DNA from: a virus
IMG/VR virus record: IMGVR_UViG_3300037011_000606
Location: 1-64,000 of that record
Length of the DNA stretch: 64,000 nucleotides
Reading direction: 5' to 3' (one strand)
A program made the position numbers and the translations under genes. The notes under the pieces were generated by a model, which did no database searches, had not been told where the DNA came from, and saw only the letters and a list, made by a program, of their open reading frames with translations. This document shows positions 1-64,000 of the stretch, in pieces; the stretch's first letter is position 1, and every line of letters begins with the position of its first letter.

Positions 1-74
1 GAGGTTGTGTATGACTGAAGAAGGGCAAGCCTAGAAGTAATTGTCCGAAGGTTTATAGAGTTGGAGGCGTGTAG

Positions 75-275
75 ATGAAACATACATTGGCAGAGTTAGA
101 AGAGTATATAAATGTGCTGAAAGCGGATATAGGGAATAAGGATGGCCAGATCAAAGTTCTCAGAGAAGATGCTAGAGAACAAGCTCTCAACACCATTTCG
201 AAGTTACAGAATATTATAGCCATTTGCAATCAAGATATAAGAGTACAGATAGATATAATACAGCGGATGGAGTGA
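75..275 (+). CDS. hypothetical coiled-coil protein
   Basis: GGAGG RBS upstream; heptad-like sequence. Confidence 0.6.
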   Translation: MKHTLAELEEYINVLKADIGNKDGQIKVLREDAREQALNTISKLQNIIAICNQDIRVQIDIIQRME

Positions 276-321
276 GATCTCTGGAAATTATACCTTTGTA
301 CCCGGCTACGCCGGCGAATGC

Positions 322-341
322 GTCAACAGACTATTTATATA
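322..341 (+). promoter_or_regulatory. putative archaeal promoter (GTCA-N6-TATA box)
   Basis: gtca acagac tatttatata in the intergenic region upstream of ORF 441. Confidence 0.55.
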
Positions 342-440
342 CTTTAAAGGGTATATTATAATGGTAACAGGTGAAAATCATGAATTTGAAGCTCATTAGA
401 ATAAAATTGAGGAAAGATTTCCTTAGGAGGTGAATACAAT

Positions 441-704
441 ATGAGTCCACTCAATGCATCCGAGTTCGAGGCCAAGGGAAAGGCTGTTGAGATCAAGGAG
501 CGCGTCGACCGCAAGAGTGAGGTTCTCGCATTTCTGGAGAAGAATGCGAAGGAGGCCTACACTCAGAAGGAGGTTGCCGACAAGCTCGCCATACAGCAGA
601 CCCAGGCTCGGAGCGTCTTAATGAACCTTATCGAAGAGGGTAAGGTGCGCAGGGCTGAAGTCCAGGTCGACGGCAAGCTCCACATCTACTACGCACTGGT
701 GTAA
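441..704 (+). CDS. winged-HTH DNA-binding protein (paralog family)
   Basis: VLAFLEKNAKEAYTQKEVADKL...LMNLIEEGKVRR...YYAL; AGGAGGTGA RBS; GC3-rich codons. Confidence 0.8.
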   Translation: MSPLNASEFEAKGKAVEIKERVDRKSEVLAFLEKNAKEAYTQKEVADKLAIQQTQARSVLMNLIEEGKVRRAEVQVDGKLHIYYALV

Positions 705-745
705 ATCAGTGGGTACCTCGCGTAGGGTTTTGTTTTTGTTTAGTC

Positions 746-828
746 GAGAGTCCACCTTTTTTAGGACTCTCATATAGTCATTATAGAGAGTCAAGAGTCC
801 GAAAAGTATATATAGTTGTAAGGCGATA
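746..828 (+). promoter_or_regulatory. promoter with GAGAGTC/GACTCTC operator-like repeats
   Basis: inverted repeat gagagtcc(746-753)/ggactctc(764-771); further copies at 786-800; TATATATA 807-814; CGATA 824-828. Confidence 0.65.
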
Positions 829-878
829 ATGAGATACAATCAGTTTCGCCAAGAGTAAAGAACCTAGGAGGATTTGTT

Positions 879-1244
879 ATGGAAACACAGTCGGTTCCTG
901 TAAGTGATTATGAAAAGATGGTAGTAGATCATTTGTCTCAGAACAAGGAAAAGGCGTACAATTATCTGGAGTTAGGAGTTTTACTCTCCGTATCCAGAAA
1001 ACGAGTAAAGAACATTATTCGTATTCTGAAACTCCAGGGAAAGATAGTCACCAAGCCAATGAAAGGCACAAGAAGGGTGAGGGCTGGGTATAAGAAGAGA
1101 CTGGAAGGATTGGTACCCGATATAAAGAACACCAAACCCGACTTTATTGATAAGGAGATGACTATCGCGTACGTAATGATAAATAAGTCGTGGTTGGATA
1201 GCCAAAAGCCCAAGGTGGAAAGTGTCCAACCACTAACTCCTTAG
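879..1244 (+). CDS. winged-HTH protein with extended wing
   Basis: VVDHLSQNKEKAYNYLELGVLL...VKNIIRILKLQGKIV; AGGAGG RBS. Confidence 0.65.
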   Translation: METQSVPVSDYEKMVVDHLSQNKEKAYNYLELGVLLSVSRKRVKNIIRILKLQGKIVTKPMKGTRRVRAGYKKRLEGLVPDIKNTKPDFIDKEMTIAYVMINKSWLDSQKPKVESVQPLTP

Positions 1245-1256
1245 GAAGGTGGAAAT

Positions 1257-1763
1257 GTGTTAATTACTTTTAAGTTTCCTGGGGAGTGGTACCATAATAA
1301 TAAAAAGGCCTTCGAGAAAGCTCGAAAGGCTTATGCTGATACTGTTCCTTTGGAGTTTAAGGGCTTTCAGGATATGGGATGGAAGTCACAGTTCGAGGAT
1401 ATTAAAGTCGATGCTGTGAGGGTAACTGATCCAAAGACAGGGAGAGAACATAGTGAATCTGTTACCATATATTGGGAGGGAGAGAGGGAGACAGAACTTC
1501 TCAAATGGATGAAGGTTAACTGGAAGGACTTCGAACTCAACCCCCTAGGAGAGAGGCTGAAGAAGTTTGATGAAGAGACTAGTGGAAAGGTTAAGAGGTG
1601 GAAGGAAAGCTTAAACAGACCTCCTGACTCTTTCCTAGAGGCCTATCTTAGAGATAGGACGGAGAAGAGAAAGTTGATAGAGGGTGGAGTGGAAGTTAAA
1701 GAGACACCTCCACCAACCACCGATGATGTAAGGGAGTGTGAGGAGAATGATGAGCCTTACTGA
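1257..1763 (+). CDS. hypothetical protein
   Basis: 168-aa ORF in co-directional run; start uncertain. Confidence 0.6.
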   Translation: MLITFKFPGEWYHNNKKAFEKARKAYADTVPLEFKGFQDMGWKSQFEDIKVDAVRVTDPKTGREHSESVTIYWEGERETELLKWMKVNWKDFELNPLGERLKKFDEETSGKVKRWKESLNRPPDSFLEAYLRDRTEKRKLIEGGVEVKETPPPTTDDVRECEENDEPY

Positions 1764-1766
1764 GGA

Positions 1767-2054
1767 GTGGTTATTTGTAGGTTTCTTTATAATGATGACC
1801 ACGGTTATGATTATTTATACTGTTATAGTATCTATGAAGGAGGGGGTATAATAGTAGAGAATTTGCAAGAGGGATTGGTCTATGAGCTCCGTCGCAATAG
1901 AGAATTATTGGAGCAGTATAAGGCGATAGGACCCGCCGGAATGATAGGAGCTTCTCTGATTAGGATAGATGTGGATAATGGGGATAAGGCTCTTGCATCC
2001 GGTGATGTTGAACTGATGATATCTGCATATCAAACGTTGAAAGGGAATAAGTGA
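1767..2054 (+). CDS. hypothetical protein
   Basis: ORF with helical C-terminal part; start uncertain. Confidence 0.5.
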   Translation: MVICRFLYNDDHGYDYLYCYSIYEGGGIIVENLQEGLVYELRRNRELLEQYKAIGPAGMIGASLIRIDVDNGDKALASGDVELMISAYQTLKGNK

Positions 2055-2058
2055 TATT

Positions 2059-2340
2059 ATGGGAGATGAAATTATCACCTTCGAGGTAAGGATATACATT
2101 CAATCAAAACCAGGTGCACCTCAGCACTGGCTCAAAGAATGTAGCACTCTCGACGAAGTGGATAGTGTTATAAAGAGGATGAGGGTGGCTTATGAGGAAT
2201 ATAAGAAGAGGCCCATGCCCAAACAACCAGAGAGTTATGCCGAGTTAATAAGGTCAGAATATCCTGCGACTGAGTTCGCGTACACAGTTGTGAAGGTTAC
2301 AAGAGAAGTTATATCGGAACATGAAGAGAAGGTGGAATGA
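2059..2340 (+). CDS. hypothetical protein
   Basis: ATGA overlap with next gene. Confidence 0.6.
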   Translation: MGDEIITFEVRIYIQSKPGAPQHWLKECSTLDEVDSVIKRMRVAYEEYKKRPMPKQPESYAELIRSEYPATEFAYTVVKVTREVISEHEEKVE

Positions 2341-2735
2341 TGGGGTTTGTTTGTGCGCTGGCTAAAGCAGTCGGATATAGAGGTTGTGAGATCGACTGTC
2401 CAATGAACCACTGCCCTGTGTATATAGAGTTAATGAAAATTAGAGGATTGGTTCCTAAGGATAGGAATATGGTATTACATCCATTTACATTATTGCTAAA
2501 GGTATATAAGGATGGAAGAGATTGGTTTGTGCTGCAAGGCACCAATCTTCAGGAAGGAGTTGCTGGTATAGGCAAAACGATCCCCGATGCTCTCTTCTCA
2601 CTCTCAGAAGTGTGGGATAGCGAGTACTGTCCTAAGTGTGGAACGAAGCTTGGCAAAGTCCACTCTCCATATGAAGATGGAAAGTGTGTTGGAGTTTTCT
2701 GTAATGATTGTGATTATAAGGCAGGAGATGTTTAA
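2337..2735 (+). CDS. HicB-like fold plus C-terminal Zn ribbon protein
   Basis: VYKDGRDWFV...GVAGIGKTIPDALFSL resembles the HicB N-domain; CPKC...CNDC. Confidence 0.45.
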   Translation: MMGFVCALAKAVGYRGCEIDCPMNHCPVYIELMKIRGLVPKDRNMVLHPFTLLLKVYKDGRDWFVLQGTNLQEGVAGIGKTIPDALFSLSEVWDSEYCPKCGTKLGKVHSPYEDGKCVGVFCNDCDYKAGDV

Positions 2736-2736
2736 C

Positions 2737-2967
2737 ATGGAGACTGAGGAAGAAAAGCAACATTATAGCGAGATGGTAGCCGGTGTTAGTAAGTTTAGCA
2801 CTGGACTAAGATTATCGAGAACGCAGTACAAAGCAAGATGTGGACTATGTGTATTCTTACATCAAGCTTGCCCTAGAGCTGGAACAGATAAAAAAGAAGT
2901 CTGCCCCAAGACTCATAACAGAGGGGTGTTGACTATGGCGTGCTTAACTGGAGAGAAGGTGAATTAA
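2737..2967 (+). CDS. hypothetical Cys-rich protein
   Basis: ATG right after previous stop; CxxC motifs. Confidence 0.5.
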   Translation: METEEEKQHYSEMVAGVSKFSTGLRLSRTQYKARCGLCVFLHQACPRAGTDKKEVCPKTHNRGVLTMACLTGEKVN

Positions 2968-3242
2968 TGGCGACTATCCTTAAGCTCACAAAGAAGATGT
3001 GGCTGGCAATGTCAGAAGATGGAGAGAAGGTGTATAATTGGACGACCGAGAGACCTTCTAAAGATAATGGAAATTTGCTAGAGGGCGCCATCTTAGTGTA
3101 TAAGAATACTTTCAAAGAGTGCAAGGTATTCACTGTTATAAATGACAGTACAATAGAACCAGAGTTCGAGATAAACGAGCTTAAGATCTTGTTGTACAAT
3201 GGAACGTTACAGATGATATGTGGGGGGTTTGAAGATGACTGA
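2967..3242 (+). CDS. hypothetical protein
   Basis: TAATG coupling; GGTGA RBS. Confidence 0.55.
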   Translation: MATILKLTKKMWLAMSEDGEKVYNWTTERPSKDNGNLLEGAILVYKNTFKECKVFTVINDSTIEPEFEINELKILLYNGTLQMICGGFEDD

Positions 3243-3405
3243 AAAGATAAAATGTGGGAATTGTGGAGAGAGGAATGCTGTGATGGTGGATATTATGAAG
3301 AAGGGTATTCCACCTGAGATATTGAATGAGGGATCCTATTGCCCGGATTGCTATGCATTTATACCGATTGATGATATAGAAGAGGAAGAGGACGAGGAGG
3401 AATAG
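3235..3405 (+). CDS. small Zn-finger protein with acidic tail
   Basis: CGNC...CPDC; EEEEDEEE. Confidence 0.55.
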   Translation: MTEKIKCGNCGERNAVMVDIMKKGIPPEILNEGSYCPDCYAFIPIDDIEEEEDEEE

Positions 3406-3407
3406 AC

Positions 3408-3575
3408 ATGGATAAGGAAATACTTGTAGAGTTTGAGAGAGATACCAAGAGGATGTATAGGTACAAGACACCAGCGGCCGACGGGGATCGTCAGCAGACG
3501 TTCTACTTCCCAAAGGAATGGTTTGGCAACACGCCCCCGAAGAGTCTGACCATTGTGGTAAAGATACCTGAGTGA
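3408..3575 (+). CDS. hypothetical protein (55 aa, not in ORF track)
   Basis: GAGGAGG RBS; MDKEILVEFERDTKRMYRY...KIPE fills the gap. Confidence 0.55.
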   Translation: MDKEILVEFERDTKRMYRYKTPAADGDRQQTFYFPKEWFGNTPPKSLTIVVKIPE

Positions 3576-4060
3576 TCACTTTGGTCTTGGATATAAAGGA
3601 TTTTGAGAGTGGAGCCCAGGCTATCTCAACGAGAGGAGATGGGCACAATCAACGGAGAATATTGGAGATGCTAAGAAGTACTCCGCTGGTTGCTTATTCA
3701 CAAGGGGAAATACAAGAGGAGTTGGAAATTAAGTTCCCTAGCGCTGTGAATTCTGCACTACACTCTCTGCAATCTAAAGGATGTGTTGACGTTAAGATTG
3801 TCAATGGGATTCAATACTGGAGGTTCGTCCATGATATACCGCAAGCATCAATTTCAAACAGTGAAGCCACCAAGATGCCGGAAGTTACTCGAGGGGATAG
3901 AAGTGGCGAGGACTATAGTCCGCCACCATCAGATGATAGAAAAAGGTCCCCTAATGAGAATGGTAAGGGAAAGGTTGAGGGTGGAAATGTGGGAAGCGAA
4001 CAGAATAATAAACGCCGCGGTGGAAACAGGAAGAATCTCAAAGGTAAAGATGGCGAATGA
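3572..4060 (+). CDS. winged-HTH protein (paralog family) with disordered tail
   Basis: DIKDFESG...ILEMLRSTPLVAYSQGEIQEEL...VNSALHSLQSKGCV...YW. Confidence 0.7.
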   Translation: MITLVLDIKDFESGAQAISTRGDGHNQRRILEMLRSTPLVAYSQGEIQEELEIKFPSAVNSALHSLQSKGCVDVKIVNGIQYWRFVHDIPQASISNSEATKMPEVTRGDRSGEDYSPPPSDDRKRSPNENGKGKVEGGNVGSEQNNKRRGGNRKNLKGKDGE

Positions 4061-4083
4061 GGTGAGAAAATGGGAGGAGAATC

Positions 4084-4326
4084 ATGGAAGAGGAAGAAAA
4101 CCTTCGTGGTACATCGCCGGCCCGACTCTCAAGGAATACAAGAGGGAGCGTCCAGCTGGGTCGAGGGCCACTCTTAAACCTGCTCATAGGTTTAGTGTTG
4201 ATTAGCATAGTGTATGGGGTTCTGTATAGTGTGAGTGCTAGTATGGGAGGGTGGTTCTGCATGATAATGATGTTTATAATAATTGTTGCATTGATATACA
4301 ACATAGCTAAGGGGATGTTAAAATGA
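4084..4326 (+). CDS. small membrane protein (2 TM)
   Basis: two hydrophobic segments; GGAGG RBS; ATGA overlap. Confidence 0.6.
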   Translation: MEEEENLRGTSPARLSRNTRGSVQLGRGPLLNLLIGLVLISIVYGVLYSVSASMGGWFCMIMMFIIIVALIYNIAKGMLK

Positions 4327-4580
4327 CGACTAAGTGTCAGATTGCAGTAGTAGTTAAGATGGTAGATGTGAATGCCAACCCACCAATTGCACAGGGACGA
4401 ATTACCGTCTTTGGTAAAGTGGCTAATTGGAAGGCCTCGATGGGTAAAGTGCCTATTGTGGAGATTGAAGGAGAGGTACCTAGATGGTCGATTCAAGCTT
4501 TAAAAGATGCTGTTCTGGGTGCAATTGGACGAGCCAACGTTCCCTGTGAATATCGCACGGTTATACAGGAGCCCCAGTAA
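4323..4580 (+). CDS. hypothetical protein
   Basis: coupled ORF. Confidence 0.55.
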   Translation: MTTKCQIAVVVKMVDVNANPPIAQGRITVFGKVANWKASMGKVPIVEIEGEVPRWSIQALKDAVLGAIGRANVPCEYRTVIQEPQ

Positions 4581-4623
4581 GAGGAATGAATCATGACCTA
4601 CCAGAAAGGCTCAGGTGGAACTC

Positions 4624-4878
4624 ATGCCAAAGAAACGTTGGAAGAAGGTTGATGAGGAAGAGAAACGATTAAAGGAAGAGGATGCTAGAAAAAAACGTCA
4701 GGAGATGTTTGAAAGGTGTTTGCAGTGTAGGTTTTTTGAAAGTGTCTCTGAAGGGGATGTTATAAAGAAACGTTGCATGAACAAGGAGATGAGAGGAAGG
4801 TTAAGTGATAATGATATCTGTCCCGGGTTTGTTAGGAGATGGCCAACTGGTATAAATCCCGTGGATTTATTGGAGTGA
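4624..4878 (+). CDS. Cys-rich hypothetical protein
   Basis: CLQCRFF...C...CPGF. Confidence 0.55.
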   Translation: MPKKRWKKVDEEEKRLKEEDARKKRQEMFERCLQCRFFESVSEGDVIKKRCMNKEMRGRLSDNDICPGFVRRWPTGINPVDLLE

Positions 4879-4882
4879 TGTT

Positions 4883-5116
4883 ATGACTTTGTTAAAGTTA
4901 ACAACGGTTAAGAATGTTATCATTGAGTGTGTAGCCAAGCAATCGGAGGACGCTAGAGTCTCTGAGAAGGGGGTAGTTGAGTTCTCCAGGGTGTTGGATG
5001 ATTTCTGCAGGGAGTTAGCTTTGAAATCTTGGCGAATGGCCCAGCACGCTCAACGAACGACGATTAAGCCAGAGGATATTCTTATGGCGATGGAGTTAAT
5101 GAGAGGGGGAAGGTAA
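4883..5116 (+). CDS. archaeal histone (HMf/HMt-type histone fold)
   Basis: ARVSEKG...SWRMAQHAQRTTIKPEDILMA matches the HMf RVS and HAxRKTIKxEDI motifs. Confidence 0.85.
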   Translation: MTLLKLTTVKNVIIECVAKQSEDARVSEKGVVEFSRVLDDFCRELALKSWRMAQHAQRTTIKPEDILMAMELMRGGR

Positions 5117-5410
5117 ATGCCTATAGCTTTAAGTGAGTTTAGTGAAGGGGAAGTTCCTAAGAAGAAGATCATACAGAAGAATGTTGTTAGGATATTGCAA
5201 AGAAATCCACAGATGGCAATATCCTCGAGAGAGTTCGAGAATATATTGAATATTAGAAGGCAGGGTGTAAACCAAGCACTAAGGGCGTTAGAACGAAAGG
5301 GACTGATTAAAAGAGGAATGATTAAAGAGGGGAGTAGAAGTGTTGTCTATGCAAGTTTGACCAAGAAAGGAATGGCAATTATGGAAGGTGACATTGGTGG
5401 CGAAGAGTAA
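5117..5410 (+). CDS. winged-HTH protein (MarR-like, paralog family)
   Basis: MPIALSEF...ILQRNPQMAISSREFENIL...VNQALRALERKGLIKR...LTKKG. Confidence 0.8.
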   Translation: MPIALSEFSEGEVPKKKIIQKNVVRILQRNPQMAISSREFENILNIRRQGVNQALRALERKGLIKRGMIKEGSRSVVYASLTKKGMAIMEGDIGGEE

Positions 5411-5669
5411 AAAGGACAGGGTTTTAGATGTCGTAAGATCATTGGCAAGGCATAAGAAAAGAAAGGGATTGAGTGTTGGAGATATATGCGAGGTAAATGG
5501 CATGTTCCCAACGGATGTGGAGAGTATTTTGAAAGAGCTGCATGAGAGCGGTAGTGTGAAATGTTATATTTATAGGAAGAAGCTCTACGCTGTTTTTCAA
5601 GATAAATCGGCAAAAGATGCGATGAAGAAGAGGAGTGTTAAGGCTGTCGAGAACTCAATGTTCAGATGA
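5388..5669 (+). CDS. probable winged-HTH protein
   Basis: GLSVGDICEVNGMFPTDVESILKELHESGSV. Confidence 0.55.
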   Translation: MTLVAKSKKDRVLDVVRSLARHKKRKGLSVGDICEVNGMFPTDVESILKELHESGSVKCYIYRKKLYAVFQDKSAKDAMKKRSVKAVENSMFR

Positions 5670-5673
5670 CTGA

Positions 5674-5728
5674 GGACTCTTTGAGGATTTTTGATAGTCA
5701 GCAACATATAAATACTCAGAAAGCGATA
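5674..5728 (+). promoter_or_regulatory. putative promoter (GTCA-N6-TATAAATA-N9-CGATA)
   Basis: ggactct 5674-5680; gtca 5697-5700; tataaata 5707-5714; cgata 5724-5728. Confidence 0.65.
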
Positions 5729-5802
5729 ATACTATGCAAGTGACAGCACAAAGCCAATAGTTGGTGGAGTGCTTTCGCAAGTAAGAAAAGGAGGAATAAG
5801 AT

Positions 5803-6111
5803 ATGTGTCCGATAGACGTAAAAACGTTTGAGGCAAAGGGGGAGACCCCTTCGGGTAGGAAGGCAGGACAGACTCGACCGCAGATAGAGAAGTTCTTGTA
5901 CGATAACAAGAACCAGGCTTTCACGACCAGGGAGATCGCGGAGAAGGTCGGCGGAGTCAAGGCAACCGTCAACCACACCGTGAGGAAGCTCACTGAGTCT
6001 GGCAAGGTCGAGAGGAAGGAAGTCGATGGGCTGATATACAACCGCTGGGTGTCCGGCGAGCCCAACCTCACCCCCGATGACGAGGATGAGGAAGTCGACG
6101 ACGAGAAGTAG
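5803..6111 (+). CDS. winged-HTH protein (paralog family), acidic tail
   Basis: PIDVKTFEAKG...IEKFLYDNKNQAFTTREIAEKV...VRKLTESGKVER; GC3-rich. Confidence 0.8.
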   Translation: MCPIDVKTFEAKGETPSGRKAGQTRPQIEKFLYDNKNQAFTTREIAEKVGGVKATVNHTVRKLTESGKVERKEVDGLIYNRWVSGEPNLTPDDEDEEVDDEK

Positions 6112-6130
6112 GTAGGGATCTTTATCCCGT

Positions 6131-6159
6131 GGGTGGGTGGGAAGCATTCCCACTCTCCC
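6131..6159 (+). terminator. stem-loop after wHTH gene, before the tRNA-like genes
   Basis: gggtgggtgggaa-gca-ttcccactctccc imperfect hairpin. Confidence 0.45.
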
Positions 6160-6169
6160 TAAAATTTGT

Positions 6170-6304
6170 GTGTATTGTGGTGTAATGGTGCACACTCTCT
6201 CGGTAAATGGCTCCCAACCCCTCGTCCGATGGTCGCTTAATTCTTCCAAGCGCTCGTCTCCCAACCGATAGGAGAGAGGTGAGGTTCAAGTCCTCCAATA
6301 CGCA
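6170..6304 (+). tRNA. non-canonical tRNA-like gene with BHB intron (6207-6269); spliced anticodon GUA (Tyr-like), 8/4 fold
   Basis: acceptor GTGTATTG/CAATACGC; D arm GTGT-AATGGT-GCAC; T arm GAGG-TTCAAGT-CCTC; BHB helix CGGT/ACCG with AAA and ATA bulges. Confidence 0.65.
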
Positions 6305-6308
6305 TTAT

Positions 6309-6447
6309 GGGCCGATAGCTCAGCCAGGTAGAGCGCGAGTACAAGTCATCCGACGGGATGACAAACCGTTGCTCGAGGTCGTGGATGGCAGGGTTCGCAG
6401 GACGCTGTGAGAAATGCCATTAGTGGGTTCAAATCCCACTCGGCCCA
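6309..6447 (+). ncRNA. tRNA-scaffold RNA with two hairpin insertions and no readable anticodon
   Basis: acceptor GGGCCGA/TCGGCCC-A; D arm GCTC-AGCCAGGTA-GAGC; T arm GTGGG-TTCAAAT-CCCAC; expanded anticodon loop 6341-6370 and insert 6381-6422. Confidence 0.7.
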
Positions 6448-6466
6448 ACAAGAGAAGGTGTAGTAG

Positions 6467-6892
6467 ATGAAAACCGACCCAAATTTTCCGAAATGTGCAG
6501 GATGTATAAGATCGAGTCACAATGCACACTGTGCTTGGGCGATTACAGGTAAGTGTGTAGATGGGAGTGAGTTTATGGTGAAAAATGGTATGCAAGAGAT
6601 GAGTTATGAGGAAAAGAGAAAGTATGTTGAATTGGCTGTGGCTATTGAACTCGCTAACCATTATGAGTTTGTGGCACAAAGTTATTTAGAGAAGGCTATG
6701 AGATTGAAGACAGAGTTTTGGAACTTGGTTAGAATGGGTCATAAGGTTACTACTCCGACGAGAATGGTAGTAAGTGAAGATATGCAGAGTGTGAAGCTAG
6801 AGAAGGCTGAGATTGTTAGGACGGAACTTTTGCCAAGAGTACCTAGAGAAGAGGATGGAAGTGTCAGGGATAAGGCTAGGGTGAAGAAATGA
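6467..6892 (+). CDS. hypothetical protein, N-terminal Cys cluster
   Basis: coupled ORF. Confidence 0.6.
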   Translation: MKTDPNFPKCAGCIRSSHNAHCAWAITGKCVDGSEFMVKNGMQEMSYEEKRKYVELAVAIELANHYEFVAQSYLEKAMRLKTEFWNLVRMGHKVTTPTRMVVSEDMQSVKLEKAEIVRTELLPRVPREEDGSVRDKARVKK

Positions 6893-7137
6893 GCGGAACT
6901 GTTATTGCGATAGAGAAAGAGGACTACCATCCGAGTAAGAAGGTCAAGAAGATTGTTAGGAAGGTTGTTGTCCCCGAAGATCCTAAGTATAAGAAAGCGG
7001 ATAAAAATGGTAGGTGCAGGAAGTGTAAGGAATCTATGGAAGTTAAGCACGTCACTCCCATGGGGGAGTTGGATCATATTACTTATTGGTGTAGGAAATG
7101 TGGTAAGCCGAGAATTGGAATGGTGGTTAGAAAATGA
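6889..7137 (+). CDS. Zn-ribbon protein
   Basis: CRKC...CRKC; ATGA overlaps at both ends. Confidence 0.6.
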   Translation: MSGTVIAIEKEDYHPSKKVKKIVRKVVVPEDPKYKKADKNGRCRKCKESMEVKHVTPMGELDHITYWCRKCGKPRIGMVVRK

Positions 7138-7535
7138 GAAAAGAGAGAAGGTTTACTGTACCAGATATGAGACCGCCTGCTCCTTGCGGTAGTGTTAAAG
7201 GTGTTTGGTGTTGCTGGAAGGAACCTAGCACTAAGCTAACGGCAGGAAGGAAGTATCCTAAGGATAGGGGGGAGGCGGAAAGGAAATTTCACTGTGGGGA
7301 TTGCGATAAGCAACTCGAGTGGAAGAATAATGTTAAGACTCCATGCCCCGGACCTAAATTCTATGAGGAATGGGATAAGGAAGCTATTATGGAAAGGTTC
7401 AATGGGAAGAATATTATGAATGAGGGAGAGGAGAAACATGAAACAGACACAAATGAAGGTGTTGGAGAGCCTAAGCAAGGAAACTTTGGAGGAGGAAGTA
7501 AATCAATTGCTTCAGGAGAAGTGGATAGTGATTAA
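7134..7535 (+). CDS. Cys-rich hypothetical protein
   Basis: ATGA overlap. Confidence 0.5.
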   Translation: MRKERRFTVPDMRPPAPCGSVKGVWCCWKEPSTKLTAGRKYPKDRGEAERKFHCGDCDKQLEWKNNVKTPCPGPKFYEEWDKEAIMERFNGKNIMNEGEEKHETDTNEGVGEPKQGNFGGGSKSIASGEVDSD

Positions 7536-7586
7536 TGGTGGGGTTTATGTTAATATGGTAGATGTTGTCTACTATGTGGTGATGGT

Positions 7587-7943
7587 ATGTCAGATGTAAG
7601 ATTATCTCATATGTGTAAGAGGATGAAGGATGCCATAGATAATGGTAGTATTACCGTAAGGCACGACGACATCGATGAGAAGGGATTGGTACCCATAGTA
7701 CAGATACATTCTGCCGAGGCTAATCAGAAGGATAAGTTAATATACTTTTGTCCTTGGTGCGGAGTGTCGCTAGGTAATTGGTTGAAAGGCGATGATAAAT
7801 GTATAATAACCGATGTGACTGATGCTTTAGAACGTGCCGATGACTTAGCAATAGATAGAATGCATGAGGATGACGATAGTTCTTCTGATGATGATCTGCC
7901 AAATGAAGATGATGATGAGCATTTTGATAATGGGGAGGATTAG
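7587..7943 (+). CDS. Zn-binding hypothetical protein with acidic tail
   Basis: HMC...FCPWCG; Asp-rich C-terminus. Confidence 0.6.
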   Translation: MSDVRLSHMCKRMKDAIDNGSITVRHDDIDEKGLVPIVQIHSAEANQKDKLIYFCPWCGVSLGNWLKGDDKCIITDVTDALERADDLAIDRMHEDDDSSSDDDLPNEDDDEHFDNGED

Positions 7944-8312
7944 ATGCAGAAGTGTCCCATTTGTAAGGGGGAGATAATTCTCTTCTTCGAGAGGGGTTTG
8001 GATGTTGATACCTTCAAAGTGGGAGTATCGGAGAAGGATGATAGTGAGGTTAATTCGTTGATTAAGGCTCTATTTTCTTATATCAACTGGTTGAATAATG
8101 GGAAGAAACCTTATGGTCCTGGCAAAGATGAACAGATGTATCATGACCAGTATCATAATGATATTGATCATGTGCAGGGTGTCCATTATACGTTTAATAT
8201 AAGGGTGTATGATTCGCCATCATTGGATATTTGGTGGAAGGGAGAGTTCAACTTAAATGGAGCAACGATTGAGATCACCGTGAGCGGATATAAGAGAGTG
8301 TCGAGCTCATGA
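7944..8312 (+). CDS. hypothetical protein
   Basis: coupled ORF with GGAGG RBS. Confidence 0.6.
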   Translation: MQKCPICKGEIILFFERGLDVDTFKVGVSEKDDSEVNSLIKALFSYINWLNNGKKPYGPGKDEQMYHDQYHNDIDHVQGVHYTFNIRVYDSPSLDIWWKGEFNLNGATIEITVSGYKRVSSS

Positions 8313-8506
8313 AGATATTTGCTGGATTACACAGGACTGGTTGGTGGGTGGTATTTGATAGAGATACCGGAATGTTGCTAGGGAAGTATTTGTCGCCGGA
8401 GGAGTTGTTAGATAGGTGGGGAGGGGTGGAGGGAGCGGATTTATCATTGGTAGAGAATGTTATTAGCGAAGAGGTAGTGTTCACTAATCTTAAGAAGGAG
8501 GAGTAG
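8309..8506 (+). CDS. hypothetical protein
   Basis: ATGA overlap. Confidence 0.55.
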   Translation: MKIFAGLHRTGWWVVFDRDTGMLLGKYLSPEELLDRWGGVEGADLSLVENVISEEVVFTNLKKEE

Positions 8507-8507
8507 T

Positions 8508-8897
8508 ATGTTAAGTGAGATTAAGGCTATTAGGATATGTAGAGATCTTTGGAAATGGTTGGCGGCTCATCCGAATATAACTAATAAGTCTAGCTGGCCC
8601 GGTTGGGATAAGTATGATGGTGGATATAACGCTTTTATGCATTTGTGCCCGCTATGTGAATATACTAAAAGGAATTGCTCTAAGTGTCCATTGTTACCTC
8701 TTTGGGGAAAGAGTTCATTCGATTTTGGAGTTAAGTGTGAAGCAAACCTTAAATCTCCTTGGAATCAATGGAGGGAGTCTCTAAATAAAGAGGGTAGAAA
8801 AGCAGCTGCAACTAAGATATGGAAGTATGCTGATAAGTTGTTAAAACGGAGGAAGAAATATGGTCGTAGAAGAGTTACAAAGAAAGTATCCCAATAA
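8508..8897 (+). CDS. Cys-rich hypothetical protein
   Basis: CPLCEY...CSKCPL; GGAGGAG RBS. Confidence 0.6.
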   Translation: MLSEIKAIRICRDLWKWLAAHPNITNKSSWPGWDKYDGGYNAFMHLCPLCEYTKRNCSKCPLLPLWGKSSFDFGVKCEANLKSPWNQWRESLNKEGRKAAATKIWKYADKLLKRRKKYGRRRVTKKVSQ

Positions 8898-9027
8898 GTA
8901 TATCGCAATTATCAACGATGATAGAGTAGTAGAAGTTGGCGATACTTATAATGAGGTATTGAATAAGTTAATGAAGTCTGGAATTTCATTAGCGGCGATA
9001 ACTATAAGGTTCATGAGGGTGAAGTAA
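8860..9027 (+). CDS. DUF5678-like small protein (not in ORF track)
   Basis: ELQRKYPNKYIAIINDDRVVEVGDTYNEV; GGAGG RBS. Confidence 0.55.
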   Translation: MVVEELQRKYPNKYIAIINDDRVVEVGDTYNEVLNKLMKSGISLAAITIRFMRVK

Positions 9028-9270
9028 ATGGTCGATATAAAAGTGCCTATAGTGTTATGTAATTCGCCTAATACAGCTATGATACTTGGAGCTGTTCTTA
9101 GTGGTGGGGATGTAGTAGAGCTAGCTAAAGCTTTAGCAAAAGAGGCGAAGTAAATGACCTGGTGGGATATATCATTAGGGATGTTTGTAGGGTTGTTTAT
9201 GTATAGCTGCGTTGTAGTATTAGCTAAATTTATCTGGGCATTGATGACAGTTGATTAGTGGAGGAGTGTT

Positions 9271-10518
9271 ATGTCATATCCAGAACCGATACAATTCGAA
9301 TCTCAGGAAAATCTCTATAAGCAAGCGAAGTTCTTCTATGATGAGTATGAGAAGGAGAAGAAAAGGAATGCTGAGATGGTTATACAGAATAAGAATGATA
9401 GGTGTTTATTGGTCAATGAGCTCGCCGATCTTAAGAAGAAGTTCATAGAACAGCATAATACTCTAAAAGTGGAATCAGAAAGAGAAAGGCAGGAGTTAGA
9501 GACGAAGATTGCTGCCGTGGAGCACGCGTGTAATTGCTTCAAAACGGATTTGCGACAAACGGAGCAGGATGCTCGAGAGCGCATCGCCGAGCTTGAAGAT
9601 GCTAAAAGGGTTGCTGAACAGGAGAGAAGAGAATGGGATAACCAGCAGCGTGTAATTCTCAAGTTGAAAGAGTATATTATGAGGGAGCACAACTGTTATA
9701 TGGCTAGTATAAACAATCCCAGCCAATGTCTAAGTTGTAATCATCAAACATGTCCACTAGCTGTTGTTTATAAGCCCTCTGGTGACGAGAAAGGCAGCGA
9801 TTTGCAGTCAGCTGTGCCTAACGAGGGTGGCGTTGAACACCCTTCACCTGCCCTCGAAACATCAAAGGAGCCCTCTGATGACGGGAAATTGGGTGCGAAT
9901 AGTACGCAGGGAGAACCTGCGGCAGTTGCTTCCTCGGAGTCTAGTGTAAGCTCTGAGGTTCAGACCTCATTAAACACCCACCTGAAATCATCAGAGGGTA
10001 AGTATGGGACGGTTTATGGATTAACGCCGATGAACCACAAAGTAGAAAAGATGTATGTGTGTAGAAGTGCGAAGCTCTGCCCTAATATAGAATGCCATCA
10101 CTACACAGAACATCCGCAAAATGAGTTGTGTAAGGAAGTGTGTGGTCAATGTGGTAGTAGTGTAAAGTGTATAAAAGTTAAATATTGTACCTGTGAATCA
10201 TCTCCACCGGGAGTTTTGCTTAGAGATGGCACTTGTGGAGGTTGCGGAGGGATTGTTAATCAGCCAGAGAGTCTACACAACGTCTGTAGGCATTGTGGTA
10301 GTGTCATAATGCCAGTTGTGAAGAAGACTTATAATAACGCTTGTAAATGTGTTATTGTATATACGAATAGTGCAGAAGATTCTCGCTTGAGTAGTTTAGA
10401 GAAAAAGGGAAAGGAGTTTGCTCTCCCATTCATAAAAGATTTGTTCGAGGATGGGAGGGATTGGATACCTGACGCTGATTGTAAGTTTTGTAATGGTACA
10501 GGATTTGTGGAGAAGTAG
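9271..10518 (+). CDS. coiled-coil plus multi-Zn-finger protein
   Basis: N-terminal coiled coil, Ser-rich linker, many CxxC/CxxH clusters. Confidence 0.65.
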   Translation: MSYPEPIQFESQENLYKQAKFFYDEYEKEKKRNAEMVIQNKNDRCLLVNELADLKKKFIEQHNTLKVESERERQELETKIAAVEHACNCFKTDLRQTEQDARERIAELEDAKRVAEQERREWDNQQRVILKLKEYIMREHNCYMASINNPSQCLSCNHQTCPLAVVYKPSGDEKGSDLQSAVPNEGGVEHPSPALETSKEPSDDGKLGANSTQGEPAAVASSESSVSSEVQTSLNTHLKSSEGKYGTVYGLTPMNHKVEKMYVCRSAKLCPNIECHHYTEHPQNELCKEVCGQCGSSVKCIKVKYCTCESSPPGVLLRDGTCGGCGGIVNQPESLHNVCRHCGSVIMPVVKKTYNNACKCVIVYTNSAEDSRLSSLEKKGKEFALPFIKDLFEDGRDWIPDADCKFCNGTGFVEK

Positions 10519-10641
10519 TTATGGAAGTGATTATATGACAGATAGACATAAGCTATATATCCTATATGCATCGTTAGCTGGAGCTGTTGTATGGGGATTA
10601 GGCGCTACGATATTTCTATACTTACATGAGCTGGGATTAAT

Positions 10642-11136
10642 ATGAATGATGAACTAAAGGCCTTTCTTAGGAAGGTTAATCAAGCGGATATATCTATTAG
10701 GCCCTGTATGTTTGTACAACATTTCAATATGCAGAGATTAGATGACCATACAAGAATGTTCATGACTACTAGTAATGTGGTTATACCTGGTGAGTCTACC
10801 TATGAGTGTACGAAGTGTGGGTATTGCTGCTCGAATGAACATATTAAATTGCCCAAAGAATTTGTAAGAGATGATGGTAAAGGGTGTAAGCACCTAGTAA
10901 ATAATCTATGTAGTATAGATGATGCTAAAAGCCATATATGTAAACAATTTCCTTTCAGGGTGTTGAAATTTCGAACTAAGGATAGCGTACTGAAGTTGTT
11001 ATGTATAAGTGTACATTGTAGAGGGCAGGTTATTGGTGGTCCGATCATTGATGACATAAACTATGAGAAATTGTTAGAGATATGCTCAAGAGCTCCTGAA
11101 GATATAGTACAGACGAGGAATTTCAATGAAGTGTAG
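10642..11136 (+). CDS. YkgJ/CxxCxxCC family cysteine-cluster protein
   Basis: CTKCGYCC...CKHL..NLCSI...ICKQFPF. Confidence 0.75.
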   Translation: MNDELKAFLRKVNQADISIRPCMFVQHFNMQRLDDHTRMFMTTSNVVIPGESTYECTKCGYCCSNEHIKLPKEFVRDDGKGCKHLVNNLCSIDDAKSHICKQFPFRVLKFRTKDSVLKLLCISVHCRGQVIGGPIIDDINYEKLLEICSRAPEDIVQTRNFNEV

Positions 11137-11506
11137 ATTTTGTGGGTTTAGAATGTGGCCCTGGCAACACAGAGTAGATGTTAGTGGAAGTCCGGTACAT
11201 CGCAGTTGTTACTCGACCTCTATGCATGTACTCTATGTGGGGTATAATGCTCTAATATCTCATGACAAGATAATATTCACTAAGAATTTGTTAGCTAAGT
11301 CTTGGAATACAGGTCAATGGCTATTAGACGATTGGCAAAGAGGACAGTTAAAAGTTGATAAGGATATAAGAATGGAAGAGGTGATACCTGATGCATTACG
11401 AGTTGGTAAGGGAAGAGGGAGAGATACCGAAACACAGATTGGTATTGACGATGAGCCAGAAAGATTGGAAGAAGATATCGAGAGATGGAAAGAGGATCAC
11501 TATTGA
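11126..11506 (+). CDS. hypothetical protein
   Basis: CRFC...HRSC; overlapping coupling. Confidence 0.55.
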   Translation: MKCRFCGFRMWPWQHRVDVSGSPVHRSCYSTSMHVLYVGYNALISHDKIIFTKNLLAKSWNTGQWLLDDWQRGQLKVDKDIRMEEVIPDALRVGKGRGRDTETQIGIDDEPERLEEDIERWKEDHY

Positions 11507-11556
11507 CATGAAAACGATCACTGATCATATAGTCGATAATTTGGTGGAGGTGACTG

Positions 11557-11979
11557 TTGTTGCCAGAAGAGGAGAAGAGCGAATCGTCCCTCATTCCAAA
11601 GAGGCGTTGGCCGACAGGCAGCGAGCTAAGAGAGCAGAAGCTGCGAGAGCAAAAGGAGATGCCCTACCTGATGGAGAGAGAGAGAAAGGAGAAGGAGCTG
11701 GAGAAGAAGCATCGAGCTCTGGGAGAAGCATCCCAGAGAAGGCGCCACCAAGTGGAGAAGGAGATAAGGGAAGTGAGATCGGGGGAGAGGCCAAAGCCAA
11801 CGATAATTGAATCTTGTACCTATTACCATGGAGAATGTCATTTCGTAAGGAATGATCCAGGTGAGTGTAATGGCATTTGTCCCAATTGGAAGACGTGGAA
11901 TAGAGTGTTTGCTATAATGATCGGATATAAAGGCGATATGCCAATGGATTGGTTTGATCTAAGGAAGTTGATGAAATGA
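11557..11979 (+). CDS. coiled-coil/Cys-rich hypothetical protein
   Basis: GGAGGTGA RBS before TTG; ATGA overlap with next gene. Confidence 0.55.
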   Translation: MLPEEEKSESSLIPKRRWPTGSELREQKLREQKEMPYLMERERKEKELEKKHRALGEASQRRRHQVEKEIREVRSGERPKPTIIESCTYYHGECHFVRNDPGECNGICPNWKTWNRVFAIMIGYKGDMPMDWFDLRKLMK

Positions 11980-12170
11980 AAGATAGGTTATTCGAAGTTA
12001 TATGTCAATCAGGGTATAGGAGATTGATATGGGGGGTTAGTCCACAAGAAGCTCTAGAGCAAATGAGGCTTCATAGAAGGGAGAAGAGCTATAATGTATT
12101 TGAGGTGGATCTAAATCCGCACAATCAGGATACATTTGCCAAGTCAATATTGGTGTTGCAGGGGGCTTAA
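11976..12170 (+). CDS. hypothetical protein
   Basis: coupled ORF. Confidence 0.5.
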   Translation: MKDRLFEVICQSGYRRLIWGVSPQEALEQMRLHRREKSYNVFEVDLNPHNQDTFAKSILVLQGA

Positions 12171-12172
12171 TT

Positions 12173-12436
12173 ATGAAGAAACCCGAAGTGAAATTTACGA
12201 TAATGGGAACGCGAAGAACTTTCGAGAAACTTACCGACAATATTTGGAGAGAGACTGTTGAATCTTACTATAATAATCCTGGTGAGAGATTCTATGTAAA
12301 GAAGATGTGGCCTGATGGCAAATATTGGTTTTTAGAAGCTGGTTGCAGGATGGAAGCAATTAGACTTCTAGGTAAGAGGCAATTAAATGTGTTGAAGAGA
12401 GCTATGAGAGGATGTACCAGTTGTAGGTGTGGATGA
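12173..12436 (+). CDS. hypothetical protein
   Basis: coupled ORF. Confidence 0.5.
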   Translation: MKKPEVKFTIMGTRRTFEKLTDNIWRETVESYYNNPGERFYVKKMWPDGKYWFLEAGCRMEAIRLLGKRQLNVLKRAMRGCTSCRCG

Positions 12437-12524
12437 TTAAAATGTCTTGGAAAGAGGACGTATACTGGTCACTATTCGGATGGATTTGCTTCTGGGTAGG
12501 ATTATTCATAGGTGTGTGGTTATA

Positions 12525-12938
12525 ATGACCGATGAAGAAGTAGAACGATTGTGGAAGTGGATAGACCGCCCACTACCCGATGAGTTCTTCACAGAGAGGA
12601 TACCTGAAGGGGAACATCAGAAGAGGATAGATGAGATACCCGTGGAGTATAGAGAGTTAGCACAAACCATCTATGAGTTAGCTGTTTGGCACCGTAAGAT
12701 AGGAAGAGATAGCAAAGCTCCTGGAAGTTGCCAAGAATTCAGGCAACTACTCTTCATCGCTGTGAAGAAGTTAGAAGAGAAGGGGTTTAAGGTAATCTTA
12801 CCTAGTTATTGGTACACAGATGGCGTGATGATAGAACCCGAGTGGATAGTTCGACTTACAAATGGTATGGTAAAATGGGTTTGTGACTCTAGTAAACATG
12901 ACTGTGGATTGTGGGGGGAGTGCAGGTTTAGCAAATGA
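12525..12938 (+). CDS. hypothetical protein
   Basis: ATG start chosen within ORF 12447-12938. Confidence 0.55.
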   Translation: MTDEEVERLWKWIDRPLPDEFFTERIPEGEHQKRIDEIPVEYRELAQTIYELAVWHRKIGRDSKAPGSCQEFRQLLFIAVKKLEEKGFKVILPSYWYTDGVMIEPEWIVRLTNGMVKWVCDSSKHDCGLWGECRFSK

Positions 12939-13067
12939 GATTCAGAGATAGTGAAGAGAGAGTAGTAGACGATAACCTTAAGAGTGATTTACATTGGTGT
13001 AAATATGGCGGGTTGTATGGGTTTGTATTGGGGATAATAGCTGGAATTTACTTAGGGATGTTAATAA

Positions 13068-13346
13068 GTGGGTGATTTTATGAAACCAGAAAATACTTTC
13101 GAATATAAAGTGGAAGAGATTGTAGGTGATGAACTTGTTCAAAAGAGTAGAATGGATAGGGAGATAGGCGATCGTTGTGAGATTTGCCACGAGTTCGTGG
13201 GCGATCAGGATGCTGTGGTGTTAGAGTGTCCTGAAGATTTTGCCAATACTCATATACATAATGATAGGGTTAACTTGGTTAAGGTATGGCATAGAACATG
13301 TTTCGAGAGGGAGTATAAGATAACGTTACCTGTATTTAGGGTGTGA
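13068..13346 (+). CDS. hypothetical Zn-binding protein
   Basis: CEIC...HRTC; true start may be ATG 13080. Confidence 0.55.
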   Translation: MGDFMKPENTFEYKVEEIVGDELVQKSRMDREIGDRCEICHEFVGDQDAVVLECPEDFANTHIHNDRVNLVKVWHRTCFEREYKITLPVFRV

Positions 13347-13350
13347 TTAT

Positions 13351-13854
13351 ATGGATAAGTCTATGGAAAATGCTTGGAATGAACATGATAAGAACTCGAT
13401 TAATTTTGGCTGTGAGAAAGAGAAGGATTATAATGAGAGTTTGGGACATTCGCATTATAATGAGGCTTGCAAGAGAAGGGTATTTATCTACGCAAGAGAC
13501 CATAGAGTAGAATCTAAGAGGGTGACTATAGACTTACCAATAATACCTAAGAAGATACCTTGTACTCATTGCAAGAAGAGATTCCTTCAAGATGAGCTTA
13601 ATAAGGTTATTGATCGGGTAGAAGGTCCGCTGAATAGAACCTTCGAATACTACCTTTGTGAAAAGTGCTCGGAAAAGAAGCTAAAGGGAAACTACCACAA
13701 GGTTATTCCTCAAGCACAAGCACCCGAGTCCGCGGACGCCCACCCTTCACCGGAGTGTCATTCACAAACTGAATCCGCCCCTGGCGCTGAAGATTCAAAA
13801 TCACCTCAGAAGACTGTTGATAAGTCATCCCAAGATCCGTCAGCCTCCTCTTAA
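13351..13854 (+). CDS. Zn-finger hypothetical protein (3' end overlaps the convergent MCM gene)
   Basis: CTHC...CEKC. Confidence 0.55.
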   Translation: MDKSMENAWNEHDKNSINFGCEKEKDYNESLGHSHYNEACKRRVFIYARDHRVESKRVTIDLPIIPKKIPCTHCKKRFLQDELNKVIDRVEGPLNRTFEYYLCEKCSEKKLKGNYHKVIPQAQAPESADAHPSPECHSQTESAPGAEDSKSPQKTVDKSSQDPSASS

Positions 13855-14866
13855 TATCGCTAACACCCGCTCCGTTCATCTCCTTGACAATCTGGTAGAC
13901 CTGCGAGGTATCTGCGCCTTTCTTAATCTCGCCTCTCCAATCATTGGCTATCTTATACAGTCCGCGGAGCTCTTCGGTCATTCTAACATGAAGGTTGCCA
14001 TCGGCTGTCGCACCATTACACTTCGATATGGTATAACCAATAGCCATCCTCTCATATAATACCTCTTCAAAATGTGGAACATTTAACTCGTCCAAAGTCT
14101 TAAAAACATCCTCGCTGAAGGTGATATTTTGAATCTTCCCACAGTTACTAACAATTTCTTCAACATCCCGCCTAACCTTATCCAAAAGAGTCAAATCGGG
14201 TTTCAGACTCTTGGCTTTCCTTCTCATCTCACGAATGAGTTCCTCTTCTTTATACGAGGGTATAAACCATATATAAATGAACCTCCTACCCAGACCACTC
14301 GTGAGGTTAAATCTCATAGGCTGACTACCGGTGAACAGAGTCAACTGCGTTATATATTGTATCTTGCCCAACGCCAACCTCTTAGTCAGATAACCTGTAT
14401 CCAAAGCGGTCAGCATCGAATTATCAAGATTTACACTATGTTCCTGTCGCATGCTATTGGTCAAAGCGGCAAATTCATCGACGCCCATAATACCCAATCT
14501 ACTATCGAAAGCGGCCCCTTTAACCTCGATCGGATCACCATTAACCACTTTCACAGTTCCAGTGAAGGCTGCTTCAGTCATGCTCCCTTCAAACCCACAA
14601 TTTATCAACTGCGAACATCCAACAATAGAAGTGTTCCCTCGGAGAAACTTCTCAAGATACAACGTCTTAGTGAATCCTGGTGGTGCGCACATGAAAACAT
14701 GCGTTCTGAGATTAGCTACCTTTCCATGCTCAAAATAAAACTCCCTCTTCTGATTCTCCAGATTAACAACATGGTTACACACCCCCATGATATAATAGGG
14801 TGCGAACTTCTCGGCAAGGGCAACGTAACAGTTGCTCAGGTGATTAAGAGCATCCTCAAAAAACAC
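13703..14866 (-). CDS. MCM-like AAA+ helicase lacking the N-terminal domain, with C-terminal wHTH
   Basis: Walker A APPGFTKT; TEAAFTG/VKGA; Walker B GVDEF; LTALDTG; GRRF arginine finger. Confidence 0.75.
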   Translation of the reverse strand: MFFEDALNHLSNCYVALAEKFAPYYIMGVCNHVVNLENQKREFYFEHGKVANLRTHVFMCAPPGFTKTLYLEKFLRGNTSIVGCSQLINCGFEGSMTEAAFTGTVKVVNGDPIEVKGAAFDSRLGIMGVDEFAALTNSMRQEHSVNLDNSMLTALDTGYLTKRLALGKIQYITQLTLFTGSQPMRFNLTSGLGRRFIYIWFIPSYKEEELIREMRRKAKSLKPDLTLLDKVRRDVEEIVSNCGKIQNITFSEDVFKTLDELNVPHFEEVLYERMAIGYTISKCNGATADGNLHVRMTEELRGLYKIANDWRGEIKKGADTSQVYQIVKEMNGAGVSDIKRRLTDLGMTYQQSSEVILNLQRQGRIQFVNDTPVKGGRPRTRVLVLEE

Positions 14867-15553
14867 TTAAATCCCCTTGTGAAAGAGCTGGAATACCAAT
14901 GCGGAAGTCTCAGGTCCCAAAACAGTCTGCAATTGCGTGAGCTCTGCCATAGCAACACCTTTCAAACTGCCAAAGGTAGTCATCAGCAACTTAGCCTTCT
15001 CCAAAGAGACTCCTGGTACATGACTTCTCAAAACCTTCATTGGATCGAACATCTCATACTTAGGTTCCAAATTTCTCTCCTCCCCCCACTTGCCCTCTGC
15101 GATCTTAACACATATTCTATAAGCCATCTCCACCAGAGCGTTATCATTGGGGAACCACATCACATTCAACCTATCCCGGACAATCATCGATGCCAAGGAA
15201 CCATAAATGACTGGCTTGTGCAAAGTCATATTCATATATTGAAGTTTCGCCTCATGATCCTCAAGACTACCACTAATGAACAAGAAACAAATCTGATGAT
15301 TGTGCTTCAACTTGGGAATCTGGTCAAATATCCTTTTGCTCGAAATACTCTGTACCAAATCCGCGACTGCCTTCCTCTCAATACCAACGACATCTTGCAT
15401 TACATCTCCAACCTTCCTCAAAACAAAGTCAGCATTGAGAGCATCAACCTCATGATCAATACCCTTTCGCTTAACAAGTTCCTTCATCTTACTCTTCTCT
15501 CTACTATCCAACATAAACTTATAGCCCTTAGGCATCGGTGTTATATCCGCCAA
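14867..15553 (-). CDS. XPF/ERCC4 structure-specific nuclease with (HhH)2
   Basis: DSRE...ADF...IERKAVADLVQSI...RIFDQ; VPGVS...FGSL HhH. Confidence 0.88.
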   Translation of the reverse strand: MADITPMPKGYKFMLDSREKSKMKELVKRKGIDHEVDALNADFVLRKVGDVMQDVVGIERKAVADLVQSISSKRIFDQIPKLKHNHQICFLFISGSLEDHEAKLQYMNMTLHKPVIYGSLASMIVRDRLNVMWFPNDNALVEMAYRICVKIAEGKWGEERNLEPKYEMFDPMKVLRSHVPGVSLEKAKLLMTTFGSLKGVAMAELTQLQTVLGPETSALVFQLFHKGI

Positions 15554-16050
15554 GTTTGCACAACTCCAAAGTTATATACTCTCTGCTTAACCATCCTATA
15601 TCCGAATTTCCTAATCTCCTTATCATATAACATTGACAATAAACCAACATCATCGGATGTATATGCTTTTCTCGGTCTAGCTAACTCTTTCTTAGGAACA
15701 AAAAGCAATATCTCCTTAGGCTTGAAAATAACCGAATTCCACCACCCACAAATTCTTCCATACCACTTCGTCTTAAATTTCTCATCCCAAAATCTAGCAT
15801 ACACAGCTCCAGCTAAGAAACACCTGTCCATTATAACATTATCCTTACTTCTCCTAGCCTTACTACTATTCCAACATCTCTCCATTCCCATTACAAACTC
15901 CGCGAAGAGACCACCGATAAACGTTTCTCTAACACTCCATCTCCTAGAGAAGGGAATCATATGAATATACCTATACTTCGGCCCGCTATGCTCAGCCCAA
16001 TAGGTCTTCCCAGAGCCATCGGGTCCATCAATGCAGAGAATGGTTCTCAT
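15541..16050 (-). CDS. thymidylate/dNMP kinase-like P-loop protein
   Basis: IDGPDGSGKT; VIMDRCFLAGAVY; probable leaderless ATG at 16050. Confidence 0.75.
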   Translation of the reverse strand: MRTILCIDGPDGSGKTYWAEHSGPKYRYIHMIPFSRRWSVRETFIGGLFAEFVMGMERCWNSSKARRSKDNVIMDRCFLAGAVYARFWDEKFKTKWYGRICGWWNSVIFKPKEILLFVPKKELARPRKAYTSDDVGLLSMLYDKEIRKFGYRMVKQRVYNFGVVQTWRI

Positions 16051-16055
16051 CGCAC

Positions 16056-16092
16056 TATATATAGGTTTCCTATATATATATACTTTTGTGAC
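16056..16092 (-). promoter_or_regulatory. leftward promoter (GTCA-N6-TATATATA) overlapping a 10-bp inverted repeat
   Basis: minus strand gagagtca caaaag tatatata; IR tatatatagg-ttt-cctatatata 16056-16078. Confidence 0.65.
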
Positions 16093-16168
16093 TCTCTTTC
16101 TATGCACATGATAGTTATCCCTGACTCTATAAATGGACTACTGACAATCATGAAGAGGAGACCCGACA

Positions 16169-16200
16169 GTCAGGTAACTATATATAGTAATAACCCGATA
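16169..16200 (+). promoter_or_regulatory. rightward promoter (GTCA-N6-TATATATA-N9-CGATA)
   Basis: gtca ggtaac tatatata gtaataacc cgata. Confidence 0.7.
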
Positions 16201-16238
16201 CTAAATATAATCCCAAAGACACAAAATCAGAAGGAGGT

Positions 16239-16493
16239 GTGAATATGGGAATGGAACCGACGCCGGAGAGACCTCCACCTGATGGCTTCGTACGAGAGAT
16301 TTTTGACTCGTCGATAGCTCAAAATACCCAAATAACCGTGAAGAAAGAGATAAGGGATAGATTAGGAATAATGAAAGGAGACATTCTATTTGTGCAGATA
16401 TTAAAGGTATTGTCTCCTGAGGGAGAAACAAAGTATCAGTGGAGGGGAGAAAAGCCCTCCAAGGAAGACACTCCGGCAAGTGAAGAAGAGTAA
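16239..16493 (+). CDS. AbrB/MazE/SpoVT swapped-hairpin DNA-binding protein
   Basis: QITVKKEIRDRLGIMKGDILFVQI. Confidence 0.8.
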   Translation: MNMGMEPTPERPPPDGFVREIFDSSIAQNTQITVKKEIRDRLGIMKGDILFVQILKVLSPEGETKYQWRGEKPSKEDTPASEEE

Positions 16494-16505
16494 GGAGGAT
16501 ATAAG

Positions 16506-17597
16506 ATGGCAGATGATATAAGTAAGGAAACGAAGAAGCAATTGGACGACCTAGCAAGCAAGTGCTCGAAGAAGCTGGGAATCTCGACTGACACCATCGT
16601 GAAGCACTTCATGGATGACCTCGCAAGGGTCAAGAAGCAGCTTCCAGACCTGGATAAGAAAGTCCAGGAGATGCGTGCATTCGTTACGACCCAGTCTCAC
16701 TACAAGCAGGAGCTCAGGTCACCAGCTGTCTTCTTCGAAGGAGTTGTGCTAGGTGCTTCGGAACCGTTCGATATGGTTGCGAAGCGGAGGAGTGAGGCAA
16801 GGAAGCTGTTCGTCGAAGATCCGAAGAAGGCGATCGTCGAGGGATACACCGATGAGAAGGGTACTCCGCTGGATAGCAAGGAGACCTACGGTGATGGATC
16901 CGCGAATAGGAACTTCGGGAAGCCTCTTCCTGAGACGGATATGCTGCAGAATATCATAGGTATCTGTAGGGAGAAGCCTGGAGCCGCGTTCAGGATGTTC
17001 ATCATGCAGTTTGGTGATAACCTGGCGGGAAAGGTCAATATCCCGATGTTCGTACCCACGAAGTTCCGCGCTAATCCTAAGGCGAAGCAGGGCGATCCTG
17101 ATGAGCTGGCTTTGAACCCGTACAGCAAGATTGAGTTCACACTCTTCAAGGTAGAGGGATTCAATCTGTTGGAAGTTCTGCCGACCATCAAGGGCCTGAA
17201 CAAGATGCACACCGAGCTCGGAGAGATCGAAGCCTTCCATGCAAAGAGAGAGAGTCTCCCGATGCCCAAGAGGCTGATGATCACCGAGGCCGATATACAG
17301 CATATCGCTGGTGAGCCCAACCAGAAGACGGGGAATATAATGATTGTGCTGAGCGACCCGTCCTTGCCTGAGGACTCTGAGGGAATAACCTGCTGGCTAC
17401 CGGAGACGCTCCATCAGCTGATAGACTTCGGAGCTGGTTCTAGGGTTCTCGTTCTGGGAACGACGCAGAAGTCGAATTTCCAGGAGAAGGAGAACCACTT
17501 GATGAACCTCTGGGGGATATATGCTGATCCGAAGCTCAAGATGAGCAAGGATGAAGGCGGCCCTGCGGTCACACGCGGACCGAAGAGCGCAAAGTAA
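16506..17597 (+). CDS. putative OB-fold ssDNA-binding protein (RPA-like)
   Basis: C-terminal IVLSD...ITCW...FGAGSRVLVLG...NLWGIY OB-like pattern; GC3-rich; next to Sak4-like ATPase. Confidence 0.55.
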   Translation: MADDISKETKKQLDDLASKCSKKLGISTDTIVKHFMDDLARVKKQLPDLDKKVQEMRAFVTTQSHYKQELRSPAVFFEGVVLGASEPFDMVAKRRSEARKLFVEDPKKAIVEGYTDEKGTPLDSKETYGDGSANRNFGKPLPETDMLQNIIGICREKPGAAFRMFIMQFGDNLAGKVNIPMFVPTKFRANPKAKQGDPDELALNPYSKIEFTLFKVEGFNLLEVLPTIKGLNKMHTELGEIEAFHAKRESLPMPKRLMITEADIQHIAGEPNQKTGNIMIVLSDPSLPEDSEGITCWLPETLHQLIDFGAGSRVLVLGTTQKSNFQEKENHLMNLWGIYADPKLKMSKDEGGPAVTRGPKSAK

Positions 17598-17605
17598 AGT
17601 GTTTA

Positions 17606-17639
17606 AGAGAGGGGTGAAAGCCCCTCTCTATAGTTTTTT
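17606..17639 (+). terminator. hairpin plus T-tract
   Basis: agagagggg-tgaaag-cccctctct followed by tttttt. Confidence 0.7.
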
Positions 17640-17664
17640 GATTTAACTATAGGAGGTGAAATCG

Positions 17665-18564
17665 ATGGTTGGTTGGGGTAAGGAAGTTACTGACGAGGAT
17701 AAAGAAGCAAAGCCACAGGTATTTACGGATGCTGACGTTAAAGGCTGGTTTGACGAAAAGAAGCCCGGCGCTTCTTCTATATGTATGGCTTTTTATGGAT
17801 TTGATGGTGTGTGCAAGACTGGAGTTGCTATGGATTGTTATGCAAAGAACAAAAATGGTACTCCGGTGGAACCTGAGAAGTCTATCGTGATATTTGATAT
17901 GGATGGATCCGCGGATCCAATAAGGAATGCTTATCATCCACTTCACCCGAAGATGATTGTATTTGATCCGATAGAAATTGGGCCGAACAATGAGATTGAT
18001 TATGTAACGTCGTATAATAAGGTATTGAGCGCAGTTAAGTATCTTGTACAGCATGAGAAGGAAATGAATCTCCACGCAGTTATATTCGATGGTCTGGATC
18101 TTTTGCTGAAGTGCTGCGAGTATGTGATGAGGTTTGAAGATCTGAAGATGGACCCCGATACTCAAATGAAAGATTCCTGGCAATGGGCAAGGAGAAATCG
18201 TAGGTATTTGACTCCTGTACTCAATCTCAAGCGGTTGAAGTGTGCGAAGTTCTTTACGACGCACTTCAAAGAGTTGAAGGAGTGGAAAGCAGAACAATCA
18301 GGCGGACAGTCGAGAAGAGTATTGTCTACTAGAGAGATAATACCTGATTGGGAGAAGAGTACTCCTGGGATTATGTACCAGAAGGTTTTGTTAGAAAGAG
18401 TAGAGGTAGAGGGTGTGACTACCTTTGAGGCAACTGTACAAAAGGCCAAGGGCAAGCTAGAATTGGAAGGTAGAAAGTATACTTTGGCAAAGGTACAGGG
18501 CGGTAGGACTGAGTGGACGGGGTTGTCTGCTCTATACAAAGAGCTTGGACTTATCAAGGAGTGA
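17665..18564 (+). CDS. AAA_24/Sak4-like ATPase (recombination/annealing)
   Basis: FYGFDGVCKT Walker A; IFDMDG; AVIFDGLD Walker B; FTTH. Confidence 0.7.
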   Translation: MVGWGKEVTDEDKEAKPQVFTDADVKGWFDEKKPGASSICMAFYGFDGVCKTGVAMDCYAKNKNGTPVEPEKSIVIFDMDGSADPIRNAYHPLHPKMIVFDPIEIGPNNEIDYVTSYNKVLSAVKYLVQHEKEMNLHAVIFDGLDLLLKCCEYVMRFEDLKMDPDTQMKDSWQWARRNRRYLTPVLNLKRLKCAKFFTTHFKELKEWKAEQSGGQSRRVLSTREIIPDWEKSTPGIMYQKVLLERVEVEGVTTFEATVQKAKGKLELEGRKYTLAKVQGGRTEWTGLSALYKELGLIKE

Positions 18565-18568
18565 TTCC

Positions 18569-19330
18569 ATGCTTTATTATTGTATAGCGCCTATACGCTA
18601 CTTAGACATGGTGGTAGATGAGCCTCGCCACTTAGTTATAGCCCAGCATCTTAAGAACAACCCTAAGGTGTTGGAGTTTTTTATTAGGCAGAGAGAACGA
18701 GGGCATGAAATTATTCTCGACAATGGAGCTTATGAGTTCGGCGAACCGATGAAGATGTCAACCTACTTCTCTTTGATAGAGGCCCTCAAACCACAGATCG
18801 TCGTATCACCTGACTCCTGGAAGAATACCAATGTGACCATTGATCTGGTGAAGGAATTCTCCGACAGGAAGGCAGCTGCTGGATATAGTAAGAGTGAAGA
18901 GGATCATGGAGAGTATACTTTCACCTCGATGTATGTTCCGCAGGGGCAAAATCTCCATGAGTATATTAGATGTTGCATGGTAACGAGTATAGATTCTGGA
19001 GTAGATAGTATAATGGGCGTGTCTGTTGGAACTTGGAAAGATGCAACAGGGATTGTTAGACCGTTCATTGTTAGGAATTTGGGAGGAGGACACATATTCC
19101 ACTTGTTAGGATTGTGGAATATGGCAGAACTTCTTAAGCATAAGGTTAATGGAGCTTTCCCCAGGAATTTGAGAAGCATTGATACCAGTTGGCCTTTTAA
19201 AATGGCCGTAGACCCAGCGAACCCGACAGCTAAAATGGACTTCGAAATGAATATGACTGTTGAACAGGAAAATGCGGCAAAGATAAACCTTAAGGAACTA
19301 AGGAGATTTATTGAGAATGAACACCTATAG
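18569..19330 (+). CDS. TGT-fold guanine transglycosylase, DpdA-like (7-deazaguanine DNA insertion)
   Basis: ILDNGAYE, SPD, VPQG, FHLLG and RSIDTS motifs of the TGT barrel; adjacent to polB; que genes downstream. Confidence 0.7.
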   Translation: MLYYCIAPIRYLDMVVDEPRHLVIAQHLKNNPKVLEFFIRQRERGHEIILDNGAYEFGEPMKMSTYFSLIEALKPQIVVSPDSWKNTNVTIDLVKEFSDRKAAAGYSKSEEDHGEYTFTSMYVPQGQNLHEYIRCCMVTSIDSGVDSIMGVSVGTWKDATGIVRPFIVRNLGGGHIFHLLGLWNMAELLKHKVNGAFPRNLRSIDTSWPFKMAVDPANPTAKMDFEMNMTVEQENAAKINLKELRRFIENEHL

Positions 19331-21671
19331 ATTAGTTGCGGCGGACTACAAGGTCCAAGATGGCAGACCATATGTCTGGCTATTTGGTAGAGATTCCTTA
19401 GGTAATAAGGAAGTGTTCTCTATAGCTCATACTCCCTATGCTTATGTGCCACAGGAGGAAGCTAATAGTGACTATCCTCCGGTGAAGGCGATTGATGGTA
19501 GGATGGTTAAGAGAGTCGATACTCGCTTACCCAATGAGATAGCAGAGTTTGAGAAGAAGTACACGAGAGTGTATGAGGATAAGGTACTCTTCCCAATGAG
19601 GTTTTTAGTCGATAGGGGGATTAGATATGCGTTCACGATGGATGGCGGAGTTATAAGGGCCGCCACAGAGGAAGAAGAGAGAGAGGTAGAGAATGTTAAA
19701 TTGGTTACTGCTTACGTAGATACTGAGAGTGAGATTGTATTTAATGAGACTGAGAAGACTTGGTCGACGATACAAGACGTACAGAAAGGGAAGAATCTCA
19801 CATTATGTGTGACTACGGCTTTCTCAAATGATAAACAGTTGATTACCTATGAGGCAAGTGATGAGAGACAAGAGAAGGTTATGTGGAAGTATTGGATTGA
19901 TTTAATGGTGAAGAGAGATCCAGATATTATCGCTGGGTGGAATATAGCTGGACACGATCTCCGTGTATTCTATGAGAGGTGTTTAAGATTAAAGCTCAAC
20001 CCGAATATGTTGTCGCCCATGGGTTATATGTCATTAAGGGAGCATAAGGGAGCGATTGAAGGGAGAGTTAATGGAATTAACACCTTTGAAATGAGAGATG
20101 CATTTAAGAAGTTCTTCCAAGGAAGAACGTTTGATTCCTACGCATTAAAACCTGTAGCCGCTGATAAGCAGCTCTTCGGAGAGTTTGCTATAGAGGAAGA
20201 GGATTTCAAAGATTTGAATGTTCCGCACATAGAAGAAGTGGTTAAGTATAATAGAAGAGATGTTCAGAGGTTAATTAATATTGAAGAAGTGTTACATCTC
20301 ACTGACCAGTTTGACGGTATATCGAAGGTAGCTGGGTGTTTACTATCAGAGACTATAGATACAAGCAAATACTCAGATGCACTGTTTATGAGAGAGTTTC
20401 ATGATAAGTTCGTTCTGGGTACTAAGCAATATCATAAGAGAGAGAAGTATCAGGGCGCGATGGTATTAACACCACAGAGAGGAATATATGAGAATGTGGT
20501 CGCGCTAGACTTTTCAGGTATGTATCCTACGATAATCATGTCTTATAATATGAGTCCCGAGACATTGGTCATCGGAACAGCAAACGAAGCAGATATACAT
20601 AATATTGGGGGAGTGTATTTTAGAAAGAAGCCCTTTGGCATTGTACCCAATAGTATCAGGCGCATGATGACTTTCAGAAAGAGTATTAAGAAACAGATGA
20701 AGGGTTATGAAGTGGGGACTTTAGCTTATAAGGTACTGGACTATAGGCAATATGGTATTAAGCAGATGATAGCTGCGATGTATGGTTATTTCGCATTTCC
20801 CATGGGAAGGATGTACTATCCGCAAATCTCAAGCTCAGTTACCTTCTGTGGAAGGAAGAATATCATGAGCTGTGTAAACTTTATACAGGGGTTAGGATAT
20901 AAGGTACTATATGGTGATACTGACTCAATGCTCATTCAAGTAGATGACATCAGTAAGGGAGAAGAGCTAGAGAGTAAGGTCAACGGATTCCTAGTAGAGC
21001 TTGCTCAAAGAGAAGGGTTAACTGAACCACCAACCATTGAATATGAGATTGGTTATAAGAGACTGTTACTTGGTAAGAAGAAGAGATATGCTGGGTTGTG
21101 TACTCATTATAAGGGAAGGGAGTCTGACCTGGTTATCATTAAGGGATTTGAAGCAAAGAGATCGGACTCAGCGAAATTCTCAAGGAATTTGCAAACCGGA
21201 ATTCTAGGCAAAATTCTCCGAGGAGCTGAAGATAAGGAAATTTGTGAAGATGTTAAGAAGGTTTGGAAGGAGTTTAATATTAATGACTATCCATGGTGGG
21301 AGTTAGGCATACCACACAAGTTATCGAGAGCTCCGGAATTCTATCCTCATGCAGGTGCCGGATACCTAGCTGAAATCTACGCGAATACCTTCTTGGGAAA
21401 GAAGTTCGTAGAGGGAACTAGGCCGTTCATCTATTGGATAAGGAGAGTATTAGATGGGCTTCCTCCTAGAATATATCATAATGGGAAGTGGAAACCGTTA
21501 GAGAGGATAGCTTTGGATACTGAAGAAGATTTCAGAAAGTGGGTACCATATATAGATTGGAGTATGCAAAAACACAAGATAATAGAGAGAAAGTTAGAAC
21601 TTATCCTAAGTGCCTGGGGTAAGTCTCTAGGTGAGATAGTGAGTGATCAGAAGCAACAGACGTTATTCTAA
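19311..21671 (+). CDS. polB: family B DNA polymerase with 3'-5' exonuclease
   Basis: ExoI VDTE, ExoII WNIAGHD, ExoIII YNRRDV; DFSGMYP; KQMIAAMYG; YGDTDS; KKRY; KGFE. Confidence 0.97.
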   Translation: MRMNTYRLVAADYKVQDGRPYVWLFGRDSLGNKEVFSIAHTPYAYVPQEEANSDYPPVKAIDGRMVKRVDTRLPNEIAEFEKKYTRVYEDKVLFPMRFLVDRGIRYAFTMDGGVIRAATEEEEREVENVKLVTAYVDTESEIVFNETEKTWSTIQDVQKGKNLTLCVTTAFSNDKQLITYEASDERQEKVMWKYWIDLMVKRDPDIIAGWNIAGHDLRVFYERCLRLKLNPNMLSPMGYMSLREHKGAIEGRVNGINTFEMRDAFKKFFQGRTFDSYALKPVAADKQLFGEFAIEEEDFKDLNVPHIEEVVKYNRRDVQRLINIEEVLHLTDQFDGISKVAGCLLSETIDTSKYSDALFMREFHDKFVLGTKQYHKREKYQGAMVLTPQRGIYENVVALDFSGMYPTIIMSYNMSPETLVIGTANEADIHNIGGVYFRKKPFGIVPNSIRRMMTFRKSIKKQMKGYEVGTLAYKVLDYRQYGIKQMIAAMYGYFAFPMGRMYYPQISSSVTFCGRKNIMSCVNFIQGLGYKVLYGDTDSMLIQVDDISKGEELESKVNGFLVELAQREGLTEPPTIEYEIGYKRLLLGKKKRYAGLCTHYKGRESDLVIIKGFEAKRSDSAKFSRNLQTGILGKILRGAEDKEICEDVKKVWKEFNINDYPWWELGIPHKLSRAPEFYPHAGAGYLAEIYANTFLGKKFVEGTRPFIYWIRRVLDGLPPRIYHNGKWKPLERIALDTEEDFRKWVPYIDWSMQKHKIIERKLELILSAWGKSLGEIVSDQKQQTLF

Positions 21672-21682
21672 GGAGGTATACG

Positions 21683-22186
21683 ATGCAGAAGGAAAAGTCG
21701 GTACAGATGCCATTGGAAGAGCATATTGTCTATGATAAGGATATGTTGTCTGATATGTTCATGAGAAATAAGAAATTTACGGACTTTGCCAGGGAACATA
21801 GTCCAAGGGGATTAGGTTTACCAGAGAGTGCAATAAAGACGTCTAATATCATTGGCAGTGGATATAAGCAACCGATGATCGAAGAAATACGTTCGATGAG
21901 GGTAGCTTTAGCCATGATGGACGAGTTATCAGAGTATATAACTCAGCTACCGTTTAAGTGGTGGGGGAGGGGCGCCCAAGAAGTAGATAAGAAGAAAGCG
22001 TTGGAGGAGCTCATTGACCTGTTGCACTTCTTCTTCGTGGCAGTGGATGATCTTGGATTTAATGCAAAGGATATATACGATATGTATGTGTTGAAGAACA
22101 ATCATAATTGGAAGAGGTTCACGGATAAGATAGGCTGGGGAAAGACTAGATTAGAACATGATGATCATCCAGAGGTATTGAAATGA
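21683..22186 (+). CDS. all-alpha (dimeric dUTPase/MazG-like) NTP pyrophosphatase
   Basis: DELSE...FKWW...EELIDLLHF...YVLKNNHNWKR. Confidence 0.85.
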   Translation: MQKEKSVQMPLEEHIVYDKDMLSDMFMRNKKFTDFAREHSPRGLGLPESAIKTSNIIGSGYKQPMIEEIRSMRVALAMMDELSEYITQLPFKWWGRGAQEVDKKKALEELIDLLHFFFVAVDDLGFNAKDIYDMYVLKNNHNWKRFTDKIGWGKTRLEHDDHPEVLK

Positions 22187-22395
22187 TATATGTGATATCT
22201 GGTAATTATGCACAGTTTCTCAAGTTCTGTAGTGAAAGAAATATATCTTCTAGGGATGCTATCTATATTGATAGTGCCTATAAGCTCAAAGGAAAAATTA
22301 TAACGAAGGATGATGAAGTGGTATACTATGGAACTTGGAGTGAACGTAAGGATATAGATTTAATACAACGCGAATTGAGGATAGTGACAAGATGA
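22183..22395 (+). CDS. hypothetical protein
   Basis: ATGA overlaps at both ends. Confidence 0.6.
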   Translation: MIYVISGNYAQFLKFCSERNISSRDAIYIDSAYKLKGKIITKDDEVVYYGTWSERKDIDLIQRELRIVTR

Positions 22396-24503
22396 ATGAC
22401 TTTTCTATGAGTGTATTAAGAGAGCGATGCTTTATTCGCAATGAGAAAGGGGAGACGACTGAAAATGTTGAACAGATGTTTAGAAGAGTAGCGAAAGCAG
22501 TAGCAGCAGCAGAAAAAGTACAGTTGAGACAAAAGTGGGAGGAGGAGTTCTACAAAGTAATGATAGCGATGGATTTCCTCCCTGGAAGTCCAACTTTGGT
22601 TAACGCTGGTAGAAAGAACCAAATGTTAAGCAGTTGCTTCGTAGTTCCTATCGAAGATTCTATGGAGGGGATCTTTGGGAAATTGACTGAAGCGGCTACT
22701 ATCCAGAAGATGGGTGGTGGAACCGGTTTCTCGTTCTCTAAACTTCGACCCAAAGGTGATGTGGTCAGTTCGACGATGGGTGTGGCAAGTGGTCCGGTGT
22801 CTTTCCTTTCAGCCTTCGACGGTGTATCTGAAGCTATAAAGCAAGGTGGTGTTCGCAGAGGAGCCAATATGGGGATTTTGAAAGTAGATCACCCAGACAT
22901 AGTGGAATTTATAACTTGCAAGGATAAGGAGGGAGTATTGGCTAACTTTAATCTGAGCGTCGCTCTAACGGACGAATTTATGGAGTTAGTGATGAGGGAT
23001 GGTGGAGTACTATCACTAATCAATCCTAGAAATAAGATACGGCAATCAACGATCGAAGCTCGCCGACTGTTTGAGATGATAGCTGATCAGATGTGGAAGA
23101 ATGGAGAGCCAGGAGTTATCTTCATAGATACGATTAATAAGAAGCATACCATCAATGCAGAGATAGAATCAACAAACCCTTGTGGAGAACAGCCATTATT
23201 GCCCTATGAATCTTGTAACTTAGGTTCGATTAACCTGGCGAATATGGTAGAGAAGGGAGTTTTCTCTGAAGAGAAGCTGATAGGTGTAGTTCAGGTGGCT
23301 ATTAGATTCTTGGATAATGTTATTGATGTGAATCACTATCCGTTGGAGAAGATTAAAGTAGCTACTTTAGCTAATAGGAAGATAGGTATGGGTGTTATGG
23401 GTTGGCATGACTTCCTAATCAAGATAGGTGTGCCTTATGATTCAGACCAAGCTATAGAATACATACATAAGGTAATGGATATCATAAGAGAGACTGCAGT
23501 AGAGACCTCAGTTGAATTAGCTGAAGAGAAGGGTGTCTTCCCTAATGTCAAGAATAGTATCTATGCGAATGTAACTCATCCACCGAGAAATGCTGAAAGG
23601 ATAACCATAGCTCCGACGGGAACGATATCCTCCATAGCTGGATGCTCAAGCGGAATAGAACCACATTTCGCATTAGCATATAAGAGAAGGGTGTTAGATT
23701 CGGAATTTGATATAACAGTAGAGTCATTAGAAGATATGATGAAGAGATATGAGTTCACTTGGAGCGATGTGATTAAGAATAATGGAACTCTTCATGGTAT
23801 TGGAGTCCCACCCGATATTCGAAGGATCTATCAAACATCATTAGAGATATCTCCTCACTGGCATATTATGCACCAGGTTATCTTCCAAAGATATACAGAC
23901 GCGGCAGTAAGCAAAACGATCAATGTACCCAATAGGACGACCAAAGAGGAAATAGCTAAGGTGGTGTTGGGAGCTTGGAAGGAAGGTTGCAAGGGTCTAA
24001 CAATCTATAGAGATGGCAGCCGAGCCGAGCAAGTATTATCCACAGGTTCTAAGAAACTCCTCCCAGCAAATAGGCCCGAGGTTATAGATTGTAAGGCAAT
24101 TAAAATCAAAACTGGTTGTGGCAGTATGTACACCACCGTTGGGATGATAGAAGGGAGAGTATATGAGGTATTAACATCGGTAGGAAAAGCTGGTGGGTGT
24201 ACCAATGCGATGATGGAAGCGGTATGTAGATTAATCTCAGTTAGTTTAAGGAAAGGGGTATCGGTCGATGAGATAATCGACCAGTTGGAAGGGATTAGAT
24301 GTCCGCATCCAACACCTGTGCTGCCGGGAGGAAAGGGTGTGTTAAGCTGTCCTGATGGTATAGTAAAAGCTATTAAGACACAGTTGTCAGAGAGCCATGT
24401 CTCTAAACATGAGATGTTTAGTCCGTGTCCTAGATGTGGAGAGAAGATCATTAACTCAGAAGGTTGCGAAAAATGTTCGGTGTGTACTTGGACGAGGTGT
24501 TAA
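22392..24503 (+). CDS. nrdJ: class II (B12-dependent) ribonucleotide reductase with TSCPD/Zn-ribbon C-terminus
   Basis: PGSPTLVNAG, LSSCFV, RRGANM, NPCGEQPL, TIAPTGTIS, KGLTIYRDGSR. Confidence 0.96.
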   Translation: MNDFSMSVLRERCFIRNEKGETTENVEQMFRRVAKAVAAAEKVQLRQKWEEEFYKVMIAMDFLPGSPTLVNAGRKNQMLSSCFVVPIEDSMEGIFGKLTEAATIQKMGGGTGFSFSKLRPKGDVVSSTMGVASGPVSFLSAFDGVSEAIKQGGVRRGANMGILKVDHPDIVEFITCKDKEGVLANFNLSVALTDEFMELVMRDGGVLSLINPRNKIRQSTIEARRLFEMIADQMWKNGEPGVIFIDTINKKHTINAEIESTNPCGEQPLLPYESCNLGSINLANMVEKGVFSEEKLIGVVQVAIRFLDNVIDVNHYPLEKIKVATLANRKIGMGVMGWHDFLIKIGVPYDSDQAIEYIHKVMDIIRETAVETSVELAEEKGVFPNVKNSIYANVTHPPRNAERITIAPTGTISSIAGCSSGIEPHFALAYKRRVLDSEFDITVESLEDMMKRYEFTWSDVIKNNGTLHGIGVPPDIRRIYQTSLEISPHWHIMHQVIFQRYTDAAVSKTINVPNRTTKEEIAKVVLGAWKEGCKGLTIYRDGSRAEQVLSTGSKKLLPANRPEVIDCKAIKIKTGCGSMYTTVGMIEGRVYEVLTSVGKAGGCTNAMMEAVCRLISVSLRKGVSVDEIIDQLEGIRCPHPTPVLPGGKGVLSCPDGIVKAIKTQLSESHVSKHEMFSPCPRCGEKIINSEGCEKCSVCTWTRC

Positions 24504-24504
24504 G

Positions 24505-24663
24505 ATGGAACAAAGTTTAGTGTTGCATATATGGAAGTGTAAGAGATGTGAGTACTGGGTTCCGACCAATAATAAAGGCAGACCTGAACCAGCAATGGAC
24601 TGTCCTGTTTGTAAAGGCAAATTTGAACATAAGTCAATTAGAGTGGATAATCAGGGGGTGTAA
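24505..24663 (+). CDS. small Zn-ribbon protein
   Basis: WKCKRC...CPVCKG. Confidence 0.55.
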   Translation: MEQSLVLHIWKCKRCEYWVPTNNKGRPEPAMDCPVCKGKFEHKSIRVDNQGV

Positions 24664-24665
24664 GA

Positions 24666-24821
24666 ATGCCTGATCTGCCGAAGAGACCCGATGTACAACC
24701 TGGCGACACAATCATAATGCAGGTGGTTAAGATGTCATTGGGAGGGGATGGAAAAACGTATGTTACCCTAGCCAACCCTGACGTCTTTGTTAACACCGCA
24801 ACGGTGATGTTGAAGAGGTGA
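24666..24821 (+). CDS. hypothetical protein (51 aa)
   Basis: fills the gap; MPDLPKRPDVQPGDTIIMQVVK. Confidence 0.45.
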   Translation: MPDLPKRPDVQPGDTIIMQVVKMSLGGDGKTYVTLANPDVFVNTATVMLKR

Positions 24822-24825
24822 TAGG

Positions 24826-25500
24826 ATGAAGCTGCACGCCGTCAATAATCTAGAAGAAGGGTTAATATGGATGAAGAGTAAGATAGATGAGTTCTTGCCT
24901 AAGGAGCTTGATGACAATTTGAATGAATCTGTTAAGTTCTTTATGGAGAGGTATTGGAAGGATTTGGCCCCATTGCCGGCGAGCTCAACGGGAAGGTATC
25001 ATCACTCAACGGAGAATGTTAAGCCGTTTGGATTAATAAACCATACTCTAAGAGTTGTGTGGTTTACGAAAGAGATAGGCATTGAAGAGACGGGGTATCC
25101 TGCAGGATATGATAAGTGGAAGGGAATTAAGAAGATAAGAGAAGCCATAGCTGCCGCTTTCCTGCACGACTTTGGAAAAGTGGAATCTTTTAAGGCGGAT
25201 CATGGTAAGGAGTCAGCTAGGATGGTGTCTAGTACATCTATCTATGGTATTAGCCCAAGTAAAGAGCAATTGGAGGAGTTTAATGATATTGCACTATCGC
25301 CAGAGGTTTGCAATATGATCAGACGACATATGCACAACTGGTCGTTTATACATTGCGTAGAGATGTGGGATAGAATAGTAGCATATGCAGATTATCTGGC
25401 AAGCAGGCCAACAGTACATCTGTCAGATGTAACTTATTTGGTGATGGAGGGACAACAAAATGTTTTCAGACCCACTGGAACCACGAGCAATAATCAATGA
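24826..25500 (+). CDS. HD-domain phosphohydrolase
   Basis: YHH...GLINHTLRV...FLHDFGK...RHMH...YADYLAS. Confidence 0.88.
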   Translation: MKLHAVNNLEEGLIWMKSKIDEFLPKELDDNLNESVKFFMERYWKDLAPLPASSTGRYHHSTENVKPFGLINHTLRVVWFTKEIGIEETGYPAGYDKWKGIKKIREAIAAAFLHDFGKVESFKADHGKESARMVSSTSIYGISPSKEQLEEFNDIALSPEVCNMIRRHMHNWSFIHCVEMWDRIVAYADYLASRPTVHLSDVTYLVMEGQQNVFRPTGTTSNNQ

Positions 25501-25873
25501 TATAATAAGAAAGAGCCTACGTTCGATGAGGTTCGAGGAACGTATAGCCTATGGGCTCGCCAACTGTATCGAAGGTAAGATATGGGAGGAGTTTCTTAGT
25601 AATAAGAAGGTGGGTAATATAGAATTGGATTTCAGACTCATCTTCGAGGATGTTAGTAGAGAGGGGGAGAAGAGAGAGTTTAATGTAGTGATTAAGAGTT
25701 TAGTGAATGGAAAAGAAGTCAGCGAATCTATGGTGAGGGAAGCTATGAAAATGATAGAGGAGTCTGAACCTAGAGTTACTCCCGCTGACTATTGCTCATG
25801 CGAACCACACTTCTTTGATAGTGATAAGGAACATTGCGTATATTGCGGGAAGGTGATTAAGAATGCCGGATAG
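25460..25873 (+). CDS. hypothetical protein, C-terminal Zn finger
   Basis: CSC...CVYCG; GGAGG RBS. Confidence 0.6.
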   Translation: MFSDPLEPRAIINDIIRKSLRSMRFEERIAYGLANCIEGKIWEEFLSNKKVGNIELDFRLIFEDVSREGEKREFNVVIKSLVNGKEVSESMVREAMKMIEESEPRVTPADYCSCEPHFFDSDKEHCVYCGKVIKNAG

Positions 25874-26606
25874 ACAATCAGTGCCTTGGGATTTTACAAC
25901 GATGCCCCTGAGTAAGTCTGCATGTCAGACATATGAACAATGCAGATATAGGTTTAAGTTGCAGGTTATAGATAAGCATCACGAGGAGAGGGGAGATCAG
26001 CTAATTAAAGGCTCTATGTGGCATGAGTTACTATACAACTTATATGGTCTAGTTAATAGGGATAATATAATGAAGTCTAGGAAGGTAGATGAGGAATATA
26101 GGAAACATTTGCCAGAGAGTAACATTACGGATAATTTCATTAGTATAGAAAATGAGAGACTGAACCACTTCATAGAGATGGGGAAGCATGAATACTTTTG
26201 GCCGATATTACTCGAGCAGTTCTACCATGACCCAAAGTGGCAGTACTTCGGGACACTAGACCGATTGGATAAGGACCCTGAAGGTTTCTATGTGGTTATA
26301 GATTATAAGACAGGGAAGTATCATGATTATGCTTTGTCGAAGTATAGAAGCGAACTGGCGGGGTATAAGCATTTGGTAGAGGCTAACACTAAGATGAAGG
26401 TGAAGGCTGGATGTATATTCTTCTTAGAGGAGAAGAAGTTGCTCTATGAGGAAATCAAATCGGTAACGATTGACGCATTTTATAAGAAGTTACTTAGGAT
26501 AAGGGATAGAGTTAAAGGCGGACACTTTGAGAAGAATATCAATCAGCTCTGTGATTATTGTCCATTTGCTATAGATTGTCTCTCGGAAATGGATCCGGTG
26601 GTGTAA
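25863..26606 (+). CDS. Cas4/RecB-like PD-(D/E)xK exonuclease
   Basis: LSKS...QC...GSMWH...GTLDRLD...IDYKTG...CDYCPF..C. Confidence 0.9.
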   Translation: MPDRQSVPWDFTTMPLSKSACQTYEQCRYRFKLQVIDKHHEERGDQLIKGSMWHELLYNLYGLVNRDNIMKSRKVDEEYRKHLPESNITDNFISIENERLNHFIEMGKHEYFWPILLEQFYHDPKWQYFGTLDRLDKDPEGFYVVIDYKTGKYHDYALSKYRSELAGYKHLVEANTKMKVKAGCIFFLEEKKLLYEEIKSVTIDAFYKKLLRIRDRVKGGHFEKNINQLCDYCPFAIDCLSEMDPVV

Positions 26607-26813
26607 ATGTATTTGTCTATTGGAGATAGGTTAGATGGGCAAATGATCGTCGGAAAAGGAGCTCGCGGGAATATGTTTGTTAAGCATAGAGGGATAATAG
26701 TGTTTATCAAGGGGCCGCCGGAAGCTATCAAGAATTTGAAAGAGGGAGATAAGGTAAGTATAAAGATTATTGAGACTCAGAAGAACTTCGCAGAGGCAGA
26801 GGTGTTAGTGTGA
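26607..26813 (+). CDS. single TRAM-domain RNA-binding protein
   Basis: GKGARGNMFVKHRGIIVFIKG...GDKVSIKIIETQKNFAEAEV. Confidence 0.8.
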   Translation: MYLSIGDRLDGQMIVGKGARGNMFVKHRGIIVFIKGPPEAIKNLKEGDKVSIKIIETQKNFAEAEVLV

Positions 26814-27028
26814 ATATGTTTAAAGGGAGATGTCCATACTGCCAACGAATCACCCCTGTGGGTAAGAGTCAATGGTATACCTCAGTTAAATGTCAATGGT
26901 GTGGTATGAAGTTCGTACCATTTGCAACTGAGAGGAAGGACATAACGACCAGTGATATTTATAAGAAGAATGTGGCGAAGAGTTTGGAAGGAGCTAAAGT
27001 AAAATTCCTACCAAGGCAGGTGATTTGA
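26810..27028 (+). CDS. Zn-ribbon protein
   Basis: CPYC...CQWCG. Confidence 0.6.
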   Translation: MNMFKGRCPYCQRITPVGKSQWYTSVKCQWCGMKFVPFATERKDITTSDIYKKNVAKSLEGAKVKFLPRQVI

Positions 27029-27273
27029 TGAGGCATTTATGCAAGTGTAGACAATCTTTGATGGAGAGTACGAAAGACTTAATCGTGGATATGGAGAATG
27101 GAAAGAAAGTAAAGTTAATGTTGTTGAATTGTCATAAGTGTGGGGGTTTCGAATGCTTGCCCTTAGAAGATTTCGAAAGGGTAATGCTCCATGCCGCTCC
27201 AGACTCGAAGAAAGAGCTAAAGGAGAAGTTTGAAATAGATTGTGATGTAATATTAGAGGAGATGAAAAAATGA
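27025..27273 (+). CDS. Zn-ribbon protein
   Basis: CKC...CHKCG. Confidence 0.6.
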   Translation: MMRHLCKCRQSLMESTKDLIVDMENGKKVKLMLLNCHKCGGFECLPLEDFERVMLHAAPDSKKELKEKFEIDCDVILEEMKK

Positions 27274-27770
27274 GAATAGTGACTGAACAAGAGATAGCGG
27301 GCGCCCACTTCCTACCCAACTACGATGGGAAGTGTAAGAATCTGCATGGACACAACTGGCTGGTTAAAGTGGCTTTGGAAGGAATCCCATTGGATGATGG
27401 ACCCAATCAAGGGATGCTGCTTGACTTCTCAACCATTAAGAATACGATTAATGAGTTTGATCATAAGAGCTTGAATGATGTATTAGAGAACCCGACCGCT
27501 GAGAATATCTCCATATTGCTGTGCAGAAAGCTTATGGAAGTAGTGGATGATAATATAGCAAGGATCACGGTTCGGGTTTACGAGACCTCTAAAGGCTACG
27601 CGGAAATATGCAGTGATGATAAGATCATAATGGCGAGGGAAGAGGAAGAAGAAGAAGAGGCCGCGGCAGTTGAAGCTGTTCAGAAGGCAAGAGAGGCGGA
27701 TAAGGATATAGAGAGGGAAGGTGAAGAGGAAGAGGGAGGCGACAATAATGACGATGCTGAAAGTGAATGA
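27270..27770 (+). CDS. queD: 6-carboxy-5,6,7,8-tetrahydropterin synthase with acidic tail
   Basis: AHFLPNYDGKCKNLHGHNW, DF, DHKSLN, PTAEN, VYET. Confidence 0.95.
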   Translation: MRIVTEQEIAGAHFLPNYDGKCKNLHGHNWLVKVALEGIPLDDGPNQGMLLDFSTIKNTINEFDHKSLNDVLENPTAENISILLCRKLMEVVDDNIARITVRVYETSKGYAEICSDDKIIMAREEEEEEEAAAVEAVQKAREADKDIEREGEEEEGGDNNDDAESE

Positions 27771-28494
27771 GATATTCAAGTCGGTACAGGGAGAATCTAC
27801 ATTGGCGGGACAACAGACCATATTCGTCAGGTTGTCTGGGTGTAATCTCAACTGTACTTGGTGTGATACTAAGTATGCGAAGGTAGGACGTTTGATGACT
27901 GTTAAAGAGATAATGAAAGAGATGGCAGAGGTTGGCTACACTGGATTTGTCTGCGTAACTGGAGGAGAGCCCCTGACTCAAGATATTCAGTTGTTAGTCA
28001 ATACTCTAAGAATAGAGGAGAATCAATATATTAGTGTGGAGACTAATGGAAGTCAGTCTCTAGTACCTAATTGTAGGATGGTTTGCGCACAGAAGATGGT
28101 AGTAGATTGTAAGGGGCCGTCGAGTTTCAAGACGCCTAAGCTCAAGTGGGACTATGATGCGAGATTCTCAAAGGTGGTAGATGAATTAAGAACCCGCCAA
28201 AACTATCCGGAGTTTCATGATGAGATAAAGTTCGTTATCGCTGATAGAAAGGATTATGACTCCGCGAAGGCTTGGCTAAAGTACATTGCAACTAAGTTAA
28301 GATATATAGAGAAGGAGGGCTGCTTCATACCCAATATTCTCTTTTCGCCGGTTATAGTTAAAGGCAAAGATAGAAAGATAGTGAGGAAGTTGGCCGAGTG
28401 GATGGTGGCTGATATAGATAATAAGGAGTTGACACCCAAGTATCAACTGCAACTGCATAAGTACATTTGGCCAGAGGTTAAGCGAGGGGTTTAG
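27748..28494 (+). CDS. queE: 7-carboxy-7-deazaguanine synthase (radical SAM)
   Basis: EIFKSVQGE, FVRLSGCNLNCTWCDT, TGGEP, ETNG, QLHKYIW. Confidence 0.95.
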   Translation: MTMLKVNEIFKSVQGESTLAGQQTIFVRLSGCNLNCTWCDTKYAKVGRLMTVKEIMKEMAEVGYTGFVCVTGGEPLTQDIQLLVNTLRIEENQYISVETNGSQSLVPNCRMVCAQKMVVDCKGPSSFKTPKLKWDYDARFSKVVDELRTRQNYPEFHDEIKFVIADRKDYDSAKAWLKYIATKLRYIEKEGCFIPNILFSPVIVKGKDRKIVRKLAEWMVADIDNKELTPKYQLQLHKYIWPEVKRGV

Positions 28495-28893
28495 ATGAAG
28501 TTAAGCTGGCTCGATGTACAACAGTCAATAGATAGACTAACCAAGTACTTGGAGCTAAGACACGCCAGTGAATCTCTACATAAGCATACTATCCTTGGAG
28601 TAGTAAGAGGGGGTTTGATCCCCGCGGTAATGTTATCGCATAGACTAACCGATACCTTCTTCGATACTATAATCGTGGAAGATCATAATGAGCTTAAGGG
28701 TAGGTATATAGTTGTAGATGATATATGTGATACTGGGAAGACGTTCCGATCTCTTAAGAGAAGGTTGCCGAATGAGGATAATATATTTTGTTGCTTGGTG
28801 TATAAACAGCATAGTAAGTTTGTACCAGACTTTTCTGGTATTGTGACTAATTCAAAGGAATGGGTTGTATTTCCGTGGGAGGAAGATAAATGA
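28495..28893 (+). CDS. type I purine phosphoribosyltransferase (Gpt/XGPRT-like)
   Basis: GVVRGGLIPA, VVDDICDTGKT, WVVFPWE. Confidence 0.9.
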   Translation: MKLSWLDVQQSIDRLTKYLELRHASESLHKHTILGVVRGGLIPAVMLSHRLTDTFFDTIIVEDHNELKGRYIVVDDICDTGKTFRSLKRRLPNEDNIFCCLVYKQHSKFVPDFSGIVTNSKEWVVFPWEEDK

Positions 28894-29699
28894 ACACGCC
28901 AGATGTACAGAGTAGAGAGGATAAGAGAGAATTAAATATTGATATGGTGGGTGTAAAGGGAGTCGAGTGGCCGATTAAGCTGAAAGATAAAACTTTAGGG
29001 ATTCAGTATACCTCGGGCAAGTTCAACATGTATGTGAGTTTGCCCAAGTCGCAGAAAGGTACTCATATGAGTAGGTTTGTGGAGGCCTTAGCCAAATTCA
29101 CGAAGGAGGAGAGTTTCTTTTCGATGGATGTTATGGTCGATGAGATCGCTCCGTATATAAGAGAGTTGCTGGAGTCTTTGACTGTTTATCTGGAATGTGA
29201 ATTTACGTATTTTATCAATGTAACATCTCCAGAGACGTTAATAGGAAGCAAGCTACCCATTCGATGTTGCTTCGTTACGGAAGGGAGCAAAGATCACTCG
29301 AGAAAGGTAGTTGAGGTCAAGGTCCCGGTAAATACTCTATGTCCCTGCTCTCAAGAGATGAGTGAGAATCCACATAATCAAAGAGGGATTGTGACGATAC
29401 AAGCGGATGTTAACGCTTTCGTCTGGATAGAGGAACTTGTAGAGATTGCACAGAGAGCTGGCTCATGCGAAATATATCCACTTCTCAAGCGACCCGATGA
29501 AAAGTGGGTGATGGATAAGTCAGCTACGAGGCCAAGGTTTGTAGAAGATGTGGTAAGAGAAGCCTCTCTAGAGCTAATCAAAGATAAAAGGATCGATATT
29601 TTTAACGTTGAATGTGAGAATATGGAGAGTATACATCCGCATAGCGCATTTGCAAGTATTGAATGGCGGAGGTTTATGCATGAGGGAAAAGAACAGTAG
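28890..29699 (+). CDS. folE2: GTP cyclohydrolase IB (FolE2/MptA family)
   Basis: PDVQ, KGTHMSRF, LCPCS, PHNQR, LLKRPDE, FVEDVVR, ESIHPH. Confidence 0.95.
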   Translation: MNTPDVQSREDKRELNIDMVGVKGVEWPIKLKDKTLGIQYTSGKFNMYVSLPKSQKGTHMSRFVEALAKFTKEESFFSMDVMVDEIAPYIRELLESLTVYLECEFTYFINVTSPETLIGSKLPIRCCFVTEGSKDHSRKVVEVKVPVNTLCPCSQEMSENPHNQRGIVTIQADVNAFVWIEELVEIAQRAGSCEIYPLLKRPDEKWVMDKSATRPRFVEDVVREASLELIKDKRIDIFNVECENMESIHPHSAFASIEWRRFMHEGKEQ

Positions 29700-30297
29700 C
29701 TGTGAAACATGCACTCTGAATAAAGAGTGTTGGGTCCCATCCGAAGGAGTTATTCCTAATGACATAATGTTTGTAGGTGAGGCTCCTGGAGAAAGGGAAA
29801 TACAATTGGGTAAACCTTTCGTTGGAAATGCAGGAAGGATGTTAGCAGATATATTTCTAAGGTTGAATATTAATAGATCAGAGGTCTATATAACAAACTC
29901 ATGTATGTGTAGGCCACCTCATAATAGAACGCCAAGTCCATTAGAGGTAGCATGTTGTAGAGAGTCATTGTATGCGGAAATAATCAAAGTGAACCCTATA
30001 GTGATAGTTGCTCTCGGCCGAACAGCATACACATCGATTATGAATGTTGGTCAAGCAATAACACCAACGCTCGAAGAAAATCATGGATATATATATCCTG
30101 TCATGATCGGCGAACCGAGGAAGTTGCTGTATACCTACCACCCCCAGGCTTGCAGCTACTCTATCATAAGTAAAGAGAGATGTAAGGACGATTTGAGAAG
30201 ACTACCTAAGATATTAGACCTCCCTAGAGATATGGTGATTGTGGATAATCGAAGAGGTGACACTCATGGACAAGTTCGCCAAGACCGAATTGACTAG
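29680..30297 (+). CDS. udg: uracil-DNA glycosylase family 4 (Fe-S)
   Basis: CxxC, FVGEAPG, PFVG.AG, ITN..MCRPP.NR.P, YHP. Confidence 0.9.
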   Translation: MREKNSSCETCTLNKECWVPSEGVIPNDIMFVGEAPGEREIQLGKPFVGNAGRMLADIFLRLNINRSEVYITNSCMCRPPHNRTPSPLEVACCRESLYAEIIKVNPIVIVALGRTAYTSIMNVGQAITPTLEENHGYIYPVMIGEPRKLLYTYHPQACSYSIISKERCKDDLRRLPKILDLPRDMVIVDNRRGDTHGQVRQDRID

Positions 30298-30505
30298 GAG
30301 AATGCGAGAGGTGTTTGGGAATAGGCAGAGATTCGCCTGCCAACGTACCCAGTGCAATCATAATAAGAAAGAGGTTTGTTATAGCAAGCTCGATTATCCA
30401 TGTAGAGAGGTTCTGCCCACCTATCTCTTACAGATGTTTGACAGGGCAGTAGAAATAGCAGAGAAGGATGACGATCCAATTCAAAAGAAGTTGGGGGAGT
30501 TCTAA
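30266..30505 (+). CDS. hypothetical Cys-containing protein
   Basis: GAGGTGA RBS before MDKFAK. Confidence 0.55.
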   Translation: MDKFAKTELTRRMREVFGNRQRFACQRTQCNHNKKEVCYSKLDYPCREVLPTYLLQMFDRAVEIAEKDDDPIQKKLGEF

Positions 30506-30705
30506 TGGGAGGGTATTATGTCATTGGGTATAAGGTATATGATAATTTCACCGGGGGAAGAGACCCTATATTAGTCGGTCCATTTAACGATGCTAGGGAA
30601 GCACATCATTGGTGTTTTAATCATGGACATAAGGTAGAGTTCGAACAGTTTTCGCCAAAGGAAATTGTAGAAGCGATAGATCCTAAGACTATTAAAGGTG
30701 ATTAG
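30505..30705 (+). CDS. hypothetical protein
   Basis: TAATG coupling. Confidence 0.55.
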   Translation: MGGYYVIGYKVYDNFTGGRDPILVGPFNDAREAHHWCFNHGHKVEFEQFSPKEIVEAIDPKTIKGD

Positions 30706-30871
30706 ATGACGAGGAACGTTAGAATTTGGATTGATGTAGGAGATAGACCAGTTGATGGACCTAAGGGAACGATAGCTATACACGATATTATAAACAAGGC
30801 TATGAAGAAGGCGGGCTTTGTTAAGAATAAGGATTACACCGATGGAAATGATGTTGACGATAGGTGATCTT

Positions 30872-31168
30872 GTGAAGATATTCTCTGAGACTGTGATAAA
30901 GGTCCAAATACCTTTACCAAGGGAAAATGTTATAGATAGTATATTGCATGCATGTAATAAGCTAGTTGAGCTAATGAATGAGGATCCTGATATTATTGCC
31001 ATATCTCCACAGGTGTATGAGGAATTTTGTCGTAGTCAGTGGAGCAGCATATATAAATTCATGACAATAGTCGGAGATAGTGTAGCCGGCATACCTATCA
31101 AGGTAGATAAGGGTGTAGAGAATAACACCGTGGAGATAAGATCAAAGCCAAAGAGAGTGGATTTATGA
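30872..31168 (+). CDS. stand-alone HK97-capsid A-domain-like protein
   Basis: aligns by eye with the A-domain of this genome's MCP; AGGTGA RBS before GTG (ORF is open from 30818). Confidence 0.5.
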   Translation: MKIFSETVIKVQIPLPRENVIDSILHACNKLVELMNEDPDIIAISPQVYEEFCRSQWSSIYKFMTIVGDSVAGIPIKVDKGVENNTVEIRSKPKRVDL

Positions 31169-31319
31169 GTTCGGCGAACCTAGTCCAAAGCTGTATGGGC
31201 TGCCCATACTTCTATGTGGATATGATAGTTGCATCTAATTTCACGGCTATACCTTACTGCCACTTACCCATCGGTACAATGTGTCCGAAGGTCACTCTCA
31301 TATATAAGGAGGATGGAAT

Positions 31320-32036
31320 ATGAAACCAAAGAGCAAGATAAGCAGTGCAATATGTCTTATATCTGGTGGGCTGGATTCCGCGACCGTTTTAGGGATACTG
31401 TTAGAACAAGGGTACAAGGTCTACCCGCGGACTTTCGATTACGGCCAGCTTCACAAGAGAGAGATTCAAAGTGCAAAGAACATAGTATCATACTACAAAG
31501 ACAAGTATCCTGGTCACCTGTTGCCTGTGGGGGTAGTAGAGCTGGGCGTCCTCAAGACGATCGGCGGATCGGCGCTCACTAACCACAACATAACCGTCCC
31601 TACCCAAAGAGACAATAGCGAGATGTCTTCCCATATTCCAGTGACCTACGTCCCAGGACGCAACACCATCCTATTATCCATAGCATTGTCCATCGCCGAA
31701 ACAGTAGACGCTGACCTTGTGGGCATAGGTGTTAACCATCTCGACTACTCCGGCTACCCAGACTGTCGCCCAGAGTATATAGAAGCGTTTAACAACTTAG
31801 CTAGACTGTCGAGCAAGCGCGCTGTAGAAGGTCATCCAATTAGAATCTACGCACCCTTACTCAAGCTCACAAAATCCGAAATTATAAAAAGGGGCACGGA
31901 GATCGGAGTTCCTTACCACCTGACGTGGTCCTGTTATCAGGGAGGAGGTAAACCCTGTGGAGTGTGCGACTCCTGTATACTCCGTGCCCAGGGCTTCAAA
32001 GAGGCAGGACTTGAAGACCCCGCAATTCGACCTTAA
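31320..32036 (+). CDS. queC: 7-cyano-7-deazaguanine (preQ0) synthase
   Basis: SGGLDS, FDYGQ, YVPGRN, YPDCRPE, TWSCY, CGVCDSC. Confidence 0.97.
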   Translation: MKPKSKISSAICLISGGLDSATVLGILLEQGYKVYPRTFDYGQLHKREIQSAKNIVSYYKDKYPGHLLPVGVVELGVLKTIGGSALTNHNITVPTQRDNSEMSSHIPVTYVPGRNTILLSIALSIAETVDADLVGIGVNHLDYSGYPDCRPEYIEAFNNLARLSSKRAVEGHPIRIYAPLLKLTKSEIIKRGTEIGVPYHLTWSCYQGGGKPCGVCDSCILRAQGFKEAGLEDPAIRP

Positions 32037-32092
32037 ACCAGTGAAACATACCAAACTTCCATCCCTCTTCGGTTTGTACTATCGGGCCTAAC

Positions 32093-32371
32093 TCATCCGC
32101 CATTTATCGTGCGGGCAAGTTCTTCAGGTGTTGGGGGTTCATCAACATACTCCCAATACCTTCCATATGCGGTATGTGGCGGATTCTTATGACTAACGCT
32201 GTTAGCTCGTTCAATCTGGCGACCGAACGAATCAGTCTTTGCTAAGTCCAAACTAACATATACCAGATTAATACAAGCAAATCTATCGTCACCATGAACC
32301 GCTGTAACGATAGCATTATTGCTCTTACTATATTCATCCACATATATTACCGCATCTCCGATTTTTGGCAT
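32093..32371 (-). CDS. hypothetical protein
   Basis: MPKIGDAVIY...; GGAGGTG RBS. Confidence 0.6.
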   Translation of the reverse strand: MPKIGDAVIYVDEYSKSNNAIVTAVHGDDRFACINLVYVSLDLAKTDSFGRQIERANSVSHKNPPHTAYGRYWEYVDEPPTPEELARTINGG

Positions 32372-32397
32372 GTTCCACCTCCTGTCCATTAAGGACC

Positions 32398-33513
32398 TTA
32401 AACCGGCGTCAACGTCAATGCCACATTAGCCACGCTACCAGAGGCCTTCTCCGCGACCCCCATAGCTATGTTCGACGTACCAGTGGGTGGACTCACTATC
32501 CCAATCTTCAAATTAGTGATATCCACCATCCACCCACCACTAACCCCATCGGTCTCTTCAGCATCATAGATACTATCTATGACCTTCATATACAATACAT
32601 CATCTCCAGCAGACAAACTGTTCAAATACGCTACTATCGAACTCTTTATCAAGTTCGCTGCATCTGCAGGTACTCCTGAATTTACAGTCACCGTCAATAG
32701 AACATATACCACTACGCCAGATACTCCATACCAAGTGACCGCAATCCCCGCGGGCCTAACATCATCGATCGCATCATCTACAACAGTATCCGGAGGAGTC
32801 TTCCCATCTATATAGGCTGTAACTGTGTGCAAAGTAGTATTCTCAGTTACCACACATCCCAATACTCCCACCACATCTAATATGGCTGCCCTTATCGCAG
32901 CTAACGTTCCGCCTGCAGTCTCTGTCAATCTATTCTTAGCTCTAATCCTATACGCTCCATCCTCTTCAATATCCTCGCCATCTTCAGCTGCAGCGATATT
33001 CGTTATGCTATTCACCCCAACAATGGGCACCTTAACCACGGTAATAGTCCCTGCTCCCACATTGCCAAACTCCCCATATACTGTGCAGGTACAATCAATA
33101 TCTATATACCCCCCTCCAGGTATTATTCCGCCATCATCCGTGGTAAACATCACTGGATCATCGCCAGATGTCTGAACTACAGTATCCTCAGGTATACTTG
33201 TTGCAGCAACTCCAGTGAATCTGACAACTACTGTTGCCACAGCGGCTGGGTGTCTAGTCACTCCTAGCAAAGCGCAAACACTATCGAGTGAGTTCCCTGT
33301 GGCGAAGTCCACATACCCATTATAATAGATAGCTTCAGCCATCTCCCATAGTTCCGCTTCTTCCAAAGCCTGAACTTCTAATAGCTTGAGCAAAGGCGAG
33401 GTCTCAGTCAAATCAACACTACTTCCAAAAAGCTCCATGGCTCTATTCTTCTTATCATTCAAAATCGCATCGTACGGTTTCGGATTAAAACCAGTCTGCA
33501 CTATTCCATACAT
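32398..33513 (-). CDS. baseplate J/gp47-like wedge protein
   Basis: ATGNSLD...GVTR..A; EEDGAYRIR; GTLAAI; RPAGI; YLNSLSAGDDV. Confidence 0.9.
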   Translation of the reverse strand: MYGIVQTGFNPKPYDAILNDKKNRAMELFGSSVDLTETSPLLKLLEVQALEEAELWEMAEAIYYNGYVDFATGNSLDSVCALLGVTRHPAAVATVVVRFTGVAATSIPEDTVVQTSGDDPVMFTTDDGGIIPGGGYIDIDCTCTVYGEFGNVGAGTITVVKVPIVGVNSITNIAAAEDGEDIEEDGAYRIRAKNRLTETAGGTLAAIRAAILDVVGVLGCVVTENTTLHTVTAYIDGKTPPDTVVDDAIDDVRPAGIAVTWYGVSGVVVYVLLTVTVNSGVPADAANLIKSSIVAYLNSLSAGDDVLYMKVIDSIYDAEETDGVSGGWMVDITNLKIGIVSPPTGTSNIAMGVAEKASGSVANVALTLTPV

Positions 33514-34491
33514 CTAAACACCTCCAAACTTCATCTGAATTTCTTCTCCACTCAACAACGTTATACTCAAATCCCAATATAACATCCTATCTTCCATCCT
33601 ATTATACTTCCCACTAACATACTTTGTAAACCTATACATCATGATCGCAGTCTGTATATTCTTAGCTATTAAGCTAGGCTCGGTACTTTGCATAGCGCTC
33701 TCTGCGTCGAACCCAAATGCCAAATGAAAGATGTCATCCCCTAACCCAGTTCTCATTAACACCTCAATATCCTGCTTCACCTTATCCACACCATACATCA
33801 TCATTAACCTATTCGATCCATCAAAGACCAAATCCATCTTGGTATCCAGCTTCAACGTCTTTCCGTATATCCCCTCATCTACCACCCTATCACCAATTGG
33901 CAGATCGGGCATGTTATAAGTAACCTCAAGAATAGGCTCTTGTCCGGGTACTGAAGGATTTCCCAAAGTCACATACTCATCGTTACCAAAGACAGGAGCG
34001 TCGCCAGAGATATCCCTGCTAGACATAATACATAGCTTAGTCCAACCACCTTTATTAATCCAGCTAATCCCCGTAGCATTCAACACAATATCATTATACA
34101 CACCAATATTAACAGCCGCGGCACTCAATGAGCCGCCATTGCCAGAATACAACGTCCTATCATAGTCTCCCAATACCACCGGATCATGTGGATAGTCTGG
34201 CTGCCCATTTAACACCACAACATTAAACCCAGCTCCTATCATGGCAGCTTGACCTAACAATTGAAGCTTAACCCCAGATATAATTGCGCCGGTAGGAATC
34301 GTTGAAGTATCAAATATCAACTCTCCACGATAAGTATAATACATCGGTGCGATAGTTACATATTGACCCACTTGAATATTCGCATAGATAGCCCATCCCA
34401 ATGCTGCAGTTCTGCAAGTTGGATAGTCCATATCTCTATTACAAAGAGTCTTACCCTTGCTCAAATTATCCTTAACAATTAATACGGTCAT
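33514..34491 (-). CDS. gp25/W-like baseplate (sheath initiator) protein fused to an N-terminal DNRLRE/CBM-like beta-sandwich
   Basis: N: FDTSTIPTGAIISGVKL...PILEVTY; C: DLVFD...KQDI...TGLGDDIFHLAFG. Confidence 0.6.
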   Translation of the reverse strand: MTVLIVKDNLSKGKTLCNRDMDYPTCRTAALGWAIYANIQVGQYVTIAPMYYTYRGELIFDTSTIPTGAIISGVKLQLLGQAAMIGAGFNVVVLNGQPDYPHDPVVLGDYDRTLYSGNGGSLSAAAVNIGVYNDIVLNATGISWINKGGWTKLCIMSSRDISGDAPVFGNDEYVTLGNPSVPGQEPILEVTYNMPDLPIGDRVVDEGIYGKTLKLDTKMDLVFDGSNRLMMMYGVDKVKQDIEVLMRTGLGDDIFHLAFGFDAESAMQSTEPSLIAKNIQTAIMMYRFTKYVSGKYNRMEDRMLYWDLSITLLSGEEIQMKFGGV

Positions 34492-36620
34492 TACATCACC
34501 TCTATCGCAATTAGCCTCGCCGACATAGATCCACCTGCAGAAGATAAATACTCAAACTCCCCAGCTATATCCTCTACAATCGGAGTTGAAGTACCACTCG
34601 CAACTAAATAAACCTTCACCTTAACATTCAAATTGGCTGTTACCGCGAGCCCATTATCAAAGTTACTATTAGTTAATATCGTAATTCCATTCGTAGTTAT
34701 ATTTCCGCTATATGTAGTTAGCACACTATCATCACTCGCTTTCAACACCTCTATCTTATCTACATAGTCATTCACAGAGCACCCCGACGTCGTGATAGCT
34801 AGACTCTTTAGCTTAGCCCCAGCGGTCATCGTCTGAGATGCTGATTTCCAATCCCCAGAGGTGTTATACGGTAACACAGTCATATTCGTAAAGTCAACAT
34901 TACAACTGCTTCCTAAAGTCCCCGCGATATTATTTAAGTGAGCTGTAGGATATCCTGGCAAGAGTGTAACTCCCATACCATATATTATATATGCCGGCGC
35001 CCCAGAGAACCCAGCTGGTCTAGCTCTAGTATCTATCTGCGTCCAAGATGTACCATTAGTACCATAATAACTCGTTATATTACTCGCATCCAATACCACT
35101 TTGTAATAATACCAAGTTCCAGTAGTTGGGCTTCCAGTCATAGTCCCAGAGAAAGCTCCAGCTATATTTCTCACATTCTCATGCTTCAACCCACCGTTAG
35201 TACCAATGCCCGCGCCATAGTAATTACTCGTATCCCAATATAAACATACCTGTGGCAACCAGCTATTACCAACAGCCACATCGGTCTTCATTCTTCCAAT
35301 AATGGTTACATTATCTACTGCCCAAGTTCTTTGAAAGTGACAATACCAATACAAATCACTATTTATCCTAACATATCCCGTGTTATCAGTAATCGTAGAA
35401 GTTGAATATTTATCATCCGTCCAACCAGCTATTCTACTTCCTCCGCTGACCCTATCACAAAGTAACGGTGCGCTGCCGATAGCATCCGCAGCTATTAAAT
35501 AATTATCCGTAACCGTTTCCGTATTACTCTTACTCCCACTATCAAAGTCCGCCGTAGTTGTTATTACAAATCCGCCAGGTCCACTTACCCAACCATCTAA
35601 TGCTTCTAATATAATAGACGATGAATTATCCCCAACAAAGTAAACCTTCAACTTAACATCAACATTATAAGTGCAATCGAATCCATTATCAAAATTCGCG
35701 GAATATAATGATGTAGTCCCACTCGAAGTTATATTCCCACTGTAAGTAGATAATACTACACTGTCGCTAGCCCTTAAAACTTCCACCTTATCAATATAAT
35801 TATTAGCATCTGCCGAACTCACAGTAAAGTCCAACTTGTACAACTTCTTTCCAGACATGCGTATTGTAGCAGACGCCCAATTACCTGTGGTATTATATGG
35901 TAGCAAGGTCAAATCAGACATCCTCCATTCATAGGAGGTTGAGCTACCCGCATCGCTATTTAAATGATACCCAGTATATGTGGGTAGTAGAGAAACTCCA
36001 CTCCCCCATATTACATAAGCTGGCGCCCCGGAAAACCCAGCTGGCCTAGAACCCCAGGCCTGTATCAACGTCCAAGAACTTCCATCACTACTATAATACC
36101 CCTTAACATCCCCAGCAGATAACACAATCTTATAATAGTAGTATGTGCTATAAGAAGGTGTTCCAGTCATAGTAGTAGCCCAAGCGCCAGCTACAACATG
36201 ATTACACTCATGCTTTAAATTAGTACTCCCACCATCGGCTCCAAGCCCACACCCCCACCAATTATCCCTATCCCAATATAACGCCACCAATGGAAACCAG
36301 CTATTCCCTATCAAATTAAGCATCACATTAATCTTACCTATAATAGTCACATTATCAGTACTATTGCTTCTTTGTACATGCATATACTTATATCTATCGG
36401 TGGAAAAGTACAAATTATCAGTATCATCCACTATAGTATTACTTCCACTTACATCGACCGTCCACCCACTCTTTCTAGCCCCACCACTTATCCTATCACA
36501 TACCAAAGGAGCTAATCCTATAGCATTCGCGGCTATCAAGTAATTGTCAGTCACTGTCTCTGTATCAGACTTTGACCCATTGTCAAAATCCGCGGTAGAT
36601 GTAAACGAAAAATCAGCCAT
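34491..36620 (-). CDS. receptor-binding/tail fibre protein with two tandem ~345-aa lectin-like repeats
   Basis: duplicated TADFD.GSKS.TETVTDNYLIAA and RPAGFSGAPAY; YYKIVL..YYSSDGSSW ConA-like pattern. Confidence 0.65.
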   Translation of the reverse strand: MADFSFTSTADFDNGSKSDTETVTDNYLIAANAIGLAPLVCDRISGGARKSGWTVDVSGSNTIVDDTDNLYFSTDRYKYMHVQRSNSTDNVTIIGKINVMLNLIGNSWFPLVALYWDRDNWWGCGLGADGGSTNLKHECNHVVAGAWATTMTGTPSYSTYYYYKIVLSAGDVKGYYSSDGSSWTLIQAWGSRPAGFSGAPAYVIWGSGVSLLPTYTGYHLNSDAGSSTSYEWRMSDLTLLPYNTTGNWASATIRMSGKKLYKLDFTVSSADANNYIDKVEVLRASDSVVLSTYSGNITSSGTTSLYSANFDNGFDCTYNVDVKLKVYFVGDNSSSIILEALDGWVSGPGGFVITTTADFDSGSKSNTETVTDNYLIAADAIGSAPLLCDRVSGGSRIAGWTDDKYSTSTITDNTGYVRINSDLYWYCHFQRTWAVDNVTIIGRMKTDVAVGNSWLPQVCLYWDTSNYYGAGIGTNGGLKHENVRNIAGAFSGTMTGSPTTGTWYYYKVVLDASNITSYYGTNGTSWTQIDTRARPAGFSGAPAYIIYGMGVTLLPGYPTAHLNNIAGTLGSSCNVDFTNMTVLPYNTSGDWKSASQTMTAGAKLKSLAITTSGCSVNDYVDKIEVLKASDDSVLTTYSGNITTNGITILTNSNFDNGLAVTANLNVKVKVYLVASGTSTPIVEDIAGEFEYLSSAGGSMSARLIAIEVM

Positions 36621-36894
36621 CTGTAACCTCTATAACTATATCCCCACCACTCCTTTCGTAAGCTGCAACTACCACCCCAGCAGCTTTATTCTTAGCCTTG
36701 CCATCCTCTCCCAACAGTTTGGTATCAACTACCTTGTCCACCCTCTCTAGCGGAGTAACTGTAATTATGACCTTATCATCCTTAATCACCTGACTAACAC
36801 TGTAATCAGTGACATGAACGTCCGCCGCCACCATAGCTTCGTGTACTAAATTTAAAGCGTTAGCCTTCTCCTTCCACCCCTTAATAACTACCAT
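36613..36894 (-). CDS. hypothetical virion-associated protein
   Basis: in tail module; RBS present. Confidence 0.55.
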   Translation of the reverse strand: MVVIKGWKEKANALNLVHEAMVAADVHVTDYSVSQVIKDDKVIITVTPLERVDKVVDTKLLGEDGKAKNKAAGVVVAAYERSGGDIVIEVTDG

Positions 36895-36898
36895 CTCC

Positions 36899-37366
36899 TC
36901 ACCCCAGATAAAATCTCAACCCAACCTTAACATCATGAAGCAACAAACTATCATAATCAGTCAGGGCATTTGTCCACTGAAACTCATAAGTTGCATCCTC
37001 CGCATCCACAGTAGACTTAACATCTATCGACCCAACTATAGCATCTCCAGGCCCATCTGAAGAACCCCCAACCTTCAGCTCATCGTCTACGAACTTAATA
37101 GCATTAGTTAAGGATCCTCCACTCTTCTTCACCTGTATGTATTGAGTCCCGCTGAGCTTATTCGTACTACTATTGCTATTCTCCACCTTTCTAAACATTA
37201 CAATAGCTTCAACCCTCTTCAACACCAATCCCGTGGGAAAGAAGCCAGGAAGCACAACTACAGAGGGCAAGGTCGGATCCAAACTACCAGAGGTTGTTAG
37301 AGTTACTGTAGCCTGAGGTTCAGAGAACTGCGTCAATACTACTTGCTTCTTCATATACGTCGTCAA
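36899..37366 (-). CDS. putative tail/spike accessory beta-sandwich protein
   Basis: beta-rich; coupled to spike gene. Confidence 0.5.
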   Translation of the reverse strand: MTTYMKKQVVLTQFSEPQATVTLTTSGSLDPTLPSVVVLPGFFPTGLVLKRVEAIVMFRKVENSNSSTNKLSGTQYIQVKKSGGSLTNAIKFVDDELKVGGSSDGPGDAIVGSIDVKSTVDAEDATYEFQWTNALTDYDSLLLHDVKVGLRFYLG

Positions 37367-38562
37367 GTATACACCACCATTATAATAATTGAAAAGTCCG
37401 AGGGTAATAAAGCTGCATCATCCGACACCGCATCCGTATCTACAGTTAACCTATCATTCTGCGCCAAGGAAACTATGTCAGGTATTCCACTAGCCGCATA
37501 AGCTTCTCCCCCACCGGCTGTCGCAGTAATCGTCGGCCTATTAGCTTGAGTAGTAAATATAGTAACACCATTTTTATTCACATCCCAAATACTACTAGTC
37601 ACCCCTCCCCCATTCTTTCCTCTCTCTTTAACATCAGCTACCACTCTAGAGATTGTACATGCAGCTGGAGCTATCCAAGCACCATCAACCCTAGTATCTA
37701 TAATAAACTCTCCAGTGCCCACAAACCTAATAGTCTCCTGTGGTGAAGCACCCGCTGGAGCAGCTGGGGTACCATGAGTATGATCTCCTTTTGAGAATGT
37801 AGCCGCTGTTCCTGCATTTGAAGCTTGTCCAAATGAAGTCTCAGTAGTCACCGTTGTAGCTGCCACCGGAATAGTAGGTGCAGCGGGTGTTCCATGAGTA
37901 TGATCGCCCCTAGAGAAGGCAGTGGCTACCCCTGCACTTGGAGCCTGGCCAAATGCTATCTCACTAACTACCGTACCTGATGGCGAAGATCCAGAACCAC
38001 TACTCAACTCTATAGTAACCCCATTAACCCTAACCTTAATCTTAGTCCCATTCCTCCAGATCATCCCATCTACAGGGGTCGTAGGATCCGCACTAAGGTC
38101 CTGTAAAGCTAACTCCTTCTCTACCCCCACCCTTCCAGTTAACATCATCTGTCCAACTGGCCAATTAATATTGGTCTCATTAGCTAACACAAACCCCGCT
38201 AAAACTATAGCATACTCCCTATTGAAATACTCCTCACTATCAATATCCCTTTGAACCACCTGAGTATTAGTAATAAGCGTATCTAGGTTAAACTTCGAAA
38301 ATCCGACCAATACCACATCGCCCACAGCTACAGGCAACAACACCATCGATGTTCCCCCTCTGGGAAACACCATTGGCACATCTTCCAACTCCAAATAAGG
38401 GTTGTCAATCCTTTCAATCTTAATCTTAACCCCAACGGTCATCCCACTGTTAACCTTAGTGATAACCCCCGGACACAAAGTCCAGACCCCTCTAACCAAC
38501 TCCAATATCATATTGCGAGTGTGGTCAGGAATGCTGACTGGCTCGTCATTAACTGCTTGCAT
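37363..38562 (-). CDS. baseplate central spike (Gp138/gpV-like) with extended C-terminus
   Basis: CPGVI...LEDVPMVFPRGG...LPVAVGDVVLVGFS; two FS(R/K)GDHTHGTPAAP repeats. Confidence 0.8.
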   Translation of the reverse strand: MQAVNDEPVSIPDHTRNMILELVRGVWTLCPGVITKVNSGMTVGVKIKIERIDNPYLELEDVPMVFPRGGTSMVLLPVAVGDVVLVGFSKFNLDTLITNTQVVQRDIDSEEYFNREYAIVLAGFVLANETNINWPVGQMMLTGRVGVEKELALQDLSADPTTPVDGMIWRNGTKIKVRVNGVTIELSSGSGSSPSGTVVSEIAFGQAPSAGVATAFSRGDHTHGTPAAPTIPVAATTVTTETSFGQASNAGTAATFSKGDHTHGTPAAPAGASPQETIRFVGTGEFIIDTRVDGAWIAPAACTISRVVADVKERGKNGGGVTSSIWDVNKNGVTIFTTQANRPTITATAGGGEAYAASGIPDIVSLAQNDRLTVDTDAVSDDAALLPSDFSIIIMVVYT

Positions 38563-39752
38563 TATCCACTCTCCGGTGGGAACAAACTTTCATCATATCC
38601 ATACTCATACTCATTCTCCAAATCTCCCTCCAAACTAACATCCTCAGAGGGCAATACTAATATAGGCTCGGAGTTTATAACACTCTGTGTAGCTTTTAGC
38701 AATCTGCAGTTCATCTCAACATAATGATCAGATGCACTGCTTACAAACCTAACATCATCAGCTATGTAATACCTCACATGTTGGCGATATTCTACCTGTA
38801 TAACCGAACTCCTAAACATGCGCCAATCCAACAGTACTTTAATAGTATACTTAGAATCAGAGGTATTCCCCTTATCATCTCTACTCTGTTCAACAGACAT
38901 CAATCCTGTCTTCTCATTAAACACTAGCCCAGTTGGCATGCCCAAATTCTTCCTCATACAATAAAATCTGCCTTGCCTCATGAACCAGTGCATTGGATAT
39001 TGTACTCTCTTCCCTTCAGTGGGAGATGTTGTAGAGGTCGATACCCATACCCCCTGATGAAAAGCCCGATCAACAATCTCCGATAACCAATACTTAAAAG
39101 TGTGGTCAGTGTTTAGTGCAAAATTCTGCAACATACACTCATCTAAAACTTCCTTATCCAAAAACCCAATTACAACATTAGTTAACTGCAACATATCTTC
39201 AATAACCGTAGTGTACTTTGTTCCCTTTATCCATCGCTGACTACCAACCCTCTGTAGAAACGTCGTTTGATCTTCTACACATTCCAAAGTCAAACAATCA
39301 TCATTATCTGACCTACTCCAGGACATAGATTGCACTTTGCCTAAGAAAATAACCCCATAGTTCGACAACCTACCTGCCATAACAGAAACATATGACCCCT
39401 TGCCATACTGCTTCAATAATCCAAAATGATTAACATTATACAACTTCACTGTACAATCACTTGGTTGAACATTCTTCCCATATTTAATATCAATATCTAT
39501 ATCCACCCCTTTTACCCACCTACCACCCTCATGCCTCCCCGTATGATATTTCGCCCCATACTTCCCTATCTCCTCCTCAGATTTTCCTTCCTTCGCCCAA
39601 GCTTCTACCTGAGCTTTAATACTACCCAAAGCACTTACTATACTTGGGGCTGGAGCTATAGCTACCTCTATATATTTACAATCAAAAGGCTTAGCTAAGT
39701 TCAACTCCTGAATACTTTTTAACGGGGGTATTGTAGGTGGAATTACGACCAT
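38562..39752 (-). CDS. baseplate hub protein
   Basis: TVKLYN...VMAG...IFLGKV; NEKTGLM; position between plug and spike. Confidence 0.7.
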   Translation of the reverse strand: MVVIPPTIPPLKSIQELNLAKPFDCKYIEVAIAPAPSIVSALGSIKAQVEAWAKEGKSEEEIGKYGAKYHTGRHEGGRWVKGVDIDIDIKYGKNVQPSDCTVKLYNVNHFGLLKQYGKGSYVSVMAGRLSNYGVIFLGKVQSMSWSRSDNDDCLTLECVEDQTTFLQRVGSQRWIKGTKYTTVIEDMLQLTNVVIGFLDKEVLDECMLQNFALNTDHTFKYWLSEIVDRAFHQGVWVSTSTTSPTEGKRVQYPMHWFMRQGRFYCMRKNLGMPTGLVFNEKTGLMSVEQSRDDKGNTSDSKYTIKVLLDWRMFRSSVIQVEYRQHVRYYIADDVRFVSSASDHYVEMNCRLLKATQSVINSEPILVLPSEDVSLEGDLENEYEYGYDESLFPPESG

Positions 39753-40042
39753 GGGATAAACAACCTAATATCTACATTATCTTCACTTATCTCTTCCGCG
39801 GTTAATAGACCTATCTCTATGCCATTGGTAGGACTCTTTATCGGAATGAAACACCCCTCGCTTAACCTCCCTTGAAAAACAACTGTACCATCACCCATCT
39901 TCCAAGTGAGTATTAACGAATCATCATAGGAGTTAAACCTATAGGTAAAGCTAAACAACATCTTATCAATCTCTGCAAATACTATCTGCGGAAACCCAGC
40001 TAGATAATTCACAGGAAATGCTACATAATCCATACTTGTCAT
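39743..40042 (-). CDS. baseplate plug-like protein
   Basis: FSFTYRFNSYDDS; synteny. Confidence 0.55.
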   Translation of the reverse strand: MTSMDYVAFPVNYLAGFPQIVFAEIDKMLFSFTYRFNSYDDSLILTWKMGDGTVVFQGRLSEGCFIPIKSPTNGIEIGLLTAEEISEDNVDIRLFIPWS

Positions 40043-40046
40043 ATTC

Positions 40047-40673
40047 TCACTTCCAATATTCATTCCAACCTTTAACCAAAGGTCTATCTGCTAACCAATC
40101 ATAAGATGCTTCCCACCACTCCTTATTCTTCGAAGTGGTTGCCGGTTTAATCAAGGTCACCTTATCATAATCTCCAACTGGCGTAAGTCCAATCACCGTG
40201 CCATCAGAGTCCACAATATATTGAAAGGTCGCTGCTTCAAAACTCACAACATTCAGTTGCTTAATCGATAGGGATGCTTCAAAAGATGACTTCGAAGCAC
40301 TAGATTCTTTAGTACTCAACCCAGTGATTATCATATTTTCAAATGAACCCAAATCACAGACAAACTTAAACATCATCTTATTGTCCCAGAGCCAAGCCAA
40401 ATAGTTATACTGCTCAACTCTATTAAATACACCTTTTGCACTATAATTCCCACCTATAGGATAAGCTTCATCAGAACTCTGATAATTAGGATTAGTCACA
40501 TCTTCATAGAAGGTTATATCCAACTCAAAAGCCACTGGATCATTTGTTATATGAAAATCAACATATACGCCCTCTTCAAGAGCCGCCTGAGTAGTGCTGG
40601 CAGACAGATTGAGCGTAACCGACTTGCACCCCTTATATGTATACGTTCCTATTCTAACATTAGTATTCTTCAT
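40047..40673 (-). CDS. tail tube initiator/Dit-like baseplate protein
   Basis: T..ALEEG...DFHITNDP; FENMIITGLS; follows tape measure. Confidence 0.7.
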   Translation of the reverse strand: MKNTNVRIGTYTYKGCKSVTLNLSASTTQAALEEGVYVDFHITNDPVAFELDITFYEDVTNPNYQSSDEAYPIGGNYSAKGVFNRVEQYNYLAWLWDNKMMFKFVCDLGSFENMIITGLSTKESSASKSSFEASLSIKQLNVVSFEAATFQYIVDSDGTVIGLTPVGDYDKVTLIKPATTSKNKEWWEASYDWLADRPLVKGWNEYWK

Positions 40674-43256
40674 TTAACCCACCGAGCCTCTATACTGATT
40701 GCTCAACCTCTTCATAGACTCATCGGCAGCATCCACAATAGTGCTCTTTAACTTCCTCTCTGACATAGCACCATGTATCTGTGTTCCAGACACATTAACA
40801 TTAACCACTGGAGCAAAAGCTCTCCCACTCCTCGCATTAACACTCCCTTCAAAAGAACTCCTAACACCAAATCCAACCCTTCCTTTTCCCCCTCTCAAAT
40901 TGTTAATCCCCTCACCTAGAGAGTTAACGGAATCTAGAGCAGCCTCAGAATCTAACTGCATATCATGGAAGAAGGGCGAATGAGATCCACTGTTCTCATA
41001 ACTATCTCCAGTTGCCCCAAAAGCTTGAGCCAGCGAGGCCAAAGCACCAACAACTACCATTATCGAAGCGGCAATCAATATCAGAGGGTTAGCCCATAAG
41101 GCAGCATTCAACGCCCACATTACTATAATCACTCCACCAATTATCGAAGCCAACCATCCAAGCCCACTAGCCACCAACATAATTAAGCTTGCAAACAGCA
41201 TCAATGGACTTATTCTCATAACAAAGTTCATAATTCTCTGGGCATTCGAAACTGCATTAGTCGCAAACAAATACACCCAAAGTTTTTGTGCGGCTAATAC
41301 TAAAGCATCTCCATGACCCTTTAGACTAATTGCTGAAGCCCATGACCAAAATGCATGCATTTTATCAGCTGCCGCCGCAGCCCAAGCAGCAGCAGCCTTT
41401 TTAGTAAACCCAGCAGCAACCAGCTTCGACCTCACCCACAATAAGAACAATGCTGAGGCTAATATCATTACCGTAGTAGCTAATATCTTCATAGCTGTAT
41501 TACCAGTATGATAAGCCTTAATCAATAGGATAAACGACGCAAACATCAATGTGAAGTATATAGTGCATATCATTAAGGGAGCTACAACTCTCCACAATGA
41601 AGCCGCCAACATATTGGCAGACTTAGCCAACAACTTATAACTCTCTTTCATAAGAGAAGCATTATTTATCATCGCTTGCCTTCCCAATATAGCATTTGTC
41701 GATTCAATCTGAGTATTCACGACTGATTGTGCTGCTGCAACCAACACCAATGTACCTACGAAGGTCATTAGCTGACCGCCCACTTTAGCAAGAGTAGAAC
41801 CCACTAACAACGAAACAGCCACCACTTGCTTAAATGCAGGAGGCAACTGATTAACTAACTTAACCAACTCCGTTAACAGACTATTCATATCCTTAAACAT
41901 GGGAGCCAAACTCTCGCCAAAGGACGCATACAATGTATTAATAGTTGCATTCAATATATCTGTCGTCCCTTTCAACGTCTTTAATCTCTCATCTACTATC
42001 TCCCCAGCCACCGAAGCTTGTTTAACAACATCTATCCACTTCTCAGAGGTACTAGTCAACACCTTAATAATATTCTCCACACTATCTGCAGAAATACCCA
42101 TCTGCCCTAACTGTATTCTCAGATCATTAATGTCCACAGTTCTATTTTTTAGCTGCTCCTTCCACCCCATTAACACCTTAGTAACATCCCCGCCGAACTT
42201 AACCATCAATGCTTCCTTCGCTCCTACTGCCGCGAGCCCCAACTCTGTATCTCTCAAATCCTTAACATTTGAGCTATAGAGCGCTGACCATAAGGTCAAA
42301 GCTTCAGTTCCAAATATAGATTGCAAAGCAGCATTCCTCTGAACAGTAGACAGATCCTTTAGCTTATCCTGCAACTCCTCTACTATATCAGCCATCCCTT
42401 TGAGCGACCCATCTGTTTTAAGAATCTCTAACCCATACATCTTAACAGTAGCCGCTCCACCAGCTATTGTTCCCTGAGATGCTGCAGCAATCTTCTGCAA
42501 ATTGACCAATGAAATTCTTAACGCCCTACCTGCTATGCCCGCCCTAATCATATTATCTCCAGCGGTCATCAATACGGTCATAGTCTCTTCGAATGACCAA
42601 TGTGCCAAATCAGCAGCAGCTGCTACATACTTAAATGCCTCTCCCAGACTCTGAACCGTAACCACCGAAGAATTTGCAGCATATGCCAACTCTCCAGTTA
42701 TGCCAGACATAGTCTGCATAATACTATTAGCATCTCTCGCTTTCATCGAAAACCCATTAAATACACCTACCGCAAGGTCAGTGGCCTCTTGAACACTAAT
42801 CATGCCAACTCTGGCCAAATCCAAAACACCCTTCGTCGCAGCCATCGTCTCAGTGAGATTAAAGCCTGCCATAGCTAAGGACTGCATAGCCTGGCCAACT
42901 TCCTTAGCAGTAAATCCAGTCTGTACGCTAAGGGCCAACATCTCCTCAGTTACCTTCCTAGTCTGTTCAGCAGTAGCCCCCAATACAGTCCCTACTATAG
43001 AAGCTTGATACTCCACATCTGAAAATGCACTAGTCATCTGACTAACTACTTTCCCAACCGTATTCCCAATCCTATTTAAAACTCCACCCGCTGCCATTAA
43101 TCCAAAAGCCATATAAAGAAACGTGGTTCTCGACTGACTCATCTTAACGCCAGTCTCATCAAGTACATTACCAACCTGTTTAAATTGTTGCTGAGCCTGC
43201 GAGGTATTAGATGTGACTAATATATGGGCGTGCCCTGTAACACTGCTATCTGCCAT
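40674..43256 (-). CDS. tape measure protein (TP901 family)
   Basis: TGFTAKEVGQAMQSLAMAGF...LDLA...LGEAFKYVA...AGRALR; hydrophobic C-half. Confidence 0.93.
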   Translation of the reverse strand: MADSSVTGHAHILVTSNTSQAQQQFKQVGNVLDETGVKMSQSRTTFLYMAFGLMAAGGVLNRIGNTVGKVVSQMTSAFSDVEYQASIVGTVLGATAEQTRKVTEEMLALSVQTGFTAKEVGQAMQSLAMAGFNLTETMAATKGVLDLARVGMISVQEATDLAVGVFNGFSMKARDANSIMQTMSGITGELAYAANSSVVTVQSLGEAFKYVAAAADLAHWSFEETMTVLMTAGDNMIRAGIAGRALRISLVNLQKIAAASQGTIAGGAATVKMYGLEILKTDGSLKGMADIVEELQDKLKDLSTVQRNAALQSIFGTEALTLWSALYSSNVKDLRDTELGLAAVGAKEALMVKFGGDVTKVLMGWKEQLKNRTVDINDLRIQLGQMGISADSVENIIKVLTSTSEKWIDVVKQASVAGEIVDERLKTLKGTTDILNATINTLYASFGESLAPMFKDMNSLLTELVKLVNQLPPAFKQVVAVSLLVGSTLAKVGGQLMTFVGTLVLVAAAQSVVNTQIESTNAILGRQAMINNASLMKESYKLLAKSANMLAASLWRVVAPLMICTIYFTLMFASFILLIKAYHTGNTAMKILATTVMILASALFLLWVRSKLVAAGFTKKAAAAWAAAAADKMHAFWSWASAISLKGHGDALVLAAQKLWVYLFATNAVSNAQRIMNFVMRISPLMLFASLIMLVASGLGWLASIIGGVIIVMWALNAALWANPLILIAASIMVVVGALASLAQAFGATGDSYENSGSHSPFFHDMQLDSEAALDSVNSLGEGINNLRGGKGRVGFGVRSSFEGSVNARSGRAFAPVVNVNVSGTQIHGAMSERKLKSTIVDAADESMKRLSNQYRGSVG

Positions 43257-43477
43257 CAATCCATCTCCATAAATTGAAACCTGTTAAGATGATTACCGTG
43301 AGAACCACTCATTTGTTTAAACTGTCCTGACTGCATCTCATACCATTTGGTTAAGGCCAAAGCATACCTCATTGTCTTTCTTATGGGCCATGCTCTGACC
43401 TCTTCCACATCTTTATTAAACTCTTTTGCTATGAGATAGAAGTCGTATTCATCTTCTACCTCTAACTCTGCTTTTTT
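43256..43477 (-). CDS. tail assembly chaperone extension (gpT-like), expressed by -1 frameshift
   Basis: slippery A AAA AAG at 43477-43471; -1 frame open for about 70 codons (FYLIAKEFNKDVEEVRAWP) to a TGA overlapping the TMP ATG. Confidence 0.8.
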   Translation of the reverse strand, partial: KKAELEVEDEYDFYLIAKEFNKDVEEVRAWPIRKTMRYALALTKWYEMQSGQFKQMSGSHGNHLNRFQFMEMD

Positions 43478-43797
43478 CGAGCCATCTCCGTCAGGCCGAG
43501 TAACTCCTCGACTTCACCAACGAGAGTAATCCTAACCACTCCTCTCAGATCTCTCGACCAGTCAATCTTTGGCTCGATAATAACCGCCTTGAGCAACTCC
43601 TTAGCATAAGTCTCTTGATCCATCTTTCCATCCTTATCTGTTGCTGACCTAGTCAATGCGAATATTTCCGCGCCGCCTATGTCTCTGCACTTAAACTGTA
43701 TACCGAAGGCCTCGAAGGTAAAAAATTCCTCCTTATAATACAGCTTCTCGAGATCGGGCTTCGATCCCTCTGCCTCTGGGGTTTTCCCAACTACCAT
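43462..43797 (-). CDS. tail assembly chaperone (gpG-like)
   Basis: between tube and TMP; ends at the slippery site. Confidence 0.8.
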   Translation of the reverse strand: MVVGKTPEAEGSKPDLEKLYYKEEFFTFEAFGIQFKCRDIGGAEIFALTRSATDKDGKMDQETYAKELLKAVIIEPKIDWSRDLRGVVRITLVGEVEELLGLTEMARKKQS

Positions 43798-43849
43798 ATT
43801 CCTTCCTCCTAATTATTGAGCGTGAAAAAAGAAAAAAGATACTACGAGA

Positions 43850-44287
43850 TTAATTCGTATTCTCGTAGTATCCATATCCCGAAAACTTATACACGTACAC
43901 CGGAGCGTTCTTCTTGTCGGTCTTGAACTCTGGGAAGCCCTGCGGCATCGCAAAGTGCATACCCTTTACTTTGAAGCCATACGCTTTTTCAAAGTCGCTC
44001 TCTACAGAGATGACAAACGTCACCGGAGTCAACGATCCTTCCTTTGCCTGTTCTATCAATCCTCTCAGGTAATCATTCTCAGGCGAAGAAGCGTTCAGTG
44101 CGATTGTTGCCTCGGCCTTAGTAGAGGTATCAACGTTGAACCCCACTTCACTGACCAATCCATCAATCACAGAGGACTCGCTCGCTGGAGTTATTCCGAA
44201 ACCCTCAGGAGCCACTCCCGTCATAGGTTTGCCACCTATCGTGCACTTTACCTTCTTTATGTTGAACACTTGCGCTGTATCAGCCAT
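43850..44287 (-). CDS. tail tube protein
   Basis: follows sheath; ATIALNASSPENDYL; GC3-rich; T-tract downstream. Confidence 0.75.
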   Translation of the reverse strand: MADTAQVFNIKKVKCTIGGKPMTGVAPEGFGITPASESSVIDGLVSEVGFNVDTSTKAEATIALNASSPENDYLRGLIEQAKEGSLTPVTFVISVESDFEKAYGFKVKGMHFAMPQGFPEFKTDKKNAPVYVYKFSGYGYYENTN

Positions 44288-44297
44288 TTACATCACC

Positions 44298-45620
44298 TCA
44301 CACCGAGATCGCCAAGTTAATGGTGATCGACTCTATATGCCCAGTCAGATATACGGTGACATAGATGTTGTCCAGCAACCTCGCGGTCTTATCTCCCGCG
44401 GTAATATCATCGTAGTCAGGCATATTGACAACGAACCCCTTTCTGAATGTTCCATTATCCATAAAGGGCTGTTTCAGGGCGCCCAACTCGACCGCATTCT
44501 GCAAGGTCTGCTCTATGCAAGCCTTAACCGTATCTATTCCGGACTTGTCAAACGGCACAGGGTTGTTCGCTATCAGCGTCTCCAAATCCCAGATGATATT
44601 CTCCTCGAGGTAGTATCTCGTTCTCGTCACATCTATGAACTTGTACGCCGATGACCCACCAGCCATCGACAAACCATCTGACGGTCTCCACATGCTCTGC
44701 TTCAGGATAAGTGCATTCTCGGATGCGGCTTCGAATGCGGTTACCTGAGACTTTGTGAACTGACTGATGCTAGCATCATGCAATCCAAGCAAGGTCTTCC
44801 ACATTATCTTATCCCAAGGTTCTGTCACAGCTATCCTACCAGCCAATACCGCACCTACATCATCAGCCGCATTCGTATCCAGGTGCGCTATAGTTATGAC
44901 ATTCCTCGAAGTGTAGGACAGCTTGGCATCCGTCTTAAGATCCTTCAGCTGCGTTGCCGCAACTTCATCTCCCCTGCCGCATATGGGCATTATCCACGCA
45001 TAGGTGTCCGCAATGTCCGCTATATTGGCGAGTATTCCCCAATCCTGAGGACCAGCTCCACCGTTGCCTCCAGTGCCATCAGTATACGCGCAAAAGTAGA
45101 TGATATCTACTAATCGCTCGTAGTCCTTAACGGCTGTTATAAACGTAGACATAACATAGTAGTCGTAGGCAACATCTTTGGCGACAGCACCATTGATAAA
45201 TATCTGAGTTCCCTCAGTACCTATCTGTGCCTTGCTTGCTCCTGGATCCTCCGGCGGGCCTTTGTAGTCATACTCTATGGTAAAGGCAGCAATTGCCACC
45301 GTTCCACCTTTCACAGGTCCGAAGTCCAGCGTGTGTGCAGCCCCAGCAGCAGTGTTCTCAACAGCCACCGTGGTCTTGTTTATCTTAACCGCATAGAAGT
45401 AATCTACCCCTTGTGCGATCAGATTCACGGCTGCCTTGTACACCTTGCTAGAGTTCAGGAAGTCCGTTGCTAGGTCCGCGAGGTTAGTATATCGGGTGAC
45501 AGTATTCACACCCAATACCCCGCCCTCATTCTCACCTACCAGGAGAACACTCCCCCAGCTTGGCTGAACTTCTCCAGCTGCCAGAATCGTCGTATCAACA
45601 GTTATTGGATCAACCGGCAT
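44298..45620 (-). CDS. contractile tail sheath protein (DUF3383-like)
   Basis: SKVYKAA; WKTLLG; FIDVTR; VPFDKSGI; GHIESITI. Confidence 0.85.
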   Translation of the reverse strand: MPVDPITVDTTILAAGEVQPSWGSVLLVGENEGGVLGVNTVTRYTNLADLATDFLNSSKVYKAAVNLIAQGVDYFYAVKINKTTVAVENTAAGAAHTLDFGPVKGGTVAIAAFTIEYDYKGPPEDPGASKAQIGTEGTQIFINGAVAKDVAYDYYVMSTFITAVKDYERLVDIIYFCAYTDGTGGNGGAGPQDWGILANIADIADTYAWIMPICGRGDEVAATQLKDLKTDAKLSYTSRNVITIAHLDTNAADDVGAVLAGRIAVTEPWDKIMWKTLLGLHDASISQFTKSQVTAFEAASENALILKQSMWRPSDGLSMAGGSSAYKFIDVTRTRYYLEENIIWDLETLIANNPVPFDKSGIDTVKACIEQTLQNAVELGALKQPFMDNGTFRKGFVVNMPDYDDITAGDKTARLLDNIYVTVYLTGHIESITINLAISV

Positions 45621-45625
45621 CTAAA

Positions 45626-45988
45626 TCACCCCAGCTTAGGAGACTCTACTTTCGGCGTTCCATTCCTCTTCTGATCTACAAGCTTCTTCAGCTCGGCCGC
45701 GGACAACTTCAAGTAGTCTTTTATGCCTAGGTTTTTGGCCGCCATTCTCAGCTTCATGTCCGTAGCGTCGGGCTTGCTAGCCTCAACACTCGGAACCGAC
45801 GGCTTATCTCCTTCCTTAGGCTCGACGTACTCCTTGTAGTCTATTAGGCCGATCCTCATAGCCTTCTTCATCTCATCCGTTTCCTTGTCGACAATGCACG
45901 ACTCCCCAGACATCAAGATTTTCTTTCCTGAGTTGAGCAGCTGTACATTTCGCTTCGCTGTTATTTCATACCTAACCATTTCAAACAC
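45626..45988 (-). CDS. hypothetical protein with Rho-N-like C-terminal helical motif
   Basis: LRMAAKNLGIKDYLKLSAAELKKLV. Confidence 0.55.
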   Translation of the reverse strand: MFEMVRYEITAKRNVQLLNSGKKILMSGESCIVDKETDEMKKAMRIGLIDYKEYVEPKEGDKPSVPSVEASKPDATDMKLRMAAKNLGIKDYLKLSAAELKKLVDQKRNGTPKVESPKLG

Positions 45989-45992
45989 CTCA

Positions 45993-46778
45993 CTAATTCA
46001 TCGTCATATCTTCAACTACTATTGTCTCTATTGCTTCCTTCTCTGTCAGTTCGAACAACTCTGTATACCAAACATCCATAGTGATTTGGCGTCGCCTAAC
46101 CTCCTCCCCAACCACCTGAAAGTCCAAATCAGCAATATTAGATATACCTACCAGAGCAAACAAACAACCTGTAATATCTTCAGCATTATACTTGAAGAAC
46201 TTCCACACATCCATAGCCAGCTGATCAGCTATTAATATCCCATTTAATTGAGCTTTAGGCAATGGTGTGCTTGACTCTGTATCCTTCGTCCAAATATTAA
46301 CTACTAATGTATCAGAGAACATCCCACCGACGTATCTCCTAACCCATGCGTGGTGATAAGTGACACTAACATCTGTATTAGTATCTGGATATGTGGGCCC
46401 TAGAAACTTAATACTCGTATGATATGGATGAGTTCCACCTGCCAACTCATACCATATTGGGTTAAGTGTAGTTACCACTCCACCTACCAACCCAACTACC
46501 TCATCTATTTCCATTGCATAATCCATTTCTAAAACATAGGTTGAAGTTCCAGTCAAGTAGTGAACGATGCTTGTAGAATGATCTACGTGCTTAAAATTAT
46601 TATCCAAAGTTCCAGGCTTCTCCACCTGATGATTAGTATATTCTAGCGTAATCGCCGGAAATTGTTCATAGGTATACTGATTAACATACCTCTTAACTAC
46701 AGTCAGCGTCTTACCGCTAACCACGACTGAGGTTGGCAACCCCTGATATATTATCCTTTTCTGTGCTGCACTTAACAT
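45993..46778 (-). CDS. tail completion/terminator protein
   Basis: FPAITL; RRQITMDVWY; synteny. Confidence 0.55.
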   Translation of the reverse strand: MLSAAQKRIIYQGLPTSVVVSGKTLTVVKRYVNQYTYEQFPAITLEYTNHQVEKPGTLDNNFKHVDHSTSIVHYLTGTSTYVLEMDYAMEIDEVVGLVGGVVTTLNPIWYELAGGTHPYHTSIKFLGPTYPDTNTDVSVTYHHAWVRRYVGGMFSDTLVVNIWTKDTESSTPLPKAQLNGILIADQLAMDVWKFFKYNAEDITGCLFALVGISNIADLDFQVVGEEVRRRQITMDVWYTELFELTEKEAIETIVVEDMTMN

Positions 46779-47161
46779 TAATCCACCTTCGACACACCAT
46801 ATAACATAACATTGAAGCTAGAATATTCCTCAATGCTATGTATCTTCCAAATTATTCCAGCAGCATCTCTCACTTTATCCCCTATCTTAAACGTTGGCAA
46901 ATCATCTCCATCCTCATCTGTTTGCCCCAGCCTATAATACAATACCGAATCTCCAGTATACTTCATTCCATTTGTGCCCAAAGTCAAATTCTGGTTAAAT
47001 TGAGCCACGCCAAGGGGCGTTTGGAATGAAGCTTTGAAATCTACTTCAGTCGCGGGATCCTTAACCACATACCCATCAGCATCTACAGTATCAGGGTCGT
47101 CTATTATCAAAGTGAAATCCTTTTCGAAAGGAATGAATGCGCTGCCCATATCTCCAAACAT
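46778..47161 (-). CDS. head closure (stopper) protein
   Basis: size, synteny, GDKV...WKIHSI. Confidence 0.55.
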   Translation of the reverse strand: MFGDMGSAFIPFEKDFTLIIDDPDTVDADGYVVKDPATEVDFKASFQTPLGVAQFNQNLTLGTNGMKYTGDSVLYYRLGQTDEDGDDLPTFKIGDKVRDAAGIIWKIHSIEEYSSFNVMLYGVSKVD

Positions 47162-47172
47162 TTAATCATCCT

Positions 47173-48231
47173 CTAATATTCTCTCCAGCCATACTCATGA
47201 AATGCTGGATTAGTCATATTAAACCCGCGGCTTGGATTATAAGAATGTCCCACATCCTGTAGATAGTTCATCTTCGAAGTATTCACCCACTTCTGATAAT
47301 CCATCATACTCCACTCGCCGGTCTTAAGCTTAACATCAGCTGCTTTAGACCTTATAGATTGCAGCACATAAGCTGGCTCGCGTCTATAACCTCTATCTCT
47401 ATTCATTATTGCGCATTCTTTCTCCCACTCTTTAATTATAGAAGGCAATACCTTATCTAACTCCTTCATAATGGCCCCTATAATAGGCCTTCTAGGAATA
47501 TGAATCCACTTCTTCTCCATAGCTATATGCCATCCAATACTATGCAGAAAATTCCTCATCTTCGGAGTAACACCTATATCCATACCATTCTCATGTATGC
47601 ATACTAAGTCGGGCCTATTAAACACAACGTCAAATGCGGGTTCACTCCCCTCTACACCGACAATCGTTGGAGGAGTAGACAACCCACCCGATTGTACCAA
47701 CACATGACTCATACTCTCTACATTCTTACCGAAGTTATAATCAGCAACCTCATTCGGATCAGCATACGCCCAAACAGCTCTCGCCCAAGGTTTCGGGAAA
47801 GGATTCTGATACATACTATCACTATGTTCCCCTCTGCCCTTAGGTCGCAAGTTTCTATCGGGCAGATTAGTAAGGGCATACTCTAAAGTACCAACATTCG
47901 ACAACTCAATCCTTTGAGATTTAATAGATATCGTTACCCTACACAACCTATCCCACTGTGTATCTCCTAACCTTCCATCCTTAAACAAATCTATATGCAT
48001 TCGGCGAATTCTATCAGCTATCTTATACAACAACCCCTTCACATTATCGAAGGTATTCTCATCAACCAAAGGTTTCTTATCAGCCGGCTTATCAGCATGA
48101 TCTGTTGAAACGAAACCATTAATCAAATCGTAGAAAAATCCGGTCCTGGTCAAACTATCTACAGTTTCAACATTGCCTGTAGTGTATACTTGCGTTGACC
48201 ATGATGCGGTACCTAGCATTGCGCCAGCCAT
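47173..48231 (-). CDS. neck/virion morphogenesis protein (Mu gpG/HK97 gp10-like)
   Basis: IHENG...VTPKMR...IPRRPII. Confidence 0.6.
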   Translation of the reverse strand: MAGAMLGTASWSTQVYTTGNVETVDSLTRTGFFYDLINGFVSTDHADKPADKKPLVDENTFDNVKGLLYKIADRIRRMHIDLFKDGRLGDTQWDRLCRVTISIKSQRIELSNVGTLEYALTNLPDRNLRPKGRGEHSDSMYQNPFPKPWARAVWAYADPNEVADYNFGKNVESMSHVLVQSGGLSTPPTIVGVEGSEPAFDVVFNRPDLVCIHENGMDIGVTPKMRNFLHSIGWHIAMEKKWIHIPRRPIIGAIMKELDKVLPSIIKEWEKECAIMNRDRGYRREPAYVLQSIRSKAADVKLKTGEWSMMDYQKWVNTSKMNYLQDVGHSYNPSRGFNMTNPAFHEYGWREY

Positions 48232-48265
48232 TTGGCATCCCTCGAGGGTATTCCTCTCGGAATAA

Positions 48266-48664
48266 CTACTCTAGATTATCATCTTCTCCACTTTCTATCG
48301 GATCTTCTGGCCTATCATCAAACATAGGCGTTGAAGTACTTATAAAGACGCCACTTCCAATTATTTCGGCCCATGCGTCATCAGCGTCAGCTTTTAACTC
48401 ATTCAACTTCAATTCCCACTCATTCTTAACCTGCAAGTCACCCTGCTTTAACATTGAATACGTCTTACTTATTGCAAAAGATCGCAAGGCGGCCGTTGCC
48501 CTAATAAAACGACGAGCTCCTCTAGAAGTAACCTCATATCCCTGATCTTCCATCCAACCTTGTACATCTTCTATCTTCTGTAGGATGGTATCGTCAGTTA
48601 CCTCTCCAGTACTAATGTTGTTGAGAGCAACTCTCACTTCGTTTATTGTTACATCGGTCGCCAT
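48266..48664 (-). CDS. head-tail adaptor
   Basis: TINEVR...TDDTI; position after MCP. Confidence 0.6.
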   Translation of the reverse strand: MATDVTINEVRVALNNISTGEVTDDTILQKIEDVQGWMEDQGYEVTSRGARRFIRATAALRSFAISKTYSMLKQGDLQVKNEWELKLNELKADADDAWAEIIGSGVFISTSTPMFDDRPEDPIESGEDDNLE

Positions 48665-48673
48665 GCAAGCACC

Positions 48674-48705
48674 AAAATAAAAAATAAGAGGACTAGTGAG
48701 TCCCC
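48674..48705 (-). terminator. hairpin plus T-tract after MCP
   Basis: minus strand ggggact-cact-agtcctc then ttatttttatttt. Confidence 0.6.
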
Positions 48706-49524
48706 TTACGTCAGCAGTCCAGTCAATTCCCTGCCCGCAGCTGAAACTCCCAGCAGCGGCTGCTGGAACTTCGCGACGGCATAGCCCTTGTTGAACTTGG
48801 CTCCACCATCGTACTGGCTCACTATGGTCGGCCCATCCGCGAGCGTAACGAAAGACGCCTTCCTATCTCCGATGATTGCCGTTGCGGCAACCAACGCTGC
48901 ATCTCTCATTATCTCGAGATCGCCAATCATAGTTATGGCACCCGGCAGCACAGTCCTTCCTTCAGGATACGCGCCCCTCACATATGTGTTCGCAAGGAAG
49001 CTCGCATATACCGAGGACTGCATGCATATGACATCAGGCGAGTAACCAAGCTCTTCGAGCGTAGCCACCACCGGCATGATATCATCCATCGGGTTCGTGG
49101 CCGAAGCCTTCCAATTGCCGCCAGACACATCGATCAGTCCAACGAGTACCTCTCCTATCTGCTTGTTCTCCATCCTAGCGAGATCCCTGGCACCATCAGA
49201 TACCTGAACCTGCATCAGATTAAACTTCGACTTGAGCGAAGCCTCATCCGACATGACTATGTGGATGACATTCTTCCAGCACTCGAAGTCCAGATCAGTG
49301 AAAGCAGCTGCATTGATTGCCCCTTCCACATTCTCAGGCACCTTCTCCTGACCAGCCATTACAGTCCCAATCGGGATGTGTGCTATGATCTCATTACCAA
49401 GGTCAAAGACCCGGCAGAGCTTCCTCAGGTTGTACTGTGGCCTGGCCAATCCCAAGATCTCCTCTACGAAGACCTGGGCCTTCATCGCATCCGTAACATT
49501 ATCCTTAATAATTATACCAGCCAT
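48706..49524 (-). CDS. major capsid protein (HK97 fold)
   Basis: position after scaffold and cement; VPE, SDEA, LARMENKQI, PD.I; GC3-rich. Confidence 0.85.
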   Translation of the reverse strand: MAGIIIKDNVTDAMKAQVFVEEILGLARPQYNLRKLCRVFDLGNEIIAHIPIGTVMAGQEKVPENVEGAINAAAFTDLDFECWKNVIHIVMSDEASLKSKFNLMQVQVSDGARDLARMENKQIGEVLVGLIDVSGGNWKASATNPMDDIMPVVATLEELGYSPDVICMQSSVYASFLANTYVRGAYPEGRTVLPGAITMIGDLEIMRDAALVAATAIIGDRKASFVTLADGPTIVSQYDGGAKFNKGYAVAKFQQPLLGVSAAGRELTGLLT

Positions 49525-49534
49525 GTGTATCACC

Positions 49535-49924
49535 TCACTGCAGAAGCAGTACCTCAGTCTCTGTCGCGGCCTTCACCGCATCCACCATAACGGTTCCTAC
49601 AATGCTCATCAGGGTATCCTTATCCTGAGTAAGCAGAGCAGCAGCCGTTGCATTCCACTTGACGGACTGTCCCTGGAGCTGTATCTCGTTAGCCTTGGCG
49701 ATTATGACACATCCCCTCAGCATAACGCGCAGCTCAACCTGTCCGGCACCTGTAGCTGCGTTCATTGCAACCCCATGGGGCCCAACGCCAGCATCACCAC
49801 AGACATTCCATCCATCAGTATCGAAGATGACAACTTGTCCCTTCGTTACAGTCACACCGGTCTTCGTAAGACCCTTCACGATCAAATACGGAAATCCATC
49901 TCTTGTTATTTCACCTACTGCCAT
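49535..49924 (-). CDS. capsid cement/decoration protein
   Basis: Gly/Ala-rich beta protein (KGQVV, GVAM.AA, VG.V..DA). Confidence 0.7.
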   Translation of the reverse strand: MAVGEITRDGFPYLIVKGLTKTGVTVTKGQVVIFDTDGWNVCGDAGVGPHGVAMNAATGAGQVELRVMLRGCVIIAKANEIQLQGQSVKWNATAAALLTQDKDTLMSIVGTVMVDAVKAATETEVLLLQ

Positions 49925-49935
49925 TCAAATCACCT

Positions 49936-50430
49936 CTACTTGAGAGCATCCTCATGCCCAAAGTATTCCTTTCGGATAGTGCGCCTCTTCGCTTCCATCT
50001 CAGAGAGGTTTCTCTCCGCTTCTGTCGGCTGAACTCCAGCAGTCTTCGGCTTGGGGTCGCCAACCGGAGGCTGAACAGACAGCTTCTCAATATCTTCCTT
50101 GAGAACTGTAAGCTCGGTCTTCGAAAGCTTAGTAAGTCGCTCTATATCCTTGGTCTTATCCTCCACTTTGGAGAGTCCCTTCGCAATGCGACCATCAACA
50201 ATGGAATTGAGGAGCTTATCCACTTCCATCTTGTCGATAGCTGCAAGCTGCTTGGACAACTCGTCCACTTTCTGCATAAGGGACGCCTTCTCCTTCTCCA
50301 AAGTCGCCTTCTCCGCCTTTAGAGAATCTATCTCCTGGGCAAGAGTCGCCAACTTCGGGTCGGGCTGCGACCCTGCAGTTGCCGGAGGATACGCTGCATT
50401 ATCAACCTTCTTTTCATCTGTTTCCGGCAT
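49936..50430 (-). CDS. capsid scaffolding protein
   Basis: coiled coil upstream of cement/MCP. Confidence 0.7.
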   Translation of the reverse strand: MPETDEKKVDNAAYPPATAGSQPDPKLATLAQEIDSLKAEKATLEKEKASLMQKVDELSKQLAAIDKMEVDKLLNSIVDGRIAKGLSKVEDKTKDIERLTKLSKTELTVLKEDIEKLSVQPPVGDPKPKTAGVQPTEAERNLSEMEAKRRTIRKEYFGHEDALK

Positions 50431-50441
50431 TGAATTACACC

Positions 50442-50500
50442 TATATATATATATCTCGTACAAAGAATATATACAGGCAGGGAGGGGTATTGACTCTCAA
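50442..50500 (-). promoter_or_regulatory. putative late promoter for the scaffold/capsid operon
   Basis: minus strand gagagtca...tatatatt-N9-agata followed by a (TA)n tract. Confidence 0.5.
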
Positions 50501-50868
50501 TTTTCCATGAGCAGCTGAATAATCTCCTCAGTGGATATTCTTAGCTTACTATTCTTTGGGTATGGCCTACTTTGTAATATAGCCAACACCCCTTTCTTAG
50601 TCAAATGTTCCCCATTCTTAAACCTAACCATCACTTCTAAAAACCATTTCTTATCGATGAACCTAGTCATCGTAGAACAATTCTCTATACCATTTATTCT
50701 TACAAACTCTGGCCTAATGGCACAAGTTACACTAATCTCCAATAAGTCCTCTTGTAATCTTCTCAATTGATAAAACCCTCCCCTCACCTCACAGTAAGGG
50801 CAGAGTCTTATCTTCCTCCCTCTTTTGGAGACCTGCACTCCACATATAACCCTATCTAACAACACCAT
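50497..50868 (-). CDS. hypothetical basic protein
   Basis: fills the gap between protease and scaffold; CPYC; start uncertain. Confidence 0.45.
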   Translation of the reverse strand: MVLLDRVICGVQVSKRGRKIRLCPYCEVRGGFYQLRRLQEDLLEISVTCAIRPEFVRINGIENCSTMTRFIDKKWFLEVMVRFKNGEHLTKKGVLAILQSRPYPKNSKLRISTEEIIQLLMEN

Positions 50869-50872
50869 ACTA

Positions 50873-53698
50873 CTATGCGATATTGTCAATTCTACATACC
50901 TCACAGGCAGGATTCGCTACTATATTCACTCTATCATATTTCAATATCTTCTTAATTATACTCCGGACAGAGTCCACCAGTACCTCTATCTCAACCGAGA
51001 ACCCCACATACGTCCCTTCCTCGATCTCTTTCTGCTTATCAACATTTGTAATAACCGTATCTATCATTATGGTATCATTCACAAAGTTAACACTAGCTAC
51101 ACTCCCATCCATATCCTCAAGATAATGGGGCCCCACACATACAGATATACCCATCATCCTTTCGGGCCTGTCCCTAACAACCTCTGGTGAGAACCATTCT
51201 CCATTCCACACTCCATAGGAGAAAGCGGCCCCTCCCACATGGAAAAGACCATCTGGCCCCTTACCAAACTTACTAACGCTCATCATCATCCTACTCTTAA
51301 CAATCTGCTCCCCCTTCTCCAAAGATAACTTGGACACTTCTACCTTACTCCACTTCCAATAATTAACCTCAGGAGAACTTCTCACCGCTTCATAAGTCCC
51401 CTGCAGTACTCCACCCAGGAAGTTATACCTCTTACACAAGGGCGTATCATCCAACACTATTACTTTTCCTGAATCCTTACGCTCAGTCCAAGACATCATA
51501 TCCTTGGTCTTATTACCAGGCGACCCCGGAGGTAAGAACTCAGGCCCTTCCTTACCCCTTTGAGAGAAGTCCTTGGCATAAGGCTTCCTAATAGCTCCCT
51601 CTGACTTACCCACAGGATCCTCAGTCAGCACCATCATATTATCCTCTATAAACAAATCCCAATGCTTGGTGCTCTCCTTCCACCAGTGGTAACTCAGTAC
51701 AAACTCTCTAACCTCACATCCAACCTTCTCCAAGTGGCTAATCTCTAAGAAGCTAAGCTGTTTAGCATCCTCCTTAGATGTCACTGCGAAGTAATGCTTG
51801 CCAAACCTTTCAACCAAATAAGACCTCTTATCATACTTTGACACCACCGTAAAGATGGTATCTAGAGCATAAACATACTTATCCCTGATCTCCATCCTTT
51901 TATCCTTATTCTCGAACTCCCAATATCTATACTCCTTAGGAATAGTATCCTTAACTCTCTGAGGTAAGGCGCTAATCCCCATCTGTGGTATATATTCACT
52001 CTTCTTCAGAACAAGGGGTCTGTCCTCAGTGCTCTTAGTAACCCATTTTCCATCCAGCTTTTTCATCTCGAACATCTGAGGATATCCTTCTAACCAAAAC
52101 TCCTTATAATCTTCCAATTGAGCGCCCCACTCTACTATTCCTTGTTCTGAAAGCTGCGCAACACCCTCAATATCCTCGCTACCATTTTCTCCGTCCACGG
52201 TCAACACCCCATTATTAACCCTATACTGATACACTCTTTCCACAGTATCATTCATCTTAAAATACATACCAGGTATCTTCCTAGCACTCTCCAAAATACT
52301 CTTGAGCCTATCTACCTCATCCTTACATACTCTACCAACACTCAACCCCACCATCCTTACCTTCTCACCATACTGATATACCCTGCGGGCTGTTAACTCT
52401 ACACCATCTCCCACAGCCAACTTCAACCCACTATTAACCTTCCCTATAAATACAAACACACCATCAAATACATCCTCTTTAGGAGTATCTATTCTTGCAT
52501 CTCCACCCAACCCCACATAATACTCATTATTTCCTAACTCTTTAACCACCATTCCAACAAATTCCAACGTATTACTATAGACAAAGTACCCCTTCCCCTC
52601 AATCTCTCTTATCAATACGGGCCTAGTCTCCTTCATCAAATATCTCTCTAGGGTTAGCTCATCATCTATATAAGTCGTCCATCCGGCCATACAGCAAGGA
52701 TAACCTTCAAATTGACGCTCGACTCGACTAATCCTCTCATTAAACACCATACTGCTAAGGTTCTCATCCCACCAATGGACATCTGTCAATTGCACCTGAT
52801 ACTTGAGATCCTCTCCCTTAACTAGAGTACTTGCCCCTCTTAAGAATCCTTCTACCCTCATCTCAGGATCCTTAGAAACAATAATACCCTCCAGCATTAT
52901 CTCCTTGACATCTTTTGCTTTGAGCATGCCGGTAAAACAAGGAAGCCTTCTAGACACATCCATCCCATTGTCCATTATCACAAACACTTCGCCATCTACC
53001 TTATGCACCTGCACTCTCACTCCTTTAGAAAGCCGTTGTACCGAAACAGGGAATTTCAACAACTGTCCAGCTAGAGAGCTCAGCCCGTATAGGACAGTTG
53101 AAACTTCCTTAGGCTTAAAGTACTTCCCTGGTCTCGTGATGCCTTTATCCGACACCATAAACATCGGGTTAGGACTCTCTGATATATAGTTGGAGCTATA
53201 CACAGGTATATAACTCCCATCAGGCTGAGCAGTATGCAAAACCACTCTACTCGCATACTTCCCCATCAACTCATTTATATTACCTTCAGGCCCCTTAACC
53301 ACAATATCTATATTTCCTTTAGTCCTTCCCTTAGTTACAATCTCTCCAGTTAGAGATAAGGACCCACTCACATTAAATGGTAGCAGAAGCTCTAGAGCCT
53401 TCGTCAGAGTAATCTCTTCATTGGAGCTCTCTTCCATCTTCTTAGTATCCTCTACCCTTCCTAACGTTAACCTATCCAATTCATCCTTGATTCCATGATC
53501 CAGCCCCAACTCTTTCAACCTCTCAACAAGGAGTTTATGTGTATTGTAGAAATCCTCCTTCGTCCAAACATACCCATCGGTAACAAACTCTCCACTTTTC
53601 CACTGGGCGAAAGCCTCATGCAATTTATGATGTATCATTAACACCTCACTCTCACCCAGCTTACCGACAGTCTCCACTAATCCCATATTTAACTTCAT
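50873..53698 (-). CDS. multidomain prohead protease polyprotein: NTase-like, degenerate ATP-dependent ligase, LigD-phosphoesterase-like, C-terminal maturation protease
   Basis: see findings; protease H858 and GFS901...NPAC; lies between portal and scaffold. Confidence 0.75.
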   Translation of the reverse strand: MKLNMGLVETVGKLGESEVLMIHHKLHEAFAQWKSGEFVTDGYVWTKEDFYNTHKLLVERLKELGLDHGIKDELDRLTLGRVEDTKKMEESSNEEITLTKALELLLPFNVSGSLSLTGEIVTKGRTKGNIDIVVKGPEGNINELMGKYASRVVLHTAQPDGSYIPVYSSNYISESPNPMFMVSDKGITRPGKYFKPKEVSTVLYGLSSLAGQLLKFPVSVQRLSKGVRVQVHKVDGEVFVIMDNGMDVSRRLPCFTGMLKAKDVKEIMLEGIIVSKDPEMRVEGFLRGASTLVKGEDLKYQVQLTDVHWWDENLSSMVFNERISRVERQFEGYPCCMAGWTTYIDDELTLERYLMKETRPVLIREIEGKGYFVYSNTLEFVGMVVKELGNNEYYVGLGGDARIDTPKEDVFDGVFVFIGKVNSGLKLAVGDGVELTARRVYQYGEKVRMVGLSVGRVCKDEVDRLKSILESARKIPGMYFKMNDTVERVYQYRVNNGVLTVDGENGSEDIEGVAQLSEQGIVEWGAQLEDYKEFWLEGYPQMFEMKKLDGKWVTKSTEDRPLVLKKSEYIPQMGISALPQRVKDTIPKEYRYWEFENKDKRMEIRDKYVYALDTIFTVVSKYDKRSYLVERFGKHYFAVTSKEDAKQLSFLEISHLEKVGCEVREFVLSYHWWKESTKHWDLFIEDNMMVLTEDPVGKSEGAIRKPYAKDFSQRGKEGPEFLPPGSPGNKTKDMMSWTERKDSGKVIVLDDTPLCKRYNFLGGVLQGTYEAVRSSPEVNYWKWSKVEVSKLSLEKGEQIVKSRMMMSVSKFGKGPDGLFHVGGAAFSYGVWNGEWFSPEVVRDRPERMMGISVCVGPHYLEDMDGSVASVNFVNDTIMIDTVITNVDKQKEIEEGTYVGFSVEIEVLVDSVRSIIKKILKYDRVNIVANPACEVCRIDNIA

Positions 53699-55014
53699 TG
53701 AGACTCCTCCTCATCATCTGTATCATCTGTAGAACCCCCAGGTTCATCATCCACAGGCCCAGCCGGAGTTTTATCCGTACTCGGTAATCCGCCTTCCGGA
53801 GTTCCTGGCATTGCTCCGCCACCAGTCTTCGGAGGCATTATCTGTGCATCCAACATATACTGTTCAATATCCAAGATCCTGAACATCTCGCGCTTGGTCA
53901 TGGTACCATTTGCCACCGCATATGTACAAGCTCTTAACAGCTGATAGTCTATTGGCGCAGCCTCAACCCACTGGTGCTTCACCCTGTAAACAAATGGGTC
54001 CTGCCCCATCGACCTAACAATGTTATCATACCACTGCTTCTCCAAATTCCTTCTCATAAACAACTGTTCCCAACCAACTGGGCCTTGATACAACGCTAGT
54101 AAAGCCGCATCCAAAGTGGCCCTTGTCGTAGTCTTCTCCCTACCTAGCAAAGTCTTAGGTATCCCCCAATTGCCTATGATCTCTTCATCACACTTCTCAA
54201 TCGAACGGATAATCGCCATCAAATCTGGCTTAAGATCAATGACCTTCGCCTCAATCTTCTTATTATATATAACCGACTGCCCGGGCTTCAACTGATCCCT
54301 AAAAGAATTCATTGCTGTCGCTTTTTCTGCCTGTCCTCTAATATCTGACGTGTCCATGCAGAACAGTCCTATCGGCGCCCAATGCCTCTTGGAAGACTCT
54401 TTGAGATCCCTCTCATACAACAACTTCGACTTGATGGGGCTCATGACCGTTGCTATCGAAGAAATACCCGTCTTATCTACTTCCATTGAGTCTAGAGCGA
54501 AGTACAACACCTCATTAGGTTTTAATATTCTCTCCCCACCAACTGTTCTATATATATAATAATTAATCTCCAGAGTCTTCTCATTAACCACTGGAGTAAT
54601 ATTACTGGAGATTAACGGAACCAAACTAGCTATATTCCCTTCACTATCTTTGGCTATCTCCCAGCCACAAGCACCATAAATATGTCGCTTAATAACAGTG
54701 GTATACAGCGCATTATCCATATTAACCAATCTATTAATCAGATCCACCTTTTCTTTGATCTTCTTACATATATCTGCACTAGGCCCCGTTACCGAGGTTC
54801 TAAAACCCTTCCTCACAGTATAATACCCAACAGAGTTAATGCTCCTCCTAACAATAGACACCTTCTTATAACCATCATATAACGTATTAACCGTAATATC
54901 ATCATTTTCAATCGTGAGCATGCTCTCCACATTCCAGATAGTAGACAATGCCCTACCATTATCTGGATACTTTCCCGTCAATCTCTGCCCTAGCGTTCTC
55001 CTTACAGCTTCCAT
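53695..55014 (-). CDS. portal protein
   Basis: IYGACGWEI; EVLYF; GIS; WGIPKTLLG; follows TerL. Confidence 0.88.
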   Translation of the reverse strand: MEAVRRTLGQRLTGKYPDNGRALSTIWNVESMLTIENDDITVNTLYDGYKKVSIVRRSINSVGYYTVRKGFRTSVTGPSADICKKIKEKVDLINRLVNMDNALYTTVIKRHIYGACGWEIAKDSEGNIASLVPLISSNITPVVNEKTLEINYYIYRTVGGERILKPNEVLYFALDSMEVDKTGISSIATVMSPIKSKLLYERDLKESSKRHWAPIGLFCMDTSDIRGQAEKATAMNSFRDQLKPGQSVIYNKKIEAKVIDLKPDLMAIIRSIEKCDEEIIGNWGIPKTLLGREKTTTRATLDAALLALYQGPVGWEQLFMRRNLEKQWYDNIVRSMGQDPFVYRVKHQWVEAAPIDYQLLRACTYAVANGTMTKREMFRILDIEQYMLDAQIMPPKTGGGAMPGTPEGGLPSTDKTPAGPVDDEPGGSTDDTDDEEESQ

Positions 55015-55025
55015 TTTAACACCTC

Positions 55026-56489
55026 TTAAAACGTTACGTATACTGGCACTTCTCTAACACCCTCAAGTGTATTCTCCGGCTTTAAATGCCAAACCAAATT
55101 AACAACTGCATCAGCTACATCCTTAGATCCAGTTTTAGGATGATCTATCTTCTGCCCTCTGATCAATTCCACGGACTTTAACTCTTCTAACAACTTCTCG
55201 TAGTTCACAAACTCTAACTTACCACTGTAAGCAGATTCCTTAAAGGATGTATACTCCTTAACAGTAACATGATTCTGTATTATCTCTACTCCCTTTTCTC
55301 TGATAGATTGCAACGTCTCTGGATAGTTCCATATATCAGTTACAAAGATATCCAACTCACATCTCGTTGTCAAGTCAAATATAAAATCGGCAACCTCTTT
55401 AGCATCAATCTCTTTAATCTCATCAACATTTTTGAAAGGCTTGAACTCATGTATTATATCCACTATCGGTATATCTTTGTTCGGATCCAAATGACCAACA
55501 GCAAGACCAAAACTATCATTCTTAACTGCGGGGTCACCAGCGGCAAAGTACTTTACCCCCGGCAACCCCCTCCAATCCGGATTAATTCTCCACCGACCAT
55601 CCGTTCCCTCATACGTTGGATTTTTAGCTCTTGAAATACAATTATCCAGCTTATACCCTTCCTTAAAGAACGTCTCAATAGCCGCGCTAGGTATAGCTCC
55701 CCAGTCCCTCCAAGCTGTTTCTGGATCCTTATCAAACTCATCTTCTAACATCTCAAACGTAATATTGGGATTCATCTCCCAAGTCGGCCAGCGCTTACAA
55801 TACCATCCAGGCTTGCCCTTGAACTGATTATATAACTCCATCGCATAGTCCTTTACATACATTGGCGAGGTGATAATAACCTTCCTACCATCCTTTCCAA
55901 ATGTCTTAACACTCCTGGACAGAGTATCATAGACCATCGCCGCCGAAGAATTGCCACCAGTATCCTTAAACCTAGACAACTCATCGAAACTAACGCAGAT
56001 GATAGTCTTCCCTGCTAGAGAGGCGCTATTACTATGCTCACTTCGAAGTATAACTTTGCCATCCCTCGTCGGGAAGATATACTCATTATAATGTTCTATG
56101 TACTTCTGCTCCTGGAACCAAGGGCTATTAGCTATTCTCGCTTTAACATGGGCGAAAACAGTATCCTTCGCCTGTCTATCAGACGTAGCTACATTAATAA
56201 TAAAGATTTCGGTCCCTGCAGGCAACCCATAGTACTTGCATGGAGTCCCTCTAGATATCATCTTAAAAGCCTCATAGCAGGTTATTATAGAGGCCGTAGT
56301 AGTTTTGCCACTCCTCATCCCACATATTAACACGGTGTTCTGAATTCCTGGTTTGTAAAACTCAGTCAATACTTCTATTTGCTTTGGCCAAAGCCATCCA
56401 ATTCCCAGGTGCTTCTTGACGAAATATAAAACGTCATCGTACGCCTTCATATCATCAATCATCCGCCCTGAGAGAGGATTATCCATCAT
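55026..56489 (-). CDS. terL: terminase large subunit
   Basis: PKQ; GMRSGKT; SFDE; ITSP; GDPA..ND; KDVADA. Confidence 0.93.
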   Translation of the reverse strand: MMDNPLSGRMIDDMKAYDDVLYFVKKHLGIGWLWPKQIEVLTEFYKPGIQNTVLICGMRSGKTTTASIITCYEAFKMISRGTPCKYYGLPAGTEIFIINVATSDRQAKDTVFAHVKARIANSPWFQEQKYIEHYNEYIFPTRDGKVILRSEHSNSASLAGKTIICVSFDELSRFKDTGGNSSAAMVYDTLSRSVKTFGKDGRKVIITSPMYVKDYAMELYNQFKGKPGWYCKRWPTWEMNPNITFEMLEDEFDKDPETAWRDWGAIPSAAIETFFKEGYKLDNCISRAKNPTYEGTDGRWRINPDWRGLPGVKYFAAGDPAVKNDSFGLAVGHLDPNKDIPIVDIIHEFKPFKNVDEIKEIDAKEVADFIFDLTTRCELDIFVTDIWNYPETLQSIREKGVEIIQNHVTVKEYTSFKESAYSGKLEFVNYEKLLEELKSVELIRGQKIDHPKTGSKDVADAVVNLVWHLKPENTLEGVREVPVYVTF

Positions 56490-57769
56490 TACACCGTACC
56501 AGTATTCGCACTATCCTGTGAGCCAGCCCCAGTCTTATTTATAGTATTTGTCCCCGCGCCATGGGAAGTATTCCCTACTATATGGTTCTTCGAACCAGAT
56601 TCATCGACAGCATACTTATGTACAGTTGCTCCAGAGGCTGTTACATGGTTACCAGTCGCTGAACAATATGTACAAGTATTCATATTTATACCACTATATG
56701 TATTGCTAGCATCTTGGCTGCAATCCACTATAGAATTACCACTAATCAATACCTCATTCGACGTTGCCAAGTTTATACCATGCGCCCCTACCTTCTCGAT
56801 ATGATTACCTGTGATAACACCATTCCCTGTAGATGCATTAATCCCCAGATTATCCGCATTGTATATCTCATTACCAGAGACCACAAACCTTTCCACTACA
56901 GATATGCCATTATAACAAGTATTAATCACATTTCCCTTTACAACAGTATCAAACCACTTGGCCCATATAGCAGACAACACCCCAGTGTGATTATTTATAC
57001 CATTCCCAGATATCACACAATTAGATGGAGAATTAGTCGTCCATATTACAGCAATAGCTACGCTGGTAGAAGCAGACATATCTATCTGATTACCATTCAC
57101 AAACGCATATCCACACGAAGTATTCCTACAATCTATAACCACTCCGGAATACCCCTGACCGTTCATCTCATTATCAGTAATATGCACATTCACTATATCA
57201 TTAGTGGAATAGTACAAGTACACACAGTGCTGATTCGCGTTATAGAAGTAATTATCCTCTATCCACACATTCTTCGAGTCATAGTCACCGTTACCAATAG
57301 CATTCAGATATGCATCATAGAAGTAACAGTTGCTAATAACTAAATCATTAGCACTAACTATCTTTAGATCCTCAGTTCCACCAGTCTGATTAGCTTTGTT
57401 TCCATCGAAGGATATACCTCTAATTACTATATGATTCCGTTGAGTAGCCACTTCTCCTATATCCAATACACTATCATCAAGGCCATTCGCTTTCTTTACA
57501 ATGGCTCCTTTCTCTCCGACCAACGCGATATTATGTCCTTGAATAGTCCAACTAGCAGCTACGGTATAAGTACCTGCCATAAGGAAGACAGTTCCTCCAC
57601 CATCAGCCTCGCACTGATCTATTGCAGCTTGTACCGTAGTAAAATCACCATAAAGACCAGCCGGATCCACATGGTAAACCCTACCCCTAATTCCTTGTTC
57701 CATCCGGTTCATATCTTCATCGGTTATTATTTCGGCTGCCCATGTCTTAAACGAATAATTCGCTACCAT
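56489..57769 (-). CDS. right-handed beta-helix (pectin-lyase-like) tail spike
   Basis: TVQAAID...GGTVFL.AGTY; DGNKANQ; repeated I.GN.I coils. Confidence 0.85.
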   Translation of the reverse strand: MVANYSFKTWAAEIITDEDMNRMEQGIRGRVYHVDPAGLYGDFTTVQAAIDQCEADGGGTVFLMAGTYTVAASWTIQGHNIALVGEKGAIVKKANGLDDSVLDIGEVATQRNHIVIRGISFDGNKANQTGGTEDLKIVSANDLVISNCYFYDAYLNAIGNGDYDSKNVWIEDNYFYNANQHCVYLYYSTNDIVNVHITDNEMNGQGYSGVVIDCRNTSCGYAFVNGNQIDMSASTSVAIAVIWTTNSPSNCVISGNGINNHTGVLSAIWAKWFDTVVKGNVINTCYNGISVVERFVVSGNEIYNADNLGINASTGNGVITGNHIEKVGAHGINLATSNEVLISGNSIVDCSQDASNTYSGINMNTCTYCSATGNHVTASGATVHKYAVDESGSKNHIVGNTSHGAGTNTINKTGAGSQDSANTGTV

Positions 57770-58222
57770 TTACACCACCTCGAAATCGAAATCCCATATT
57801 ATATGAAGCGCATCTGGCGCTCCTTTAACTATTGGCCCTATTACTACCCTCGCGGCGCACTTCCTCGCCCCCTTCACAGCGTTTTTATCTGCTATTACAG
57901 ACTCCTTGATCGTCCCGGTACCTACTCCTGCACCAAATTCAAAATAGCAACGGCATCTATGACCTACTCTTGCATTAGTACAAGATCCTCTAGCCATCTC
58001 CGCACCTTGTAGATCTGTTTGAGAGATATCAACTGCTGTATCGCTATCCCCAATAGATATGCATTTCAGATTGGTCGGAACGCCTATCCCACCCAATCTA
58101 TCTATTATAATCTCATACCCATCTTCCAAGAGTAAATTGTGACGTTCCCCACTATCAATTACCTTACCATCTCGACGCAGTTCCCAAATTACATTAGCCT
58201 TAACACCAATCTTCATTTCCAT
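57770..58222 (-). CDS. tail fibre anchoring/baseplate protein
   Basis: HNLLLEDG...ISIG...TDL..E..R; IKES. Confidence 0.6.
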   Translation of the reverse strand: MEMKIGVKANVIWELRRDGKVIDSGERHNLLLEDGYEIIIDRLGGIGVPTNLKCISIGDSDTAVDISQTDLQGAEMARGSCTNARVGHRCRCYFEFGAGVGTGTIKESVIADKNAVKGARKCAARVVIGPIVKGAPDALHIIWDFDFEVV

Positions 58223-58938
58223 GTTTGCGCCCCCGTTGTTACATTCAGCGACTCCGTTTTAGTTATTCCAGTAACATGAAAGTTACCACCTATACAATCT
58301 ACAGTGATATCATTCTCTAACTGGTTAGAAAACCCATCAAACATAACTCCAGCTGCCTTCTTTTCATTTACTGTAGTGACAGCCAAATCCCACCTCTCAT
58401 CGGATATTAATGTAGCATCATGATTAATCACACACGCATTGAAATGACCATAAGCTGCATCTCTAAGATAACCATCATTTATCTGGAGCTCTGCTTCCAC
58501 AATCCCCAATATTGATGCGAGAGCTTGCCTCAACGCGGGAATAGTTCCTCCACCATAGAGTGTTGGTACTATATTCTTAATTCGTAATCTAAATGAGGTG
58601 TCCGTCTCATCAGTCATCCTATAGCAACCTACCAAACTGCCTATATTTTCTAACCCAACCCCTTCAGCATCATCCACCCAATGCTGCTCCTCTATAACCC
58701 CTATCATACTTTGAATTAGGCACAATTGCTCCGCCTCAATCCCCACCACCTTATAAATATTACCATCGCTATCTAGATAATACAACCAAGGAAACCTATC
58801 AAGTATCCTCTCTCTAATAGAGCAGGGTGAAAATAGAGAATTAACCCTTAGTATTGGGAGTTGGTGACCTATTCCTATCACACTATGAAACTTCGAGAGA
58901 TGTACTCCATCTCCACTGATCAGCTTATACGGTATCAA
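58213..58938 (-). CDS. baseplate wedge protein (P2 I/gp48-like)
   Basis: AEGVGLENIG...ETDTSFRLRI...GGTIPAL...KAAGV. Confidence 0.7.
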   Translation of the reverse strand: MIPYKLISGDGVHLSKFHSVIGIGHQLPILRVNSLFSPCSIRERILDRFPWLYYLDSDGNIYKVVGIEAEQLCLIQSMIGVIEEQHWVDDAEGVGLENIGSLVGCYRMTDETDTSFRLRIKNIVPTLYGGGTIPALRQALASILGIVEAELQINDGYLRDAAYGHFNACVINHDATLISDERWDLAVTTVNEKKAAGVMFDGFSNQLENDITVDCIGGNFHVTGITKTESLNVTTGAQTWK

Positions 58939-58958
58939 GTCACCAACTCCTGTTTGAT

Positions 58959-59273
58959 CTACTTCGGCTTCTCCCCTTCTTTCTTATCTACTTCCTCTGG
59001 CGTCTTTGTATCCAAAGGCTTAACATCTTCATCATCTTTCTCTTCTACTTTCTCTTCCTTCGGCGGGATCGCCTTCTCTATATACAGATATAGCACCCCA
59101 CATACTATGCCCACGATCAGCATACCCAAGCCCTCTGCCCAAGCCACCATATCTGCCGACCCGATATTATCTTTCAACACGCTCACACCCAAAGGTATCA
59201 TCACAACTGCTATCATCAGCAGAAGTGCTTCTACCTTCTTAATTCCTTCATCATCCCTAAACTGTACTTTCAT
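58959..59273 (-). CDS. 2-TM membrane protein (holin candidate)
   Basis: two TM helices, charged tail; GAGGTGA RBS. Confidence 0.5.
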   Translation of the reverse strand: MKVQFRDDEGIKKVEALLLMIAVVMIPLGVSVLKDNIGSADMVAWAEGLGMLIVGIVCGVLYLYIEKAIPPKEEKVEEKDDEDVKPLDTKTPEEVDKKEGEKPK

Positions 59274-59278
59274 ATCTT

Positions 59279-59548
59279 TCACCTCACAAACAACGCTATC
59301 AACGCACTTATCGCAGTTATAATCAATCCCCATATAGCTATCTTGGTATTCACACTATCCTTACTGTCATCTTTCTGCTTTTCGTAATTCTCTATCCAAT
59401 TTTGCACTTTAGATGTTGCCATTTCCGCAGCATTCAATCTCTTGAATATCTCACTAGAGTCAGTTGAGAACTTCTCCACATTCTCTCTTATTACGGACAG
59501 GCACCCTTTGATCTCCCCAATTTCCCTGTCAATACTTTCCTTTGCCAC
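59279..59548 (-). CDS. XhlA-like coiled-coil plus C-terminal TM protein (lysis-related candidate)
   Basis: coiled coil then KIAIWGLIITAISALIALF. Confidence 0.55.
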   Translation of the reverse strand: MAKESIDREIGEIKGCLSVIRENVEKFSTDSSEIFKRLNAAEMATSKVQNWIENYEKQKDDSKDSVNTKIAIWGLIITAISALIALFVR

Positions 59549-59667
59549 TTTTCAACCTCCTCAGTGTCAACATCAGCTATCCCACCATTATGATTAGCAT
59601 ACTCTATCTTCTTAATATTCCTTTCAATTATATCCAAGCAATCTGTGATTAAGCACATCGTCCTCCC

Positions 59668-59979
59668 TCACAGGATATTCTCCCAAACTCTAAATGAGCC
59701 AATCTCCGTCTTCCAAGATCCTCCAGTAATGGCTATCTTCGCTTGAATCTTCCACATGCCCTCTATATCAAGATCACCTGCGGCAGAAGTTGTCCAATAG
59801 ATCTTCCCATCCGTACCATCAGTCTCGAAGGAAGCGGTCTTAGTCAGCGTAGTACCATCCGGCTTCTCAAAGTATATCTCCTTAACCGTCGCGGATGATA
59901 TATCAACAACAACACCGTCATTCTTAACGGTGATAAGGAACTTAGTTCCAACATCCCCGATATGTATCTCTTCTGTCAT
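59668..59979 (-). CDS. BppU-N-like Ig-fold virion protein
   Basis: GDVG...VDISSAT...KPDG...GKIYW...DLDIEG.W.IQ. Confidence 0.7.
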   Translation of the reverse strand: MTEEIHIGDVGTKFLITVKNDGVVVDISSATVKEIYFEKPDGTTLTKTASFETDGTDGKIYWTTSAAGDLDIEGMWKIQAKIAITGGSWKTEIGSFRVWENIL

Positions 59980-62477
59980 AGTTCAAATTCCTCCGTATCT
60001 TCCTCTTCAATATTAAGCGCAAATTCTACTTTGTGCGGAATTAAGGTTACTGTACCTTGCAATACGTAGAATGGTATATCAGTTCCAGCAGGCGTTGTAT
60101 CGTACCAAACACCGTTATATTTATAGAGAGAACTTCCTAACAAATATCCATTTCCACCATATGCTATCCTTCCAGCCCCCACAGGATCATCAGTCCCCAT
60201 TATGACTATATACATATTACCAGGAACTAATGCTGGACATCCTGTTAAATTGAATATTGCCCAGTTACCATTATCCGAAAGTCCAGCCTTTCCGAAGGTT
60301 TCCTTGAATATAGGCGGTTCAACGGGCGCGCCGCCACTTGTTTCATATATCTCTATAAACTCAGATACAGGATCAATATACCCAACTCTCTTTTTCACAT
60401 ACATTTTAACCCTAGCAACTGGGTCAGCAGTCACCGCTATAAATCTCTGCCCCCATTTTAAATTAGATGCAAACCAACTCCAAGAACAACCAGTTATCGT
60501 TAGATATGATATAACAGTTCCTGAAGTTTGTAGTTCACCCATTGCTACATCCAACTCTATAGAAGCATCCTTACAGATAACTCCATTATTTCTTATCATC
60601 TTCGAATTAGCATCAGCTTGCCATATATGTATCTTCTTTAAACATTCACTATACCCCGACCATGTAAGACCTTGATTAGTTGATCTAGTTTCTGTACCAT
60701 GATGATAATAACATGGCTGTACATTATGATGCCAATAATTATAGTTACTCTGACTAGGAGCAACGGATGTAACTACAAAGCCATATCTTACATCAGGCAT
60801 TAGCCAACCCTTTGTAGTGAATTCGAAAGTTCTCCATTTATCAGACCATCCACCACTACCATATGGTATATCATCCTTTGTGAGTTCCCTTCTAGCTATA
60901 ACAACATTCAAATCGGGAGTATCGTCTGGTTTCAACGGGCATATCATAACTACGAGAGGCGTGACTGGAGGTCTACTATCACTTGTAACAGCCACATTTG
61001 TTTCAAACCACTGTGCTTCAAATATATGTTCTACTTCAAATCGTTGACACCACCAGCTGTTTAACCATATAGCAGAGCCCCCACCCATACCTGTAGTTCT
61101 ATACCAATACTCTCCTCTTACACCTTCTGCTATCTCTCCTAACTCCAAGTCAATCTCCCTTAGAGAGTCGACATCTAACCCAATCTCATGGATATCTGGC
61201 GCAACACTCTCGTCTATTAACTCCAGCTCAAATTCCTTTGTAACTCCTATCTCAGAGACCAGCCACTCCTCGAAAAGAGCATCCCAAGTATACAAAAACT
61301 TCCAACTCCCACCAGTATACTCACAAGCTCTCCCTCCAAGATATGGACCGGTGGCATTCATCTTCCAACTACGGTTGCCACTAACTTGTACCTCACTTAC
61401 AAACGCATACATTGTTCCAGCTTGTAATACAGCAACCTCACCATTGAAATTGACATAATGATCAGGAGCTTCCCAACCCCTAGTATAATTAGTATACACC
61501 CAGGAAGATATACGAGTGTTTGGTAGCCCACCCACCGTATTATATATAGCCCATCTTATATAATTAGGCGCGCTGTAATTCCACGCACCACCCATATTCA
61601 TTCTCCATAACCCACCTGTAATCGATGGAGTAAAGGTTTGTGCGAGCATAAGCCCAGTACTCGAAATCGAAGGTGGAGGATGAATCATTTGTTGCTGATC
61701 TATGCCTCCAACAGCTACCATATGAACATTGTCCAAATCCAAATTAACCAGCTGAGTCTTCTCCCTATCAAGTATAAATCTCTCAACACCCTGCAATATA
61801 TTAGACTCGACAATAAATCCGAAAGGTAAGTCATATTGAGTAATCTTCCTCCAAACAGGTGGTGACCTATTCGAATACACAAACTCTCCGCCAGGATAGC
61901 TCGCAGGATACAAATGGTTTAAGCTTATCTTCCACTTACTAGCGATCTCATCGGACCTATACATAAACCCATACTTTACCCCAACTGTCAACACCAAGGG
62001 GCTAGCGAAGTCATAAATCTCCCAAGTATCCACTGTTGATGGTGCATCAGCCGGGTCAATTAATATTTGAGCTAAGGTCGCGCCAGTTGGCCAGCCCAAT
62101 CCATCTAGCTCCTTTATCTCTATAATAAAGGGCAATGTTGGCGGATTTGCAACATTCTTATATATAGGAACATTCACCCCAGTTATGATAACCGGATCAG
62201 TGAGAGTAAACTGCTGACACCAAAGGTATATACCCCCACAATCCATTCCATAACCTATACCCGGAGGATAGTATCCAACTCTAACATCCCTCTTCTCCAA
62301 ATCAGCTTCCAACTCAAAATCTACTACATTCTCGAAGCTCGACTCCAGTTCAAATGGAGCTAGGTTCTCAGTCTCCAACTCAATATTCACTATCTCATGA
62401 GTTACATCTCCATCAGTATACCCATAACCCAATGTTACCAGGGCGCCTTCCCCAAAGCCATGTGTAACTATCGTCAT
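59976..62477 (-). CDS. adhesin-like virion protein with four repeated jelly-roll domains
   Basis: four copies of Q.F...G.P...W..F...L..G..Y...Y.GG...W...D..F separated by acidic linkers. Confidence 0.65.
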   Translation of the reverse strand: MTIVTHGFGEGALVTLGYGYTDGDVTHEIVNIELETENLAPFELESSFENVVDFELEADLEKRDVRVGYYPPGIGYGMDCGGIYLWCQQFTLTDPVIITGVNVPIYKNVANPPTLPFIIEIKELDGLGWPTGATLAQILIDPADAPSTVDTWEIYDFASPLVLTVGVKYGFMYRSDEIASKWKISLNHLYPASYPGGEFVYSNRSPPVWRKITQYDLPFGFIVESNILQGVERFILDREKTQLVNLDLDNVHMVAVGGIDQQQMIHPPPSISSTGLMLAQTFTPSITGGLWRMNMGGAWNYSAPNYIRWAIYNTVGGLPNTRISSWVYTNYTRGWEAPDHYVNFNGEVAVLQAGTMYAFVSEVQVSGNRSWKMNATGPYLGGRACEYTGGSWKFLYTWDALFEEWLVSEIGVTKEFELELIDESVAPDIHEIGLDVDSLREIDLELGEIAEGVRGEYWYRTTGMGGGSAIWLNSWWCQRFEVEHIFEAQWFETNVAVTSDSRPPVTPLVVMICPLKPDDTPDLNVVIARRELTKDDIPYGSGGWSDKWRTFEFTTKGWLMPDVRYGFVVTSVAPSQSNYNYWHHNVQPCYYHHGTETRSTNQGLTWSGYSECLKKIHIWQADANSKMIRNNGVICKDASIELDVAMGELQTSGTVISYLTITGCSWSWFASNLKWGQRFIAVTADPVARVKMYVKKRVGYIDPVSEFIEIYETSGGAPVEPPIFKETFGKAGLSDNGNWAIFNLTGCPALVPGNMYIVIMGTDDPVGAGRIAYGGNGYLLGSSLYKYNGVWYDTTPAGTDIPFYVLQGTVTLIPHKVEFALNIEEEDTEEFEL

Positions 62478-63028
62478 ACCACTCTATTCCTTTGAGCTAT
62501 TGCCCCTGCAGATAACACCACAGGATTATCGAACTTATCCATAATAACCATATTATACAACACTGCATCCCCAGCATCATTCCAAATCTGATAGCGACTG
62601 TTTAACTCATCCCAGGTCATTTTATTAGTCAAGAACCTTTTCATAAAGGTTAAGTCATCAGCACTTACGCCTATCATTGTCGCCGAAGACGATTGCGATA
62701 TCACTGTATTTGTATAAGCGGCCGGATATATCGGATCATAAGTTGCTACCAGATTCCCACCTCTAACATAACAATTCGTCCAGGTAGGTCCAGCTCTATC
62801 TGCAAATTTCAACTTCCAGCCATACCTAAACTCTAACGTTATCCCTACGTAAGATCCCGCGCCCAACCCTTGCTTACCACTGGGCAGGATAAAATCCTCA
62901 ATATCCAAGTTATCTTGTTCATCCTGCCAATCTCTAACAGCATCCACAATCTGCTGTATAGTAACCTCCTCGGTAGGTAAATCTACCACAAGCCACTTAT
63001 TAACTTCATCAAATGTGAAGGTTACCAT
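62474..63028 (-). CDS. putative virion structural protein
   Basis: in structural block; beta-rich. Confidence 0.55.
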   Translation of the reverse strand: MVTFTFDEVNKWLVVDLPTEEVTIQQIVDAVRDWQDEQDNLDIEDFILPSGKQGLGAGSYVGITLEFRYGWKLKFADRAGPTWTNCYVRGGNLVATYDPIYPAAYTNTVISQSSSATMIGVSADDLTFMKRFLTNKMTWDELNSRYQIWNDAGDAVLYNMVIMDKFDNPVVLSAGAIAQRNRVV

Positions 63029-63037
63029 ACATCCACC

Positions 63038-64000
63038 CTACGTTACTATTGTATCAGTGGTCCTAATCGCAGACACAGATAAGCCGGTAGTAACCACCTG
63101 TCCAGTCGTCTCAAAGGGTATAATCCCTTTCTTCCTAACCCTTATCAACACATCTCTATCACTGGCATATACTACTATAACAGATACACTGGTGCTTATA
63201 GCCTCCTCATCTATAAACGGAACATAAGCTTTATCTGTTCCATCATAAGTCCTATCCAGAGTTCCAACCAGTGTAAATATCTTACCCGTCCAAGATGAAT
63301 ACTCATAGCGCTGTTCCGTCGCCGTAGACGTATCCACAGTTCTTAAGAAGCCAGTATCTGGTGTATCTGAATCTATATTAGCTTGCACTTCGAAAGTCCC
63401 ACTGCCCAATGTATTATTAGTTGCATGTGAGGTGTAGGTCGCCTTATCTATAACTCCAACTAACGTTCTATACACGCCTACCCGATCTCCAGCAACAACA
63501 CTGCTTATAGTTATAGTTGATACTGTGGGCGGGTCCCTGGTAGTTCCGCTAGAGTCTATAAGCTGATAACTCATCGCATCATCTACATCCATATCCTCTA
63601 GCCATATACCTTGAGCCCCGAAGAATATACCACCAGCAAAACTACCGAAAGGTGCTGCCTTAATTGGCGTATACCCAGTGTATGCTATCTGGTAACAATT
63701 ACCAGTCAACACTGTTATTACCCCACCAACCACAGTGTACATATTATAAGCAGATCCGGACCTAGCCACAAACTTCAAATACTCATAGACTTGTGACACA
63801 GTCCTGCCATCACAATCCACAACTACATCATAGTCGTGTGTTACTGGATCCCTAGGGAATGCCTTAGGTGTAGTGTGGGCAGATACCAAATCCGCAGAAG
63901 CTACGGTAGTAGCACCAGAAACACTTCCCAATATGGTTTTAGTATTAATCAACGTAGAGGAACAATTGCCCAAAGTCATAGTCCCCGACGTCTCCTTAAT
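63038..64000 (-). CDS. putative virion structural protein (5' end probably outside window)
   Basis: frame open to the window edge; Thr/Gly/Val-rich. Confidence 0.6.
   Translation of the reverse strand: MKETSGTMTLGNCSSTLINTKTILGSVSGATTVASADLVSAHTTPKAFPRDPVTHDYDVVVDCDGRTVSQVYEYLKFVARSGSAYNMYTVVGGVITVLTGNCYQIAYTGYTPIKAAPFGSFAGGIFFGAQGIWLEDMDVDDAMSYQLIDSSGTTRDPPTVSTITISSVVAGDRVGVYRTLVGVIDKATYTSHATNNTLGSGTFEVQANIDSDTPDTGFLRTVDTSTATEQRYEYSSWTGKIFTLVGTLDRTYDGTDKAYVPFIDEEAISTSVSVIVVYASDRDVLIRVRKKGIIPFETTGQVVTTGLSVSAIRTTDTIVT

What the first reader, a model, noticed from the sequence alone, without database searches (positions are those of the whole stretch)
6309..6447. tRNA scaffold carrying two GACG-tetraloop hairpins instead of an anticodon
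Seen: perfect acceptor, D and T arms of archaeal type. The anticodon loop is replaced by a 30-nt element containing GTCATCC-GACG-GGATGAC. A 42-nt insertion after the variable loop contains ATGGCA/TGCCAT enclosing TTCGCAG-GACG-CTGTGAG. Both hairpins have the same GACG loop, and neither insert forms a BHB that would restore a normal tRNA. The gene starts 4 nt after the first tRNA-like gene. Inference: a structured ncRNA matured by host RNase P and RNase Z that displays two identical protein-binding loops, for example as a decoy or sponge against host defence or translation factors.
Basis: partly seen in the sequence, partly recalled or inferred. Interest (0 to 1): 0.75.

Follow-up and report, generated by a model that had tools for sequence, protein, structure and literature searches.

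The report
Non-decoding viral tRNA frame, twin GACG hairpins
A probable archaeal virus carries a gene shaped like an isoleucine tRNA that cannot read codons, because its anticodon loop and a second site each hold the same kind of small hairpin tipped with GACG; it is most likely a tRNA-framed structural RNA whose two tips pair with each other or with another copy.

Summary
Window 6309-6447 (+) matches the Rfam tRNA model at 41.2 bits (cut-off 29), with intact acceptor, D and T arms. It carries a 30-nt element in place of the anticodon loop and a 42-nt insert before the T stem. Each insert holds an 18-nt hairpin of 7 bp, a GACG tetraloop and a 3' AAA. These are the only two such hairpins in the 95-kb genome, and none of 100,000 shuffles reproduced the pair.

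Neither insert has a bulge-helix-bulge motif. No one- or two-segment excision gives a credible anticodon arm, so this is not a multi-intron tRNA.

The frame matches archaeal tRNA-Ile(GAU). A related virus has similarly rebuilt tRNA-like genes at the same slot behind a winged-helix gene, with palindromic tip loops (GACGUC, GAUC). A more distant relative has an ordinary tRNA there.

My best reading is a tRNA-framed, non-decoding RNA cut out by host RNase P and tRNase Z. Its twin GACG tips would work like the gammaretroviral "GACG hairpin pair", by loop-loop kissing, or else as twin protein sites. Function is inferred, not shown. This scan has noted similar anticodon-less tRNA look-alikes in other viruses.

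The parts
6309..6315 (+). acceptor stem, 5' strand (GGGCCGA)
   Evidence: Pairs perfectly with 6440-6446. Rfam tRNA alignment. Pair probability 0.5-1.0.
6318..6334 (+). D arm (GCTC / AGCCAGGTA / GAGC) with A14, G15, G18G19 and A21
   Evidence: Rfam alignment; sequence read.
6336..6375 (+). rebuilt anticodon arm: outer stem CGAGT/GCTCG enclosing a 30-nt element
   Evidence: No 7-nt loop with U33 and R37 can be obtained from it.
6345..6365 (+). HP1: 7-bp stem, GACG tetraloop (6352-6355), then AAA (6363-6365)
   Evidence: Pair probability 0.99-1.0.
6376..6380 (+). variable loop AGGTC, with C48 as partner of G15
   Evidence: Identical to the variable loop of Nitrososphaeria tRNA-Ile(GAU).
6381..6422 (+). 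42-nt insert at the variable-loop/T-stem junction, flanked by direct GTGG repeats. Outer helix 6385-6390/6415-6420; internal loop GGG/AAA.
6394..6414 (+). HP2: 7-bp stem, GACG tetraloop (6401-6404), then AAA (6412-6414)
   Evidence: Pair probability 0.93-1.0. Four of its 7 pairs differ from HP1 on both sides.
6423..6439 (+). T arm (GTGGG / TTCAAAT / CCCAC)
   Evidence: Rfam alignment.
6440..6447 (+). acceptor stem 3' strand plus discriminator A; no encoded CCA
6170..6304 (+). context: neighbouring tRNA-like gene with a canonical BHB intron (6207-6269)
   Evidence: Top hit of my BHB scan. Shows the host has a splicing endonuclease.
5803..6111 (+). context: winged-helix (TrmB/MarR-like) gene that precedes the RNA slot in all relatives

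Best explanation
This is a gene for a non-decoding, tRNA-framed RNA derived from an archaeal tRNA-Ile.

Shown: the tRNA core is intact (acceptor, D arm, variable loop, T arm and the tertiary-contact bases). There is no anticodon. The two inserts are not removable introns.

Inferred:
1. The RNA is transcribed with its neighbours and released by host RNase P and tRNase Z, as archaeal t-elements are. It then receives CCA.
2. The frame holds out two long arms. Each ends in a paralogous 18-nt cassette: a 7-bp stem, a GACG tetraloop and a 3' AAA.
3. GACG tetraloops are self-complementary through their C-G step. Pairs of them are known to kiss in gammaretroviral leaders. The most likely job of the tips is therefore RNA-RNA pairing. 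That could lock the two arms of one molecule together, or join two or more copies hand in hand. Twin sites for a dimeric protein are the second possibility.

The biological role during infection is unknown.
For: - Frame: RF00005 scores 41.2 bits with all arms aligned.
- Origin: the acceptor, variable loop and T arm match Nitrososphaeria tRNA-Ile(GAU) at 29-30 of 30 positions at the 3' end.
- No anticodon: exhaustive one- and two-deletion enumeration yields only one contrived arm, and that one has no BHB. The BHB scan is negative here but positive for the neighbour gene.
- Hairpins are not chance.
- Selection-like pattern between HP1 and HP2: loop 4 of 4 and AAA 3 of 3 identical. All 7 pairs are kept although 4 changed on both sides and 1 on one side.
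- Stable fold.
- Relatives: in L127/L128 (neighbour protein 75% identical), the same slot holds tRNA-like gene A. Its long anticodon helix ends in the 6-nt palindrome GACGUC. Gene B there is Ile-like, with a long variable arm that has a G/A internal loop and a GAUC/UGAUCA tip. L125 has an ordinary tRNA at that slot.
- Published basis for GACG kissing: PMC7357161 (two C:G pairs, PDB 1F5U), PMC5874298, PMC516450.
- Published basis for processing of tRNA-like elements in archaea: PMC4326828. In plant mitochondria: PMC1920247.
- The element is identical in a second sample (L126), although 8 SNPs lie just downstream.
Against: - No expression, processing or binding data exist.
- Only one independent sequence carries the twin GACG design; L126 is the same virus. 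The covariation therefore rests on two paralogous hairpins, and 34 of 500 shuffles matched it.
- Similarity between HP2 and the hairpin of L127 gene A is marginal (15 of 300 shuffles).
- A two-base-pair kiss is weak on its own.
- Whether the arm geometry lets the tips meet was not modelled.
- Palindromic tips in the relatives could be chance, at roughly the few-percent level each.
- A plain processing signal would explain the intact frame without any role for the hairpins.
Confidence: 0.5

Rival explanations
1. It is a plain t-element. The tRNA-like fold serves only as a cutting signal, so that host RNase P and tRNase Z separate the upstream regulator mRNA from the downstream genes. The rebuilt arms have no function of their own.
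For: - It sits between same-strand ORFs with short spacers: 4 nt to the neighbouring RNA gene and 20 nt to the next start codon.
- The parts the two enzymes need are perfectly kept while the anticodon is gone.
- t-elements are established in Haloferax and plant mitochondria (PMC4326828, PMC1920247).
- In some relatives the same place holds only a terminator hairpin.
Against: It does not explain why two inserts carry the same loop, the same stem length and the same 3' AAA with compensated stems. It also does not explain why the D-loop, variable-loop and T-loop tertiary bases are all kept.
Confidence: 0.2
2. It is a decaying tRNA-Ile pseudogene that picked up two small palindromic insertions and is no longer under selection.
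For: - Direct GTGG repeats flank the 42-nt insert, which has inverted ends ATGGCA/TGCCAT. This looks like an insertion footprint.
- The neighbouring and related genes are also aberrant.
- Only close relatives share the design.
Against: - There is no mismatch in the acceptor, D or T stems, and all tertiary bases are kept.
- The hairpins are perfectly paired although their stems have diverged.
- The genome is compact and complete, with no other copy of such hairpins.
Confidence: 0.1
3. It is a tRNA-scaffolded precursor. The hairpin cassettes are cut at the stem base by a hairpin-specific nuclease (Cas6-like or other) and act as small RNAs, for example as mimics of CRISPR repeats.
For: - HP1 and HP2, and also the hairpin of L127 gene A, share the stem base (xUC...UGAx) and a 3' ARA.
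- The 3' flank of HP1 (AAACCG) recalls the end of type I-E repeats. This is from my own knowledge only.
Against: - The two stems differ at 5 of 7 pairs, unlike copies of one repeat.
- The virus has no Cas6 or splicing-endonuclease gene.
- No similar sequence was found in 401 Thermoproteota genomes.
- The host is unknown.
Confidence: 0.07
4. It is an ordinary multi-intron archaeal tRNA gene. Both inserts are spliced out to give a decoding tRNA.
For: - The neighbouring gene has a canonical BHB intron.
- Archaea of the TACK group have non-canonical introns; one example lies in a D loop among the tRNA-Ile hits.
- ARAGORN in intron mode calls it a tRNA-Ala(GGC).
Against: - No BHB or relaxed BHB lies at either insert.
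- No excision of one or two segments gives a 5-bp stem with a 7-nt loop, U33 and R37. The single exception needs a 51-nt and a 15-nt deletion, neither with a BHB.
- The ARAGORN parse needs a mismatched stem and a 43-nt intron that removes the variable loop.
Confidence: 0.04

Closest known systems
Archaeal and organellar t-elements (tRNA-like processing signals; Haloferax 5S rRNA upstream element, plant mitochondria; PMC4326828, PMC1920247)
   Same: A non-canonical cloverleaf with intact acceptor and T arms, lying between transcribed genes. It is expected to be cut by RNase P and tRNase Z.
   Different: Known t-elements are reduced or degenerate. This one keeps a full tRNA core and adds two elaborate, matched hairpin arms. 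It is viral, and its processing is untested.
GACG hairpin pair (SL-C/SL-D) of gammaretroviral 5' leaders (Konings 1992, cited in PMC5874298; structure 1F5U described in PMC7357161)
   Same: Two stem-loops, each capped by a GACG tetraloop. The published loops kiss through two C:G pairs and help RNA dimerisation.
   Different: There is no sequence or model homology: no Rfam hit other than tRNA. The hairpins are mounted on a tRNA frame 35 nt apart, in a DNA virus of archaea. Kissing is not shown here.
Archaeal intron-containing and multi-intron pre-tRNAs (BHB introns cut by EndA)
   Same: An archaeal-type tRNA body interrupted at the anticodon loop and at a non-canonical site. The neighbouring gene is a true example.
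   Different: There is no BHB at either insert, and no excision restores an anticodon arm.
Engineered tRNA scaffolds for RNA expression, and viral tRNA-like RNAs such as the phage T4/T5 stable RNAs in tRNA clusters (own knowledge)
   Same: The tRNA body is used as a stable, correctly processed carrier, with foreign hairpins in place of the anticodon arm. The gene sits next to another tRNA-like gene.
   Different: It is natural, archaeal-viral, has two payload sites, and the payloads are identical-loop hairpins.
Phage-associated RNAs that form RNA-only multimers through loop-loop contacts (GOLLD, ROOL, manA; PMC12286853, preprint 10.64898/2026.07.01.735769)
   Same: A virus-borne structured RNA with self-complementary tip loops that could join copies.
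   Different: It is much smaller, unrelated in sequence and fold, and multimerisation has not been tested.

Membership tests
Canonical tRNA (Rfam RF00005) | Cloverleaf with acceptor, D and T arms scoring above the family cut-off | tested here: met
   41.2 bits against a cut-off of 29, model positions 1-71. Found only with relaxed filters (one search found none).
Canonical tRNA (Rfam RF00005) | 5-bp anticodon stem closing a 7-nt loop with U33, an anticodon and R37 | tested here: not met
   32 nt replace 9 model positions. No retained 7-mer has U33 and R37.
Archaeal intron-containing pre-tRNA | Bulge-helix-bulge motif (3-nt bulges either side of a 4-bp helix) or a relaxed form at each intron | tested here: not met
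   The scanner finds the neighbour's hBHBh' as top hit but none bounding either insert. GGG and AAA lie directly opposite each other, not 4 bp apart.
Archaeal intron-containing pre-tRNA | Excision restores a mature tRNA | tested here: not met
   Enumeration of all one- and two-segment deletions gave only one contrived solution, without a BHB.
t-element | tRNA-like fold with acceptor and T arm but a non-canonical body, placed at transcript boundaries | tested here: met
   it lies between same-strand ORFs, 20 nt before the next start codon.
t-element | Cleavage by RNase P and tRNase Z at its ends | not testable with these tools
   Needs RNA end mapping or in vitro processing.
Gammaretroviral GACG hairpin pair | Two stem-loops capped by GACG tetraloops | tested here: met
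Gammaretroviral GACG hairpin pair | Homology or position in a retroviral 5' leader packaging signal | tested here: not met
   This is a DNA virus with archaeal features. No Rfam family other than tRNA reached even a third of its gathering score at E up to 10.
Gammaretroviral GACG hairpin pair | Loop-loop kissing through the C-G step | not testable with these tools
   Needs native gels, NMR or probing with loop mutants.
Guanidine-II riboswitch (mini-ykkC) | Two hairpins with ACGR tetraloops upstream of bacterial guanidine-export genes | tested here: not met
   The loops are GACG closed by C-G and G-C; an ACGR register would need a G-G or G-U closing pair. No Rfam hit. The context is archaeal-viral.
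Class II tRNA (Leu/Ser type) | Variable arm of about 10-21 nt together with a working anticodon | tested here: not met
   47 nt lie between the anticodon stem and the T stem, and there is no anticodon.
CRISPR repeat mimic (solitary repeat unit) | Sequence matching a host repeat, with copies alike | tested here: inconclusive
   The stems differ at 5 of 7 pairs. No match in 401 Thermoproteota genomes. The host is unknown.

The most novel reading that the evidence does not exclude
A natural tRNA scaffold that presents a twin GACG kissing-loop module. The RNA would either lock its own two long arms tip to tip, or assemble hand in hand into dimers or larger RNA-only particles during infection of an archaeon. 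It would be a convergent reinvention of the retroviral GACG hairpin pair. It would also be one member of a wider, undescribed class of tRNA-framed RNAs with self-pairing tips that sit behind winged-helix genes in archaeal viruses.
Probability: 0.25. Interest if true: 0.8.

Novelty: new variant of a known kind. Interest (0 to 1): 0.58.

Why it matters
Viral tRNA genes are usually read as codon-usage helpers. This gene keeps everything a cell needs to recognise, trim and stabilise a tRNA, yet it cannot decode. The frame is therefore being used for something else.

If the twin GACG tips pair as they do in retroviral leaders, this would be a simple, testable case of a natural tRNA scaffold carrying an RNA-RNA interaction module in an archaeal virus. 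Almost no non-coding RNA biology is known for that group.

It is also a practical warning. Default ARAGORN and default Rfam runs both miss the gene.

Tried and rejected
Searches for relatives that led nowhere:
- Default tRNA and Rfam scans found nothing.
- IMG/VR was searched with five DNA patterns: frame with long gap, twin-GACG architecture, T arm plus acceptor and shared 3' stem motif. All returned only unrelated phage tRNAs or chance hits.
- Neighbour proteins and the terminase used as single queries found no relatives in IMG/VR.
- The 415-aa neighbour has no homologue at all.
- blastn against the phage collection found no match.

Checks on specific ideas:
- The inserts searched in 401 Thermoproteota genomes gave only chance matches inside coding regions.
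- No antisense partner or second copy exists in the viral genome; only chance 9-12-mers were found.
- The ARAGORN intron-mode calls, tRNA-Ala(GGC) here and tRNA-Ile(GAT) for the neighbour, were rejected as forced parses.
- The weak BHB that uses the anticodon stem as its central helix (intron 6343-6376) was rejected. It conflicts with HP1 and gives a nonsense product.
- Attachment-site remnant: there is no integrase in a complete genome with terminal repeats.
- C/D-box, K-turn, sarcin-ricin and H/ACA readings of the hairpins were checked by eye and did not fit.
- Pairing of the GACG loops with two CUCGUC motifs in the neighbour's intron was noted, but it is not conserved in L127 and one motif is buried. 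I did not pursue it.
- RNAcofold of two copies cannot model kissing and was not used as evidence.

Full report
WHAT IS THERE

The window is the first 64 kb of a complete 95,097-bp virus record with direct terminal repeats and 42.9% G+C. At 6309-6447 on the + strand the sequence reads as a full tRNA body:
- a 7-bp acceptor stem and discriminator A;
- U8, and a D arm with A14, G15, G18G19 and A21;
- G26, a variable loop AGGTC, and a T arm GTGGG/TTCAAAT/CCCAC.

Default ARAGORN and the default Rfam run find nothing in the window. With relaxed filters the Rfam tRNA model matches the whole element at 41.2 bits (cut-off 29, E 2.5e-07). It places 32 nt where 9 anticodon-arm positions belong, and about 44 extra nt before the T stem.

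THE TWO HAIRPINS

HP1 (6345-6362) and HP2 (6394-6411) are each a 7-bp stem with a GACG tetraloop, and each is followed by AAA.
- They are the only GACG-tetraloop hairpins with at least 5 bp on either strand of the genome.
- In 100,000 shuffles of the 139 nt, 350 gave two separate hairpins of at least 7 bp. None gave two with the same loop.
- Aligned to each other, the loop (4 of 4), the AAA (3 of 3) and the stem base (UC...UGA) are identical. Four of the seven pairs differ on both sides and one differs on one side, yet every pair is kept.
- With only two sequences this is weak statistically: 34 of 500 shuffles did as well. Still, it is the pattern expected if stem length, pairing, loop and 3' flank are all constrained.
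- Both hairpins, the outer helix of the second insert, the acceptor and the T stem have pair probabilities near 1. The cloverleaf with both arms lies 3.8 kcal/mol above the MFE, which differs only in the D and anticodon outer stems.

NOT AN INTRON-CONTAINING tRNA

I wrote a bulge-helix-bulge scanner. Its top hit in 6141-6470 is the canonical hBHBh' of the neighbouring gene (CGGT/ACCG with bulges AAA and ATA, intron 6207-6269). The method therefore works, and the host evidently has a splicing endonuclease.

Nothing comparable bounds either insert of the target:
- In the second insert the 3-nt strands GGG and AAA face each other instead of lying 4 bp apart.
- The only strict-geometry candidate in the first insert uses the anticodon stem itself as the central helix. 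It conflicts with HP1 and yields nonsense.

I then enumerated every way of deleting one or two segments between the D stem and the T stem. I asked for a base at position 26, a 5-bp stem, a 7-nt loop with U33 and R37, and a 4-5-nt variable loop. One solution appeared. It requires deleting 51 nt and 15 nt at sites without any BHB. ARAGORN's intron-mode call of tRNA-Ala(GGC) rests on a mismatched stem and removes the variable loop. A decoding tRNA is effectively excluded.

WHERE THE FRAME COMES FROM

A pattern scan of species-representative genomes for the acceptor plus D-stem start returned mostly bacterial tRNA-Lys/Met and archaeal tRNA-Ile(GAU). The archaeal hits were chiefly Nitrososphaeria, with Bathyarchaeia and Halobacteria.
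- The Nitrosopumilaceae tRNA-Ile 3' part, from the variable loop to the discriminator, matches the viral gene at 29 of 30 positions.
- Both ends of the viral gene hit that same gene in one genome.

The host is unknown. The evidence points to an archaeon, but only loosely to Thermoproteota:
- the BHB intron next door;
- a histone-fold gene at 4883-5116;
- the archaeal T-loop type.

RELATIVES

The upstream winged-helix gene (5803-6111) has homologues, and I fetched their loci.
- L126 is the same virus from another sample. It is 2,301 bp with eight differences, all within 6450-6530, and both RNA genes are identical.
- L127 and L128 (protein 75% identical, same downstream gene) carry three odd RNA genes in the same slot:
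  - X is a long hairpin with a good BHB (CUGG/CCAG, bulges AUA and AUA).
  - A is an 82-nt cloverleaf-like RNA. Its anticodon arm is a helix of about 11 bp ending in a loop that contains the 6-nt palindrome GACGUC.
  - B is a 127-nt Ile-like gene with GAU inside a 9-nt loop. It has a roughly 50-nt variable arm built like the one here: an outer helix, a GG/AA internal loop, an inner helix and a tip containing GAUC/UGAUCA.
- L125 (58% identical) has an ordinary 60-bit tRNA(CAU) in the slot, plus a BHB-like bounded insert in the preceding hairpin.
- L129-L131 have only a terminator hairpin there.

So the slot behind this regulator gene holds tRNA genes that have been rebuilt in some lineages. The rebuilt arms tend to end in self-complementary loops. 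The sequence similarity between HP2 and the helix of gene A is only marginal. I treat the link as suggestive.

HOW IT MOST LIKELY WORKS

Shown: an intact tRNA core, no anticodon, no removable introns, and two matched stable hairpins.

Inferred, step 1. The RNA is co-transcribed with its neighbours. There are 4 nt to the upstream RNA gene and 20 nt to the next start codon, with no terminator between. It is then released by RNase P and tRNase Z, as shown for archaeal t-elements (PMC4326828) and plant mitochondrial ones (PMC1920247).

Inferred, step 2. The hairpins are a payload. A pair of GACG-tetraloop hairpins is a described motif of gammaretroviral leaders. There the loops form loop-loop contacts through just two C:G pairs with a stacked A, and they stabilise the RNA dimer (PMC7357161 describing PDB 1F5U; PMC5874298; PMC516450).
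- The two arms here are of similar length, about 14 bp plus bulges and about 14 bp plus a 3x3 loop. The tips could therefore meet within one molecule or join two molecules.
- Natural virus-associated RNAs that multimerise through loop contacts are now known (PMC12286853; preprint 10.64898/2026.07.01.735769).
The viral TRAM ORF exists but nothing ties it to this RNA.
- The virus encodes no Cas6, splicing endonuclease or integrase.

RIVALS

In order of likelihood:
1. A plain processing signal whose arms are free to drift. This fits the position but not the matched hairpins.
2. A decaying pseudogene with palindromic insertions. The GTGG direct repeats and inverted ends of the 42-nt insert look like a footprint. 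Against it, the frame and stems carry no damage.
3. A precursor of small hairpin RNAs.
4. A spliced tRNA, effectively excluded.

NOVELTY

I found no paper describing such an RNA.

Notes from this scan, which are unchecked AI notes, report several anticodon-less tRNA look-alikes in other archaeal viruses and phages. Some sit behind small DNA-binding-protein genes, and one has anticodon-arm and variable-arm tips that pair. The general kind has therefore been seen before by the scan on other DNA. The twin-GACG design is new among them.

I class it as a new variant of a known kind (tRNA-like viral RNA or t-element), of moderate to good interest. It is limited by having a single independent sequence and no expression data.

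Noticed in passing
window 6170-6304; L127:4366-4458: The neighbouring tRNA-like gene has a textbook BHB intron (6207-6269). Its positional counterpart in L127/L128 has lost the D and T arms but keeps a good BHB (CUGG/CCAG, bulges AUA and AUA) on a 14-bp hairpin. The BHB-bounded insert, possibly released as a circular RNA, may therefore be the conserved product rather than the exons.
   Followed up: partly
L125:3290-3410: In a more distant relative, the hairpin after the winged-helix gene (a plain terminator hairpin in L130) carries an insert of about 95 nt bounded by a near-canonical BHB (CCAG/CUGG, bulges AUA and CUA). This is a tRNA-type intron outside any tRNA.
   Followed up: no
window 6450-6530: All eight differences between this genome and the 2.3-kb contig L126 from another sample fall in about 80 nt, right after the tRNA-like gene and in the Cys-rich start of ORF 6467-6892. 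The other 2.2 kb are identical.
   Followed up: no
window 4883-5116: A 77-aa ORF matches the histone fold (PF00125 5.9e-08, PF00808 2e-07). This is a virus-encoded archaeal-type histone among a run of small winged-helix genes.
   Followed up: no
window 5800-6450: A local G+C island (about 54% against 43% for the genome) covers the winged-helix gene and both RNA genes. This suggests a module acquired together.
   Followed up: partly
L002:2347-2640; L003:1200-1560: Two unrelated phage contigs carry tandem tRNA genes interrupted by inserts of about 35-50 nt that share the motif CCGAAGTTGAGGGTTATC. The same motif recurs just downstream, so it may be a small mobile insert in phage tRNA genes.
   Followed up: no
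L164:960-1061: A 140-kb IMG/VR contig holds a 3' tRNA-Ile(TAT) fragment. Its last 30 nt are identical to the viral gene, and it has a roughly 42-nt insert between the anticodon stem and the variable loop. It may be an attachment-site copy of a host tRNA with a non-canonical intron.
   Followed up: no
window 26661-26807: A stand-alone TRAM-domain ORF (68 aa, 26.7 bits) lies inside the 7-deazaguanine DNA-modification region.
   Followed up: no

Follow-up and report, generated by a model that had tools for sequence, protein, structure and literature searches.

At which level would a virus that encodes its own route to a 7-deazaguanine base place that base in DNA, before or after replication, and what does a phosphoribosyltransferase (PRTase) gene embedded in the route contribute? 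We addressed this question in a window of 64,000 nt, the whole stretch of DNA analyzed, which belongs to the complete 95,097-bp genome of a tailed virus. According to the published view, 7-deazaguanine modification of DNA is always post-replicative (PMC10516641). A sequence-only reading of the window had proposed incorporation during replication, alongside or instead of base exchange by DpdA, and our analysis partly supports that interpretation. What we saw directly comprises the identities and folds of the genes, their synteny and their phyletic pattern; every gene that the reading had named was present at or near the place given.

The pathway genes of the module all scored above or near curated family thresholds. 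FolE2 GTP cyclohydrolase (28890..29699, plus strand; PF02649, 256.9 bits; NF010200, 239.4 bits, cut-off 215) and the preQ0 synthase QueC (31320..32036, plus strand; TIGR00364, 201.2 bits, cut-off 150.3; PF06508, 235 bits) exceeded their cut-offs. The 6-carboxytetrahydropterin synthase QueD (27270..27770, plus strand; PF01242 (PTPS), 89.5 bits), which has an acidic C-terminal tail, fell slightly under its cut-off for TIGR03367 at 80.2 bits. The radical SAM enzyme QueE, a 7-carboxy-7-deazaguanine synthase (27721..28494, plus strand; Radical_SAM, 49.2 bits), carries the cluster motif CNLNCTWC, and its top NCBIfam matches were five QueE models, with 146.7 bits and all under their cut-offs. The full set that had been claimed is thus in place, and these four enzymes are predicted to convert GTP to free preQ0. 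QueC is a single-domain protein of 238 aa without a GAT fusion. As in the sequence-only reading, no QueF was recognized: PF14489 had no match in the complete genome, and dPreQ0 is therefore the expected DNA base. The next ORF after folE2, which that reading did not mention, encodes a family-4 uracil-DNA glycosylase (UDG; 29608..30297, plus strand; TIGR00758, 142.5 bits, cut-off 125.3; PF03167, 91.5 bits) with a GEAPG motif and a true start probably downstream of 29608. UDG-family ORFs lay alongside FolE or DpdA3 in 40 of 51 DpdA3-like loci.

The TGT-fold gene at 18545..19330 (plus strand; true start likely the ATG at 18569), whose 3′ end indeed overlaps the start of polB, proved to be a bona fide member of the DpdA3 family, aligning with DpdA3 of phage immuto_2-6A at an hhalign probability of 99.9 (E 8.5e-31). 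Its AF2 model (pLDDT 87.9) had TGT enzymes as top Foldseek matches and also matched bDpdA (7ui4), and the profile of its family (A1) recovered DpdA3 of phiST, immuto, CP220 and StAshley. The protein itself matched neither PF01702 nor PF20314, and a search of all 95,097 bp of the genome gave no Pfam-TGT match. At ~250 aa, DpdA3 amounts to a minimal and mostly acidic TIM barrel with invariant LDNG and DTSxP Asp motifs; the family alignment contains no conserved Cys, which indicates that the TGT-type Zn subdomain is lacking. We thus regard it as very probable that the module in this complete 95-kb tailed virus is of the DpdA3 type and serves 7-deazaguanine replacement in DNA. The suggestion that a PRTase route might operate instead of DpdA is not supported, as DpdA3 is present here and a DpdA3-like gene occurs in all four PRTase-carrying isolate lineages searched as whole records (phiST, immuto_2-6A, StAshley and CP220). 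A DpdA3-like gene was also found in 22 of 40 IMG/VR PRTase records, most of which are fragmentary.

The embedded gene (28495..28893, plus strand; PF00156, 41 bits; PDB 1vdm, E 6.6e-16) encodes a minimal Gpt-type enzyme of 132 aa with the 6-oxopurine PRTase fold, and lies between queE and folE2 as had been described, beginning right after the queE stop and overlapping the folE2 start (ATGA). Its AF2 model (pLDDT 93) reached VIA Z 17.4–17.9 to archaeal HGXPRT, 1vdm and E. coli XGPRT. Compared with 1vdm, the loop that follows strand 2 is shorter by ~13 residues. The motifs RGGLIP, DDIxDTG and WxxxPW are invariant in the family, and every canonical 6-oxopurine PRTase residue is retained, the Asp of DDIxDTG among them. 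This Asp contacts, in XGPRT and HGPRT, the N7 atom, which 7-deazaguanines lack.

We then surveyed the gene neighborhoods of the PRTase family, which comprises at least 350 loci in IMG/VR, using the best 80 loci with 10-kb flanks. The que-linked PRTase was no one-off: at least one deazaguanine gene occurred within 10 kb in 62 of the 80 loci (FolE in 56, QueD in 41, QueE in 39, DpdA3 in 30 and QueC in 23), counts to be read with the phylogenetic non-independence of the surveyed PRTase and DpdA3 loci in mind. The usual order was DpdA3-QueC-QueD-QueE-FolE-PRT-NTPPase-PolB. The PRTase directly adjoined FolE, a consumer of GTP, in 38/80 loci, more often than it adjoined QueC or QueE, and DpdA3 itself in 1/80; the adjoining GTP cyclohydrolase is either FolE or FolE2, which are not homologous to each other. 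Among whole PRTase records of at least 20 kb, 31/44 carried QueD and 26/44 DpdA3. The linkage persisted despite differences in gene order, polymerase family and type of cyclohydrolase, and ties the PRTase family to deazaguanine synthesis across several viral lineages. In 18 of the 80 loci, the flanking sequence available contained no deazaguanine gene, and the PRTase of the jumbo phage G034, whose genome is complete, is encoded a long way from FolE-QueD, amid sugar-metabolism genes.

Among 50,697 isolated-phage records, 25 carried the PRTase and 335 (0.66%) carried QueC. The 25 records, at least 22 of which link deazaguanine genes to the PRTase, include the three phages for which 100% G replacement has been reported, CP220, phiST and immuto_2-6A (PMC10516641). 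None of the 25 is a DpdA1, DpdA2 or DpdA4 carrier named in the cited literature, and the named isolates infect only Campylobacter, Cellulophaga, Flavobacterium, Brevundimonas and Synechococcus. Among isolates, the PRTase thus tracks phages with complete G replacement. Gene order varies, from QueD-QueE-PRT-FolE-NTPPase-DpdA3-DpdN-Tmk-QueF in immuto to RNR-dNMP kinase-FolE-PRT in StAshley, and so does the end base (ADG, DG, fdPreQ1 or preQ0), guanine being common to all. Clusters of DpdA3 and que genes without the PRTase are common, which makes the PRTase a conserved accessory gene of the deazaguanine module.

The neighboring genes for DNA polymerization and nucleotide metabolism were largely as the sequence-only reading had described. 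Motifs A (DFSGMYP) and B (KQMIAAMYG) of the family B DNA polymerase (PolB; 19311..21671, plus strand; PF00136, 179 bits) are unusual, and both are kept in relatives of the window (L087–L090). Profile matches confirmed the all-alpha NTP pyrophosphatase (NTP-PPase) directly after it (21683..22186, plus strand; dUTPase_2/MazG superfamily; PF08761, 49.9 bits over residues 73–117; phrog_173), the class II (adenosylcobalamin) ribonucleoside-diphosphate reductase NrdJ (22392..24503, plus strand; TIGR02504, 660.8 bits, cut-off 400; Pfam lgN, lgC and TSCPD domains) and a predicted HD-domain phosphohydrolase (24826..25500, plus strand; PF01966, 34.3 bits; phrog_5889). The NTP-PPase had a weak PRA-PH match, weak PDB matches to dimeric dUTPases and a weak resemblance to T4-like phage proteins annotated as dUTPase, NTP pyrophosphohydrolase or dCTP pyrophosphatase. 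The HD gene is syntenic in L089 and L090, and its isolated-phage homologs occur only in SPO1-like Bacillus phages; SPO1-type phages replace T pre-replicatively. The dNMP kinase that had been called at 15541..16107 (minus strand) stands as a candidate: its P-loop (GPDGSGKT) and DRCF motif are present in a protein of pI 10.1, and homologs lie upstream of DpdA3 in relatives L086–L088 and L101, while the family match is weak (Thymidylate_kin, E 0.0038, under the cut-off; phrog_761 thymidylate kinase, E 2e-5) and a PDB sequence search gave no match.

The all-alpha NTP-PPase co-varies with the PRTase. It occurred in 34 of the 80 PRTase loci, whereas among the 51 DpdA3-like loci it was confined to five of the window's relatives, of which two also carry the PRTase, and it was missing from the ~40 que/DpdA3 loci without the PRTase. 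Its subfamily differs by lineage, PF08761 here and in phiST and PF01503 in most loci, with no BLAST similarity between the two types.

We infer all substrate assignments and the level of modification. In the reading that we favor, at a probability of about 0.4, the module would act at two levels, by incorporation of a nucleotide and by DpdA3 exchange in DNA. The PRTase would join PRPP to the deazaguanine base, either preQ0 or the precursor CDG, in the manner of TubE or ToyH; the ribonucleotide would be phosphorylated by the Tmk-like kinase or host kinases, reduced as the diphosphate by viral NrdJ and incorporated as dPreQ0TP by viral PolB. The NTP-PPase, and possibly the HD hydrolase, would lower competing dGTP, and DpdA3, encoded immediately before the polymerase, would swap the guanines still entering DNA, giving near-complete replacement. 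That the PRTase makes a deazaguanine nucleotide alongside DpdA3 is a tentative proposal by analogy with TubE, a CDG-specific PRTase of a que-type cluster whose deazapurine-nucleotide function was experimentally demonstrated in tubercidin biosynthesis (PMC6112128), whereas the same base-to-PRPP coupling by Streptomyces ToyH is only proposed. Cui et al. reported that they could not obtain DpdA3 activity in E. coli and that they detected an ADG nucleoside in the cytoplasm of CP220-infected cells; together with the TubE precedent, both may be counted for the two-level mechanism, as may the linkage of the PRTase to deazaguanine genes, its occurrence in the fully replaced phages, its co-variation with the NTP-PPase, the HD homologs in SPO1-type phages and the weak resemblance of the NTP-PPase to T4-like proteins. 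Against it, the canonical PRTase residues, the N7-contacting Asp among them, would suit an ordinary purine, the adjacency to FolE would also fit resupply of GTP, the variable final base weakens a deazaguanine-nucleotide role, and the NTP-PPases of separate lineages belong to separate subfamilies. Retention of DpdA3 in four isolate lineages is also not predicted by a self-sufficient nucleotide route, and the accessory status of the PRTase and the published post-replicative view count against the two-level mechanism as well.

In a rival reading that agrees with the published model (PMC10516641), modification would be purely post-replicative, and DpdA3 would swap preQ0 in for G once the DNA is finished; the PRTase could then salvage the released guanine to GMP, recycle guanine from host nucleic-acid breakdown, resupply GTP for FolE2 and remove guanine as a competing substrate of the exchange, with the NTP-PPase, HD protein, kinase and RNR serving ordinary phage nucleotide metabolism (dUTPase and the like). 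We consider this somewhat unlikely, but it stays a strong rival because the PRTase, Gpt/XGPRT-like in sequence and fold, keeps every canonical residue; it also accommodates DpdA3 in all four whole-searched lineages, the frequent position beside FolE or FolE2, guanine as the sole substrate shared by phages with differing end products, and the many DpdA3 clusters without a PRTase, as expected of a flux-improving accessory. What it leaves unexplained is why the NTP-PPase accompanies the PRTase and is absent where DpdA3 clusters have no PRTase; the single locus with the PRTase beside DpdA3, the failure to reconstitute DpdA3 and the cytoplasmic ADG nucleoside also speak against it, and we know of no post-replicative exchange enzyme that achieves complete replacement.

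It is quite improbable that DpdA3 acts on dGMP, the NTP-PPase converting dGTP to dGMP, the guanine of the mononucleotide being swapped for preQ0 and recycled by the PRTase, and the Tmk-like kinase and host NDK supplying dPreQ0TP to PolB, a logic like that of T4-hmC or the Z-genome. Such a scheme would give roles to all conserved parts (NTP-PPase, DpdA3, PRTase and kinase), would account for 100% replacement and failed DNA-level reconstitution, and suits both the minimal acidic barrel without a Zn subdomain and the position of immuto DpdA3 beside a PurN-like formyltransferase and thymidylate kinase. Yet no TGT-fold enzyme acting on mononucleotides is known to us, and for DpdA3-like and que loci without NTP-PPase, PRTase or a detected kinase a DNA substrate is simplest. 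Very doubtful, finally, is a PRTase-fold protein that is no catalytic partner of the pathway, being a generic purine-salvage hitch-hiker or a PyrR-like PRPP/nucleotide-binding regulator: PyrR regulators are near structural neighbors (Z about 15), the flexible loop that follows strand 2 is absent from the minimal 132-aa form, and the 18 unlinked loci and G034 fit, but the catalytic motifs are invariant and the linkage, in 62/80 loci and at least 22/25 isolates against a QueC background of 0.66%, survives changes of gene order, polymerase family and cyclohydrolase type.

The PRTase as a conserved partner in phages with 100% guanine replacement has so far gone uncommented, and its link to the module makes insertion before versus after replication a testable question.

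The parent record is 95,097 bp long with 125-bp direct terminal repeats and is complete according to CheckV. Portal, baseplate, tape-measure and Dit-like genes, all on the minus strand from 32 kb on, show that it belongs to a tailed virus; ARAGORN found no tRNA. Profile searches located every gene that the sequence-only reading had named. All four enzymes of the preQ0 pathway are represented in the window, namely QueD (27270–27770, plus strand; a family-level match above the Pfam cut-off and just below that of TIGR03367), QueE (27721–28494, plus strand; best matches to QueE models below their cut-offs and to the radical SAM Pfam family), the GTP cyclohydrolase FolE2 (28890–29699, plus strand) and QueC (31320–32036, plus strand), the last two above the NCBIfam equivalog cut-offs. 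The phosphoribosyltransferase (PRTase), a PF00156 protein of 132 aa (28495–28893, plus strand), starts directly downstream of the queE stop and runs into the start of folE2, and a family-4 uracil-DNA glycosylase (UDG; 29608–30297) directly follows folE2. QueD ends in an extremely acidic C-terminal tail of ~45 residues with Glu/Asp runs, and the protein has a pI of 4.4. No match to QueF or to the Pfam TGT family was found anywhere in the genome.

The same region encodes PolB (19311–21671), an all-alpha NTP pyrophosphatase (NTP-PPase, 21683–22186; PF08761, dUTPase_2, 49.9 bits against a cut-off of 22.9, over residues 73–117 only), the class II ribonucleoside-diphosphate reductase NrdJ (22392–24503; TIGR02504, 660.8 bits against 399.95, with a TSCPD domain) and an HD phosphohydrolase (24826–25500). 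The gene that had been called a dNMP kinase (15541–16107, minus strand) is better described as a candidate kinase: it has a P-loop, a DR motif and synteny in relatives, but only a weak thymidylate-kinase match. Two ORFs upstream of the TGT-fold gene were rejected as members of the system after ESM Atlas searches; that at 16506–17597 matched nothing there, and that at 17656–18564, with no match in Pfam or PHROGs, resembled an AAA_24-type phage recombination ATPase (score 0.98).

The product of the TGT-fold gene itself (18545–19330, plus strand; 261 aa), whose 3′ end overlaps the start of polB, had no Pfam match at E ≤ 1, PF01702 included, and no NCBIfam or PDB sequence match, and was placed by profile and fold methods only. 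An AF2 model built on A1, an alignment of 16 homologs, had a pLDDT of 87.9 and a pTM of 0.88 and adopts a TGT-like TIM-barrel fold. Its best Foldseek matches were bacterial and murine TGT (E about 1e-6, probability 1.00), and the DNA preQ0 insertase DpdA (7ui4) was also among the matches. Aligned by hhalign, A1 matched DpdA of Flavobacterium phage immuto_2-6A with a probability of 99.9 and an E-value of 8.5e-31; that protein is a DpdA3 in Cui et al. 2023 (PMC10516641). As a profile, A1 retrieved the DpdA3 proteins of phiST (CGPG_00065) and CP220 at E-values of 8e-34 and 7e-29, respectively, and those of immuto_2-6A and the Brevundimonas phage StAshley, the four E-values ranging from 4e-42 to 3e-11. 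Two aspartates, D59 (LDNG) and D213 (DTSxP), are invariant in 16/16 sequences, with no conserved Cys; they may correspond to TGT Asp102 and Asp280 at the level of motifs alone, the profile match to 7ui4 having an E-value of 0.49. Membership of DpdA4/DUF6610 was rejected, as hhalign to HVTV1_69 gave a probability of only 46% and the window protein lacks a PF20314 match; two of its homologs score 26.7 and 27.1 bits against that family, near the 27-bit cut-off. We assign the protein to the DpdA3 subfamily, with DNA base exchange as its predicted activity. A DpdA is thus present, and the earlier proposal that nucleotide incorporation might operate instead of DpdA fails.

Distant DpdA3-like genes with 28–29% identity were only three in a genome_contigs scan (L137–L139), on Patescibacteria/Saccharimonadia and gammaproteobacterial MAG contigs. 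DpdA3-like genes very often lie immediately upstream of a DNA polymerase, which is of family B in the window lineage (L086–L090 of our surveyed loci) and of family A in StAshley (L083) and many of loci L091–L136. The window PolB (20508–20786, residues 400–492) carries DFSGMYP as motif A and KQMIAAMYG as motif B, with Ala-Ala in place of the Asn-Ser usual in family B; these motifs are kept in L087–L090, whereas in other PRTase loci motif A of PolB is the usual DFTSLYP.

The closest PDB sequence match of the PRTase is the Pyrococcus purine PRTase 1vdm (E 6.6e-16). Its AF2 model (pLDDT 93) superimposes on archaeal HGXPRT, 1vdm and E. coli XGPRT with VIA Z-scores of 17.4–17.9 and an rmsd of 2.2–2.4 Å over 121–126 residues. 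It has the type I PRTase fold with a PRPP motif, a PPi loop and a purine-stacking aromatic residue, and the PPi loop, PRPP motif and stacking Trp (RGGLIP, DDIxDTGxT, WxxxPW) are invariant in the family. The NF006613 score, 51.8 bits against a cut-off of 138, is below equivalog level. Compared with 1vdm (residues 60–72) and XGPRT, the flexible loop that follows strand 2 lacks about 13 residues; roughly half of the viral family is likewise loop-less, and the rest keep an insert of 20–25 residues. The protein is a minimal Gpt-type enzyme, with guanine, xanthine or hypoxanthine as possible substrates. We also considered the residue before the catalytic Asp as a marker of specificity (C in 48, N in 24, A in 7 and H in 1), and discarded it as uninformative because it showed no link to the presence of QueC.

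We then analyzed the neighborhoods (up to 10 kb of flank, annotated by BLAST and HMM) of the best 80 of at least 350 PRTase loci in IMG/VR. Deazaguanine genes lay near the PRTase in 62 of these 80: FolE or FolE2 in 56, directly adjoining the PRTase in 38, QueD in 41, QueE in 39 and QueC in 23, while an all-alpha NTP-PPase was found in 34 and DpdA3 and PolB in 30 each. The commonest order was DpdA3-QueC-QueD-QueE-FolE-PRT-NTPPase-PolB, and FolE2 replaced FolE in only 1/80 related loci. Of 44 whole records of 20 kb or more, most of them fragments, 31 carried QueD and 26 a DpdA3-like gene. Viewed from the other side, the PRTase was present in only 3 of the 51 IMG/VR loci retrieved with the window's DpdA3 subfamily, two of which are close relatives with the exact gene order of the window. 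About 40 of the 51 combine QueC/QueD/QueE/FolE with UDG-family ORFs and have neither PRTase nor NTP-PPase; the PRTase is therefore an accessory, not a requirement, of DpdA3 systems. The PRTase co-varies with the NTP-PPase, across loci that are phylogenetically non-independent. The NTP-PPases span subfamilies of a single superfamily that are not BLAST-similar, PF08761 in the window and PF01503 in most loci; that of phiST is PF08761 (PMC10516641). The UDG-family ORFs adjoin FolE or directly follow DpdA3 in 40/51 DpdA3-like loci, L091–L136 included, and some of these ORFs probably correspond to the UDG-like domain of family A polymerases.

A tblastn search of 50,697 isolate records recovered the PRTase from only 25, belonging to Campylobacter CP220-like, Cellulophaga phiST-like and Flavobacterium immuto phages, two Brevundimonas phages, one Synechococcus phage and two gut contigs; QueC occurred in 335 records of the same set. 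A blastn search of the que region against isolated phages gave no match. CP220, phiST and immuto_2-6A, all PRTase bearers, are the three phages with reported complete dG replacement, for which DpdA3 was credited and the PRTase was unmentioned (PMC10516641). The PRTase was absent from the isolated phages named in the cited papers as DpdA1, DpdA2, bDpdA or DpdA4 carriers. In isolates, the PRTase tracks fully replaced genomes. One IMG/VR genome (G034, also L063; 328,096 bp), a complete jumbo phage with direct terminal repeats and CheckV completeness of 100%, appeared to combine que genes and a PRTase without DpdA. FolE-QueD lie at ~181–182 kb, and a weak QueE-like ORF is present; searches found neither QueC nor a Pfam TGT (PF01702) match nor, even at E ≤ 10, an A1-type DpdA. 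Its larger PRTase, at ~247 kb, sits among sugar-metabolism (epimerase), HIT, GGDEF and radical-SAM genes. This setting makes the case ambiguous, and we left it out of the evidence.

Whichever way the genes run, the sense strand of the window shows a strong depletion of C (genes within 18569–56489; G 0.31 against C 0.13 at codon position 3), with a GC skew of +0.3 or −0.3 that tracks gene direction, and the plus strand of a 1,928-bp stretch of the genome outside the window (75000–76927) lacks C altogether. For module genes, sense-strand GC skew had a median of 0.16 in PRTase-bearing loci and 0.02 in PRTase-less DpdA3 loci, a comparison confounded by lineage and GC content.

The window system belongs among the known DpdA3-type 7-deazaguanine systems. 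Its closest counterpart is immuto_2-6A (QueD-QueE-PRT-FolE-NTPPase-DpdA3-DpdN-thymidylate kinase-QueF; PMC10516641), with which it shares the QueD-QueE-PRTase-FolE core order, an all-alpha NTP-PPase, DpdA3, a thymidylate-kinase-like gene and a DNA polymerase nearby. Identity between the two is 37% for the PRTase and only about 21–27% for DpdA3. Immuto_2-6A differs in having a type IA FolE, PolA, a PF01503-type NTP-PPase, and QueF together with the DpdN formyltransferase, so that its end product is fdPreQ1; the window has FolE2, PolB, NrdJ, a PF08761-type NTP-PPase and no QueF, which would place its end point at preQ0. StAshley shows yet another order, DpdA3-PolA-RNR-dNMP kinase-FolE-PRT. The small PRTase family is shared with phiST (100% dDG; E 2e-13), where a dUTPase/MazG gene lies next to DpdA3 and the polymerase, and with CP220 (100% dADG; E 1e-4), in which the PRTase adjoins a radical-SAM gene ~110 kb from DpdA3. 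Unlike the window, these phages stop at CDG or use DpdL, so that the end base differs, and their modification levels were measured, whereas DNA modification in the window virus is predicted. In the DpdA1, DpdA2, bDpdA and DpdA4 systems (9g, CAjan, HVTV-1 and bacterial dpd islands), as in the window, the preQ0 pathway feeds a TGT-fold enzyme; replacement there is at most about 30% (PMC10516641). Distinct in the window are the divergent DpdA3 subfamily, FolE2 in place of FolE, the predicted preQ0 end point, and the coupling to PolB and NrdJ. Cui et al. thought preQ0 an unlikely end product for DpdA3 (PMC10516641).

Two further groups of systems offer comparisons for the PRTase and the hydrolases. 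Pre-replicative replacement is known from T4, which makes hmC with the gp56 dCTPase, gp42 and gp1, and from the S-2L/Z-genome phages with MazZ, DatZ and PurZ. As in the window, an all-alpha NTP-PPase, an HD hydrolase, a dNMP kinase and the phage's own polymerase share a replication module; unlike those systems, the window also has the base-exchange enzyme DpdA3, its hydrolase specificities are predicted, and its chemistry is base synthesis and glycosyl transfer rather than dNMP modification. Homologs of the HD protein among the isolate records were confined to SPO1-like Bacillus phages (SPO1 gp32.6, SP82G and CampHawk; 27–30% identity), a group that replaces thymine by hydroxymethyluracil before replication. 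The NTP-PPase has weak matches to T4-like phage genes annotated as dUTPase, NTP pyrophosphohydrolase or dCTP pyrophosphatase; T4 gp56 is of this kind. The tubercidin and toyocamycin clusters of Streptomyces, like the window, bring together GTP cyclohydrolase, QueD, QueE (with or without QueC) and a purine-type PRTase, and in the window and 62/80 related loci the likeness to TubE/ToyH is one of gene-cluster content. They belong to cellular secondary metabolism, have no transglycosylase or polymerase, and yield a free ribonucleoside antibiotic.

Three readings are compatible with the data. Our leading one, to which we give a probability of roughly 40%, is that the PRTase may make a deazaguanine ribonucleotide alongside DpdA3. 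It would couple preQ0 or CDG with PRPP; the ribonucleotide would be phosphorylated and then reduced by NrdJ, and PolB would incorporate the product, while the NTP-PPase or the HD protein would lower dGTP and DpdA3 would exchange the G still remaining. We count for this route the covariation of PRTase and NTP-PPase, the link to 100% replacement and the relatives of the hydrolases, together with the failure of DpdA3 reconstitution in E. coli (PMC10516641). TubE, the PRTase of a que-type cluster, has been shown to use CDG and PRPP (PMC6112128), and ADG nucleoside was found in the cytoplasm of CP220-infected cells, as cited by PMC10516641; both were counted on the same side. The PRTase could alternatively salvage guanine released by DpdA3 and so return GTP to FolE. 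In favor of this are its canonical 6-oxopurine PRTase residues and its position, most often beside FolE or FolE2. Phages with different end products also have guanine as their only shared substrate, and many DpdA3 clusters do without the PRTase. We rate such salvage as somewhat less likely than ribonucleotide synthesis.

A third scheme, in which the NTP-PPase would provide dGMP for base exchange by DpdA3 and the guanine would be recycled by the PRTase, would use every part of the module, but we know of no TGT-fold enzyme that acts on a mononucleotide and consider it rather improbable. About as improbable, in our judgement, is a PRTase unrelated to the pathway. Beyond the role of the PRTase, the candidate parts and comparative patterns observed here leave even odds that complete G replacement by 7-deazaguanines in DpdA3 phages, this virus included, is mainly pre-replicative, through either ribonucleotide synthesis by the PRTase with dGTP removal by the NTP-PPase and polishing by DpdA3, or action of DpdA3 on dGMP.

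In the literature accessible to our searches, no paper connected a PRTase with 7-deazaguanine in phage DNA, and what is new in general is the conserved association of PRTase and NTP-PPase with DpdA3 clusters. Among the means by which phages counter restriction and CRISPR, 7-deazaguanine DNA is a major one. In the current view, all such modification is post-replicative and carried out by DpdA (PMC10516641); for the 100%-replaced phages, this rests only on the presence of a DpdA3 that has never been reconstituted. The PRTase/NTP-PPase association makes the choice between pre- and post-replicative replacement experimentally decidable, and the pre-replicative reading, if true, would overturn the statement that all of it is post-replicative. 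Ribonucleotide synthesis by the PRTase would provide enzymes for dPreQ0TP-type nucleotides and fully deazaguanine-substituted DNA, whereas salvage would amount to a recycling loop for guanine, through which complete base exchange becomes affordable.
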